A stretch of 63,895 nucleotides of DNA, filler included, from Rhabdomonas costata (taxonomy: Eukaryota): the NCBI GenBank assembly GCA_019059605.1. It is 51 parts of 51 records of this genome, joined end to end, with 100 filler letters (N's around TTAATTAATTAA, not from the genome) between each part and the next. Parts side by side here need not be neighbours in the genome. Positions count along the whole stretch, not along the records: positions 7,535 to 8,689 come from JAHMHO010025897.1; positions 8,790 to 9,944 come from JAHMHO010025898.1; positions 10,045 to 11,199 come from JAHMHO010025899.1; positions 11,300 to 12,454 come from JAHMHO010025900.1; positions 12,555 to 13,708 come from JAHMHO010025901.1; positions 13,809 to 14,961 come from JAHMHO010025902.1; positions 15,062 to 16,215 come from JAHMHO010025903.1; positions 16,316 to 17,470 come from JAHMHO010025904.1; 43 more parts are not named here. One strand, given 5' to 3'. Of this stretch, positions 1 through 63,895 are shown piece by piece. The notes beneath the pieces were generated by a model. That model ran no database searches and was not told the DNA's origin. It saw nothing but the letters and a program-made list of their open reading frames with translations. Numbering within the stretch: position 1 is the stretch's first letter; each line of letters opens with the position of its first letter. The position numbers and the translations under genes are program-made.

Positions 1-1155
1 GCTTTATGGGCTCTACATCTTAGCTTAGGTGTGCCTGGCAGCTCTATGGCCGCCCATCCACCCTCCCTCTGCGTAGTTGGTGATTCCTCCATGCTGCTCT
101 TCAGTGGCCTGCCCTTCTCTTTTTGCTGTTCGTCGTAGTTCTTCACTCCATCTTAGGTGCCCTCAACCAGTCCAGCTCACAGCTCACCTTCCAGCTTTCA
201 AAGGTGAAGTGCGCTCAAGGGAGAGGGCGAGTGAGACCTTATACCGCTGTGGGAGGGGTGCGCTTCACTCTGCGGGCCAGTGGAGACTCGGAGACTCGGA
301 GACTCGGAGACTGGTGGTCTCTGCCTTGATACATTTGAATGGGTCATTCATTGGAGATTCGGTGGGTCTTTGGCACCTACGAGATGGCCATTTCTGCGGG
401 AGAGGCAGATGTTGCGCAAAGTTAGAAGAGCCACCGTGGGGCTCTCACCAGCATGCCATTCGGGGAGCCCTGCTGTACATACAGAAACGCAACCCTACGA
501 AAGGGAACTTGGGACACGAGATTCACTTTTCCGCAAGTCGTACACACAATGGATGAGGCTGCGGCAATTTTCTCCCATCGTGGATCATGTTCAATCAAAA
601 TTCCATTTCCATTCCATTTTGTAGAAAATATCCTTTAAACCGCAGACTTGAACCGTTTGGGGGTAAATGCAATATTTTGGAAGGGCGCTGAGTTTTTTAG
701 CATGAGCCTGTCGCGCATTTTTCAGGACTGCCCCACCTTTACCTCTCCGATGTTCAAGAACGCCATCTTCACAACAACTGGAGTGCACGATGTGGTGTGG
801 TTCAGTTTCCTTCTTTGGAACAACCAAATGTCCGAGTGAACGAATTTCTCTTTTTGTAGCCCCAATTAAGCTTCGTGTAGACTCTGTAGCTTCCGGGTGG
901 CACAAGGCACACGACCACTTGTCTCGGAGTCAGCCATCTCCTCGGCGTATTTGAGGCTTTGTCGCCCTTATGTGGTTCCGGGAAGGTCCTTTGGATCTTC
1001 CGGGGTTTTCATACTTCGCCTAGTTTTCTTGTTTTTATTCCGACCAGTGTTTTAAGTGTAGGCTTGCACACCGCTTCGGCCCACAGGGCCCTGATTATTT
1101 TTTACTCATCTTTTCAACTTTTAAAAAAGGAGTATATTGTGTGTGTGTGTGGTGT

Positions 1156-1255
1156 NNNNNNNNNNNNNNNNNNNNNNNNNNNNNNNNNNNNNNNNNNNNT
1201 TAATTAATTAANNNNNNNNNNNNNNNNNNNNNNNNNNNNNNNNNNNNNNNNNNNN
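1156..1255. other. Artificial contig spacer N44-TTAATTAATTAA-N44 (first of 50, recurring about every 1255 nt up to ~62741)
   Basis: Identical 100-nt block with stop codons in all six frames, repeated 50 times. It separates 51 contigs of ~1153-1158 nt whose ends carry low-complexity CA/GT tails. Confidence 0.99.
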
Positions 1256-1546
1256 GTTGTGTTGGAGCAAACGCAACCTGTCATTGTAGCGGGAGCTATG
1301 CTATAGGATCGCAAGCCAAAAGGAATTGCTCCGGCTCTAGATCGGTGTGGAAGGTTTCCTTTTAGCTTGTGATCCTATAGCATAGCTCCCGCTACAATGA
1401 CAGGTTGCGTTTGCTCCTCGCACTGTCTCAAATGCGTCGCTGCGGAACTCATCGCACCGTCGCTCCATAGCTGCAGAATAGACAGAATAGATGGGAAGGC
1501 TTCTCGTCCGTCTATCCGCCGGGACGCTGCAATATCTTTTTCGCAG

Positions 1547-2361
1547 CCCACCCCTGCAATGCCCATGCTCCGCCGTGACGGGAGAGCAGCCGAGCCCTGC
1601 GCGGGTTGGGGCCGAGACCCTGATCTTCATGGACAACTTCACCAACCTGGACCTCTCGATGTGGGAGCACGAGATCACCGCATGGGGAGGCGGGAACTGG
1701 GAGTTCGAGTACTACACCAACAACCGCAGCAACAGCTTTGTGAAGGATGGCGCGCTGCACATCCGACCCACTCTCACCATGGGTGTGCACACCCCCCCCC
1801 TCTAATTCACACACCTTTTCTACTCTGGTGCACTGTAGCACTGAACCCGTCATTTCCGATTTGTTCAAACAGCATGAATGCTCGAAAAACCAGGGTTGAA
1901 GCGCAGCAAAAGGTAAAATGAGGCATTTGAACTGGGTTTTATGTCTTGGAGTTCCTTCCCTGTGAAGCCACGGCTGTTGGAAACCTTGGCAAGCGACGAT
2001 TATTGGCCATTTCCTGGGTGGGTGAAATAAACGGGTCGATGCCGATATGTATGTAGTGTGGGACCCTCGCACACAGGGGGTGGGCGACTGCATCATCCCT
2101 TTGGAGAGGTGACAGTCTTGCCGGCATTCCTGCACATAAAAGAATGGCGGGGGAGGGAGGTTAAGGAGATGTTAAGGGGATTCTAAGGAGATTCTTCTTC
2201 TTACTGACACCCATTCTGCACAAAAATTCACAGACACCCTGGGCGTGGATCCTTCTGTTGGGGGAACGATGCTGGACCTCTACGGCACTACCCCCGCTGA
2301 CGAATGCACCGGCCCCAAGTACTGGGGCTGCCAGCGCACCACCATGGAAGGGAACATTGTC
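1547..2361 (+). CDS. GH16 beta-1,3-glucanase / beta-glucan-binding protein, partial (exons 1547-1782, 2234-~2361)
   Basis: Spliced peptide LIFMDNFTNLDLSMWEHEITAWGGGNWEFEYYTNNRSNSFVKDGALHIRPTLTM-DTLGVDPSVGGTMLDLYGTTPADECTGPKYWGCQRT matches GH16 beta-GRP-type N-terminal motifs (W.HEIT..GGGNWEF.YY.N, C....WGC.R). GT-AG intron 1783-2233 has a TACTGAC branch-like motif near 2202. Truncated by a fold-back. Confidence 0.9.
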
Positions 2362-2510
2362 ACCTCTCCAAAGGGATGATGCAGTCGCCCACCCCCTGTG
2401 TGCGAGGGTCNNNNNNNNNNNNNNNNNNNNNNNNNNNNNNNNNNNNNNNNNNNNTTAATTAATTAANNNNNNNNNNNNNNNNNNNNNNNNNNNNNNNNNN
2501 NNNNNNNNNN

Positions 2511-2552
2511 CTGGGCGGACCGGTGAACATCTCGCTGTGGCGCTTCGATGAG
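2511..2552 (+). CDS. Short exon end of an unidentified gene (LGGPVNISLWRFDE)
   Basis: GC3-rich codons followed by a GAG|GTGTTG donor. No family recognised. Confidence 0.35.
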
Positions 2553-2932
2553 GTGTTGCTGCCTTTGCTTGATTTATTTCTGGGTCTCCGGTGGAGAGCC
2601 TTCCTCAGACACTTGGAAAGGCAACCATTGTGACATTTGTATTTGGGGGAGGGGGGGTTAAACGTTGGACATCGTTAAGTGGACATTTGGGCACTTGGAC
2701 ATTGCGGATCGATTAGGATAACACTAATTTAGGGGAGGAGCCCTCCGCGGCCGGAGCGGACAGATGAGTCGGCCATGACACGCCTCGCAAAAAGTTGACT
2801 TTTGTGGTTAGCGGTGTTAAACGTTTAAAAAGAATTTAACAGAAAAACACCCCCCACCCTATGGGGGGGTTTTGCCACTGAGCCGAGTCACAGTCGGCTG
2901 AACCGGACGAGTGCCATGAAGCTGGTCCAACG

Positions 2933-3660
2933 ATGCCGGAGCCCGCAGTTGCACGGAGCGGCTACTCTGAGCCCTGTGGTTGGGTCGGTCATTTGGCTCT
3001 GCGGAGACCCTTTCGGGGAGGGCAGTGCATATTTTGCCTCCTCCCCGTTCCCCCTTCGATTTCTAGTGACGATTCCGAGGAAGAACGCGGCTTCCTTTCG
3101 TTGTCTATGTTGTTCTTCAGTCATGGTGGTTCCGCGACTGTTGCTGCTGTCTGGTCTGCAAGGTTCAGACAGTGTGTGCTGAATCAGGAAGATGCCTCTG
3201 TATCTGTACTTGATGGCCGTGACAAAGAAGTGGAGGCTGACGATACTAAGATAGGAAGGAAGCAAAAAGGGCTTCATGGTCACGACAAATCAGGGCTGGA
3301 TGATGTCGTCTTTGAGAGGGGATCTGGAATGATCTATCTTAAAACCTTTGATAAACCCTGTTCTGACACTGATGAGCGCAGATTTGGGCCTCCTAACGAG
3401 AATGAACTGGACGCACTGTTTGATCACATTGCCACTGGGTCTATTCTATTCGCGGACAGTCCAAAGACTTACATTGCTCCGGCTAGGCCTGTGGTCTCCA
3501 CTTGAGCTGTGTGGACCATGGTCATGGGGCATGGACCCGAAAAGAGCATATCCCAGGCAAGGCACGGACTGTGAGCACCCAGGGATCCTGGGGAAAGTTG
3601 AAGATTTGGCTGGCTTCCAAAGGTGGTTCCTACACTGATCACGTTTTGGGATACCACACC
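2933..3660 (+). mobile_element. Merlin / IS1595 (ISXO2-like) DDE transposase remnant, frameshifted
   Basis: VEADDTKIGRKQKG...VFERGSG...HIATGSILFADSPKTY in ORF 2933-3505, then in another frame CVDHGHG...TVSTQGSWGKLKIWL..KGG...HVLGY (3502-3660). This follows the IS1595 pattern VE.DE..G.RK / ER.G / I..GS.I.SD...Y / VNH / T..IE..W..LK. Intronless. Confidence 0.8.
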
Positions 3661-4540
3661 ACAAANNNNNNNNNNNNNNNNNNNNNNNNNNNNNNNNNNN
3701 NNNNNNNNNTTAATTAATTAANNNNNNNNNNNNNNNNNNNNNNNNNNNNNNNNNNNNNNNNNNNNGTTGTTGGGGGCTTTCTTTCTTTCTTTATCTGCGA
3801 GCAAGACATTTCTCCTCTCTTTTATCTCATGGGTCCCCAGACTTGTACAGGATTTGCTCGGGGGACCGTTGACCATGACATTCCTCGAAAGGATGCCGGA
3901 GTTGTGCAGTGAGGGTGGAGGGTAGGCATTGGGTACGCTTACGCGTCCCGACCAGCTCTCCGTGCTTTTTCCAGACGACTGTGCACAGATATTCTTTGTC
4001 GATGTCTCATTCGTTTCGGTTCTGACCGTGTTTTCACATACACCCTGCCTGCCGCACCCCTTGGTTAGTTTTCCGCCGAGCGTTGGGACGTGAACCCACT
4101 CGTCCTTCATCCGCTCGGCGTGGTTTCACTTGGGGTGGGGAGGCGTACATACAACGTGGAATTCAGCCGTCCTGTATTGTTGTCCTTTTCCTGTGGATGC
4201 TGTTGGGCATCTTGTTGAGCCCAGACTCAGCAACATCATGCCCATCCTGTTGATTGTTTTTGGGCTTCGATTTTCGTAGCTGTTCCACCAGGTACTCCCT
4301 TTTAGGCTTTCGGCTTTCCTGTGGAGATTTGGTTGTTGTTGTTCGCGAGGGAGCGTTTTGGTGTTCCTTGGATTGCGCTTATTGAGGTTTTCCCAACACT
4401 CCGGCTCCGCCCAGCAGCAGAGAGGCGCTTTGCAACCTGAGAAGCGGCCTGGCATTGGGAGAATACTCGAAAGTCCGCCGCCTTGACAACAGCAATGCCT
4501 CGCGCATGTGGTCCTATGTGCGGGTATTTGTTGTTGCTGT

Positions 4541-4555
4541 GTATGTGTATGCGTA

Positions 4556-4610
<55 letters not shown>

Positions 4611-4616
4611 GTGTGT
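4541..4616 (+). repeat. (GTATGT)n microsatellite
   Basis: About 12 tandem GTATGT units, directly visible. Confidence 0.95.
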
Positions 4617-7600
4617 GTTTCCGATGCCGCTGTAGGGTGAAGCGGTTGCCCGATATGGAGCCCTCCCTGCTTCCTCTGCTCGTTCTCCGCGGCATTCATG
4701 GGAAGGGTTGCCAGTGGCGCAGTGGGCGTCACACCCAAACGTGTTAGTGGGACGGGAGGTCGGTCGAGGGAGTGTGGGTGGTTCACCCCCGGTCGCGTCA
4801 TGGTGCTGTACCTGTGTTGAATGAATAATTGGGGCAGCCATTGTTGCTTTCCTTTTTCTCTCACCGAATTCCCTTACTAGTTTGGGGCCTAGGTCCTTCA
4901 TTGCTGAAATTGCTCTTTCAGGTNNNNNNNNNNNNNNNNNNNNNNNNNNNNNNNNNNNNNNNNNNNNTTAATTAATTAANNNNNNNNNNNNNNNNNNNNN
5001 NNNNNNNNNNNNNNNNNNNNNNNGTTGTTTTTGGACCGGGAAACCGACTGCCCGTGACGCCTTCGACTGTTGCTGACATGTGTAGGTTCCGCTTCGTTGA
5101 GGAAGTCTCCCCCGTTGCTTCACTGTTTTCCAATTCTTGCAAGCACTTGCATAGCAACGCGAAAGCAACCACCACACTAGAAAAGCACTTGTGCAAAGAA
5201 GACATGGGTTCTACGTCAGGAGCTGCCCATAATTATACCCCCCCCCCGCAACCTTCGCACGCAAAACTCCAACTGCAGACTGACACCATCGGCGCCCCAC
5301 CAAGCTGGTGCCAGTGGCGCTGCTCAGACGAGCAGAGCCTGCCGGTGATGAAAACGGCTTGTGAGCATAAGAGCAGATGTGCCTAACGAAGAACGCACAA
5401 CCTTTCAGTCCGGGAAGTAACCAATCCTGCTTGCTGTCAAAATCGTTCCGCCGATCAGGCAATGACAAAGGCAGGGAAAAAAAGCACGGGGAGTGAAAAT
5501 TGCACGCGCAAGCACGCGGTATGAGAATCCACAAAGGAGGAAGAAATGGAAGTGGAGTGCGGGCCCATTTTCAACAGCTCACGATGCGTGAGCACACAAT
5601 TCACCCGAGTTTCCACAAAAGCGGGAAAGGGTGATGTCCCGTCTTCAAACAAAGGGGGCCGATGGTATGCACTGCCTGCGAGAACAGCGAGCAACTGAAC
5701 CTGACGAGTCTCCGGACTCATGAAGAAGAAAAGCAAGGCAAGAGGGCAGAACGCTCTCAAGGTGAATCGCACATCTCACACGCATGCAACCCCGCTCATG
5801 CAGCATCCACAGGAAAAAAGGGGGGAAGCTCTGGGAGTCCGAAAAAAGAGGCCGGGCCGGTATATAAAGCCTCGATCCGCCTATGGTCCCTGGACATATC
5901 GGCGGGAATGCTAGGAAAGGCACAGCTGCGCAGGAAACACTTTGAAAGAAAAAAGAGGAAAGAGGGGAAGATACGCATCACTCGAAATCACTCGAAAGAG
6001 TTCTGTTTGCACAAGTATGATAGTCCTGGACAAGTGCAGTCGCAAAGGACAATGTGGCCACTCTCCATCAACCCGTCAAAATGAAGCCAAATCGTTGCTG
6101 CATGTCAACAAGGCCCTGCACTACTCCTGTGCAAATGAGTCTAGAGGTAGCACTTGCCTTCTTGCAAACCCAACACCCNNNNNNNNNNNNNNNNNNNNNN
6201 NNNNNNNNNNNNNNNNNNNNNNTTAATTAATTAANNNNNNNNNNNNNNNNNNNNNNNNNNNNNNNNNNNNNNNNNNNNCCGTGGTGGATTGTGGGAGGTG
6301 CAGGGCTCCGCCCCGCGGGCGGGCTCCAACGATGCGGCGACGGCGGCGGTTGCGGCCGCGACGTTGACGGGGGCTACGATCGCCTTGATTGCGAGAAAAT
6401 CGGCGGGAAGGCGTACCGGTCCGTTTGGGTGGGTTGTGTATATATGGGGGTGGTCAGGGATACGTGTGGTGGTTTGCGTGCATGTGTGGTTTTTCGAAGT
6501 TTTTTCGAAGGTGGCTAACTCCTAAGTGCAAATGTTTCAGTTCAGTGCATGCGCCCCTTTGCTGCTGCGCTGGTTCCAGTGGGGAGTCTCTCACTCTCAC
6601 TTTCCGGGGGGGGTTTGGTATCGGGCAGTCTTTTTCAGGCCATTGAGCTCGATTGTCTTCAGCTGAAGCATTGCATGTCTTTTGCCCGCCAGTGGTTTTT
6701 ATCATGTCCACGGCCTCCATTCACTCATTTGAAACCTCCTTCCTCTGTCCTCTGTCCTCTTTCTGGTAACGTGCCATCCGCTACTCCCTAATTAGTCATT
6801 TTTGCCTCCTTGACCTCACCTGAGATGAGCACGGTGCTTGAGAGTAGCGCTGTGGCAAAGGGTGTTGTTGTTGCGAACGCACAGGATTTCCATACATGCC
6901 TGAGCAGTGGGAGGGCTTCGAGCCCCACAACCTTGAGAGCCAAGCCTCACCCCACAAAGGTCCGCCACTCTACTTCTCCTCCCTTTTTTCCCCATCCCCT
7001 CAGCATAGGTGAGCCATGCACAAAAGCGCTTTTCATCGAAAAGTCTATGGATCCATGATGTGTCAGGATAGTTCTTGGTGCATGATGGTCAGGCAGGCCA
7101 CAGCCGTTTTCACCGTAGCAAACTCATCCTTCATTCCATTGCTATGGACGAACGCAGGGGTGTCCAGTTTCTTTTTTACGATTTCAAACATTCATAGTAA
7201 TATAGCAGGCTACACCGTAAACTGAGAGTTTTTCACCGCGGCACATCACAGGATACCGCGAAGGACCACCGGCATAAATATGGGCAAAAAAGACTTCTGT
7301 TCGCAATTTCAAAAAAAAAAAACACTGGGAGAAGAAGAACTTGAGAAAACTGATGGGGATGTCAGGGCCCGGCCCTGCAATGCTGACACCGCAACGTATT
7401 GGTTTGCTGGAGTGGTACCATGGCTGCCCTTTTCNNNNNNNNNNNNNNNNNNNNNNNNNNNNNNNNNNNNNNNNNNNNTTAATTAATTAANNNNNNNNNN
7501 NNNNNNNNNNNNNNNNNNNNNNNNNNNNNNNNNNTGTTTAGGGAGAGGTTTCCCCGCCGGTGTGGGGCTTTCTTCGTTTGCACTGATAGGGGCGGTGGTG

Positions 7601-7961
7601 TCCAGTGGGTGCTCAAGTGACATGCAGGGGTATATTACGCATCAAGCTGTTGAATCGGTGTTGCATTTAGCGCCATTTTCCTTAACTCATTTAAGCTGCA
7701 AAACTGCCTGGGTAGGGATGCTTTTTGAATAATACCGGTGATAGCCCCGCCTCTTTCTCAAAGAAAAGTGTCAGCACAAACAAGAAACCTCGAATCAAAA
7801 ACAGGAAAAAGAAAACATCTGCAACTGAACTCTTTTCTTCGACCCCGGCCTCATCTTCATCATTATCTGGAATGATAAGAGTGGAGGTGAGTTCTTCCGT
7901 CTTGGCATTGGAAGTGGACCGTTTCAAGGCAAGAACGATCAGAGCTTCCCCCGTCCCTCAG

Positions 7962-8109
7962 GCACTTCACTGTGCCCCTGCGGTGGGTGGCGATTGTGCT
8001 GCTGTGCACGTTCACTGTGGTACCCGCCGTGTCACTGTGGCTCGCCTCGTGGAGAACCGGGCAGGGCGCCCTGGCCACGGTGCAGGACCTGGCACAATCC
8101 TCTCTGGAG
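7962..8109 (+). CDS. Exon encoding an N-terminal transmembrane helix plus amphipathic helix of a probable receptor-type signalling protein
   Basis: CAG|G CAC...GAG|GTGACC. Peptide HFTVPLRWVAIVLLCTFTVVPAVSLWLASWRTGQGALATVQDLAQSSLE shows the basic-then-hydrophobic TM1 pattern that precedes Cache domains. Confidence 0.6.
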
Positions 8110-9356
8110 GTGACCCCTCCGGCCTACCCCACCCCTAGTAAACGTTCAGTTTCAATCAGAATGCCAAAACGTTCGGTTTTTTCTTAAGCTTCAATTTCTT
8201 ACCTGGAAAATTACGACCAAAGCCACTTTCCACACAGTAGCGATGTTGTCTCTTTTTGACTTTTCCATGTGCCAGTCGCTCCATATATTTGGCCCTCCCC
8301 GCGCTTTGCACGACCAGCCCCGAGCCGAACGTCGGTCGCCTACGGTTCGCTCCGCCCTCCTCGGGGTACCCATCCCGTAACCTTTGTACACCTTTGACCG
8401 GGAATCTCCAGCTGCGCCATTTATGTATACATATGTTGACACATATGCAGACACTGGGATCGGAGTGAGGATGGGCGTTTCTGAAAAGAATACATGTAAG
8501 TTTGCAAAGGAGTAGTTATGTGAGGGAAAGATGGAGTGGGGTTCCAAATATTTTCTTAGTGAGTCAGGAGGCATTGCACGACCAATGGCACAAGAGTCAC
8601 TAAGAAAATATTTGGAACCCCACTCCATCTTTCCCTCACATAACTACTCCTTTGCAAACTTACATGTATTCTTTTCAGAAACCCCCACCNNNNNNNNNNN
8701 NNNNNNNNNNNNNNNNNNNNNNNNNNNNNNNNNTTAATTAATTAANNNNNNNNNNNNNNNNNNNNNNNNNNNNNNNNNNNNNNNNNNNNTTGTGGTGTGG
8801 TAAGCCCGTTATGCTCAGGCAGCGAAGCCGCAGAAGCAGCTCGTTGAGAGCTGAGACAAGAAAGCATGTGTCCCGTGAGATGACCCGCATGTAACAACGC
8901 CAAGACCTGACAGCCCGGGACAATGCTGCAGCTGCGACAGGAGGGTCAAGATGAGCTGAACCGGTGTTGTCACAAAAAACACGCTGACGCTTACTACGCG
9001 TTCAGTGAAGAGAAGCTCCCCCAATGGGTCACAAGGGGTGAGTATACACGAAGCCTCATGAATTATAGCATCCACATGAGTGAGGTGCACTAGAGTGCTC
9101 CACCGCTGATTCACCAGACACAAAGGATGGCCTCAGTAATTGCTGAAAGCAGGAAGCAGCGCATCGGCAGAAAGAATGTCCATCAGCAAGTAAAATATGA
9201 CCAGAGCAATATCAATCACAAATAGCTGTTCATCGCACAAAACAGACTGGATGCAGTTGATTCGCAATCTCACAAAAGCTATATCACCCCGCACCGCAAA
9301 ACTACATGCTTTCATTCCCTTGCTCATTTGACCGAAAAATTGGATCAGACTCACCG

Positions 9357-9684
9357 AGGTCAAGGTGAGAGTGGAGGGAGACTGATGGGAAGAAAAAGGA
9401 AAGGGAAAGCATAAGCATGATATAGCGGAGAACCCGTTCAGGGTACCCGTTCAGGGCGAATTCAGAATAGCCTGAGAGTGAACCACCGAAAACGAACCAA
9501 CAATGAATTTGCGTACAAGTGCAAGCATAATTCTCACCCTTATTATTAAGACAAGGCTTTGGGAAATAACCTGTAGACAAAGTGTGTGCAGCACAGAAGA
9601 TTCCCCACATCTCCAAAACCATTGTGGTATGAAGTGACCCGCACAAATAAGTGACTGTTATTGAGGACAGACCAAAAAGCAATC
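9357..9684 (-). CDS. Probable exons of a hydrophobic membrane protein (unidentified)
   Basis: LLFGLSSITVTYLCGSLHTTMVLEMWGIFCAAHTLST G|GTTATT...CAG|GC YSEFALNGYPERVLRYIMLMLSLSFFFPSVSLHSHLDL G|GTGAGT. Phases are compatible. No homology recognised. Confidence 0.35.
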
Positions 9685-10055
9685 TGGGTCAATGTTGCGG
9701 CAGCAAACATTCGAATTACAATCCCGTAATTATAGAGCAACCGCGTTTCATTGGAATAAACACTATCCTTGAGCTGTGCCATTCGGATACAAACAGGTAA
9801 TGGATAATGGCTGGTCAAACCCTAGGTTGCCCATTTTTATGATCGAATTGACCCCTGTCCCTGCCAACAAACATAAGCTCAAACTGTGCCCTGTTGCCAT
9901 TCCGCAACCCCGCCCCACCCCGATGTCGACCCCACAGCTCAGTCNNNNNNNNNNNNNNNNNNNNNNNNNNNNNNNNNNNNNNNNNNNNTTAATTAATTAA
10001 NNNNNNNNNNNNNNNNNNNNNNNNNNNNNNNNNNNNNNNNNNNNGGTGTTGGGTG

Positions 10056-10225
10056 GCTCAAATCTGCTGCTGGCTAAGGGGCGGACGAGTATGACAGGAA
10101 TAATTTAGGGGCAAAGGCCATCGGAGGCCAGTCCGCGCCGCGGCCGGAGCGTGCGGCTGGTGCGGGGACGTGACCTGCGAGCCCTTTAACAATTTTTCAA
10201 AACATGCTCCCACAGTAAAAATCGT
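10056..10225 (+). repeat. Dispersed repeat family 1, copy A
   Basis: Aligns by eye with 25275-25445: GCTCAAA..TGCTGGCTAAGG..GGGCGGAYGAGTA..TTAGGGG..GGAGGCCWGTCCGCGSCGCGGCCGGAGCGKGCRGYTGGKGCGGG..ACGTGACCTG. Confidence 0.85.
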
Positions 10226-11299
10226 GGCCGTGTTGGGCACCGCCAGAGGCTCGATGGGAGGGCTGGTGACTCATCGTCTCTCTTTGGGTGAGGAATGTGA
10301 AAATGAGTGGTGGCGCAGGAGGTCGGGTCCTGCTAGAGCCGGATCCTTGATGATGACGCTCTCTCAATTAAGTGTTACCACTGGTATCCGTTACGACAAA
10401 AGGATGTAGAGCACCCCTTTTTCGCTTCTGGCAATTGTCTGCTTGCTGCGCTTGTTGTGGCACCCTCTCTGCAGGTCCGCGTGTGCCGAGGAAACTCCAG
10501 CAAGGCCACCGCTGTGGCTGTGGAGGGGCAGGACCTCAACGATGTGCTGCTGAAGCCGGCCATCGCGGTTGCGGATGAAACCCTGCAGCCAGCCTCCCTG
10601 GGGATTTAATTCCTGTCAGGCTTTCCTTCTTTCTCACTGGCGATGCGTTCTCCCCCTTCCACTCCTTTCTCCTCCTAAGGTACGTGCCAGGTGTATCTCT
10701 TTCTCCGATCCGGCGTCATTTGTGCGGTTTTGCGTGATAAATTCGTGACATCTATTTTCGCATAAAGTTAGACTTTGTCTTCGTACTCTGGGAAACCTGA
10801 TAGGGTGCGATTGGTCCGCTTTAGTCTCGTGGTGAGATCATAGATGGTGTGCCAGGGGTGGTTTACCTTTTACGTTCTGAGTCAGAGACCCAAGACACTG
10901 AGTGTCCTTCAACCGTCAGTAACGTAGCGCTTTTTTAGTTAAAGCTGGTACAGCGTATCAGAGAATGTGGGATGCCGAAAAAATGTGACGTAGGGGTGTT
11001 ATGTCGCGAAACCCTTGCACCAAAAGTAGTGGGGCAAATTCCGGTGACCGTCCGCAGCCATATTACAACCGTATGCGCTCAAGCCTGTTTTACAATCCGG
11101 TCGTGCACAATCCTGAGACAGCATACTTGAGTGCAAAAACCACATGCCCATGCCATCACCGGCCACTGGCTAATTTCAAACTTGTGTACCCCCCCAACAN
11201 NNNNNNNNNNNNNNNNNNNNNNNNNNNNNNNNNNNNNNNNNNNTTAATTAATTAANNNNNNNNNNNNNNNNNNNNNNNNNNNNNNNNNNNNNNNNNNNN

Positions 11300-12388
11300 G
11301 TGCTGCGGGACACCACATCCCTTGATCTCCGGCAAACGGAGTGCGTGGAGGCGGTCATCTCCAACGGGGGCTCCATGCTATCGCTAATCAACGACATTCT
11401 GGTACCTCACTGCCTGTGCCTTTTCCCTCTTCAATCGGTATCCTTGTGGCATCTTTCGCATCTCGTGTGCAGTATTGCGATGGAAGTTGCTGCGAGGTAT
11501 GGGTGGCGGTGTTGGGCGGTAGATTTTTTCTGGAGGGCCGTTTATTTAACACACGCACCGCCGCCCCTCTCCGCGCGGTGCGTGGGCTGTGGGCTCAGGA
11601 CTTTAGCAAGCTGGAGGCGGACCGGCTGGAGCTGGAGTTCGCGGCGTTCAGCCTGAGGGAGGTGGTGGAGCAGGCCGCGACGACGGTGCAGGTGAAGGCG
11701 GAGGAGAGGGGCCTGCAGCTTGTGGTGCGGGTGAGCCCTGAGGTTCCGCGGCAGTGTGTGGGGGACGCGACTCGGCTGAAGCGGGTTCTGCTGAACCTGC
11801 TGAGCAATGGCACGTGTGCGTAGGTTGTGTGTGTGCTTCATTGTGTGAGTCCTGTGGTTGTGCGTGTAAAGCTGAGGCGTCCATGTCCCGGGGGGTAGAG
11901 CTGGTTGGGTTGGGGCCAAAGTTGTCGTCAGCATAACGGCTATTCGACACCAGCCTTTTAGACGGTCGTACGGATTTGAGTTGTGGTTTGTGTGCATGCG
12001 TGTTTGGTCGCGTTTATTCATAATCATGTTTGTGCTTTGCTGTCATTTTGTGTTTCGTTTGTTTTTCGTTTCTGTTTCTCTCTCGCAGTTTTGTTCTTTA
12101 TGCGCCAGCCTTTGTATTTTTCTCCCCTACTGGCAACTCGATGGAGGACCTACCTTTGCACCTATGTACATACCTCGTTTCTAGGCAACTCCCTATTCCT
12201 TTGTGAAGTTGTCTTGTGTGGATGTTTTACGGATGCTTCTCCTACCTTACGTTGGCACTGATTTGGTATTACTGTGAGGCATTGGTACTCTCTCCCTTCG
12301 TGAAGTTTTCTATGATTGTGACACACACATATATTCGTGTTTGGCAGCGGTGAAGTTCACCCACGAGGGCACGGTGAGCATCACCTGC
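11300..12388 (+). CDS. Histidine kinase (HisKA C-terminal helix plus HATPase N-box), partial; exons 11300-11401, 11599-11809, 12348-~12388
   Basis: Spliced ...[33 protein letters not shown]...[32 protein letters not shown] carries the hybrid His-kinase motifs [10 protein letters not shown].E and GD..[13 protein letters not shown]..G. Intron 1 is GT-AG and intron 2 is GC-AG. Confidence 0.95.
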
Positions 12389-12950
12389 CAAACACGAATA
12401 TATGTGTGTGTCACAATCATAGAAAACTTCACGAAGGGAGGGAGTACCAAAACCNNNNNNNNNNNNNNNNNNNNNNNNNNNNNNNNNNNNNNNNNNNNTT
12501 AATTAATTAANNNNNNNNNNNNNNNNNNNNNNNNNNNNNNNNNNNNNNNNNNNNGTTGGGTGGTATCCGGTGCCTTCACCTTCACCTTGATAATACAAGC
12601 CGGAGACCATAAAACATTGCGCAAATGCAAAAAAGGGAGTGAGAAAGGTAGCACAAAATGGAAGCTCCGAGCAAGTCACAGGATACCACCCAATCCCAAT
12701 ATCCAATGGGATCAGCTGAGCAATGCATACAATTGTTTCCTGTGGTGAAATGGGCCTCCGAACCAAACAATTTGTGTAGGTGTCAACCCTTGTGATCACC
12801 TCTGTGGTTCTACACGGAAGGCCTCTGGGCGCGTTGGGGTGCTCTTAATGGGCACTAGAGCACGCCAGCGTCCCCGACGATGACCTTTTTCCCAGCCGCA
12901 GTAGGATCCGGCAGCACACAGCACGCACACGTGGGGGGGAGGGCACTTAC

Positions 12951-13288
12951 TTGAGGTTCTCCAAGGCCTGCTCGCGGGCTCGGATCCGTGCAAGGGCGAC
13001 CTCCCGGGCCCGCCCCGCGGTACGCAGCCGCTGCACTTCTGCCCTGAGCCGTACGAAGTGCCGCTCGGTAGGGGTGCGCATCGCGGCGAACATCGGCTCG
13101 CGGCCCTCGCGGCCCACCCGAAGCTGCTTCCACTGCCGCCGCAGCTCCTCCTCGGAGCGGGGCTCAGGATTCTCCGCGACGGCCTCGTCGCCCCATTCCC
13201 CCCACTCCCCCCAGGGCCCGTACTCCTCACGGAGTTCTGGGGGGACGGCAGCGGGCTCCATGGCCTCTCCCTCCCACTTCCGCTTCAT
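12951..13288 (-). CDS. First coding exon of an unidentified charged/coiled-coil protein (MKRKWEGEAMEP...)
   Basis: GC-rich 113-codon ORF from ATG 13288, ending at a canonical AA|GTAAGT donor (or at the TAA overlapping it). A CAG acceptor lies 11 nt upstream of the ATG. Confidence 0.6.
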
Positions 13289-14420
13289 AGCCGCGGAGGC
13301 TGCTTACGAAATGTCACAGTGATAAACTCCTCAGCAACCGAGAAGGACAGCGAGAGACAGGTTTCCTCCTTCACACCAAGAAATATAAAACAGCAGCAAA
13401 GCTCAGGAATCCAATCTGCAGGGTGAAAATTCACACCGTACTGAAAAAAGACGTTCGCAAATCCAAAAAACTGCTGCAAACAAACGTCCACTAGCACAAA
13501 AAGAAGCTCTGGTGAGAAAAACGGCGATCTTATGTCGGAGGTGACGGGGATGCAAGTGCCCCACCGGAGAGCGTATCGGTCTCACATGGTGGTTGAGGGT
13601 GATGGACGCGCGTGGGGTGGGGCGCCATGTGCCGACATATCACAATTCCGCATTTTCTTCCAGTTTCCCCATTCCCATCATCCCATTCCATATCTCAACA
13701 CCCCCCCCNNNNNNNNNNNNNNNNNNNNNNNNNNNNNNNNNNNNNNNNNNNNTTAATTAATTAANNNNNNNNNNNNNNNNNNNNNNNNNNNNNNNNNNNN
13801 NNNNNNNNGGTTGTTTTGGGATGTAGTGTTGGGTTTGTATTGCTGGTGGTTCCTAGTTGAGAGTTCCTGGGCTGCGTCTCCTGCTATTTAGAGACCTCGT
13901 CCTTTTCCTTTCCTGAAACACTGTTTTCCCTCTTCTGCACAAATCTGTGAACCCCACCTCCAGACTTTTACTCACCGTCATTTAACACAGCGGAACCGGC
14001 TCATCAAAATCCAATCATTATGGGAGCGCAACAATCACCTGCAGCAACCATAATCGGAACCCAAGCAAACAATGTAAAATTCAAAGGCACTTGTTGCATT
14101 TTTACTGGGACACCCCCCATAACCTCTGACGGTGACAGTTGGGACGTCACTTCACACCACACCCCTAACCACACCCGAACCCAAAAAGAAAAGCATGCAC
14201 ATTGCAGGAAGCGAGGCGACACGGTGTTACTCCTGCCTTTCCAGCCATCATGAGCGAAGAATGACAAGCAACATTCTGAAGCAAGCTGCATGTTCCTGTT
14301 GGCGGCGGGTAAGGACGACGCTCAGCCAACACCAAACAAACAATCACATAAGCGGGCTTCAAAATGCAGTGCACCACGGACCGACTGTAGGAACCATGTC
14401 GCCACAGGGCCGGGGCCCAC

Positions 14421-14621
14421 TCGAAGCTTCGCGCTGAGCTCCTGGTCCGTCACGGACACCGTCATCCCCAATGGGTCGGCAGTGTTCAGCGTGGTCGGGC
14501 TGAGCTGGGTCACGCGGATCGACCTGCGCCTCTCATTAGCAACCCGCTGGGCGCCCCTCTGCAATAACTTCTGCCGGTACTCCTCGGCGAGCTCCTGTAC
14601 GACGTCACGAAGGGGCTCCCC
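14421..14621 (-). CDS. Internal exon, unidentified protein (GEPLRDVVQELAEEYRQKLLQRG...SAKLR)
   Basis: TAG|GGG...CGA|GTGGGC, 201 nt open, strong GC3 bias. Confidence 0.55.
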
Positions 14622-15394
14622 CTAAGATGGTCAGAGAGCAAGAGTCTGCCAGTGCAAATTCTTCGCGTATGTTTATGTCGGCAGCTGAAATAGACGCACC
14701 CTGACGCCAGACTCCATTGGAGAGCGGGTTTCGGCAGATGTCCTGCTGTTCTTGTTCAGCGCACACCTTATCATCCAACCCCAAAATAGGTTCGAACCAA
14801 AAGCTTAACTACTTCGGTGCTCTCCAACTGGCCAGCCTTCATTGGTTTCTGCCCATAATTTATTTGGCATGTGTGGAGCAGTGTATCAAAGGCAGGTTCC
14901 CCCCAGAGGAACCTTTCAATTGGGGAAGTGTCCAGCCTTAATGTACGCAATCAAAAAAAAANNNNNNNNNNNNNNNNNNNNNNNNNNNNNNNNNNNNNNN
15001 NNNNNTTAATTAATTAANNNNNNNNNNNNNNNNNNNNNNNNNNNNNNNNNNNNNNNNNNNNATGTGGTTTGTAGCGGGCTTTCGGATGATGGGGAAGAAG
15101 TCAATAGTCGCGGTTTTCGCGGGTACTTGTTGTGGGCTTTTCACATTCCGCTGCGTACCATTGCCCTTGTAAAGTTGTGGTTAGAAAGAAACAACGTCAT
15201 AGGGCACGCCCGCACAAACGGGGTACCCGGCAATGTGGGTGCCTGACTTAAGATCACTGTGGGTTAAAAACCGATTCATCGTCGCTTTTGACGCAAGTAT
15301 CGAAGCAGGCACTTTTGTCTGAAGAGCAAGGCATGCATAGTGCTAAGCTGGCCATCAGCGCCTCTGCACCATTCGCCATCTCTGTACCTTTCAG

Positions 15395-16203
15395 CATCGT
15401 TGGGACGGAGACCTACCTGCTGAACCCCATCACCCTGATGCCGATGTTCAACCGGATGGTGGTGTTCAAGCCCAACGGCGACGCGATGACCAACCCGGGG
15501 ATGCTCAACGGGGCCTACAGCCGCAGCCTGGCTTCGGGGTGGGTCTCCACCCCGGCCAACCGGTTCAACCCTGGGTACTCCGAGATCTACTTCACCCAAA
15601 CAACCCCGATCTTCCTAATCCTGGAGGTCAACGTGTGCGTCCTGGATGGCCTGGGGAACTGCGTGGGGCAGCTGGGCAAGGACCTTCTGCTTAAGTTCTT
15701 GGGGGACTTCCTGCGGAGCCTGGTGACGCAAAGCAGCCTTCTATCGCAGGGGGGCCGGGCGTTCAGCTATGAGATGAACGGGAACCTGACGGGTGCGAGC
15801 CACGGGGCGGTTTTCATCTCGTACAGCAATGGGACGAATTTGCGCCTAGCGGCGTGGCAGAGCGATGATGCCATAACTGCGAAGACGGGGCAGCTGCTTC
15901 GTCCAAGTCTCGTCCCAACGGGCGCAGGTTGGCATTTAAACGTTGCCCTGGCCTTTTTGAGTCTGAGGGCGCTACGAATCTTTTCTTCTGCTTTTATTCT
16001 GTGCTCCTATAGTTGGATTGCCTGTTTGGATGCGCCATTGTTTAGGGAATTAATCTGCTTTTCGACTTGTTTCGCAGCCGGCTGGAACTCTACGATCAAG
16101 TTCAGTTTCAGTCTTCGCGGCGAGGAATACGACCACATCGGGCAGATCATGACCCTGCCGTACGGGCTGGTGTGGCGGGTCAGTGTGGTGATCTCGCTGA
16201 CTC
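15395..16203 (+). CDS. Extracellular Cache (dCache-like) sensor domain of a receptor protein, partial; exons 15395-15927, 16078-~16203
   Basis: CVGQLGKDLLLKFLGDFLRSL...GRAFSYEMNGNLTGAS and PYGLVWRVSVVIS resemble dCache_1 motifs (GV.G.D..L..L..FL, F.....G.L.AS, GL.W..VV.I). Many N-x-S/T sequons. In-frame 150-nt GT-AG intron at 15928-16077. Confidence 0.75.
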
Positions 16204-19010
16204 GACACACCACCCNNNNNNNNNNNNNNNNNNNNNNNNNNNNNNNNNNNNNNNNNNNNTTAATTAATTAANNNNNNNNNNNNNNNNNNNNNNNNNNNNN
16301 NNNNNNNNNNNNNNNGTGTGTAGCCTTCAAACAATAGCAATTGCTCACCGCACGCCTTTGCCGCGCTGGGACCGGGGCCCAAACATTGCCCACTCACTTT
16401 CGGTCACTGCGTGCTTTACCTCCTTCGCTTTCGGACACGCTACCACCTTGCTTTGGATGGCAAGAGACAAAAGATTCGCAGTTCCATTCCATTCCTGCTG
16501 CTTCCGGAGCACTCACCACAGGATGGATGACTGTCCCCGTTTTGCTTTTCAGTAGCCCCACATCGATGACTCAGACTGTGTATTCTCCTCCCTCTCTTCC
16601 TTTCTTGACGTGGGTTTTGTTGCACAGTAGCAGGCGCCTTTGCGCAGAAGCGCAGCCTTCCGAATCTCATCGCTGCGTCAAAAAATTCTGGCTCAACATC
16701 TCCACTTTTGCAGAGCAAGCTGTAGATTAGTTTTGCGTTCTGTTTGCTCCGCGTCCCTCCCCCCGTTGCCGCTGTCCAAGAGCCGTCCGTTTCCTTCGCC
16801 CGCAAAAATCGACAAGCTTTCTTTTTCCCAAAAATTTCTTTCAAATGGAGTGGTGATTTCCGTTGGGGATGGGTTGTCACTCTTTGTGACATTTCCTTTC
16901 CCCTCGCGAACATGCAGAGCATTTCTCGCTGTGTTTGTTCAATTCTGTGCTGTTATGTGTCAAATCAATCGGCAGGAAACCTCTGCAAACGCACAGTCTG
17001 TTTGGGTTGAGGTTGGCTCTTGATTGAGACAAGGAATGCCCATTTTAATAGCACGTATGCTCGTCGTTGGACTCTTCTGAGCTTATCACGTCATTTGGTA
17101 AGTAGTGGTTATCACTTGTGTCCCTTTCAAGCCCTAGCTGCGAAGCTAAGTTCTGGTGAGCTACCCAAGTTTTTTGCAAGTAAATTTTACCATCCAGTCA
17201 ATCTCTAACAGACATATAGCATTACCCAAATTGTCCGTTTGTCCAAACAAGATGCGATTCATAAGTTGATACCCATCTGCCGTATCCCCCCTTGACTCTC
17301 ACATGTCTGTTGCAAGGCTGAGGCACCACTTGCTATTTACTTCACCATGGCTTTGAGCCGCAGGGGCTGAAAGTGCATCTCTCTGGAACGTGCGGAACTG
17401 CAATGACACCTCTTTTGCACATATCGAGCATAGTCCAATGTACCACCGCTCCCACTACTCCCCCCCAACANNNNNNNNNNNNNNNNNNNNNNNNNNNNNN
17501 NNNNNNNNNNNNNNTTAATTAATTAANNNNNNNNNNNNNNNNNNNNNNNNNNNNNNNNNNNNNNNNNNNNGGGGTGGTGTGGTAGTACTCTTGAGATGAG
17601 TTGGTTGGCCGCTTCCCGGCCTCGGAGTCCTTCTCTTCACCGAGATATGGCCCCTTCGTGGTCCCATTGTGGCCCTTTTAAGGGCATTTTTGACCTAGAT
17701 CTATGGGGCTGGAGTGCTCTTTTCGGACCATTTCAGGCCGACAAACTGAGGCTATGCTTTCGACGGGGCCTGCTTAGCATACCTAAGAGTACAGTCCAGG
17801 AGTACTTCATGCTGGCACCGGAGTGGGTCGGAATGCTTCTGTTTAGAGCCACGCTAGGGGCCATTATAGGGCCATTTTGGGGTGTTTTTGAGCCCTTTTT
17901 GCCTTTACACAGGCTTGGAAGGACCATTTGTTTTCGCAAAGGCTTTACAACGGGCTTGGGAATTGATAAGAGAAATAGCTGCACACCGTCCACTCGCATG
18001 CACGCGCGATTTTCTTTTTGGTGGTGGTCCTTCCCGCAGCTCCTTTCCGTCATTATGAACCTGTACCGCTAGGGAAGGGTCACCTCTGAAATCGGGGTAG
18101 GACCGCTCAATTTCGAATTTCCTTGACTTCGGATGCGGATTAACCGCGCGACTGTGATAATTGACGGTATGCTTGCGCGGCTTCCAGGCTTCCAAGCAGT
18201 ATCCTCCTGGTTCGCCTCTTCGCCCAGTTGTAGAAGCGGTGTAGAAGCGTGGAGATGGTGTCAGTTCAAATCGACATCGAAATTGGGTTTTGTTTTTCAA
18301 TAGGTTTTTCGACGGCCCACCGCTAACCTAACTAAAGTCTGTCACAGGCAAAGCGAAAGAAAGCGAGACCATCCAACCCATTCGAAGTTGTGCTTTTTTT
18401 TGGCGAGGCATTGGGGAGGACCAGCAAACTCCACAGTGCATTCAGAGTGGATGGGGTGAGTGGACAAAAAGAGACGAGGGCGGTTCCCCTGCCAACGTCT
18501 ACTCCCACAACCATGCACAAGCGATGCGGAAAACAGCTGAGAAATACACACCAAAAACTGTGTGGTCATTGTTTTCCTGGAAAAGTGACATCACATGTTA
18601 TTTTTCGGTCAGTTTTTCCCACAGCATCCCAACATCTGCTGTAACTTTGGTAATCCCGCTGTGTCAATTTTCTCTTGCTATTGGGAACCGTACTCGTCTC
18701 TTTTTGTCCACTCACCCCAACCAACNNNNNNNNNNNNNNNNNNNNNNNNNNNNNNNNNNNNNNNNNNNNTTAATTAATTAANNNNNNNNNNNNNNNNNNN
18801 NNNNNNNNNNNNNNNNNNNNNNNNNGTGGTGTTTGCAGTGCGAAGTGCCAGTTGGGTTTGCCCTGCACTCTGGTTTTAAAGCTGCTTTGATTACTGTATT
18901 GACCATTTGTAAACTGGTAATAGGGGCGTGAGAGAGCAATTCAGCGAACGTTAGTAACCCGGCAGGAGATTCAGAGAGATGTCTCTGGGGCCTTTGCTTG
19001 GGCCTGGGAG

Positions 19011-19840
19011 CGCTTTGGATCGGCACAAGGCCAGGGTGGCCGACCCTCAGCAGTGCATCAACGTGGTGTGGGACTTCCTCTTCCCTGGTGAGCACAAACC
19101 TCCCCTGAACGCTGAACGAGTGGACGTTCAGAGGGTCTCTTGCCAGCACCCTCGCACCTCATGCCATTCATGCGCTCTCCTTTTCACACTGCCACTTGGC
19201 TGCATGCAGCTGATATCCTCAGGCTCAGACTTCAACATCTTCGATACCTTCATTTCAGCACGAAATATGCTTTCTTAATCACACAAAGCTCGGGGAAAAC
19301 TTTGCAAGGCCATGGTGTTTCGCCCGCAGGTGCTTCCGAACGGTACCCTGCTTGACCTCACAAAGAACCAGGTTAGCGGACTTGTGTTGTATGACCTGCC
19401 TTTGAAGTCACAATGTAAAGCCATGACTGCTTTTGGATGTCACGTGCCCCCCTGCCAGTTATGGAATCGACTCATCCGGCTGTCTCAAAATATCATTCAA
19501 TGATTATGTGCACCACGCTCCAAAATCCAACACGTTGTTCATGAAAGATAGTATGGTGCGACAGTGCCTTCTCTGTAGTTGCTGAGAACTTTGGCCACTT
19601 CTGCAGGCTTTGGTAGTCATGAATGTTGGCAGCAAATGCGGTGCACATCGCTCATCATCAGCATCATCATAAGCATGATGATCGTACAGTGAAGGCAGGC
19701 TGGATACAACAACCCCAATATGCGACTGCATCCTCCCCCATCATGCTTTTACCTTGTTTTTGTTTCAGGCCTTTCTGCGTCGGTTCCGGGACCTTGGGAA
19801 GCTTTTAGAGGGCATCAGCTCCCCCAGTGGCGAATGGAAG
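19011..19840 (+). CDS. Four-exon fragment of an unidentified protein (~19011-19134, 19210-19257, 19330-19371, 19769-19840)
   Basis: All junctions are phase 0 and give one open peptide ...WDFLFPGEHKPPLNAERVDVQR-LISSGSDFNIFDTFIS-VLPNGTLLDLTKNQ-AFLRRFRDLGKLLEGISSPSGEWK. The second donor must be GC (GCACGA). Confidence 0.55.
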
Positions 19841-20090
19841 GTTTCCCCCTCTCTTCTCCACCACATCTGGCAAAAGAACGCAAAGAGGCACGCACCGGAC
19901 TGCTTTAAATTGCGAGATTGTTTTTTCTTTGAAACTGCAGCATTTAATGCCCTCCCATTTGGTTTTGCCTACCCCCACCCNNNNNNNNNNNNNNNNNNNN
20001 NNNNNNNNNNNNNNNNNNNNNNNNTTAATTAATTAANNNNNNNNNNNNNNNNNNNNNNNNNNNNNNNNNNNNNNNNNNNNGGGGGGGGTG

Positions 20091-21172
20091 CAGCACGGCT
20101 TCTTCTGGGGCAAGCTCAAGAGTTTGTCGAGAACCTCTTTCGTCCGTCGGATACAGTTTGGCTGAAGGGCCTGAACTACATGAACGTATTGTCATGCCTT
20201 TTTGTCCCCTTGTTCTGCTTCCACCTTCAATTCAATTTCGTATTTGTGAACTACTGTTCTGCGGCTCGCCTCGCTCGCAAAGAATGTTGCTTTTGTGGAC
20301 ATACGTGAGCTTTCTAAGCCACATGTAGCGTTTCCAACGTGTTTTGCAATCCGTTTTTTTTCGAGCGTAATCGACGTCAAAGAACTATTAATGTTAAACA
20401 ACGAGAGAGAAAACGGCCTCAAACAAAAAAGAGAAACCCTGATAATACCTAAGGTCGTCGCCGAAGGTGATGCGGGTGATAAGTGGTTTAAGGGGTAAAA
20501 AAATGTATGATACCTTTTCCGCTTTGCAGGATGACCCTTCGGAAGTCCATGTTCTATACCTTCAAGTTGGAGGCGATGAGACCAGAGAGAAGATAACCCG
20601 TCTTGTCGGTTGGCTTTGGTTTTTTATTTATTGTTGTACCTAATCCCACCCGATTTCTCGTCCCCTTCGTTCACTCAACGTTATAGTAATCTTGGACAGT
20701 GACGGTGACCTTTGTAATTCGCTGTCATGCATGCGGTTTGTCCGTTTTGTGCGCAGATGTCTCGTTTGTGTGTTTGTCGTCGACGCATCGTGGTTGTTTC
20801 GTAGTTAATCTGCCCATTCCAAGCAGTGGAGCTCATGATGTGGGTGTGTGGGTGCATTTGTGTGTTGAGGGCGTTCTGAAATGCTCGGTGGTTTCTTGGT
20901 TCGTTGCGGTCATGTCGTCAGACATGCAATCAGTCTGCTGCATGAGAAGACAGATCACGACACCAGGGGTGACGACGCGTTTCGCAGCACGAGAAATGCT
21001 CTCGTGCACATTGGCATCCACACGTCCACACTTTGCTTGTGCCCATCTGTCTCTTTTTCTGAACAGAGTATATCAGCCGACTCTTCATCGAAGCCGACCT
21101 AGCCTCCGAGACCGACATTGAGCATAACGAGAAGCTGCACGCCACCCTGCTGAACTCCAAGTGGAGAAAGAG
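20091..21172 (+). CDS. ASCC1/AKAP7-like 2H phosphoesterase domain protein, partial; exons ~20091-20185, 20530-20608, 21067-21172
   Basis: Spliced VWLKGLNYMN-DDPSEVHVLYLQVGGDETREKITRLV-EYISRLFIEADL...EKLHATLLNSKWRK matches ASCC1 motifs G.EYMNDDP..V.VLY..V and KLHAT.MN (second HxT motif). GT-AG introns in compatible phases. Confidence 0.85.
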
Positions 21173-22592
21173 GTCCCTTCCTGTGCCTTCCTGTACCCCC
21201 AACCAGTGCATACCGGCGGTCTCGACCAACAAACCNNNNNNNNNNNNNNNNNNNNNNNNNNNNNNNNNNNNNNNNNNNNTTAATTAATTAANNNNNNNNN
21301 NNNNNNNNNNNNNNNNNNNNNNNNNNNNNNNNNNNGGGGGTTGGGATACCCTAGCACCTCTTTCCGGCTCGTTCTCCACAAGTGACGACACCTTCACCAC
21401 TCCGCTGGTCGGGGGCGTGGCCCGAGTGGGCAGCGAGGAAATGCTCAGCGTGCTGAGCTTCAGGGGAAGCGGGAGCACTATGTGGAGAACGAGCCGGAAA
21501 GAGGTGCTAGGGTATCCCATATCACAGTAAACTAAGCTCTCTCGACTGTTTTTTTTTTGGATAGAAGATAGAAGAAGCCTGGGTGGAGGCATTGTGAAAT
21601 CATTCCGTGATACAAGATACTCAGCACGGGGATTCCGGCAACGTCATGACGTGCCTTTGCTTCGCTGAGGAACTCAATGTGGGCACACGAACGACGTACT
21701 TGAAGGACAGAGACCGGACGAATGGAAAACAGGCAGAAATGTAGTCAGGGTTCCATTGACAATGCGCCGTCATCACATCGTCGAACTTGCTACCAAGCCG
21801 ATCGCGTATTGAGCTGAATGAGTTGACCGTTCCAAATCTGATGTTTTCCAGTGCTTTTCCGGTCTCGCATGAATCACAGCCAGTTAATTCTTTGTCTTTC
21901 CAGCTGTGCGGAAAACACCCTCCGTGGCCACATTGGCGCTGACCGTGCTACACAGTGCTTTTATGTTATCGCCTTTTCCAGGGCGTGTATGCGGGCGCGG
22001 GAAAACAGAAGTTTTCGAAGAAAGCTGCCTTTGTTATGCTTACATACTCCATCGGGAGAGAAAATATGTTCCGAGTCGTGAATGCATCGAGACATATCGT
22101 GGTGGACACGTTTATTTGGCGAACTTATGACGCTCTTGTTTGGTGTGCCTTTTTTTGTCCAAAAAAATGAGACACCTGCGGACTAGAAAATCTATACTAA
22201 ATCTACAGTAAGTTACAAAAAGGCGATTTGTTCTGAATAGAATACCCCAAAAACATTGTCAACCGAGCTCGTTGGTATCCCAAGGCACCTGAACTTCGCC
22301 CTTATCTTGATCTGAGTCTCTTTTCAAGCCAACTTTTAACATTTTTTTAGTCTGAATTTGGGTTTTCAGGAGTTTCCAGGGGAGAAACTGGTGTTTGGTG
22401 TGCAGTTTGCTCACAATCCTACTTTGAGTTCGCCAAATAAAAAGTTTCTCCCCTGGAAACTCCTGAAAACCCAAATTCAGACCAAAAAAANNNNNNNNNN
22501 NNNNNNNNNNNNNNNNNNNNNNNNNNNNNNNNNNTTAATTAATTAANNNNNNNNNNNNNNNNNNNNNNNNNNNNNNNNNNNNNNNNNNNNTT

Positions 22593-23740
22593 GTGTGGGT
22601 CGGGGTCGCCTCCGGAGCGGCGTACGTGGGTATCGGCCCCAATTCCTCCCTCCCAGCTGAGATTTCTCGGTTGTTCTGTTCCCAGGAAGGTGGCCACTGT
22701 GCCAAGTGCGTTGCCCACCCCGGAGTGCCTTTCATCGGGACAATCCAAGAACACCGGAAATCGATACCCCTGTCGACACATTTTCAGCAGACCAGGCTGA
22801 ATTGCTTCGATGCTTCGTTTGAGAGATTGTCGCACGGGCCCGATTGGAGGGACTTTGGCAATGGCAGGAGGCGACTGATATTCTCACGACTAGTCTCATA
22901 ATGTACGTGGAAGTGCCACCAAACTCATGCTGGCTATCTGGGCCCCCGATCACAACGATCGACATACGCAGAATGGCACCGCCCACGTGTCCTGGTGCAC
23001 TGGTCTTAGCGGAATGTATTGTTCCTGTTTGCAGGCAACCTGGGCTCCCGCACCAAGCTGAGCTTCAGCGTGATCGGGCCGGTCAGCCCCCTGGTGGAGG
23101 CGCTGTGCGTGCTGAACGGGAACCTCCGCACAGACATCCTGCTCAGCTCGCAGACCTGGCGCGACGTGAAGCAGATGTTCATTGGGCAGCTGGTGCTTGT
23201 ATCCTACCCCTTTCTTTATTGTGAATCGCTTAACAATCTTTGCAGTGGCCACCATCACAGTCCGCCGATCTCAATTTGTCGCTTGTTTTATAGTCGTGAT
23301 CCGGTGGTCTGGTCTCCGGACTTCGGGAATCCTTCGTTTTCGGAACCAAGAAGACTCACAATAATCAAGTGCTTCTTCCGAACTTGTGAAAGGATGTTCC
23401 CTGGGTTGGATTCCTGGGCCCAACTTGGCTTCTCCCATGTTCTCCCTTGTTGCACCGTGATGGGGGGATTGGGACCGCTTCTCCCTTTTTGCTGATTCGT
23501 CTGCAAGGGACGTTGATTGCGGAAGGGGACCTTACTTGGTTCCTGAAGAAACGGTGATTGCTCTCGTGCTTTCGTGCGGGCGACGAGCGAAGCGGGGAAC
23601 TGCTCTGCGGTCTTGTTCTGCCTCCCTGCTCACACAGGTCGCCGCTGTCGAAGTTGTGAACCCCTCCGCGGCTGCCGCTCAAGCCACGGCAGCCCCCATC
23701 CCCACCAGCACCAGCACCATCGCCTCCGCTACAGCTGCCA
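22593..23740 (+). CDS. Class III adenylyl/guanylyl cyclase-like domain, C-terminal half, degenerate; exons ~22593-22629, 23035-23192, 23638-~23740
   Basis: VGVASGAAYV-GNLGSRTKLSFSVIGPVSPLVEALCVLNGNLRTDILLSSQTWRDVK matches the class III pattern G...G...VGNLG.......V.G..VN.A.RL..LN....T.IL.S. The catalytic N and R are absent. Confidence 0.8.
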
Positions 23741-24245
23741 CCCCACCNNNNNNNNNNNNNNNNNNNNNNNNNNNNNNNNNNNNNNNNNNNNTTAATTAAT
23801 TAANNNNNNNNNNNNNNNNNNNNNNNNNNNNNNNNNNNNNNNNNNNNGTTTGTGTGTTTCCGGAGAAGGCGTACAGCCACTCGCCTTTAGGGGCCAAGAA
23901 AAAGTGGAGAAGTGGAAAAGTATCAAATCTACCGAAAAGCGACAACAACACACACCGCACATCGCACATCGGACCCTATTGACCTTGAAGTGTGAGAGAC
24001 CAATATGACCAATGGACAGGGAGCTGCCTCTCAGTTCCGGGAGAACAGCATCACTTTCGTGCAGTCCCAATCGCAGCGTAACCATTTGGGTACGGTCAGA
24101 GCAAATAAGAGGACAGTTGGTTACAAACGTGCTTTACTTCGAGGAAGCGGAATAAGAGTAGTTTTCAGACGAGTTTTAATGACACAGTCTCCCATTGATT
24201 GGCACTCGACTTCAAATCTGAAGGAACGGCGAGGGAGCAACGCAC

Positions 24246-24351
24246 CGTCGTAGTCCGTGCTGGCCAAGGCCTCGGGGACCAACTGGTACACCTTCACCAG
24301 CCGGCCCCCCCACTTCGAGCTCCGTACCACGTCAAGCAGGAACAGCGCATC
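24246..24351 (-). CDS. Exon resembling the terminal beta-strands of a class III cyclase domain
   Basis: CAG|GAT...GAC G|GTGCGT. DALFLLDVVRSSKWGGRLVKVYQLVPE resembles the ..LD.V.......V.VYEL end of class III cyclases. Confidence 0.5.
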
Positions 24352-24444
24352 CTGTGGGCCACTTTCCCGAACCGCTTCATCTGAACAGCGGGTGAGGACT
24401 TTCGGTAAGGACCAAAATGGGACCCGTGTGAACATAAACGCCAC

Positions 24445-24812
24445 ACAACCTGCATGTGCGATGTGGTGGCATTCCAAATGGGTGCAAAGTTCGAAATTTT
24501 TCTCGCGCCTGCAGCGCATAGCTACACAAAACACGAGCCTTCTTGATACGGGTGCGAACAAAAATGGCAGGCGACAGCGCAAGACCGTATATCATCCTGC
24601 TGAACAAAGCCCCACGAAGCATGGCAATTCAGTGCTGGGTGCTCCAGTGGGGCCTCTTGTACATTTTTTCAGGGGGGGGGGCGTTAGCCGTTTAGCACCG
24701 CTAATTTTTTAAACCCCAACTCAAACCAAAATATGTATGCCTAGGGGTCAGAAAAAACAGTAATGACGATGACAATTATATAGGGTCCGAGGAGACCAGG
24801 TTTAAATGGGTC
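24445..24812 (+). repeat. Dispersed repeat family 2, copy A (long form)
   Basis: Three blocks match the reverse complement of 60556-60747: ACCTGCATGTGCGATGTGGTGGCATTCCARATGGGTGCAAARTTCGAAA, TGCGAACRAAAATGGCAGG..ATCATCCTGCTGAA, and AATTATATRGGGTCYGAGGAGACCWGGTTKAAATGRGTCA. Confidence 0.9.
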
Positions 24813-25274
24813 ACACAGGCTCCTCTGAGTTTCGAAGCGTAACTATCCTTAATATGATGAAGATTCCCAAACACCGGGAAAGGCCTTTGCAAACAGCTCC
24901 ACAGTGAGAGTGAGAGTGAGAGTGGGAGTGAGACTGGCCTCCTAGAGCTGTTTTTTATAAATAAAAAAGTGAGCTTCGGATGACCAATAAATTGAAAACC
25001 AANNNNNNNNNNNNNNNNNNNNNNNNNNNNNNNNNNNNNNNNNNNNTTAATTAATTAANNNNNNNNNNNNNNNNNNNNNNNNNNNNNNNNNNNNNNNNNN
25101 NNTGTTGGTGTGAAAGAAACTTTGCGAAGCACTTACTTGGTAGTGCGTTTCCGAATTGCAGTAGTAGTAGCAATGCTAATAATAATAATTATAATTATAA
25201 TAATAATCATTGTGGTGGTGGTTGCGATCCGGTCCGCAGACCTACGCACACACGACGAGTGTTCTTGCTTTGCA

Positions 25275-25445
25275 GCTCAAAAATACTGCTGGCTAAGGAC
25301 CGACCTATGGCAGGGATATGGGCGGATGAGTAGCACAGCAATAGATTAGGGGAGGCCTGTCCGCGGCGCGGCCGGAGCGGGCAGTTGGGGCGGGAAACGT
25401 GACCTGGAGGTGCTTTACCCTTTTAAAATCCACTTTTAAAATCGT
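25275..25445 (+). repeat. Dispersed repeat family 1, copy B
   Basis: Aligns with 10056-10225, with an extra ~22-nt segment after GCTAAGG. Confidence 0.85.
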
Positions 25446-25601
25446 ATTTCCAAAGAAAAAAATGGTGGAGTCTATCGTCTTACTAAGGAGCTGCTTTTGT
25501 TTTTTGTGCTGCTGCTTTTGTTTTGCTTTGTTTTGTTTGTTTTTGTTTTGCTGTCCAAGTGAACACTTTTCCCGTTTCCCTGAAAGGTGCCTGACCTGCA
25601 G

Positions 25602-25697
25602 GCCCGCTGCCGAGCACAGTCGGTGATGCTGGCCCGTGCGGCGCTGCGGAATGTCTCCGTGTTCCGCGGGGACGGAGGCCTGGAGCCCAAGCCAAAG
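25602..25697 (+). CDS. Probable internal exon (ARCRAQSVMLARAALRNVSVFRGDGGLEPKPK), unidentified
   Basis: Follows a long pyrimidine-rich tract and CTGCAG. GC3-rich. Ends at AAG|GCACGT. Confidence 0.45.
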
Positions 25698-27629
25698 GCA
25701 CGTGCGTGCCATTCCATGACTGGCGGGGGCGTTTTGGTCCTTTGGGAATTGAGTGGACAGGCTTCTGCATGTGTGTCCGCGTTGGTCGGGGATACCCGTC
25801 AAATCGCGGTTCTGATGCACCAGTAAATTTTATGAGGACCAGCACTCATGAGAAGAAGCTGGTCAGTGCTGCCAAAGAAGCTACTGCGTTGGAGGGTTGA
25901 TCAGAAGACAGCGTTGAGGAATACCTCCAACCTCCTCCGAAGTGTGATGCCTTTGTACAGTGTGGTGTGTATATACCGTGCCGCCTTCCCTCTTCTCCTG
26001 TTGTGTTATTTACTTCAGGCAGTATAGCCTATGAATGTGCGCACGTTAGGCGCGCAGTTTGGGGGTGAAATGATGAGTCCAAGTTGAGACTTTGTTTTCT
26101 TTTTTTCTCTGGTCTTATGTTCAAAACTTCGAATCATGTCCCTGCAAAATAGCAAAATTCGGTGCGGATAACTTTTTTCGACCTTTCCTTGAAGCCCCCT
26201 TACAGACGGACACCTCCGCACACCCACACCTCCGCCCCCCCCCCAAATCGCTGCTCTNNNNNNNNNNNNNNNNNNNNNNNNNNNNNNNNNNNNNNNNNNN
26301 NTTAATTAATTAANNNNNNNNNNNNNNNNNNNNNNNNNNNNNNNNNNNNNNNNNNNNGGTTAGTTGGTTCTCCCCTCCATATATAGTTTGTGGATTTCGA
26401 TATTGGGAAGCTGACGTGCAAACTTGAGTTGAAGGGATGCAAGCCTTTGTTCCTTCAAGGAATGTGCAGGACACGTAATCCGATGCAGGACACGTAATGA
26501 AATAATATATTCTTGCTCGCGTGATCGTGAACTCGCACAGGCTGATCCCGCAGTTTGAGGGTGCAGTATGTCATCCAGTAAAAGTGAGCAAAGTATACAA
26601 AAAAGTATCACGTCAACGGGTGGCAGAGGGTGTCTCACTTCCATGGTTACTACTGGAAGAGGGGGCATTAGTAGCCGTCAGGCTTCCCGAAGTCAGGTGC
26701 GCATCTGCATCGATGATGTTTCCTCAGCAAAAGTCTTGTCGTGAAATATCTTTTTTCAAAAAAAAAAGGTGTGGATTAAATGCGTTCCACTTGTTTTGTT
26801 AGGCTCTTCGTGATGTGCGTCTTCTCAAGCAAGGGCTAGCAAAATGGACTCCACGAACATGTACTTGCCTGCTGCTGCGTGAGCAATCGTGTGCGCAGTT
26901 CTTTGTTGGAGAAAGCAAGCTGGTTCGAAGCCCGTGAGTCTCCGTCTATTTGCCCTAAAATTCCCATGTTGCTATCAGTTTTTCGGTGCTCACTGGACGC
27001 GCCTGTAATGACTGCTCGCCATTGAAGGTAAGTGAAAAGCGCCGCGAAGCAGCCGGAGGAGGCAGCACGACATGCCTTATTTTGAGACGATTGCGCTTCC
27101 AAAACCCACCCGAGCGGATCGAATTCGGCTGGCTTCGTTCGTTCGTTTGATACTCGCACACGCACACGATAAACGCATTCCCAGGTGTTTGCCGGACCGA
27201 TCCGTCTGTAAAAGCGATTTAACGTGACCAGTATGTGTTCATGTAGAAATGCCCTGGAAAATCGGAGAAAGTCATTTGCTCCCTCCTGCGATGCAGTCAC
27301 TTTGGGAAAGCTTTCATCACTAATTACCCACGCACAAGGACCCTTGCATTACTCTCACAGAACCTTTCGTTGTGTGTCCCTCCCACAACATCTCCCGATC
27401 TGAGTCATCTCGAGTTCTCCCTCCCTGCTGTCCGTGTGGTGTATTGCACCATTACCCGATTGTGCGCGTGTGTCTTCCTTGTCTGCGCGTCTGCGTGTGT
27501 GGTGTGTATAAGNNNNNNNNNNNNNNNNNNNNNNNNNNNNNNNNNNNNNNNNNNNNTTAATTAATTAANNNNNNNNNNNNNNNNNNNNNNNNNNNNNNNN
27601 NNNNNNNNNNNNGTGTGGGGTGTGTTGGG

Positions 27630-28199
27630 TTGGTGGGGGAGGCAGCAGAGTCGAACGCGGGGACCTGACTGAATGTGGGCGCGGCGGCGGAGAAGGTTGG
27701 GGCGGGTGTGGTGAAGGTCGGAGCTGCGGCAGAGAAGGTTGGTGCTGGTGCCCTGTAGGTCGGAGCCTGGGCGGTGAAGGCAGGACCAGCGGTGAACATT
27801 GGGCCCTGAAAAAAAAAGGAAAGGAAGGCTCAGCGCCACCTTGAGCTGGCTTTCGTTTTCTGGATGGTCTCAGGCAGGAGTAGCTGTCTTTAAACATATC
27901 GTTTTCGGAAGTTTTGCTATGAACCCAAATGCCGACTATAATACTGCAACAACCGTCATTCTCAGAAAATTTCGATGCGAAGAAGCCACGGCGGAAGCAG
28001 CATTCTCACTATACTGCACTACACCACACTGCATCTCACAAAACTGCACGAAACTGCACGAAACTGCACAAAACTGCACGAAACGAAACGAAACGAAGCG
28101 AAGGAAAAGAGGGATAATGGCAGAAAGGAAAAGGGTGCCACTGTAAGAGAGAATCTGTGTTGGTCGGGAGTAGAACACCGTGGGCGTGCTGTAGCTCAT
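27630..28199 (-). CDS. 5' part of a gene for a Pro/Ala/Thr/Phe heptad-repeat protein; exons 28199-28179, 27805-~27630
   Basis: MSYSTPT|GTGTTC...TTTTTTTTTCAG|GPMFTAGPAFTAQAPTYRAPAPTFSAAAPTFTTPAPTFSAAAPTFSQVPAF. 21-nt repeat units. Confidence 0.6.
28041..28099 (+). repeat. Intronic tandem repeat (AAACTGCACR)4 followed by (AAACG)3
   Basis: Directly visible. Confidence 0.9.
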
Positions 28200-28869
28200 C
28201 GCAGGAGGGAACGCAGGTGCACGGACCTGTGTGGCAAAAAAAAACACGTGAAAAATGATAGGGTGCCCCACGAGCGTGTTTTTTCCGCACAGTCCATATC
28301 GCGATGCAATAACCCCACACCCCACAGGTCGCGTGTACCCACTGGTTCGTCCACGGCGGGCTTCCGAAGTGTGAGAATTATAAGAAAGGCAAACCTGTTG
28401 TCATTTTGTGATGGAAAGCCACGGCACAAAGACAGGTAGCTGGGATTCGTTTCGCATAGGTGAACGAAACCTCCGAAGCCGACGCCATACGCTTGAACGC
28501 GGAAAGAAGAAAGAAGTATTTCCGAGAACCTCAATCCCCGTAGCGAAAGATTGTTTTTGGCTGCTTCAGTCCCAGTCCCAGTCCCAGTCCAGGTAGGCAG
28601 GTAGGAAACATATGCTCCCACATATCAAAGCGCACAGACCGAACCGCTTGGGCGCATACCCCAGTCGGCGGGTACCACATTGGTTGAGGCGCCGCGAAGG
28701 GAAACGGGCACGCAGCGTACGCCTGTTCAGGAAAGGAGAAACGCTGAAGCAGTACCTATACAACCAANNNNNNNNNNNNNNNNNNNNNNNNNNNNNNNNN
28801 NNNNNNNNNNNTTAATTAATTAANNNNNNNNNNNNNNNNNNNNNNNNNNNNNNNNNNNNNNNNNNNNAA

Positions 28870-29085
28870 GAGCCGGCCCTCCAGGATGCAGTTGGCCGGT
28901 GCGGGACCCTGTAGTGGCTGCTTCTGTTGCTGAGCCTGCTGCTGCTGAGCCTTCTGTGGCTGCTGCTGCTGCTGCTGCTGAGGCTGCTGCTGAGCCTTCT
29001 GTGGCTGCTGAGGCTGTGGATTCTGAGCGTGGCGAGGTTGAGGCGGATGGGGTGCCGAGCTGATGTGATCGTGCGCCATCATTGT
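28870..29085 (-). CDS. Possible Gln/Pro-rich exon (CAG-repeat)
   Basis: Open frame HPPQPRHAQNPQPQQPQKAQQQPQQQQQQQPQKAQQQQ downstream of a pyrimidine-rich tract. Low complexity, frame uncertain. Confidence 0.4.
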
Positions 29086-32000
29086 GCACGGGCTGACCGT
29101 TCACCACGAAATGGGATGGGGAAGGGAAAGGGGTCTGGGAGAAGACCGGGCGAGGGGGGAGAATACACGATATTGCTAAGAACAGAAAAACAAAGAGAAA
29201 GAAAGCGAGTTTGTGTGAGTATGGATATCAATGAGTAACCCATCAAGAGGAGCAAGATCAACCTTAATTAAGTAACCTTGGGTAATGCCACAACTCACAA
29301 ATGGGTAGGCGCCTGTTGACGGCTTTGCCCCACAACAAAACACAAATCGTAATGAGCCGCACCTGGGGCAAACTCTCCCTCCATATTAGCAAGCACCACA
29401 TACCAAAGTGACCCCGCACGCGGAGACGAACAAAATCGGTCGCCTGTGAAAGTGATGCCGTTGGAGCCACCATAACAGCTCAGGTGGACACCCACTCACT
29501 GGCACAGAGGAGAAAACGGGGTGTGCAGGGTTTCCCATCCCAACAGCAAGACAGCATGGGTAAAAGACAAATACAAATGAAATTGAAAACAAAAAGAAAC
29601 AGCTCCCGCGGAGGAGGTACATGCGTCACGGTCCGAAGCAGGGCTGCTGCCCCGGCCCATAAGCACAACCCCACCCGAGGCGAGGGAACAAAAGCCATGC
29701 AGACACAGACAAGGTAGGCAGATGGTGGACACAACACAGAAGCGCATACTCTGACTCTCCTCCTCTCTGTGGTTCTATTGACTGTTTGGAAGCAGTATGC
29801 TATCTGAGTATCTGAATAATTGGGTGGCGTTGTTGTCTTGGGCGTCTCTAGAAGAGAGGCCCATTCTGTTTGGCATCCCAAACATTTTGCGGCAAGGTGC
29901 ACCGACTTCTAGAGAGGGCAGGCAATCCATCCACATCATCCGAAAGACAGGAAACACTCCTGGCCCATGTAAACTCATTTAACAAACGTACTGGGCGCTG
30001 GGGCATCTGTGAAATCCCCCCCNNNNNNNNNNNNNNNNNNNNNNNNNNNNNNNNNNNNNNNNNNNNTTAATTAATTAANNNNNNNNNNNNNNNNNNNNNN
30101 NNNNNNNNNNNNNNNNNNNNNNGTGTTTGTGTCAATTTTGTGGTGCTTTCAGGCTCCCGATCTCGATTGCCGGCTAAAATGTGACGGGGGTCTTGGGGAG
30201 GGGCCATCCATCGTACGCAGGTTTCCATCAGCGAAGGATGGCAGGGCAATGGACCCAGCTAGATAAACTTCAGCGAGGGCTGCAAACAGGGGGCGTCGGC
30301 AAGGATAGAGCCCTCTTCCTTCGGCTGAGCTGGAGTAGCAAAATAGTAGCAAAGCAAAATTGCAGGCCCACCTGTGACGTTTGACAGATTCATAGGAAGA
30401 TGGTCAACCACTATAACGGCACTTGTCCCACCTAGAAGAACAAAGTTCTTTTTTCCTGCTCTTTCAGGTCGTCCAAAGCGAACTTCCTTCAAGCTGCGAA
30501 AGTCGGTGATGTCCCAGTTCTTCGGCGCTTGATTCATTCAAGAGCTTCTCAAGTAAATGGTTCGTTTTGCATTTTTGTGAAAACCAAACCAAACCAGTTT
30601 TCGGACTTTTATTGGTAAATCGGTTGTTTTTGCCGTAAGGTATTAATGGACGGTCACTAAAAAAGATGGATGTGAAACGTCCCTGTTGATCCGTTAAGTT
30701 TAATGTAAATGGCCAGTTTTCCCATCTCCAAAAGATGAAGGGAATTTCTTTTTTTGTTGCGGAGGAGGCCTCGAATCAGCATCGATTTACGATCGATTTG
30801 TTTTTATTTGAATCAGTGGAAAGTCGAAATCGTTCCAATATTTTGAGTCCAGTATCAATACCTTCACTGCATGTCGCCCCTTCGCTACTACTCTGGAAAT
30901 ACAGGGGAAAGTTTCTGAACTAAAATGTTGTTATTAAATTTATTATTTTTGTGCCCTGGTGTGGACTCTCAGAACAAAATCGATTCGGCAGAACGCCACT
31001 GAACTACGCCTGCAGGTCCACCCAGGCCCACCCAGGCCCGTTTTGGTTTTTGGGTGTTTTTTTCTGGCGGAAAAGCTCGATCAATACTAACGACTACTCT
31101 TGGGTACGGTCCATTCTGTACTGAAGTCAGGGTGAACCCTGATTTCCCTCTTTCTTTCTGGTTTGGGGTGAAAAGCCAACTTGCAATAGAGAGGAAAAAC
31201 TGTTTGATAGTTGTAGATAAGTTTAACCGCTCGCTTCATACTTTGAATGCAGAAATGGTCCGGGACGCGAGGAGGTCNNNNNNNNNNNNNNNNNNNNNNN
31301 NNNNNNNNNNNNNNNNNNNNNTTAATTAATTAANNNNNNNNNNNNNNNNNNNNNNNNNNNNNNNNNNNNNNNNNNNNGTGTTGGGTGTGGTTGGGGTGGG
31401 GGGGGGGGGGCGAAAAGCTGTGTTGTGTTTTGTTGGGTTGTTGGGTAGTTGCGTTCCTCCCTGTTCCAATACTCACAGGTTCCCGAGGGATCTGGAAAGA
31501 TTATGTGCCCCTCCCCCCGGGATGAATGCCGTCCCCTGTCGATTAACTGACCTATTCCCCATTGCGGTTGTAGTGTTCCTGCGTAGATAGGAGCGCATAC
31601 GCACTTGTTTGAAAGCTCTCCGTTGGGTGAGGCTATGTACAACCACAGTCGCCGTTGACACCACCTCTGTCTCCCTCTCTCCTCCCGAAGGGAACCCACG
31701 GCTGCCTCCTTCCTCCGTGCCAAGGGCCCAACTGCCCCGGCAGCCCTTTTCGCGGATGTTCCAGCCTCCTCCTCTTCCTCCACCTCGTCTTTCCCTGTCC
31801 GGTTGGCCTCGCAGTCCGCCACCCCGGGGATGAAGAGGGTCCTTCGGGAAAACGCCAACGGGTGTGAGCTGGCGCGGGGGTGGGCATCTGTGGCAACCTC
31901 CGCACAACGGGTGTTTTCTCATGCATGGTACCCAAATTTTGTATGCTCCGAAGATCTTTGCGGAGCCGAACACCGTGGTTTTCGCTGCTTTTCTATCGCC

Positions 32001-32789
32001 TCGGGGTTTCCCGACGCACGTACACATACTCACGCACTTTTTGGTATCAGCCCCAGTGCACTTGACATCTGTGCCTTCTTCGCTACACCCGAGACAGCAA
32101 AACATGGGGGTACAGCGTTGAGCGGTTGCTTTCAAGTTTTTCTAGAATGATGAGGGGCGGGATGGATCTCCTCCTTTCTCTGCCTCACAGGGAAGTGGAC
32201 ATTGTCGAAGGTAAGTGCGAGTCGGAGGAAATCCACGCAGTTGTTACTCCTGCTATTTCTCACGCTCACGTTGAGCTAAAAAAAAGGGGGGGGGAAGTGG
32301 AAAAGCGAATATTCTGCTCTGTCATCCTCCTAGAATGCTCTTTTTCCCATTTCGATCCTTTGTACACCTGACTTTCTCTCATCTTATTCCGTTTTTACCT
32401 ATCGCCCCAGCTAGGAAGTCCCCTGTAGCCTAAACTGAACCGCCCCGCAGCTTTTCTGGAGTCCAGTGCAGTTGGAGATCTCCTCCGCTCTGTTTCAGGT
32501 TCTCACTGTGACCCTCTCGTCCCCACCAAAAANNNNNNNNNNNNNNNNNNNNNNNNNNNNNNNNNNNNNNNNNNNNTTAATTAATTAANNNNNNNNNNNN
32601 NNNNNNNNNNNNNNNNNNNNNNNNNNNNNNNNCTGGGTGTTGGGTTGGAGGTGCTGGGTTGAGAGAGCGTACCGGCTTATGCCGGCGAGCTAAGGGAAGT
32701 TGATGCTAGTCGTCAGCATGCTCGGTACCTCGCATGCTTCCTCCAATGATGGTTCCCTCCACCTCCATAAGGTGGTTACGGTCACCGGT

Positions 32790-33240
32790 CGTCACTCGCT
32801 ACCCGCTCGTTCCTCCTGACGTCACTCGCTGTTCGCCCGTTCCTCTTTATGCACCCGGTTCACAATCGTTCTCACTCCCTCCGTCGTTCGTACTCATGTT
32901 CACGTCTAACGGTTCGACTCTCACACTCGACTCTCGTTGCACTCGTGTCTCCTGTTCGTGTCTCTCATCAAGGGCTGTTAAAGAGTTGTATTCTGTCACT
33001 CAGTCGCTACGCTCCTTCGTTCCTACTCCTGTCGGTCGTCACTGCGTTCCTATCGTCGCTCCGCTCCTCAATGTCACTCCGTTCCTCCTCCGGTTCACAA
33101 TCGACTCTCACTGCGTTCGTGTCTCATGTTCACAGCCATGGTTAAAGGGTTGTATTCTGTCTCTCAGTCGCTACGCTCCTTCGTTCCTTGGTTGTCACTT
33201 CGTTCGAGTCCCTCGCTACGTTCCTCCTGACGTCACTCCC
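32790..33240 (+). repeat. Degenerate internally repetitive C/T-rich tract (48-nt near-identical copies at 32977-33024 and 33141-33188)
   Basis: GTTAAAGRGTTGTATTCTGTCWCTCAGTCGCTACGCTCCTTCGTTCCT occurs twice, 164 nt apart. CGTTCCTCCTGACGTCACTC and CCGGTTCACAATCG are also duplicated. Confidence 0.8.
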
Positions 33241-34044
33241 CTAGGCCCCATGATCAGGTACTCAGCTTGATATCAGCCCCTGTTCCTGCGGAGCCTTTCA
33301 CCTATACCCTCTCATACCCTTACACTTGAAGGCATCGAGGGCATGTCGACGTAGGAGGTATGACCGAGCAGTTACAGTAAAGGCATCAGCGATAGGAACA
33401 CCCATGCGAGGTACCGAGATGCCATGACGACAGGATAGTAGGAGCATGCGAGGCATCGAGCATGCGACCATCAAACCTTCTTCATAACAGGAGGCATTCG
33501 AGGTCCCGAGAATGCCGACAGTGGACATTACGAACCTAGTGAGAGCGGGGCCCGAGGCCCTCTTCACTCTTCTGGAGCATGGGCCCTGAGATACGAGGGG
33601 ACCATGCGACCATGACTCAGGGTTCCATCACCATCTCACCGGTCTCTTGCGTTGTGTGGCCTTCCCAGGGATCCAGGGGTTCTAACTTTAGTCGTGTCTC
33701 TACGTCTTTATCCTCCTAAGAGAGGTGAGTACCCCCGAGACGCCAAATTCACATCCATCCATCCGAGTACATAGATCACAAACAGCANNNNNNNNNNNNN
33801 NNNNNNNNNNNNNNNNNNNNNNNNNNNNNNNTTAATTAATTAANNNNNNNNNNNNNNNNNNNNNNNNNNNNNNNNNNNNNNNNNNNNTGTGTTGGGAGTG
33901 ATTGGAGATTTGGGTACGGAGACGGAGGAGGAGCCTCCTTCCCTTCATCCAGCTTCCCTTTGCTTCGGCTGTCTTTGCGTTTATTATTAGAGTGTGTCCT
34001 GCTCAAACTCTGATGTGTGTACCCTATCCCATCAAAAAGCATAC

Positions 34045-34177
34045 GAGCACGGTCGTCCGCAAGGCCCTGCTGAGCGAGGAACTCGCTGGGGCGGTACCTC
34101 ACCGTGAGCTGGCTGCCTGGGCGAGTGAGCACCCGGCCCCCAGCGGCCTGCGCCACCAAGGTACTGCCCTCCCAGAC
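34045..34177 (-). CDS. Internal exon, unidentified (VWEGSTLVAQAAGGRVLTRPGSQLTVRYRPSEFLAQQGLADDRA)
   Basis: Strong polypyrimidine tract plus CGCAG acceptor, C|GTATGC donor, open frame. Confidence 0.55.
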
Positions 34178-34622
34178 CTGCGAAAAAAAAAGGGAGAGAA
34201 TCAGGGAGAAAAAAAGGAGCAGGAGCGAGGAGGCCCCATCATTTCGATGTTTGCATGGGCGCTCCTTCAATAAAAGGAAAGCCCACAGTTTTGGCGCGAA
34301 AAAAGGGGCCCAACCTGAACATCGGGGGGTGCCTTCCTATGGTCATCCATGTGCATGTTGGTGTGAGAAAAGGGCCCGAAAGATAAAAAGGGGGTTGATA
34401 GACAAAGGCAACCTGACTTTTTCTACAGTAAGCAACATCGCTGGCTTAAAACCAAGAAAAGGATCTGTGTCAGCAGAACTATACACTAAGTTTGTAATGC
34501 CCATACAGACTGCGCTCTGATGTCCGGTAACTTGTCATCCACCCCAAGCTGTTCAACAAACGAGTGAGCTGCTTCAGCCCATCCCAAACCTTTCAGGTCT
34601 GAGGCGGTGTAGGGCGCCTGTG

Positions 34623-34655
<33 letters not shown>

Positions 34656-36469
34656 TGCTATTTTTCTCCTCAAAAGAGCGAAGTACTGGGGAACTGGGGA
34701 AAAGACGCCTCCACATCTTGCGTCCCTCCAACGAAGAACGCTCAGAGGCAGCCCAAAGCTTCAGTAATAGAGGCCATGAGCCACAGAGCCCAGAGCGGTT
34801 TAAGATGCAAAGTGCTTTGGCATGTCCCTCTGTCGGAGAGTACTGCTGATTGGGGACTGGCCTGTTGCAGGGCTTCGGCGGACGAGGGGGAAAACATCAG
34901 GGACTAGGGAAGAACGGTGAACTTTCTTGTCCAGTCTGCACGTACCCCTTTCGTGAGGGGGGGGGGGGGCTTAAAATGTGGTTATACCTGGAAAGGACTT
35001 TGGAATCACCGAGCCTGAGGGAAAGGCAACCGACCCAAAACCNNNNNNNNNNNNNNNNNNNNNNNNNNNNNNNNNNNNNNNNNNNNTTAATTAATTAANN
35101 NNNNNNNNNNNNNNNNNNNNNNNNNNNNNNNNNNNNNNNNNNTGGGTTTTTTTTTTCACATCTCAATCCCCTACCATTCAACTGCCGTTCCTTTACCTTC
35201 CCGATCCGCCCTCCCTTTCACCCTTACCTCCATTCCGTTTTGTTCCCAGAGTTACGGCCTCTCCACCACACCTTTTTTGTCACCCGAAATTCTTATCCTT
35301 TTTCAGGCTTTGTATTTGCATGTATTATGTGCTTTATGGTGCTTGCTTCTTTTGTGCTTATTTTCCTCTGCAAATCTGCGTTCCTTCCCGTCAATTGCTC
35401 TTCAGGAATTCTTTTGCCTTTGCCGCGGCGTTTTCTCCTTCTTCGACCGCTTTCATTCTGCGCTCCTCCGTGTTGTGGGCGCCGGTACTCCTGCTGCCAA
35501 CCCCTACCGATGCCGACCCCTTTTGCCGCGGCCAGGCCGTGAAGTTCTCGAAAAATCTCGTGGTACCTTTGTCGCTTTCCCCTGCCTCAATGCCTTGCTG
35601 TTTTCAGGCTCTTTCCCTTCCCCAAAAAACGCAAAACCGTTGTTCCGACGTTGGGACAACTTGTTGGCACAAAGTTTCGCTTTTGCGACGCCGTATTATG
35701 TGGGAAATCAAACCGCAATCTTAGACAACTTTTGTGAAAAGAATCAGCAGAACGCCCAATTGCCGCCCAAGCGCTCACCCTCGACGGATTGGCGCATTTT
35801 ACAAATCCTTTTTGATGGGTGGATATATATACAGCGAGACAAAGATTTGATAGAAAGCCTATAACTTGTTTGCGAAAAAGGTTGAGAAAAAATACAAAAA
35901 AGAACAAAAAAACAGAGACAACTGTCCCTAAGTCAAAGAATAAAAAGAGAGGAAATGGGGTTGAGAAAGAAAATTTTACGACCCCAAAAGGTTGAAGGTT
36001 GGAAGTTGCACCTTTGTATTAGGACCCCGTGCTGTGGACCTTTGTCTTTTATTGATCCTTCCGGTAAAAAGAATAAAGTGAAATTTGGCATTTTTAATAC
36101 CGATTTAAATCACGTTTGTGTGCAAGTGACAAAACTTCTTTCTAATTTTTGTTTTGGTATTTCCCCACAAATTCTCTATGGCGGTGTGTCGTTCACCCGC
36201 CTAGGTCAGATGAGCCAAGGCAAATAGACACGATCGTGCATTCAAAACGTACTTTTGGTTCTCCAAAATCCCCCTAAATAAAGCTGGCAAAAAAACCNNN
36301 NNNNNNNNNNNNNNNNNNNNNNNNNNNNNNNNNNNNNNNNNTTAATTAATTAANNNNNNNNNNNNNNNNNNNNNNNNNNNNNNNNNNNNNNNNNNNNTGT
36401 GTGTTGGATAAAACACTGAGCTTCGTAGAATTGGAGAAGCCAACTTGGTTCTGCAACAGACAGAGGGAC

Positions 36470-37545
36470 CTCCTGGCGGTTTCTTTTCCAGCCGTTCTCG
36501 ATTGCGGCGATCATCCTCCGCGCTGAAAGACCCAGGGTAAGCACCCCCGCCATCGTGATCCCCACCGCAGAGAACACCAGGATCCCCAGGTGCAGCAGCG
36601 TGGGTCGCTCCACCTCGGCCATGTCAACCTTCAGGACATACCTTTTTGGGACCCCGAAAGTGCCCCAAGGCATACCCGTTGCGCAATGCTTAAGTTTAGC
36701 CTATTTTTTCGCAGTGAATCTTCTCCATTGCGGTCACTGCTCCGGGTTTTTTTTTTGAAGTGTTTGGCTGCTCCTGACGTGTTCTAAGGATGATTTTTTT
36801 TGTAACATTCTACACATACACACAGTTGTGGGGATTGTCAGACGGATAAGATGGGAAATGTCAAGTATTGCCATTGCTGGTGAACTTCCAAGTGCGTCTG
36901 CGAGTGTCGCTCTGAGCAGGGCAGCGCACTTACGGTGTCGGCACGTCTCGAAGGTGCGTGATCGGACATATCTGGCTGAGTGAACCCGGCGACTGTAGCG
37001 TTGGTAGAAACGCTTGTAAATAGCGTAAAAGTAAAAGGAAAGGCCAGTTGGCCATACGAAGGCAACATTGTGTGCGGCCAAAATGTCCCCAAACGTGTCC
37101 TTCTGTCCTCATTTAGTTTGTCCGTTGAACGGCAGCCTGATTTTCGGTGGTGAACAAACCGCACCAACACGAATCCCAGAATTAGGGGATTGCATACCCC
37201 ACGGGGAGCTCGGAGGACTTCACATAGGCCCCAACAACCCGAGTCCCGCGGTAATCCCGGAAGTGCACCACCCCAGGGTCCATTTCTGTCGCGCCAGCGT
37301 ACTCCAGAGCCGCTCGCATGGCCTCAGCATCTGGGCCAGCGGATACGCAAAGGGTCTTCGAACAATCTATCGAAGGGCTGAACTTGTAATCGGAGAGGTA
37401 CTGCACAGTGGCTGCAGAGGCCGTGGTGCGTAGTTCCCCTATAGTGAGCTCGTAGGCGTGGGAGTCATCATGGTGGTTCTGGTCGTTGATGTAGGCGACG
37501 GCTTCAGCAATGCTGCGCTGCACTAGCTCCGCATCGTCGACCACA
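36470..37545 (-). CDS. Cache sensor domain plus second transmembrane helix of a receptor protein, partial; exons ~37545-37198, 36641-36470
   Basis: Spliced ...GVVHFRDYRGTRVVGAYVKSSELPVG-YVLKVDMAEVERPTLLHLGILVFSAVGITMAGVLTLGLSARRM carries the Cache C-terminal motif DYRG..V.GAY......W/G...K.D..E...P, followed by a TM helix. Confidence 0.85.
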
Positions 37546-38905
37546 CCCCCNNNNNNNNNNNNNNNNNNNNNNNNNNNNNNNNNNNNNNNNNNNNTTAATT
37601 AATTAANNNNNNNNNNNNNNNNNNNNNNNNNNNNNNNNNNNNNNNNNNNNGGGTGTGTGGGGGGTTCCAGTTTTGTTTCTGTAGGTTGCGGTTCGTGAAC
37701 CTCGTGGAGAGCAAAGTGATATGTGAGCTGAGGCCCGTTCCTTGCGAGGGGCTTGCAGATGCGTGAGTCTTTTTCTTGCTCTTCCTTCCCAACGATGACG
37801 ACGTCGACGATGATGGAACGATGATGGGGATTATCATCATTTTTGATCTTGATGATTGTGATCATTATCATCGTCATCCTAACCATCGTCGTCAGACGAC
37901 GACCATCTTTTTGCTGGATTGGAGGTGGCCCGTCAGCACCAAGTTGGCTTTGCAGGAAAGTTATGTCGTGTTTTGAGTGCGTGCACACACACACACACAC
38001 TTCTCTCACTTCAGGTCTCTTTCCTCGTTGCTGCTCACTGTGGTTGTTTCTGGGTCTTGACTACATTAATGCACGCATGGTCCGCTCTTTCGCCCGTGTT
38101 GAAAATGGGAGTGTGGGCTCGCGCTGTCATCGCTACCCAACCTTTCCTTTCCACTCGGCGGTGCGGTAGATGAGCAATGCACTCGTTGTCCCGTAACTTT
38201 TGCGCAATGTCCCCAGAACGGATGTGCACCGATTTTTGTGCCTTCACCTCACGATGTGGCACGCGGTGCCTTGTTGTGTCCAGAGCCGCCTTTATATACT
38301 TTTGCACACCTGTTTGTATTTTTGTGTCACCATCACCCAACTCTCATACACCCTCTTACCATCCGATCTGCGAATATATCTCTTGTGCAAACCACACACA
38401 GACACACACATATGCGGGCTACAACGAGCGCATATGCCACACCGGGGCAACAAACTCGGACCGCGTACGCAGCTCACCCAGCGCAGAAGGCAAGGGATCA
38501 ACCGAGGTTCCCTCTGCATCTGCTCTTTAGCCAGCGCACTATGCGCTCAAAACAGTCATACATGCACATTCCAGTGTCGTTCCAGTCCTTTCCATTTCTT
38601 CACCGATTGTGCCCATGCGTTGCGCTTCCAGTGTCCCGGTCCCCGGGGATTTTCCAAATGAAGTTGCTTACCTACGTTCTTCTCCAGTCGCCCGCGCCTC
38701 CTCTATCTTTTTCCATCCGTTTTCACTATGCTGCCTCTGCAGTTTACCTGGCCTTCATCGAGTCAGGTCGAACGGGGGCTTGTGACTTGGCTCTGCCAAC
38801 AACCCNNNNNNNNNNNNNNNNNNNNNNNNNNNNNNNNNNNNNNNNNNNNTTAATTAATTAANNNNNNNNNNNNNNNNNNNNNNNNNNNNNNNNNNNNNNN
38901 NNNNN

Positions 38906-40060
38906 GGGCGGCACACCGAACAAAGGATGCAGTCCGTCGGATTGAAGCAGAGCGGGCCTAGCGTTGTTCAAGTCAGGGAGTATTGGGAAAGACTCAGTGG
39001 CCAGGAAAGCGAGCTCATTGCAAGGTACAACAGAGAGTTAGCAGAGTGGCAAGACATGCAGCACGGATCTGGAGGGGTGAGAGACACGAGGCGGGCACAA
39101 TTGGAACAGAGAGTGGACCAGGTAATTAAAGTCGCTGAACTGTGGAAGACCGCGGCCAATGTATTCACACAGAAGGTGACACAGTTGACACAGCGAGAGC
39201 GGTCGATGCAAACCATCGTAGAGGGGGCATAGAAAGAGTTACAGAGGTTGATGGACACGTTGCAAGAATACCGGGCACTTGCAACCGATGAAGCACAGGT
39301 TCGTGAGCAACTGGGGGGCCAGTTGTTCAGCCATGCCAGAGATGTGTCATTGCTGCAGATGGCCACCAAGCTAATCGAGCGCTGTCCTGCAAACCTCGCC
39401 ACAGAACCTGTGAGAGTGGTGGCAGTGATATTGGGAGAGTTGCTTACAGAGGAAAAGACGCGGGATGCAGTGGCGCAGTGTTTAGACGAGACCCCTTCTG
39501 GTGTGTGTGAGGCGGTGGAGGCATACCGGAAGGCTCAAGAGGAACTGAACGGTCTAATCGTGTGGTTAGGTGAGGGAGCGGCCGAGAAAGTGGGACAGGC
39601 AGGGACATTACCTGCAGACTGTGACTTGCAGCCTGAGGGTGAGACCGCGACTCCACGAGTGCTTATGATGCAAATGGGGACGGCGGCATATGCAGTGGCG
39701 ATCCCGGCAACCATTGGGAAGGTAAGTATAGAAGCTGGAAGTTCGAACGGGGCAGAGTCACCCGTGGGGCAAGAACAGGAAATAGGGGATGGGCAGGCAG
39801 CACGGAGAGTGATTGGGAGGATAACGGAAGAGGTGGAGGCAGTGGTTCACCAAGTCAGGCAAGCTGCACAAGAAACAGGGAAGGCCGTCATGATACCACT
39901 CCCAGTGGCCAGCGTGTTTGACACGGTAGTCCGGGGAACAGAGGCATCAGGGTCAGGTCCCTTAGTGCAACCATCACCCATGAGTCGTGGTAGAGTGGAA
40001 AGCAGCCAGGCGCAGAGAGGGGGCGACGAGAGAATCGTGAACTCCAACGTGCCACCCACA
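38906..40060 (+). pseudogene. Intronless ~385-codon frame with one internal TAG (39230-39232); coiled-coil, probably transposable-element ORF1/gag-like
   Basis: ORFs 38927-39232 and 39248-end share one frame that spans the whole contig. Purine-rich codon usage differs from host exons. No catalytic motif seen, so TE origin is inferred. Confidence 0.5.
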
Positions 40061-42151
40061 NNNNNNNNNNNNNNNNNNNNNNNNNNNNNNNNNNNNNNNN
40101 NNNNTTAATTAATTAANNNNNNNNNNNNNNNNNNNNNNNNNNNNNNNNNNNNNNNNNNNNCCAAGTTAGCATCCATGTATTCTTATTCGTATTCGTATCC
40201 GTGTGTGTATGTTCTATGGTAGAGTGGGTAGTAGGCTGTGGGGTAACGGTGTACTGTGTGACCGATGGTGGTTCATGCTGTGTGCTCACTCCCATGGTTG
40301 AGCTGCTACTTGTTGGGGCTCTGGTGGAGTTACGAGTGCTGTGGACCCAAGGCCATGGTGTGAGTGCTGGTGCTGTCAGCCTTTGTAGTGAGTGGGTAGT
40401 GGTGCTAGGGGACCGGTGGGTGTTGTGGCCGTTGGTGGTTCATGGCATCTACTCTATCCTGGTGGCTGCATCTGTTCATGGTGAGTACGCTGGTAGTGGT
40501 GACCAGGGGTGTTGGTGTACCGTTTGGGCATGGCATTCCTTGATCTGCTATCCGCGGGAGGGCGTTACGGTGTGGCTGGATCGGTGCTTACCTTGCACTC
40601 AACCTCTTGTACATGCCTTGGCTTCCCCTCTTACGTGCGTATCATTCAACTATTGTGTACCTTGTGTAGTCTTGTGCTACAGAGTGTATCGGTAGTAGGG
40701 TGTTGTCATCCTAGCGTAGGGCATGTTGGCATCTCCTCTCCAACCTAGGCGTGGTTTACCCTAGTAGTCGAGTGTGTGTGTGTCACCTTGACTATGGTAT
40801 GGTGTTGGTGTTGGTGTTGCGGTCCGTCTCAACCATGCTCCCTGCAACCATGCTCTCTGTCTGTAGTGCTGTGTTAGTGATTGCTGTGTGTCAGTGTCCT
40901 AGGGTGTCGAGTGGTACGATGTGTGGATTTGGGGCCTCATGGTGGTTGGATGTCAGGATGTTGGTAGGGCTTGGTAAGTGCATGTTGTGTGTTGCTGTGT
41001 TGTGTGACTTTAGCGCTTCTGAAGTAGATGTTGGATGTGAGGTTGTTGGTGAGTTTGTGGTGAGTTAGAGCGTAAGGGTAACGGTATCAGCATGACTATG
41101 AGTGAAGAATGCAGTAACTCTAGCATGACTCAGAGGGAGAGAAGAGAAGAAGAGAAGAGAAAGAAACCCTCCTATTCTTACATTCCTACATCTACTTCAG
41201 AAGCGCTAAAGTCACACAACACAGCAACACACAACATGCACTTACCAAGCCCTACCAACATCCTGACATCCAACCACCATGAGGCCCCAAATCCACACAT
41301 CGTACCACCCCACACNNNNNNNNNNNNNNNNNNNNNNNNNNNNNNNNNNNNNNNNNNNNTTAATTAATTAANNNNNNNNNNNNNNNNNNNNNNNNNNNNN
41401 NNNNNNNNNNNNNNNGGTGTTTGTGCTCGACTCTTTCTCCAGGTGGCTCTCTTGGGAGGAGGTCAAACTTCATCTCAGCCAGGACAACCCACTGAACTGT
41501 AGGTGACCCGGTATCTTCAGGATCGTCAGGGGTACTGAAAGCCCCCCCCCCCCCCATTCGCCTCCTCCCAAGAGAGCCACCTGGAGAAAGAGTCGAGCAC
41601 TAAGATCCTATGCCATCTCCCCGTTTCGCGGGCTTTAACGCCCGCAGTCCCATGAGGTTTCGTATATATGAGGATAGCTTCGACCCATTTTGGTGGAGAG
41701 GTGGGCCAAGAGTAAGGCTTCCTCAAGGAAAAGAGCGATGGATGGACCCCGCTCACAACACCTACCTGACTCATAGGATGGTTAAAATATGATGTATGAA
41801 TGAAATTGGTAACTATGCTACTCAGAGTGAGCACCAACAGTTGGATTGCAGCTGTCACATTATGGCGTGTTGTGCGAGCCTCGCCAAGCATTGGGTTTCG
41901 TCCCCATTGCTTTCTCATCAGAACAAATGGCATACCCACTGTAGTCTGTGCCATGGGACAGAGCATCGCGCGAAGTGGGGGCCTCGAATGGTGGTGGTGG
42001 GGCACCAAAAACACAATCCGAGACAGAAGGCGTCCCATCTGAGCTGATGATGCCGATGAGTCACTCACCCCACGACAATGTGGCTTCCAGATTTCGGACT
42101 GTCATTGCCATTGCACAGAAAGGAGACAGGCATTCGCCGCACACAGCGGAC

Positions 42152-42408
42152 CTGTAGGAGCTGAGGGCAACCGCGGCCATGGTGAGGAACTGGCTGGTCT
42201 TGAAGGGGTAGAACAGCATGGAGTAGGCCTGGGGGACCACCAGCTGAGTGAAGTTCCGGCCGACCGTGCGGCCGTTCCACTGGAGCATCCCGTTGCCCCG
42301 GAACGCGGTGGCCGTGGTGACGATGAGCTGTTGCGAAGGCGCGAGCATCGCCAGGAAGGAGTTCTTCGTGCTCTGGATCAGCACAGCCTGCAGCTGAGAG
42401 GTCGCCTC
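42152..42408 (-). CDS. Internal exon, probably the N-terminal extracellular helix region of a sensor receptor
   Basis: TTACAG|GAG...TAC AG|GTCCGC. EATSQLQAVLIQSTKNSFLAMLAPSQQLIVTTATAFRGNGML...RNFTQ is strongly GC3-biased and helical with a sequon. Confidence 0.6.
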
Positions 42409-43657
42409 CTGTAAGGGAACGAAAGCTGGCAAAAGGGGACCAAGCCAAAAGGGGAGCAAGCCAGGACGTCCCGGTGGCGTTAAGAAGTGGCCTGTGCGAT
42501 GCAAAAAGGAGCGAGCGGGTCGTGTTTGAGTGTCAGGATTGCCCATAGTGGAAGGAGGAAAAAACACACANNNNNNNNNNNNNNNNNNNNNNNNNNNNNN
42601 NNNNNNNNNNNNNNTTAATTAATTAANNNNNNNNNNNNNNNNNNNNNNNNNNNNNNNNNNNNNNNNNNNNTGTTGTTTTTTGTGTGCTGGTGGGCGAAGT
42701 TTTGCCTCCAAAGTACACTCTCGGTTTTCTAATTTTGACAGGTTCCCCGGTCCGTTCCTGCAGGGACAGCTTTTAAGGCTCTGAGGATTGTGAGGAGCGA
42801 CAAGCCAGGGGTCAAACATAAGCCAGGCGAGTGCTCACACTGAAGTTTGATTGTGTGGCTACGGGCCCTCAGGATGTCATCAAGGACAAGCTCATGGCCG
42901 TTAGGGTATTTTTCTTTCCAAACAAAACCGTCAACTATGGGCTTCGCTCGCCCACATGTACTGAGACCAGAGGCACAACAAGGTAGAGAAAATAACTTCT
43001 GTTCGAAAGATTAATCTCTCAGTTTCCGGATGGAGCCTTGCGTTTCATTAAAATGGACAAGATTTTAGCCCTGGAGCCGTGATGAAGATGGGCCCTCCTT
43101 CCTGAATTCCGCCCACGACTCCCGAACTTCTGTCATGAATCTCTCCACCCGCTCAACCAATCCTTTGTTATCCCCGCCACCACGCGAAAGTTAATGAACT
43201 TGGGGATCGGGGGATCACTCATGGAACCCTTTGCGTAGGGATCGGCTTGTGAAGTGTTTGTAAAGTGTGTAATTTCCAGTGCTCATTCAGGAAGCGCAAG
43301 CAATGTCTCGAGACATATTTGGCATAAAGTGCCCTTAAGCCGGTTAGGGTTAAGATTAGTGTTTGTGGGACCACATGGGCGAGCCCACTCTGCTGCAATC
43401 GACGAGACAGGCTTTCCTTCATTTTCGCCCGCTTGCCTGCTTAGACACCAAAATAGCAGGGACCTTTTTGCAGTTTCCGGCTTCGAGAAAGTCATGCCGA
43501 TGAAGGGGGTCGGTCAGATCTGGCTGCCGTGTGTGGTCCCTTTCGCCGTTGTGGTGTGTTATGTGAACGTTCAGGGAATTTTTTCGTGTTTAGGAGGTGG
43601 AGGTGCATCGGATTTTTTTCTTCTTGTGGATTTCAGACCCCAAGTGCGTTTATCCAG

Positions 43658-43792
43658 TCCGGCCTCACACCCGCGGACTGGGCGAAGTTGAACGGGCACC
43701 CCGAGCTCGCAAAGCTGTTCCTGGAAAGTAAGAAGGGTACTGCCTCCAACCAAGTTCCGCCCCATACGTGGCAGCAGTTGAAAGCGCCGTAG
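43658..43792 (+). CDS. Ankyrin-repeat exon
   Basis: CAG|SGLTPADWAKLNGHPELAKLFLE matches the ankyrin consensus G.TPLH.A...GH.E....LL. Confidence 0.75.
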   Translation, partial: SGLTPADWAKLNGHPELAKLFLESKKGTASNQVPPHTWQQLKAP

Positions 43793-44150
43793 CGTCCGGT
43801 CAACCTGCCGTCAAGCAAAACGATANNNNNNNNNNNNNNNNNNNNNNNNNNNNNNNNNNNNNNNNNNNNTTAATTAATTAANNNNNNNNNNNNNNNNNNN
43901 NNNNNNNNNNNNNNNNNNNNNNNNNTGTGGTGTGGTGGTGGTGGTGGTGGTGGTGGTAGGTGAGCTTCCCCCGCAGGTCCTTGACTCTTGCGGTGTATCA
44001 CCTAAATATGCCGGACTGATTATGATATGTTCCTATCATTGCGGCCACTGCTGCCGTCCGGGCTGTGGGGACTCCGCGTTCCGCAGACCCTTCCGTACTG
44101 CAGCTGCGGGTTCCGCCGTGGCTACCTACGCTGCTGCCGCTGCCTCGGTC

Positions 44151-44610
44151 CCTAACCCTAACCCTAGTTGGTTGCTCAGGTGTTATACGAGTGCGTCGGC
44201 AGTGAATGATTGAGCGGGGTGATGCGAGAGATCGCTCAGACCGGGAGTGTCAGTGCCGACGTCCACTGCCATGGGGCACACTTGGAACGGGCTCACCCCG
44301 CCTTGCACGTACACCGAGCTCTTGCCGATCGGGATTGCCACCCCAGTGATACCCACGTCACCCACCTGCAGACGGGGGGGCGGAAGGGGATTCTTTTTCC
44401 CACTGCAAATGTACAATAAGACAACAAGGCTCAGTCAACTTCGATACCCCACACCCGCGCACAGCGTGCGATAATAATCACTCACACCGGCTCCACAAGG
44501 ATGAAGTTTTTGTGACACCCTCGACGGTTCATATTCTTCTCCTCATGAGCCAGCAACCTATACTCAACTGCGAACAGAGTAACCACTAAACTCTAACCCT
44601 AACCCTAACT
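44151..44610 (+). repeat. Two short interstitial (CCCTAA)n telomere-like tracts (44150-44166, 44593-44609)
   Basis: CCCTAACCCTAACCCTAG and CTAACCCTAACCCTAAC lie in introns flanking the second malic-enzyme exon. Confidence 0.6.
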
Positions 44611-44921
44611 CCTCGAATAACATACGCTCAGCGGTTGTGAAAATCTGTGTTCCCGTTGTCTCATGCTCAGCCAGGTCACACATGGATGCATGGCAAGACT
44701 GACATTTTTTATGACTCCGGGGTGATGCCGCAGTGTGGTGTGGTGGGTCTGTGGAGCATCTGGAAACCTCGGAGGAGGAGCCGTCTGTGAGGATCACCAG
44801 CCTCACATCGGTCAAGGGAAAGCTCCGGAGCACTCGCAGGGCGTTGGCAGTGGCAGTGCGAGCAGAGAAGTACAGAGCTCGCGAGATCACGGGCAGGCTG
44901 CTGGAGGCCAGCACGGCCTCC
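44242..44921 (-). CDS. Malic enzyme (NAD(P)-dependent, large-subunit type) N-terminal domain, divergent, partial; exons 44921-44768, 44365-44242
   Basis: EAVLASSSLPVISRALYFSARTATANALRVLRSFPLTDVRLVILTDGSSSE-VGDVGITGVAIPIGKSSVYVQGGVSPFQVCPMAVDVGTD aligns to malic-enzyme motifs RGLY.S, L.NWP..DV...V.TDG.RILGLGD.G..G..IP.GK..LY...GG..P....P...DVGT.N. Confidence 0.85.
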
Positions 44922-45191
44922 CTGCCAGGAGAGCAAAGCAGAGCAGTGGGGCGGGCGATATGGCGATAGGATATCTTTTTCTACACGACATTGCGCGTAC
45001 CTAACGCACAAAGACTTGGCGGGATGTGTCACTGGGAGGTCTCGCTAGGGTTTCGGCCCACCGAAGAGCCCCCACACACANNNNNNNNNNNNNNNNNNNN
45101 NNNNNNNNNNNNNNNNNNNNNNNNTTAATTAATTAANNNNNNNNNNNNNNNNNNNNNNNNNNNNNNNNNNNNNNNNNNNNGGGGGGGTGGG

Positions 45192-46046
45192 GCTATTGTC
45201 ATGGAGGTGGACCACAGTTGACGGTGAATTGGTGAATTGCATCTTGGAAAGAATGCCATCAAAAGTGAATGTCCGCTGAGCAGCATTTCTCTAAAGAGGA
45301 ATCCATTGGTCTAAACTCTTGCATTGGATTGCAGTGGAATGATATCGAAATGGATTCGTACGATTCTGGTTGATTGCGCGGGTTGCTCGACCGCGTCGAC
45401 CGAGTGTCGAGGTTTTCCTTGTGATGAAAGGTACCGGAATCTGAACCGTTTTGAAGCATCCAGCGAAACTTGCTGCGTAGTCACTGACCAGTCTCATGCT
45501 CTGTTCTGCGCCACGCACTCGGTTTGCAGGTCTCCAAAATGAACTCCGACGAAGCGATGGCTTCTGTTCAGTTTGAAGTAAATGCGTGTCTCTCTCTCTG
45601 TGTGTCTACCTGGGAATAGAGGTGAAAGGTTGTTCACCGATGTTCATGATAGATGACAGGACATCAGAGTTCCACGTCTTCTTCGCTCCCTTTGAGACTT
45701 GTTTCTGATGCGCACACAAATGTTCAGAAGTTTTGGAAGTTGGAAGGACTTTTGGAAGTTTGAAGGCACCGCATGAGGGAAGACTTGACCTCTCTGAATG
45801 TTTTTGAGGACTGCGTTTGCTGTGTTTTTGCGGCCAGTCGCCAAGCAGGGAAGTGGGTTTTTTCTATTGTGCAGTTGTTCTCTGCTCTGCACAGATCGGA
45901 ATCGGCATTCACACTGGAGACATTATGTTGGGAACCATTGGCGAGCCTGAGCGGATGGACACCACGGTGATCTCGGAGACCATGGTTGTTGCGTCAAGAC
46001 TGAACTCCTTGAACCGCCTCTTGGGCACAACCATGCTCCTGACAAG
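45192..46046 (+). CDS. Bacterial-type class III adenylyl cyclase domain, partial; exons ~45192-45206, 45530-45577, 45895-46046
   Basis: AIVME-VSKMNSDEAMASVQFE-IGIGIHTGDIMLGTIGEPERMDTTVISETMVVASRLNSLNRLLGTTMLLT matches IGIGIH.G..MLGTIG...RMD.TVISD.VN.ASRLE.L. The last donor is AG|GCACCC. Confidence 0.9.
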
Positions 46047-47688
46047 GCACCCCCACACCTTCCCCTTCCCATGCTGCGCCATCAGCCTGCATCGTTTTTT
46101 GCTCTTGAGGGTTGGGATAAAATGCTTTTCGCCGTTTACCTCTTCTCTGCTTTAATGTTAAGCACTTCGGGCTTCATGTCCTTTTCCATGGCTCATTTTG
46201 TATGCACTATTTGGATTGTTTTTTCAATTCCATGGGCAATCTCTTCCCGTCATCCTTCAGTTTTAGACTATCTCGTGCTTCAGTGAACATGCTTTGTCCA
46301 ACACGAGGGAATAACCCGCTCAGTGAACTGAGATNNNNNNNNNNNNNNNNNNNNNNNNNNNNNNNNNNNNNNNNNNNNTTAATTAATTAANNNNNNNNNN
46401 NNNNNNNNNNNNNNNNNNNNNNNNNNNNNNNNNNTTGTTGGATCGTGGTGTGCCGAGTGTTGTGGTATGCAATTGTGTTCGGCATCGTGAGAGTCTTCAG
46501 ATTTGCTGCTGTCTTGCAATGGTTCAGTAGACCTGTCAGAATGCAGTAGAGTCGTTGCTGGCATTCAACTCCAGGGCGTACTCCAAGTGAGTCCCTTCCG
46601 AGGCAGAAGTTATGGGTGCAGATGAATCTGCTGCATCCACCACACAGAAGTCAATTGGTTCGTTCTCAGGCAGGGGAAACATTTGCGTGGGAAGGGTATC
46701 GTTGTATTCGTGTCTTACTTCCCCGCCACTACGCCGAAAGTGTCGAACTCAGGTGCTGGTGGTGCTGGTGGTGGTCTTCGTGAGGTGTTTTTGATGTCTG
46801 CAAATGTTTGATGGACTCCAGAGAGTGATTTAGAAGGTCCAGTGAAAATGGTGGGACATCTTCTGAAACTGGGGTTCTTTGGTGTGAGGCCATGGGTCCA
46901 CGGCCAGTAGCCATGAAAGTTTTTCGAGTTTGCTGGGAACCTGGGTCAAGGATTGTACTGGATTTTGCCATCACGGTGTCTGATGTACCCTGGTATACTG
47001 ATGATTGGGAGGAAAGAACTAAGCCGTCAGCTGGCATTCCTGAGGTTGTCACACAACTACGAAACGCATGTCAGTCTGGGGATTACCAACTTCGCTTCTA
47101 ACAAACGGATGGAATGATACTGATGTCTGAACTGGAACTTCCTACTTCCCCTTAGATAACGTACGGCACGTTGATGACGGTGCTCGTCAGTTTCCATTGC
47201 ATTTTCCCTATGTTTTTGGCGTGTAATCCGTCCGAATCACACCCGGTAATTCATATGACAACTCCAGCAAACTAACGGAAAAACTGATCAATGAGTAACA
47301 CACGCAGGGAAGCATGCAGCCTTTTGGAGGCGACTCACCGTTAGACCATGTCATTTGGTGTGTTCTCGACGACTCCCTAAACATCCACCGGTACTGGTAC
47401 TGGTAAATTGACGACACGTCATACAACGGCTCACTCCAACCTCATAGGTGGCGTGGGGTGGGCATGGCCGTAGCGTAGCGAAGGACATCCTGACAACTAA
47501 AGGCATCTTCTATACCTGTCACTTTGCATCCTTACACACCCATAAGGGGCTTTCAGGATGCTCCGTCCTGGCGTAGCCACCACAAAACNNNNNNNNNNNN
47601 NNNNNNNNNNNNNNNNNNNNNNNNNNNNNNNNTTAATTAATTAANNNNNNNNNNNNNNNNNNNNNNNNNNNNNNNNNNNNNNNNNNNN

Positions 47689-48756
47689 GCATCGGGTGAT
47701 GAGCTCTCGGATCGTGCGTTTCGCAGAGCCCATTCCTTCCTTGCAGCGAAATCGTCGAGTTCCATCACTGACGATCTTCCTGGGCATCGGGCTGCTCCTG
47801 CAGAATCCCAGAGCTTCGTGGAGAGTGTCGCCACCTCCCAGGAGTTCCGTGCCTCAGGTTCGTCATTTTCGCCTCACTTTGCAGGTGAATGCCCCACGTG
47901 TTGGAATGACCGGCAGGGTTGTGCTGCTGCTTTCAATAGTGTGGCAAGAGCCTTAGTCGAATGAATGTGCCTTGAGGCTATTATTGTGAATAACATTCGT
48001 CTTTTGGGCATTAATAGAGAAACGAGCTGAAAGAAGACTGCAGCCTCGACCCGTCTGATTTTTTTTGTTCTGCTCACAGAAGAAATCCAGCCTGAAGCAG
48101 CTGGCGCGCCCGTGCAGATGGACGAAGAGTATCCCGACGACTTTGTCTCTGGTGTGTCGGTTAACGAGCGAGTCCAGTTGTCAAGGAGGGTCGAAGGGTC
48201 GAAGTTCTTGTGTACCGATGACTCCAACTATGCAACTGTTTTATACACCGCTCCATTGCCTTAGGGCGGTGCTTCGACGTCACTCACACGCACGCGCACA
48301 CACTCTCCTTTTTTCTCCCGTGTGCGTATTTTCAGACCTTGGCAGCGCCACGACGGATGCTGCGGAGAGCATCCGGTCCTTCCAGGACATCACGGAGGAT
48401 GCCATTCGCGTCTCCAATGGCTCTCCCGCCCTTAAGCCAGGTGCGATTTCTTGATAATGATCATATTTCCCATCCTTTTATTGGAAAGGGATTCGAATTT
48501 CCCCACCACCGGATGCACACCTGCATGTATACGTGCATATCTACGCTGGTTCTATGCTGGTTTGACTCATATTCTGTTCTCGTTCGTCTTTTCTGTTCGT
48601 TCCATCCTGGTTTTCTTTTCTATCTATTCTGCAATTAGCTGTATTTGAGATACCTCAACCTGCGGAGATGCTGCCGCCCTCTCTTATGCCCCGCCGACGG
48701 GAGGACCCTGGCTTGGAAGAGGACTCCTCCAGCGCAGGGGCAGACCTGGACTCATG
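47689..48756 (+). CDS. Four-exon fragment of an acidic low-complexity protein (47689-47857, 48080-48151, 48336-48440, 48639-48756)
   Basis: Three phase-1 GT-AG introns join into one open frame (...EEIQPEAAGAPVQMDEEYPDDFVS-DLGSATTDAAESIRSFQDITEDAIR...). Confidence 0.65.
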
Positions 48757-48999
48757 GTGAGATTCCCACCCCCGTCCGCACCCTTACACAAATACCCACC
48801 GCAAGTATGCGCTTGGCGCTCCCCCGTACGCCACCCACCACANNNNNNNNNNNNNNNNNNNNNNNNNNNNNNNNNNNNNNNNNNNNTTAATTAATTAANN
48901 NNNNNNNNNNNNNNNNNNNNNNNNNNNNNNNNNNNNNNNNNNGTTGGTTTGGCCATCAACGGCAGCCCCCAGCAGAGACCGCCCGGCAGCTGCCACAAA

Positions 49000-49080
49000 A
49001 GCGAACGAGAGGAATGGTTTGAGCCAACGCGAAAAAGTACCCCTTTTTCGCGTTGGCTCAAACCATTCCTCTCGTTCGCT
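49000..49080. repeat. Perfect 38-bp inverted repeat with 5-nt loop
   Basis: AGCGAACGAGAGGAATGGTTTGAGCCAACGCGAAAAAG-TACCC-reverse complement. Confidence 0.95.
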
Positions 49081-51559
49081 GACATCCTGTCTCGCCCCGC
49101 TGTGGGTAACTTCCCAGAACCAAGCGGAACTCTACTCCATCTTTCATTGCATCCGACAGGCTGCCCTGCGCTCCCACACACACATGTGTCGTCACAGACA
49201 GTACTGCCTCCTTTTACGCACTCAGTTCCGGGAGAGCGTCTCTCACGCACCCTGTCTTCCTTCGCATCCTTCGCCGAATCTGGCGAGTGGCAAACCAGTT
49301 TTCTCTTAAAATTGCCCTTGCTCTCACGCCCTCTTGCTCAAACGCCGCTGACGCGGTATCTCGCATCCATCAGCTCCCACCTTATCTCGTTCTTCTCCGA
49401 TCCACACGTCTCCACGCCCTCACCCGCCCCTTCTCACATTCTCTGGTCATTCCTCGTCCCGTTTTTGGCAACGAGAGGGGGTTGTTTTGGGTCACTGGTC
49501 AAGTGAAGAGATTTGACTTTGCGTGCGCGAAACAAAAGGTTCCGTATGTTTAGTGAGGAATTTCTTTCGTTTGGAATATCAAAATGTCATGTCCTTACTG
49601 CGTTTTTCGTTCTTATCAAGAACGTAGAGAGACCTAGATATACGTCCAAAACGGGTAGGGAGGGGAGGGGAGGCGATTTCAGACCAACACCTCTCCCCCC
49701 TGTTTCCCCTTTGTCATGGAGGCACTGAGTACCCCAAAACCATTGTTGGGGGTCTTTATATATACAGAAGGCCTCCCAAGACGCTGCGGGCACGTCCTCG
49801 TTCTCCTCGGTGGGGTCCTCGTTCTCCTCGGTGGGTGTGTTGGTTTCTAAATAAAAGTGCTGGGTGAAACGTTGGACGGACATGCTGGTCACGAACAATA
49901 TACCCGCAACAATGGTGTACCGGCTCGGTTCAGAAGTCGGGCACTCTACACCGGGTCATCGCCCTTCCGCGTGCGAGCGGGCATGGTGTGGTGGAGGGTT
50001 ATTGTGAGAAAACATCACGGAACTGAACAAAAAGAAGATTATTCAAGACCCTGTCTTTTTTTTGTTCAGTTCCGTGATGTTTTCTCACAACAACCCCNNN
50101 NNNNNNNNNNNNNNNNNNNNNNNNNNNNNNNNNNNNNNNNNTTAATTAATTAANNNNNNNNNNNNNNNNNNNNNNNNNNNNNNNNNNNNNNNNNNNNGGG
50201 TGTGTGTTGATGTGATAGAATGGAATCTTCGTATTTTCCATGAAGAAAGTGCTGGTGCCCGTGCCCGCCGTGTGCATGAAGTATATGCATTTTTGTGTTA
50301 TAATTGCTTTTGTTCGGTGAGGATGTTTATTGCCCCGCTCAAGCGAAACAAAATCCTATCTTAGCTGTTCAAGAACGCTAGAGGGAGGGAGGGGTGCCGT
50401 GAGTTCCAGTGTACCGCCGTTCGTGCCCTCCCCCTTGGGTTGCCGTGGTTGCTGTTCGAACCCGAGCGTCCCCCACTGAACTCTGTCATGCATGTTCCCT
50501 TGTATAGTCCTCCACAACACAAGGCCACAAATGTCCAGCGTCCCAGCAAATGAATCAATGAATGTCCAGTGTCCGGCGTGGACGACCTTGGACGCTGGCC
50601 ATTCATTGGCCTTGTGTTGTGGAGATGATGCCTTGTATGTTTGTATGTTTGTTGGGAATAACACTCGGGTCATGCCCCACGGACTTTGGTTCTAAGTGGT
50701 CGTGGAGTGCACCCAGTAGTTGCAGGGAGACAGTTTTCTGGATCATTCACGTTGCATATGTCCATCTTTTGCAGGGTTTGAATGCGGTTCGACTGCTGGG
50801 TGCGACAGCCGCTGTCCTCGGTGCGAGATTTTCCTCTCTTATGCTGCCCCTCCCCCTCGGAACCCCGCTCTCTCCTTCACGTGAATGGACACCCCGTGCT
50901 GGTCACACCCCAAATATGCGAGACTGCCGTGATATCTTAGCGCCCAACTTTAGTGCCACTTATGGCCCTTCTGATGGCCTTCTAAATTCTTTTCTCTGGC
51001 TTGCCATGCACTTTCGTCAGAGTTTTGATCGTGTTCCGAGTCTTGGACCAAATCAAACTCACTCTGTTGTCGTTGTGCTTTTCATCGCAGGGATTCACTT
51101 TTTCTTCTGGCCTGTTGATGGGTCTCACAACCGCTGCTAATTGCGGATGTGTGCGCGTTTCCCCATCCACACTGTTTTTCATGTGGTCTCACACGCAGGT
51201 GGCCAGAACGAGCGCCTGGATTCATGCATTAATCGGCTGCTTCCCCTGCTGATGCTCTTCGCGTACAGCCGACATCAGCTGCATTGTAATCTTTCTCTCT
51301 TTCTGCCATTCTCTCTCGTTGTTCGGCTCGGGTGCGCAAGGCCACCAACACNNNNNNNNNNNNNNNNNNNNNNNNNNNNNNNNNNNNNNNNNNNNTTAAT
51401 TAATTAANNNNNNNNNNNNNNNNNNNNNNNNNNNNNNNNNNNNNNNNNNNNTGTGTTGTTGTGTCGACTCCGAAGGACACACTTTGCAAGGCGTTCAACC
51501 CACAGACAATGGAACAAAATGTACCCACTTGAGCGGTGTTTGTTTGTTTGCGTGTGGCA

Positions 51560-52095
51560 CATTCCCTGGCACAACTCCTGCTTCAACATAGCCTCGTAAG
51601 CGACAAGGTCGTCCAAGGTGAACCGGTCAAGGACTTTGGCATCCTGAGAAAATGCCGGAAAGCGGGTAGGGGAGGAGTTCCGAAAAGCATCGCGTCCAAG
51701 TGTGTGTGTGTGTGTGTGTGGGCCGACCCCAATGGGCCCCATACTGCTGTTGTACGTGGGAGGAAGCCATCACCGCCCAGTTTTCCAGCCAAGTTTTCCA
51801 ACGCATCCAACCCAGGAAACAGCTTCCGCTCCTGGAAGATTCATTCGCAGGAGAAAAGATAGCAAGGGAAGCGACGATCACAGCGGTGGCAGTGAGGAGG
51901 GGAGGGGAAGAGGGAAAGGAGCACGGGCAGGGGTGGGATGCCCTTCCGCTGAGGTTGGCGAAGATGTCCGAAGGCTTAAGGTGCTTGGGCCATTGGCGGA
52001 ACATGGGCAGAAATCTCGCTAGCTTCCCCAGCTGATCTCTGCACTGCTCGGAACAGGAGGGCTGCCCAGAGATCGACCGCTCCTCCGCTGTGCAT
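51560..52095 (-). CDS. Probable three-exon fragment, unidentified protein
   Basis: ...QLGKLARFLPMFRQWPKHLKPSDIFANLSGR|GCATCC..CAG|ERKLFPGLDALENLAGKLGGDGFLPRTTA|GTATGG..CAG|DAKVLDRFTLDDLVAYEAMLKQELCQG. Phase-0 junctions. Confidence 0.45.
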
Positions 52096-55000
52096 ACAAG
52101 TGTGTCCCAGAAAAGCAAAAAATGAAGTGGAAACCAGATCCAGAAGAAGCAGATCGTTCGAGGGTTTCATTCCCACGGTATCTTGAAATTCCAATACCTT
52201 TAACATCTCAAAAATCGACACACATTTACCCCGGTTTGACATGATCAAAACATCTTCAGGCATGCGTACGTGTGCCCGCGTCTTTAAACGCGTCATGGCA
52301 GGATTTGCTGTTCCTACGCTGTGCTGTAATTTCCGCCTCTTTTTTGACGCATAAAGGGCCACCCAATCCTTCACGTCAGGAGATATTCACCAAGGGGATA
52401 ACCACCAGTCCTAGAAGCAAATGAAGACTTTCAATGTCATGACCACATCACAAACCCTTGCTGACACACCAGCGTGCAGGTGGGCGGACGGTGTGCCAGC
52501 CTACAGTTCTTTCTCTTATCAAAGCCAAGCCCGAGGCAAAGCCAGTGCCAAAACAATTAGTCCTTCCAAGGCTGTGCAAACGCAAAAAAAAAAAAAACCC
52601 CCAAACACCNNNNNNNNNNNNNNNNNNNNNNNNNNNNNNNNNNNNNNNNNNNNTTAATTAATTAANNNNNNNNNNNNNNNNNNNNNNNNNNNNNNNNNNN
52701 NNNNNNNNNGTGGGGGGGGTCACGCTGCGGCGTGTGTGTCTGTGTGTGCCGTGTTCCTGTTCAGTTGCTTTTTGCAAATTACCTGTTGAGGTGATTCTGT
52801 GTTTTGTCTCCGCAAAACGTGTGTGTATACTGGGGCTGCAAGCTAAATGCAGACGTTGTGGACAACAAAGTTATCCGACCGAAAGTATAAAGAACTGAGG
52901 TGGCAGAGCAGAATTAGTTGCACACTGGCTCAGGAGACGAAGGGAACCCCTCGAAGACGGTCTCTATTTCACTCCAGCAGGCAATGGAGAGGCACACGTG
53001 ACTCAAGGTGACAGGCACCGTGGGTGGCACCGCTCTTTCAGTGCTGCCCCTTCTTTGCCACTAGGACTGCCCAGGGCAGGGCCCTTCGTCGACCTACGCC
53101 GTGGATGCCTCACGTCTCCCCGGTTGTTGGTGATCGCACCGACCCCTCAGCTGATTGCACGGTATTTCCCGCACCCTTTGAGATTTGAGGAAGGGGCTGC
53201 AGGCTGTATTTATTTCGGTTTAGGGATCCCGAGTCTCTCAGCCCACTTCAAATCTCTTTGATCACCAAACGTCCCATAGATATAAGATGGCCGCCACAGA
53301 AATACGCTCCTTGCCAGAGGACGATTTCTCGTCATGAAAGCAGTGGCAACGTGGAGAAACTCCTGCTGAGGGTAACATTGCGGTTAGTTAGATACGGTGG
53401 ATCAGAGGTTGGAGAAAGAGTTGCTATTTCAGTCCTTTTTCGTTCGTATCCCATTGACCCCCCCCCAACCCGCAAAAATGGGAGTGCCAACAGGCGCGCG
53501 CAGCCTTTTTACAGGGACCATTGTTTTTGGCGGGAGGGTCTCATGAAATGGAAGTGTCGTTGCTGCGCCTTGGTGGAGCATTGGGCAGGTTTGCGTGAAA
53601 GGTGAAGCCAGTGCTGTGTATCCGGAGCGGACGGCTGGATTGGGCCTTCCCCTGGGATGTGCCATTCCTCGTCTCGCACTTTCGCATTACGAAACGACAG
53701 AACCAGTGCTTATTCCGCGTTTTTTTATGGCCTACTATATCAACTATCTCTAGTTGTACTTCAGAAAAACCTCTGACACCCTCCAGGCAGACATTATTTA
53801 AAGGGCGGTGTCTGAAAGTATGGCCGTTTAGCAGTGCTGAATGTTTTAGCTCCCCCACACCACNNNNNNNNNNNNNNNNNNNNNNNNNNNNNNNNNNNNN
53901 NNNNNNNTTAATTAATTAANNNNNNNNNNNNNNNNNNNNNNNNNNNNNNNNNNNNNNNNNNNNGGGTTTTTGTTGTGATGCTCCCTGCATCTGTGCAAAT
54001 GAGAAATGATGAAGGATGGCGCGAACAGGTTCAACACCTGCGACAAGAAAACATGCACGTCTGAAATGGGCTGGCGTGCCTCGCATTGGGAAAAGCATTT
54101 TATTGCAGCGAGTCCTTAGTAGCGGAGTGAACACAATAATAGATAAACGTTAACCAGAAACTTTCGGCAACACCGGTAGCTGGTGCCGAAAATCCGTTTG
54201 TTAAACTGCTGACCTCCGCCTCCAACGAACGTTGAACCTGTTCGCGCCATCCTTCATCATTTCTCATTTGCACAGATGCAGGGAGCATCACTTCACGAAG
54301 CAGCAAATACACACACAGGCAAACATGTGTGCACAAACATTTCACCTTGGAAAAGAGGTTCAGCATGAAGAGCTTGGAGAGGCCCTTTGTGGCCCCACGA
54401 AATAGCTCGTCCTCAAGGGCCATGGTTTTGCGCACGGGAATATGCGCGTTTCTGACCCAATCTCAGCTCATTTGAGTGCAAAGCACACCAAATCACCCAA
54501 CCCGCGGCAGTGCTGAAAAGAAAGCACCCATAATCATGTATAGTCACAGGGGAGGGAAGTAATGGGAGTCATGCAATGAGCATTTTCACAGAGATTGTGA
54601 GTCCTACCAATCACTTCCTGAGACTCAACTTTGAGTGACAGCCCTCTGCTTCCACGGTTTGCATCGATGTGGACGACTGCTTTTCAATGCCGAGCGGAAA
54701 GTGTGGTACATTTGAACAAAACTCAAGTGCACAGCACAAACGCAATTGGGGGGGGGGGGCAACATCGGTCTCCAAAACAGGGAAGAGTGCAAAGAAGTTG
54801 GCAACACACGCTAAGAGAGTGGGTCTCTATGGGGATCAAAGGGATCCAGGCTGAGGGACGGATAGCCGTCGCTCCATCCCCACGTCAGGGAGGGATAGAT
54901 GGAGGCAGGCTCACAGCAAGGCAAGGCGATGCAAGGCTCATTTCGTAAGCTCCCCCATCTTCCCATGTGCAGGTAGCTCACTCTCACTCTTGCTCTTTCT

Positions 55001-55418
55001 ATCTCTTCCTTACTTTTAATGAAGATCCTCGTCCTGCAGAGGGACCTTCACCTTGTCCCCAGGCGCAGCAGCCTCAGCGGGCTTCTTCGCGGGCTCCTTA
55101 GCGGCCTCCACACACCCNNNNNNNNNNNNNNNNNNNNNNNNNNNNNNNNNNNNNNNNNNNNTTAATTAATTAANNNNNNNNNNNNNNNNNNNNNNNNNNN
55201 NNNNNNNNNNNNNNNNNGGGTGGGGGGTGGTGTGAATAACACATTCCGGTAAAAGTTCACCAATGCCTCGGAAAAAAGGGGATAACGGGAAGACAGGGTT
55301 CAGCTAAAAAAGGGCACTGAAGAAGGGGCACGGAAATGATGAAGGAAAGGAGACAGAGAGATGGCATCCCCTCCACTACATCATCACCACTTCCTACGCC
55401 CAATCAATACTCCGCTTT

Positions 55419-56371
55419 TCACAGCCCGGGGGACGGGGGAACCTCAGCCGGAACCGGGAGGGCAGACAGACAGAGCATTGCGATTTCCAGCAGCTGCTCA
55501 CGGGTCACGGGCTTGCACAGGAAGGAGTCCGCGCCAGCCTGCCAAAGAATTATGAGGATCTTTTTGTGCACAAAGGCATTTTGACAAGAATTTTGTTTAA
55601 AGCACTCCCACGGTGCAGCAGCACAAACTTACCCAATGTGTCCGAATTGTCAGCGATGCAGCCTTCCAAACGAACGAATCCGTACATGCCTGCCCCCTCA
55701 TCCGCTCATTCCCTCATATGCAGCAGAGTGTCAATTTGACGACAGCTGCTGCCTTTGCCAGGAAGCGATACACTCACTGTTCGCAAGTTCCAAGGTCAGC
55801 ACCAAGCCCCTAAGTCTCCCACGAGGTGCTCCATTGGAAAAGATGTGGTCTGGGATGCTCACGGCCTATCGCAAAATACCGTGTAGCCTCCTTCGGCTTG
55901 GAAGACGGGGAGAACAGGTCTCAGATTGCAATCCAATTTCCTATTTGGCGCTGGCACGAGTTTAAAGGCACACTGAATGGCTCGCTGCAACGCTCTGCAA
56001 TATCCTGGATAAACTTGGTGAAAATCCACCCTGTTCCAAAGACTTTCGAATTGCTCACTTCTGCGTTTGGCTTCAGTTATAACTTGTACAAACATTCCAG
56101 AAGACTAAGCCGTGCGACGCATAGCAGGAAAGAAGGCCGCTGCACTGCACCTGAACACAGCTGTACCGTGTGTCCTCTCCGGCATCCCCGCTCAGCACAG
56201 TGATCATCGGCACACGCCGGGAAGAAGCAGCTTGGGCGGAGCCCCTATCGTGCACCGGTGGTGCCAGTGGCGGTCGCCGTGAGGGCCCCTCAGCAGCCGA
56301 AGGCCCCTCGGAACGGATCTTCGCCGCCAGCTGCAGCCCGTCCATCGGCCCACTGAGGTTGAGGTCGGTCA
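55419..56371 (-). CDS. C-terminal response-regulator receiver (REC) domain; exons 56371-56151, 55538-55419 (TGA)
   Basis: TDLNLSGPMDGLQLAAKIR...VPMITVLSGDAGEDTRYSCVQ-AGADSFLCKPVTREQLLEIA retains the phospho-Asp, MDG, Ser/Thr and KP motifs. GT-AG intron 56150-55539. Confidence 0.92.
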
Positions 56372-57136
56372 NNNNNNNNNNNNNNNNNNNNNNNNNNNNN
56401 NNNNNNNNNNNNNNNTTAATTAATTAANNNNNNNNNNNNNNNNNNNNNNNNNNNNNNNNNNNNNNNNNNNNGGTTGGTTGGCCATCAGGTGCGTGTGTGT
56501 GTTGTTTACAGATGTGAAGATATAAAGCGGCTGTGAGAGACACCCGAAGTGCTTTGGGGACGGGCAAAACGTCAGCTATGAGTTGGAGTATGGGCACTCC
56601 TCCTCAGCTCCAAAATACGCAACGAAAAACTACACCTCTCCGTAGAAGGCTCTCGCCCACGGACCAGTGGTTCGGTGGTGGAGGTAGCGGAACTTGTCCA
56701 TCATTTTTATTCCTAAGACCACAGAGAACCCACCACCAACATCAGCTTGACGACAGCACGAGAAGTCAGGAATCTACCTCTTCAGGGAAAGGATAATGAC
56801 ATCGGCACCATTCCAAAAAGTCTTCGCACAATATTGTCATCACCCATTCAGCCAGTATTCTCCAGATAATGCAGTTGTGAAAAATAGCACAAATGGCGGG
56901 AATAAGTTTTCACAAGAGGGTGAAGCCGAAGCAGGCCCGGAGTCGTCCTTTGGCGGGAACACATACCGCTGCGCACTTCGCAAGTGAGGTTGTTCGCGAG
57001 GTTTCGGAGGTTCACTCCCAAAGAGCTATGGGGCCCAGGCTCTGACAGCACAAAGGCAACAACATGCGCAATTGTAAAGCAGCAGGCGCAGAAGAAGCAC
57101 CGCCACTCCATGAGAAGTGCCAACATTGACGGGGAG

Positions 57137-57193
57137 GATCTTCGGGGGTCTCACCGATCTTCGGGGGTCTCACCGATCTTCGGGGGTCTCACC
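57137..57193 (+). repeat. Perfect tandem repeat (GATCTTCGGGGGTCTCACC)x3
   Basis: Three identical 19-nt units with no spacers. Confidence 0.95.
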
Positions 57194-60100
57194 AACTCTC
57201 ATCACGACAATAAGAAAGCAACTCGTCTAAAAAGAGCCCATCACAACATCAAGAGAAAAGGAAGCACCATTACGTGCACCCCTCAAACGCCATCTTAGGG
57301 AGGACGCCGTCGCCACTAAATGTGAACACTGTGAGGAGAAACAGTCCCAGTCCCAGTAATATTTTGCACGGCTAAGAATTCATCAATCTGATTTCTTGGT
57401 CGGAAAAAGTTAAACTGAAGTTTCGCACGTTCCTCTCCTTTTCCACCACAGTCACACATTTATATCTCTCATTCCCTGTGTTCCGGAACCCACCTCGCCC
57501 CTTTTCTCTTCCCGCCCACCATGTCCTCGGAGCCAGATCCTCAGCGGCGGCGCACCGAGGAAGCCCCCCCAAAGTGGGCCCTGGAGCTCTCTGAACAGGT
57601 CCGCCACCTTAGCCAGCGAGTGGAAGNNNNNNNNNNNNNNNNNNNNNNNNNNNNNNNNNNNNNNNNNNNNTTAATTAATTAANNNNNNNNNNNNNNNNNN
57701 NNNNNNNNNNNNNNNNNNNNNNNNNNTGTGGTTGTGTATTTATGGCCCCCCCTATCAAGTGCATTTATCCCCCACCGTATTTGAGCTGCGAACTAGTGCT
57801 TTGTATGGGCCCTTTCCTCAGAGTGCAGGGCGTCAGGTGGTGATGCACGGGTCTCTGGGATGACAAAAAAGCTTTTGCAAGTGGTAAGGAGGTGATACAC
57901 GGGCACACTTTACAGGATGTCTGGGTCCGCTCCGCTGCGCTCCGGGGCCCAAGACCCTAGGTGCTTTCATCTGACATGCGCGGGTTACAGCCGGGTGGGG
58001 GTGGGAGTACTTCAAAGGGGTCATAAATGCACTTATGACGAGCTGGTAGGACGAAGAATGAAGGGTAAAAAAGCCACACAGCTGGTAAATTAAGATACCC
58101 GGTCCAAGGTGACAATCCCGTCGTCTTCGCCCTCCGGGATGTTCAAGGTAAGGGTGTTGGGGTCCGAGTACTTCCTCGGCTTCTTCGGCATTGCAAGGGC
58201 AGCCGATGATTCGTTCAGAAACCGCAAACTGTTCAAAATCAAAGAAGAAGTGGTCTCAGGGACAATGCCTCGAGACCAAACCCACAGCAACAAGCAAAAC
58301 CTGTTGGAAACGGAGAGGGATGGGGGGGGGGGGTGTTACCAACCATTAGTAGGTAGGGGTGAATTGCTTTCTCTTCTTTCATTTTTGAGATGCACGAGGC
58401 GCGCATGTGGGTACGAATCAACATCAAAAACAACAACAACAAGCAAACCGCTCGAGTGCACACTCGCATGTGTTTCTTTTTCTGGAGGCTAGCGGGAAGG
58501 CCAGCAGACGCCCATTCCGAAGCCAGCAATACGTAATCATGAGATCTACCCTTGTAAGGTTTAGCATGCCCGGCCATACGCAAGGGCTGCACATGCAGGC
58601 ATACGCACGGCTACACACAAGGAACTTTTCCAAGGAAGACACCAAATCCTTAAAATGGCCCAAAGCACCGCAAATCTAAGCGGTAGGAATCGAGTCCAAC
58701 CAACCGCACCATGAAGTTCTCGTAAAATTTACTCAGCACGCCAGGCTGCTGGCTGGTATGCCGGCATGCAAAAAGTCCAAAAAGTGCTTCCCCAGGCCTT
58801 AGAATTGCGGGTAAGCCCCCTCCCTAGGATTCAGAAGAAGCCAGTCACCTCATCTCAACAATACTACCATACCACGAAATNNNNNNNNNNNNNNNNNNNN
58901 NNNNNNNNNNNNNNNNNNNNNNNNTTAATTAATTAANNNNNNNNNNNNNNNNNNNNNNNNNNNNNNNNNNNNNNNNNNNNGGGGGGTGGTCAGTGGCACC
59001 GGTCTTCAGAAGGGCAGAGGCGATGCCCCTGCCAATGCCTTCGCTGGAGCCCGTCACAAGGGCGACCTTATGCGCTAGCCTCAGGTAAGATCTGCGCATT
59101 GGGCTTTTGCTCCAACAAAAAAACCAAAGGAGTTAAACTGCGCAGAACAAATAAAAGCTTCAAACTCCGCTCTTTTCCATGCCTCCCAAATTGCAATCCG
59201 TCGCAGAAGGGTTTCCCAGGGCCAGCCTTTTGCAAAGAAAAAATGCAGGCGCATTGTTCAATTAAATCGCTGGTCCGCCCCAAAACAGTAATATTCCCGG
59301 CAAGGGCAGCGCCTCTCTCTCCCTCTCTCTCTTCTGGCTAACGGCTACCTGGTGGAAAAACAAAAGGCCTGGAGGGGAGCCACCACCTCAGTGTGGGCCC
59401 CGAAATTCAATCGCTGTGAATCGTGTAATGCTATTTGAACCACCCTGAGGCCATGCTTCACCAGCTTCGCTTCAGCTCACTACCCACCCACGGAACAAAA
59501 ACGTGGTCAACACAGCGCCTGGAGGTTCCTTGTTGTACAACAAAAAGGCCCGGGGGCCATCCTTGGCTTCCGGACACTAAACAGCAGCAACAACGCAACC
59601 ACAACAGCAGGAAATGGGAGGGCGGGAGAAAGGGGGGGCGTGCCAAAGGAAGGACTGGCCTTGTGGGCTCCGCAATCGCACAGAGTCCACTCGCACACAA
59701 GTGGAGGATCCACTCGCCCCATTACTTGGGTCGCCGTACCGTCCCATAGCCCTCCGAAAAAGAAAAAAAGCTCGCTCCGGTTCGCTACGACACCTCAAAA
59801 GCACAAATACCATTGCACATGTGGGTACCTCGCCCAGCACCAAGAAGTCTCTCTCACAGCGGAAAGCTTTTGAACGAAACCTCGCATTACTCAGCGAGAG
59901 AAGCAGTCTCACTGAAAAAAGTACGTAACCCTGATTGCCTGTGCTTGCTGGAAGCAAAGACACTTCAAAAGGTCAAAACGGACTTACATTCCCTTCTTAC
60001 CCCTCCCCCCTAGCAAGGCCCCTTCACAAGTCCGATTTTGTAAATGCCGCCGTTGTGGTCGCGGGCGTCCCCGCGCACACCCTCCAACTTGCAGAAAGCA

Positions 60101-60389
60101 TCACAAAAAAAAAAGGAGAGAGAAATTCTCAGCANNNNNNNNNNNNNNNNNNNNNNNNNNNNNNNNNNNNNNNNNNNNTTAATTAATTAANNNNNNNNNN
60201 NNNNNNNNNNNNNNNNNNNNNNNNNNNNNNNNNNTTGTTTTGGTCCAGTAGCATCATCTACTCGTTTATGAGATGACGTGCACGTAGGTCTGGGGCTGCT
60301 GTTGTTGTTTAGGTGCTCACACGATCTTCAGAGTTATTGCATTGTCCCGCATGTCATCCTCGCGCGCGGACTAGCATCTGGCCGGTGTG

Positions 60390-61053
60390 GCACGAACCGG
60401 TATTTCTGGGAATGAGGGTGACGCCGGCGCCCAAGGTTCAGCCTGGCCCCCCGCAGGGGCTAATCGTGATCGAGGTGCTGCCCGACTCGCCCGCAGAATC
60501 GGTCGGGATTAGGGTGTGTCTGTTTGCGTGAAGTTTTCGCGGTGCAAAGAATTTGACTCATTTCAACCAGGTCTCCTCAGACCCCATATAATTGCCATCG
60601 CCTTCAGCAGGATGATGGTCTCGCGACGCCCTGCCATTTTCGTTCGCACTGGTGAGGAAGAAAGGACGAGTTTTGATTTGCCACGCCAGAAATTTTTTCG
60701 AATTTTGCACCCATCTGGAATGCCACCACATCGCACATGCAGGTCGTATAGTGTGGTACTCCAACGGGTAGTTTTCTGATTGGTGATCATAATGCAGTCG
60801 AGAAAAACAAGAATTTCCTGGTTCTTAGTTTACGTTGTAACGTACTTTGGGATTATTCGGAAAGAAAAGGGAACCACGCGGTGGACCAGCTCCTCGGATT
60901 GTTTTGAGGTTGTCGCCTTGCTGCATCATGTTCGCATCTGCACCTCTCTCGGGCATACGCCTTGTATTCAGGTGAAAGACGTTATGCAGCAGTGGGGCAC
61001 CACTGTGCTGAACATGTCCATGTGGAACGTGCTGCTTCGAACCACGCGCCCAG
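60390..61053 (+). CDS. PDZ-domain protein, partial; exons ~60390-60513, 60972-61053
   Basis: PVFLGMRVTPAPKVQPGPPQGLIVIEVLPDSPAESVGIR-VKDVMQQWGTTVLN...LLRTTRPG shows the PDZ pattern LG......G..V..V.P.SPA...GI...D.I. GT-AG intron 60514-60971. Confidence 0.8.
60556..60747 (-). repeat. Dispersed repeat family 2, copy B (short form, inside PDZ-gene intron)
   Basis: Reverse complement matches 24445-24604 and 24765-24812. Confidence 0.9.
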
Positions 61054-61801
61054 GTTCGGCTCCGTGTATGTGTGTATTTAAGTCGGGAGGTGTCCCCCTC
61101 CGATCAGTGCAGGAGTCAGGGCGGGTACGTTCGCGAGGCATCGTGTTTTGCGCTGGGAATTCGCGCTGCTTTGTTCGGAATAAATGACGGCGGCAACCAT
61201 GGATTTGACACAGTGCAGGGAGTGCTACTGTGGAATTGGGGGAGGAGGCGCGCTTGGCTAAAAAAACGAAACGGAGGGTTCATGTCCCTGTATCACTCGT
61301 GAATCCATGTTGTGGTTGCAAGGTCCGGGAGAATTCCAAGAGTTTTTCGTTGTGTATGCGCTGAACAGCTCTTGGAATTCTCCCCAANNNNNNNNNNNNN
61401 NNNNNNNNNNNNNNNNNNNNNNNNNNNNNNNTTAATTAATTAANNNNNNNNNNNNNNNNNNNNNNNNNNNNNNNNNNNNNNNNNNNNGGGTGGGTGGAGG
61501 TATAAATGCACTAGCGCCTGGGGGTGCAAGCCTGAAGTGTACCAAAACGCAAGCATGATGGAGGCAAGGGAGCTGAGGTCTCCAGTACTGCATTGTGACA
61601 AAAGGTCCTTTTGCACCAGGGATAGTGGCCACCGTTATCGCCAGAAACACATGGGCGCGCGTTTGCAGCAGCAGTCTGAATCAGGCAGCGGTCGGCAAAA
61701 CAGGCAACCGGGGGCGTCGACCGGCCAGCAGTCGGCACTCGGCCAAAGGGTGCGGTGGGGTCAGGCCTTGGTTTCGTCTTGAGCCACGCCCACTCTCTCA
61801 C

Positions 61802-61941
61802 TCCCCGTCGCTGTGGGGCTCGAAGGGGGCCCGCCGCGGCAGCGGCAGGCTGGCCAGCGCGTCCAGCTCGGAGAGATCGTCGCCATCATCCTCCATTTCA
61901 CCGGCACTGCCCTCGCCGAAGTCCATGCCGAGGTCCAAAAC
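61802..61941 (-). CDS. Acidic internal exon, unidentified (VLDLGMDFGEGSAGEMEDDGDDLSELDALASLPLPRRAPFEPHSDG)
   Basis: TTGCAG acceptor, GA|GTGAGA donor, GC3-rich open frame. Confidence 0.5.
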
Positions 61942-63895
61942 CTGCAAAGCACCAAGCATCCTTGAACGTGCAGCAGAACCCACTTCCAAGCTGACCACCG
62001 CCCTCCAGCTTAGACGGGATTTAAGACAGCATTCTGAGATGACTGAATCTGGAAACAACCACTAAATCCGGGAATCGAGCCGAGCCAAAACCTATGAACC
62101 CCTCACCCACCTTGTGTCTTTCCACAACTTTTGTCCTTGATGGACCTCAATGGAATTCTTCGTGGTACAACAGTTTACCTTCAAAAACAATCCTCAGCTG
62201 AGCAACGCTGAGATTGCCCCACACTCGACAAAGAATCTGATTATATTTTGGATAAGATTGAGTGGTACGTTTCGGATCGGACCCCCACCCCCCTTACAGC
62301 TACTCACCCACTTTCTTCCGTTTCGTCCCCTGCCGTTTTGAACGATCCTCCACCAATGCCAATTTCGTCACCTCACATTCCTATCCTGTTTCAGTCTTTG
62401 TATTTACGTGTATTTTGTGCTTTTATCGTCTTTATTTCTTTTGTGCTTAGTTTACCCCTGCTATCACGCTGGCGTTCCTTCCTGTAAATTGTTTTTTTTG
62501 TGTTGCACTCTTCCCGAACTCTTGTGCCTGTGCCGCAGTGCCGTGTGTTCGGTGAGTCGAAAAAAAGTTGTACGTTTTTGATGGAAGCACTGAGAGGGAA
62601 CACATCAACCCACACGAAGCAAACGAAACCACCCAAACAAANNNNNNNNNNNNNNNNNNNNNNNNNNNNNNNNNNNNNNNNNNNNTTAATTAATTAANNN
62701 NNNNNNNNNNNNNNNNNNNNNNNNNNNNNNNNNNNNNNNNNGGGTGGGGGTGGCGAATTCCACCTCTTGTAACCTCCGAAGTTTTTCTGTGTGTTGCGGA
62801 ATGCCGGTAGAAAAGGCCGTGCATACGATTCAGGCTGAAAGCTGAAAGACACCACTGGGGTTGTGGCTGACATTGGCATCGACACATCACTACACATCTC
62901 ACCTAGGCTATGACGTGATGCTATGCCTGACATGACTATGCTTTGACATGCGGCAGTGGTTGGGGCACCACTCCCACCTGCACAACCATAGCACCTGAGT
63001 GGGGGTTGCGCTGATGTTATTGGTGGGCTAAGTGGAGTGGTGCATGTGGGCTTGGCCTTGAAGTACTCAAAAAGACTGTTTTTAAAGGCAAAAGAAGGCT
63101 CACCAATCGGCGCTACCATTCCACAGCTCACCCACACGAACCTTGAAACGTTGACGACTTCGCACAAATAGTAGAGCGCAGGACAATTTGTCCACAGACA
63201 GACAACACGCGGATGTTCTTTTATGCTAAACCCTACACTTACTATGATCGTACCTCACTTCGTTTCTTTTGGGGAAAAAGTCCAGTTTCAGGCCGAATTC
63301 GTTCTGGGTCCATTTTGCTTACATGTCCGTATTACTGGCAAGAAAAAGGATTTCCGTCTGATTCAGCCTCGGACACCGGCGGTGACAGCCGGGAACTGAA
63401 AAGTCATACCCGAAAGGAAAAAAAATGCAAACCAGGGTCAAAAGGGGGTCACCATTGCAAAACTGCACAAAAAAGGTGCCAATTTGCAGGTTGCACTTTT
63501 CGCTCAGCTTCGTCAGAAACACTGCACGAAAACCTCTCGCCGGTTCCGGAGCAACTGAAGCGGCATTTGTACACGACTTCTTCAAGATCTGCGCCGTCGA
63601 TCAGATAGGTGAACTTCGAAGGCAAGGTATAGTATTCACTTTCGCTCACCGAATCCATCCGGCTGACCGTCAGATTAAAACATCAACCGCTTTCTCGTCT
63701 GTCCACCTGAGTTGGAAGGCCCCAGCAGTCCACAGGGACGCGTTCCCGTTATTTGGCTTTAGGCTGCCCGCGAGTTTAACCTCGAGGGCACTCTCGTCAG
63801 GACCAATTTGCCGTCTTAGTTTGGAAACAACCCTTCCTATTCATACTACCAACAAGCTGATCTAAACCAGCACATGGCCCGAGTCTCCGGATCAT

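What the first reader, a model, noticed from the sequence alone, without database searches (positions are those of the whole stretch)
7962..56371. Bacterial-style sensor/His-kinase/cyclase signalling repertoire that appears greatly expanded in an intron-rich protist
Seen: about 9 of 51 unlinked contigs carry spliced pieces of one pathway type. These are a TM1 exon (7962), HisKA-HATPase (11300), Cache domains (15395, 36470), a probable sensor helix exon (42152), class III cyclase pieces (22593, 24246, 45192) and a REC domain (55419). Established: Cache-TM-kinase/cyclase-REC architectures are typical of bacterial two-component and cAMP signalling. The spliceosomal introns exclude bacterial contamination. 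Inference: since the contigs appear to be selected only by size, this density implies a very large gene family and possibly a poorly described eukaryotic chemosensory system. This is the best candidate for a novel system here.
Basis: partly seen in the sequence, partly recalled or inferred. Interest (0 to 1): 0.75.

Follow-up and report, generated by a model that had tools for sequence, protein, structure and literature searches.

The report
Euglenid sensor-kinase and cyclase gene pieces
Several of these short, unlinked contigs from a euglenid-like protist carry intron-split pieces of bacterial-type sensor kinases, receiver domains and cAMP-forming cyclases, a gene repertoire already reported as greatly expanded in Euglena.

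Summary
The window is 51 unlinked contigs of about 1155 bp, most likely from a euglenid near Rhabdomonas costata. Contig 10 holds three exons of a dCache-type histidine kinase, 86% identical to the R. costata protein RCo026071. Contig 13 holds a divergent dCache_1-like sensor. Contig 37 holds a class III cyclase exon. Contig 45, on the minus strand, holds a receiver domain split by a GT-AG intron. Three more assignments (contigs 7, 19, 30) sit on coding-like exons with only weak or no family support. Contig 34 has a clear exon of unknown family. The piece on contig 20 is a dispersed repeat. The introns rule out bacterial contamination for the verified pieces. Four of 51 contigs (95% CI 2-19%) is a high density and fits a large family, but no genome-wide count was possible because no genome is held. 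Expansion of Cache/HAMP cyclases and of receiver plus kinase-ATPase proteins is already published for Euglena gracilis (PMC6366073). This is therefore a new member of a known kind: real and probably large, but not a new system. Interest is moderate to low.

The parts
11300..11401 (+). Histidine kinase exon covering the second half of the HisKA domain. It is open at the contig start, so the H-box lies off the contig.
   Evidence: tblastn P0001 aa 461-494, 85% id; Pfam HisKA E 0.0012, profile 26-58 of 66, below cut-off; own HisKA HMM E 2e-4
11402..11598 (+). Intron of 197 nt, GT...AG
   Evidence: Gap between collinear P0001 matches; boundaries GTACCT...CTCAG
11599..11811 (+). Histidine kinase exon: the end of HisKA, the linker and the start of HATPase_c (N-box LLNLLSN)
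   Evidence: P0001 aa 495-565, 86% id, E 9e-31; 409 database hits with E<=0.001, nearly all HisKA+HATPase_c proteins
11812..12349 (+). Second intron, about 538 nt. There is no plain GT-AG at the junction implied by the protein alignment; it may be GC-AG or nonconventional.
12350..12391 (+). Histidine kinase exon, HATPase_c continued (VKFTHEG...)
   Evidence: P0001 aa 566-578, 85% id; own HATPase HMM positions 16-31
15395..15927 (+). Exon of a divergent dCache_1-like extracellular sensor
   Evidence: phmmer: 13 hits, including two R. costata proteins, and bacterial Cache-HAMP-HK-REC proteins matched inside their Pfam dCache_1 stretch; sensor HMM E 8.5e-11; the first 10 Foldseek rows are all bacterial chemoreceptor ligand-binding domains, E 0.03-0.095; GC3 0.84
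15928..16077 (+). Probable in-frame intron of 150 nt without stops, GT...AG
   Evidence: This stretch is absent from relatives P0130/P0132/P0133; boundaries
16078..16214 (+). Second sensor exon, running off the contig
   Evidence: Family HMM E 6e-13; P0137 59% id
45895..46044 (+). Class III adenylate/guanylate cyclase exon (core strand through the Asn-Arg region). Val stands where relatives have Asn.
   Evidence: 8 of 8 database relatives carry Guanylate_cyc; tblastn 2e-11 to 3e-8; Pfam Guanylate_cyc E 0.0013, 18.8 bits against a cut-off of 21.9; solved cyclases such as 1wc1 at E 1e-4
56151..56369 (-). Receiver (REC) domain exon, from the phospho-acceptor region (TDLNLSGPMDG) to alpha4. It has a roughly 30-residue low-complexity insert and is open at the contig end.
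   Evidence: Own REC HMM pieces; joined model 33.9 bits
55539..56150 (-). Intron of 612 nt, GTGCAG...TTTGGCAG
55422..55538 (-). Last REC exon (AGADSFLCKPVTREQLLE...), followed by a stop at 55419-55421
   Evidence: Own REC HMM positions 90-110; tblastn E 0.009
7962..8106 (+). Possible N-terminal transmembrane exon of a P0001-like receptor (weak)
   Evidence: CAG acceptor just before 7962; local alignment to P0001 aa 3-42 scores 43, reached by 4 of 2000 shuffles; GC3 0.80-0.83; no Pfam hit
23010..23222 (+). Coding-like exon, possibly a degenerate cyclase-homology piece (weak)
   Evidence: GC3 0.83-0.92; Smith-Waterman 45-48 against P0121/P0124 cyclase domains, rank 2-4 of 1599 pieces; no Pfam or PDB hit
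36467..36673 (-). Coding-like exon with a 24-residue hydrophobic stretch; family not established
   Evidence: GC3 0.78-0.80; PDB hits are membrane helices only, E>=0.077; Smith-Waterman 52 against the P0121 cyclase domain, within the noise tail
37185..37550 (-).
   Evidence: 0 of 430 candidates scored; no Pfam or PDB support; AF2 pLDDT 39
42115..42438 (-). Strongly coding-like exon of unknown family
   Evidence: GC3 0.85-0.97 over 108 codons; no Pfam, PDB or profile match
24445..24604 (.). Dispersed repeat, not a cyclase piece
   Evidence: 74% nucleotide identity to 60603-60747 on contig 49, matching in several frames

Best explanation
The window samples the nuclear genome of a euglenid at or near Rhabdomonas costata. 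At least four of its 51 unlinked contigs carry intron-split exons from separate genes of one signalling repertoire:
- a membrane dCache_1-HisKA-HATPase_c sensor kinase (contig 10);
- a divergent dCache_1-TM-HAMP receptor whose output domain is not seen (contig 13);
- a class III nucleotidyl cyclase whose nearest relatives are PAS-HK-REC-cyclase proteins (contig 37);
- a receiver domain (contig 45).

Inferred mechanism, not shown here. A ligand binds the extracellular Cache module. The signal passes through the membrane helix and HAMP to a histidine kinase. The phosphoryl group moves to a receiver Asp. Output is at least partly cAMP synthesis by linked class III cyclase domains, either direct (Cache-HAMP-cyclase) or through a relay (HK-REC-cyclase).

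These genes belong to the large, lineage-specifically expanded euglenid family already catalogued in Euglena gracilis.
For: Shown:
- Contig 10. Three collinear exons are 85-86% identical to R. costata RCo026071, whose Pfam domains are dCache_1, HisKA and HATPase_c.
- Contig 13. The close relatives include RCo040101 and RCo004323. The distant relatives are matched inside their dCache_1 domains. The sensor HMM gives E 8.5e-11. The model's best Foldseek rows are bacterial chemoreceptor ligand-binding domains. Relative P0132 superposes on dCache_1-HAMP kinases and cyclases at TM 0.69-0.77.
- Contig 37. The exon matches 8 of 8 cyclase-bearing proteins and solved class III cyclases.
- Contig 45. The two best REC-HMM pieces among 2502 six-frame pieces lie collinear on one strand. 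Joined across a GT-AG intron they score 33.9 bits.
- Verified exons have GC3 0.69-0.93 against GC2 of about 0.46.
- Paralogy. The window's copies differ from every database protein (at most 86% and 73% identity), so each family has several members.

From the literature: expansion of NCIII cyclases with TM/HAMP/Cache1, and of REC plus H-ATPase proteins, in E. gracilis (PMC6366073, passages).
Against: - The contigs are unlinked, so no two pieces are shown to belong to one gene or one pathway.
- Five of the nine claimed pieces could not be assigned to a family.
- Key catalytic parts lie off the contigs: the H-box His, the G-boxes, the cyclase metal-binding Asp residues and the N-terminal acidic residues of REC.
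- The cyclase exon has Val where all 8 relatives and the solved cyclase 1wc1 have Asn. That copy may be inactive or a pseudogene.
- No Hpt piece was found. tblastn with 120 kinases, many of which carry Hpt, hit nothing else at E below 0.009.
- Pfam itself gives only sub-threshold scores for the window's exons.
- Family size rests on 4 of 51 contigs and on another species' literature, not on a count.
- Expression could not be tested.
Confidence: 0.72

Rival explanations
1. The family is of ordinary size. Four hits in 51 contigs would then be sampling luck, or a bias of which regions assemble to about 1.15 kb, and the other five claims would be over-reading of short open frames.
For: The 95% interval for 4 of 51 reaches down to 2.2%. 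5 of 9 assignments failed or stayed weak. A relaxed 30-codon GC3 criterion is met by 91 of 255 shuffled contigs, so short coding-like stretches are cheap. A published draft of the nearest species came from amplified DNA with uneven coverage (PMC8219788).
Against: Even 2% of some 36,000 contigs of at least 1 kb would be hundreds of contigs. Of the 526 ORFs scanned, only one hit unrelated to this repertoire passed a Pfam cut-off. Several distinct paralogues exist for both the kinase and the sensor. The sister lineage is reported as massively expanded.
Confidence: 0.2
2. The pieces are bacterial contamination of a non-axenic, amplified DNA sample.
For: The nearest non-euglenid relatives are bacterial-type proteins on long metagenome contigs. 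The paper on the nearest species reports bacterial DNA in one sample (PMC8219788).
Against: The exons are interrupted by 150-612 nt stretches with GT-AG ends, most with in-frame stops. A transcript-derived euglenid protein bridges two of them. The best hits are euglenid proteins. Codon GC3 is uniform across the pieces.
Confidence: 0.03
3. Some or most pieces are decaying pseudogene copies of an expanded family rather than working genes.
For: Val replaces the conserved Asn in the cyclase exon. The contig 19 and 30 pieces, if they are cyclase-like, lack the Asn-Arg pair. None of the window's copies has an identical transcript-derived protein in the databases searched.
Against: The exons are open and keep the strong GC3 bias of coding sequence. 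The REC exons keep the Asp region, the Ser and the Lys-Pro. Class III cyclases commonly pair a catalytic with a degenerate domain (recalled, not tested). The published transcriptome and genome of the nearest species overlap only partly (43.5% of RNA reads map).
Confidence: 0.12

Closest known systems
Expanded signalling families of Euglena gracilis: NCIII (class III) cyclases with TM, HAMP and Cache1 domains, and a REC orthogroup with an H-ATPase domain (Ebenezer et al. 2019, PMC6366073; passages read, supplements not seen)
   Same: Same domain set (Cache, HAMP, class III cyclase, REC, kinase ATPase), the same phylum-level lineage (euglenids), lineage-specific paralogue expansion, and intron-bearing nuclear genes.
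   Different: A different organism: a heterotrophic euglenid near Rhabdomonas, whose own genome paper does not mention kinases or cyclases (0 occurrences). A dCache_1-HisKA-HATPase_c kinase is documented directly here (P0001 and contig 10). Orthology to the Euglena families was not tested.
Bacterial dCache_1-HAMP-(PAS)-HisKA-HATPase_c-REC hybrid kinases and PAS-HK-REC-cyclase proteins (P0138-P0140, P0121-P0126)
   Same: Domain order and sequence: 35-55% identity to the kinase exon, 47-53% to the cyclase exon and 27-35% to the Cache exon.
   Different: The window's genes have spliceosomal-type introns and euglenid codon bias. The Cache module is too divergent for Pfam's dCache_1 model. The cyclase exon lacks the conserved Asn.
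Histidine kinases and cyclases of Naegleria gruberi, with 24 HKs in the eukaryote-wide survey (PMC6324907); NCIII relatives noted in PMC6366073
   Same: A free-living discoban protist with many bacterial-type HKs and receptor cyclases. A Heterolobosea cyclase cluster superposes on the P0132 sensor at TM 0.76.
   Different: That survey found few known sensor domains in excavate HKs, does not mention Cache (0 occurrences), and sampled no euglenid (Leishmania and Trypanosoma: 0 HKs).
Eukaryotic dCache_1 proteins of the calcium-channel alpha2delta/CACHD1 type (PMC8915833, passages)
   Same: A dCache_1 fold; presence in Euglenozoa is reported.
   Different: Those proteins carry a VWA insertion and are not kinases or cyclases. 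P0001 shows dCache_1 directly followed by HisKA/HATPase_c, with no VWA hit.

Membership tests
Two-component histidine kinase (HisKA + HATPase_c) | HisKA dimerisation/phosphotransfer helices | tested here: met
   Contig 10 exons align to P0001 aa 461-501, inside its HisKA (436-501, 79.6 bits); Pfam HisKA E 0.0012 on exon 1, below cut-off
Two-component histidine kinase (HisKA + HATPase_c) | Phospho-accepting His (H-box) | not testable with these tools
   It lies upstream of the contig start (P0001 aa before 461)
Two-component histidine kinase (HisKA + HATPase_c) | ATP-binding N-box and G-boxes of HATPase_c | tested here: inconclusive
   The N-box region is present (P0001 aa 549-578). The G-boxes lie beyond the last exon seen.
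dCache_1 extracellular sensor | Sequence membership in Pfam PF02743 | tested here: not met
   No Pfam hit for the contig 13 frame, even at E<=1
dCache_1 extracellular sensor | Homology to proteins whose matched stretch is dCache_1, and a PDC/Cache fold | tested here: met
   P0138-P0140 at E 2e-5 to 3.5e-4 over 1.84 billion proteins; own sensor HMM E 8.5e-11; Foldseek best rows are dCache ligand-binding domains, but none with E<=0.001; Atlas structure rows for relative P0132 name dCache_1
dCache_1 extracellular sensor | Followed by a transmembrane helix and a cytoplasmic signalling domain | tested here: inconclusive
   Relatives P0132/P0133/P0137 show a hydrophobic helix and a weak HAMP (E 0.1-0.17). 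The window's copy runs off the contig.
Class III nucleotidyl cyclase (Guanylate_cyc) | Cyclase homology domain | tested here: met
   Pfam gives 18.8 bits against a cut-off of 21.9 for the 51-residue exon alone.
Class III nucleotidyl cyclase (Guanylate_cyc) | Transition-state Asn-Arg pair | tested here: not met
   Arg is kept and Asn is replaced by Val (VISETMVVASR against VISDAVNLASR in relatives). The role of these residues is recalled, not tested.
Class III nucleotidyl cyclase (Guanylate_cyc) | Metal-binding Asp pair and substrate-specifying residues | not testable with these tools
   The upstream part of the domain is not on the contig
Response regulator receiver (REC) | Receiver fold with conserved Asp region, Thr/Ser and Lys | tested here: met
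   The joined exons score 33.9 bits on an HMM of 95 REC domains, positions 53-110 of 111. Ser stands at the conserved Thr column and Lys-Pro is conserved. The Asp region TDLNLSGPMDG was read by eye. Pfam and PDB gave no hit for the single exons.
Response regulator receiver (REC) | N-terminal acidic pocket residues | not testable with these tools
   Off the contig end
Phosphorelay with Hpt | An Hpt domain | tested here: not met
   No Hpt-region match from 120 kinases, many with PF01627, at E<=0.1. 59 kb is too little sequence to show absence.

The most novel reading that the evidence does not exclude
A heterotrophic, osmotrophic euglenid devotes several percent of its assembled gene space to bacterial-type dCache receptors coupled to His-Asp phosphorelay and class III cyclases. 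That would mean hundreds of genes or more, possibly the largest two-component-type repertoire of any eukaryote. It would include relay-to-cAMP proteins of the HK-REC-cyclase kind and a euglenid-specific, Pfam-invisible dCache subfamily. Together these would serve as the cell's main chemosensory system for dissolved nutrients.
Probability: 0.2. Interest if true: 0.6.

Novelty: new member of a known kind. Interest (0 to 1): 0.35.

Why it matters
Euglenids are a gap in surveys of eukaryotic two-component signalling. The eukaryote-wide histidine kinase survey sampled only trypanosomatids from Euglenozoa and found none (PMC6324907).

Direct genomic evidence shows intron-bearing dCache kinases, receivers and class III cyclases in a heterotrophic euglenid, at high density. 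This extends the expansion reported for Euglena gracilis to a non-photosynthetic relative, so the expansion would predate or be independent of plastid acquisition.

The work also flags a divergent dCache subfamily that Pfam does not recognise, so domain counts based on Pfam alone would underestimate the family. None of this amounts to a new mechanism.

Tried and rejected
- Whole-genome family counts were not possible because no genome is held.
I sent stop-free frames instead. Frames under 50 aa (claimed contigs) or under 62 aa (the other contigs) were not scanned.
- The Atlas did not hold the contig 30 frame. A stored relative of contig 13 was used instead.
- Contig 30 as Cache. There was no homologue among 430 candidates, no PDB or Pfam support and an unusable single-sequence model with pLDDT 39. 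Its lower exon aligns about equally weakly to a cyclase strand and to membrane helices. It is left unassigned.
- Contig 19 as cyclase. My own cyclase HMM gave nothing on the single pieces. A script-joined model reached only 11.5 bits, and Smith-Waterman 57 after choosing among 27 splice pairs. It is suggestive only.
- Contig 34 against the Cache family profile: hhalign probability 0.4%.
- Contig 16, 19507-19611(-), as a second HisKA piece: E 0.04-0.06 only, with no Pfam hit.
- Rfam and tRNA scans of the window found nothing.
- Earlier-findings look-ups found nothing.
- A 30-codon GC3 exon detector was too permissive, since 91 of 255 shuffled contigs passed. It was replaced by a 60-codon version, which 4 of 510 shuffles passed.
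- One script used a wrong search string and printed a long raw translation; it was redone. One search used a splice coordinate off by one and was corrected.
Full report
WHAT THE WINDOW IS

The 63,895 bases are 51 separate contigs of 1153-1158 bp. Each pair is joined by 44 N, the stop-in-all-frames spacer TTAATTAATTAA and 44 N. Contig GC runs from 0.44 to 0.58. No whole genome is held for the window, so everything below rests on 59 kb of unlinked sequence.

Two independent genes have their best database matches in EukProt proteins of Rhabdomonas costata. Contig 10 matches RCo026071 at 86% identity. Contig 13 matches RCo040101 and RCo004323. The published draft of that species is described as similarly fragmented, with N50 1194 bp, GC 51.6% and amplified DNA (PMC8219788, passages). 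I take the organism to be a euglenid at or near R. costata. No database protein is identical to any window exon, so the hits are paralogues or a close relative's orthologues.

CHECKING THE NINE CLAIMS

Pfam on all 122 stop-free frames of at least 50 aa from the nine claimed contigs gave only one relevant hit. This was Guanylate_cyc on contig 37, E 0.0038 and 17.3 bits, below the 21.9 cut-off. That low yield reflects short exons rather than absence, as the following shows.

Contig 10 (claimed HisKA-HATPase): confirmed.
- The 73-residue frame 11599-11817 found 409 proteins at E<=0.001. These are nearly all HisKA+HATPase_c kinases, led by P0001 = RCo026071 (E 7e-27).
- P0001 aligns in three collinear pieces: aa 461-494, 495-565 and 566-578, at 11300-11401, 11599-11811 and 12350-12388.
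- Pfam places HisKA at 436-501 and HATPase_c from 549 in P0001, with dCache_1 at 46-234.
- The first intron is GT...AG. The second has no plain GT-AG at the implied junction.

Contig 13 (claimed Cache): confirmed as a divergent dCache_1-like sensor.
- phmmer of the 321-aa frame against 1.84 billion representatives gave 13 hits.
- Six of these are close relatives (48-70% identity), which are short proteins without Pfam domains. Two of them are R. costata proteins.
- Three are distant hits (E 2e-5 to 3.5e-4). These are Cache-HAMP-(PAS)-HisKA-HATPase-REC proteins, matched inside their Pfam dCache_1 stretch.
- An HMM of four such sensor regions hits the frame at E 8.5e-11 among 2502 six-frame pieces.
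- An AlphaFold model built from an 11-row alignment has mean pLDDT 66, and 75-90 over residues 61-170. Its first ten Foldseek rows are all bacterial chemoreceptor ligand-binding domains (PctD, TlpQ, PacA, McpU, Tlp3). These have E 0.03-0.095, with none at or below 0.001.
- Relative P0132 superposes on dCache_1-HAMP kinases and cyclases at TM 0.69-0.77.
A 150-nt GT-AG stretch that relatives lack separates it from a second exon.

Contig 37 (claimed cyclase): confirmed, but at 45895-46044 rather than 45192.
- All 8 database hits carry Guanylate_cyc. Six are PAS-HisKA-HATPase-REC-cyclase proteins and two are 7TMR-DISM-cyclase-REC proteins.
- tblastn gives 2e-11 to 3e-8. Solved class III cyclases match at E 1e-4 to 5e-3.
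- The exon reads VISETMVVASR where the relatives read VISDAVNLASR. The conserved Asn is Val.

Contig 45 (claimed REC): confirmed, on the minus strand.
- An HMM built from 95 receiver domains of session proteins puts its two best-scoring pieces of the whole window on this contig. They lie on the same strand and in domain order.
- Joined in a script across a 612-nt GTGCAG...GGCAG intron, they score 33.9 bits over HMM positions 53-110. Ser stands at the conserved Thr column and Lys-Pro is kept.
- Single exons gave no Pfam or PDB hit.

Contig 7 (claimed TM1 exon): weak support. A CAG acceptor precedes 7962. The hydrophobic exon aligns to P0001 residues 3-42 with score 43, reached by 4 of 2000 shuffles, while P0134 and P0132 gave nothing.

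Contig 19 (claimed cyclase): weak support.
- 23010-23222 is clearly coding-like (GC3 0.83-0.92).
- It aligns without gaps to the same cyclase segment as the contig 37 exon.
- Its Smith-Waterman scores (45-48) rank only 2nd to 4th of 1599 pieces, next to noise at 41-49.
- There is no Pfam or PDB hit.
- A script-joined model reaches 11.5 bits on my narrow cyclase HMM.

Contig 30 (claimed Cache): not shown. Two coding-like minus-strand exons exist, but no homologue or domain was found.

Contig 34 (claimed sensor helix): not shown.

Contig 20 (claimed cyclase): rejected. The region is a repeat shared with contig 49 at 74% nucleotide identity.

IS THE DENSITY MEANINGFUL?

- The same four HMMs (REC, cyclase, HisKA, HATPase) were run over all 2502 six-frame pieces of all 51 contigs. 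For these families the survey is unbiased. Hits fall on contigs 10, 37 and 45 only, plus one weak HisKA-like piece on contig 16.
- Pfam on 404 further frames of at least 62 aa from the other 42 contigs gave one hit above a curated cut-off, a malic enzyme on contig 36. The few other hits were sub-threshold.
- A 60-codon stop-free GC3 criterion marks 18 of 51 contigs as holding coding-like sequence, against 4 of 510 shuffled contigs.
- Three of those 18 (contigs 10, 13, 37) are verified signalling pieces. Contig 45 has shorter exons and is not among the 18.
- Four of 51 is 7.8%, with a 95% interval of 2.2-18.9%.
- If the contigs are a size-ranked, otherwise random sample, this points to a family of at least many dozens and plausibly hundreds of genes. 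That step is inference. It depends on unknown gene spans and on assembly bias, and it could not be checked.

MECHANISM

Shown: the domains, their intron-split eukaryotic gene structure, and the existence of paralogues.

Inferred from what these families do elsewhere:
- ligand binding at the Cache module;
- transmission through the membrane helix and HAMP;
- kinase autophosphorylation and transfer to a receiver Asp;
- cAMP synthesis as one output.

The last point is suggested by the nearest relatives of the cyclase exon, which are HK-REC-cyclase proteins. It is also suggested by the Cache/HAMP cyclases reported in Euglena. No linkage between any two window pieces is shown.

WHAT IS ALREADY KNOWN

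- Ebenezer et al. 2019 (PMC6366073; abstract and passages read, supplements not available) state that signal-transduction families are massively expanded in E. gracilis. They name NCIII cyclases with TM, HAMP and Cache1 domains, and a REC orthogroup whose Euglena members carry an H-ATPase domain.
- Gumerov et al. 2022 (PMC8915833, passages) list Euglenozoa among lineages with dCache_1 proteins.
- The eukaryote-wide histidine kinase survey (PMC6324907, passages) sampled no euglenid and does not mention Cache.
- The R. costata paper has no occurrence of histidine kinase, cyclase, two-component or Cache.
- Full-text searches for 'Cache domain' with 'Euglena' found no paper. 'euglenid' with 'histidine kinase' found 11 papers. 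Judged from the search listing alone, with only PMC6366073 opened, none is a dedicated study.

VERDICT

The biological picture is right in outline: bacterial-type sensor, kinase, receiver and cyclase genes, spliced and numerous. It is, however, the known euglenid expansion seen in another species, not a new system.

Noticed in passing
window 1545-1802 (+), contig 2: An exon of a GH16 endo-beta-1,3-glucanase (laminarinase). It matches solved GH16 enzymes at E 7.4e-5 and has GC3 0.85-0.90, but Pfam missed it at E<=0.01. It may bear on paramylon turnover.
   Followed up: partly
window 44186-44434 (-), contig 36: A malic enzyme N-terminal domain exon (Pfam E 1.3e-7, 32.1 bits). It is the only Pfam hit above a curated cut-off among the 526 frames scanned.
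   Followed up: no
window 40904-41035 vs 41184-41315; 53975-54035 vs 54231-54291; 2062-2122 vs 2350-2410; 41420-41462 vs 41561-41603; 21342-21384 vs 21476-21519; 18448-18488 vs 18683-18723: Near-perfect inverted duplications (93-100% identity) within single contigs, three of them reaching the contig's end. They look like chimeric artefacts of whole-genome amplification rather than biology (amplified DNA is reported for the nearest species in PMC8219788).
   Followed up: no
window 24445-24604 / 60603-60747; 35261-35397 / 62348-62491; 17875-18005 / 52472-52605; 10079-10177 / 25320-25406: Four pairs of contigs share 73-77% identical stretches of 100-160 nt, which are dispersed repeats of unknown type.
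   Followed up: no
window 11812-12349, contig 10: The second intron of the kinase gene has no plain GT-AG at the junction implied by the protein alignment. A GC-AG reading would give the common N-box LLSNAVKFT. It could be a nonconventional euglenid intron.
   Followed up: partly
window 42115-42438 (-), contig 34; 13001-13300 (-), contig 11; 14373-14609 (-), contig 12: Long stop-free stretches with GC3 0.81-0.97, which are very probably exons. The scanned frames covering them gave no Pfam hit. For contig 34 there was also no PDB or Cache-profile match.
   Followed up: partly
P0001 (R. costata RCo026071), residues about 152-160: The Cache domain of the kinase paralogue reads FDSHLRPWY. This resembles the N-terminal half of the amino-acid-binding motif YxxxxRxWY described for dCache_1AA domains (motif from PMC8915833; sequence). 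The contig 13 subfamily has RFNPGY at the place I judged by eye to be equivalent.
   Followed up: no
window 56220-56300 (-), contig 45: The receiver domain carries a Pro/Ala/Ser-rich insert of about 30 residues between the helix after the Asp region and the next strand. It is in frame and free of stops. Whether it is a loop or a small retained intron is open.
   Followed up: no
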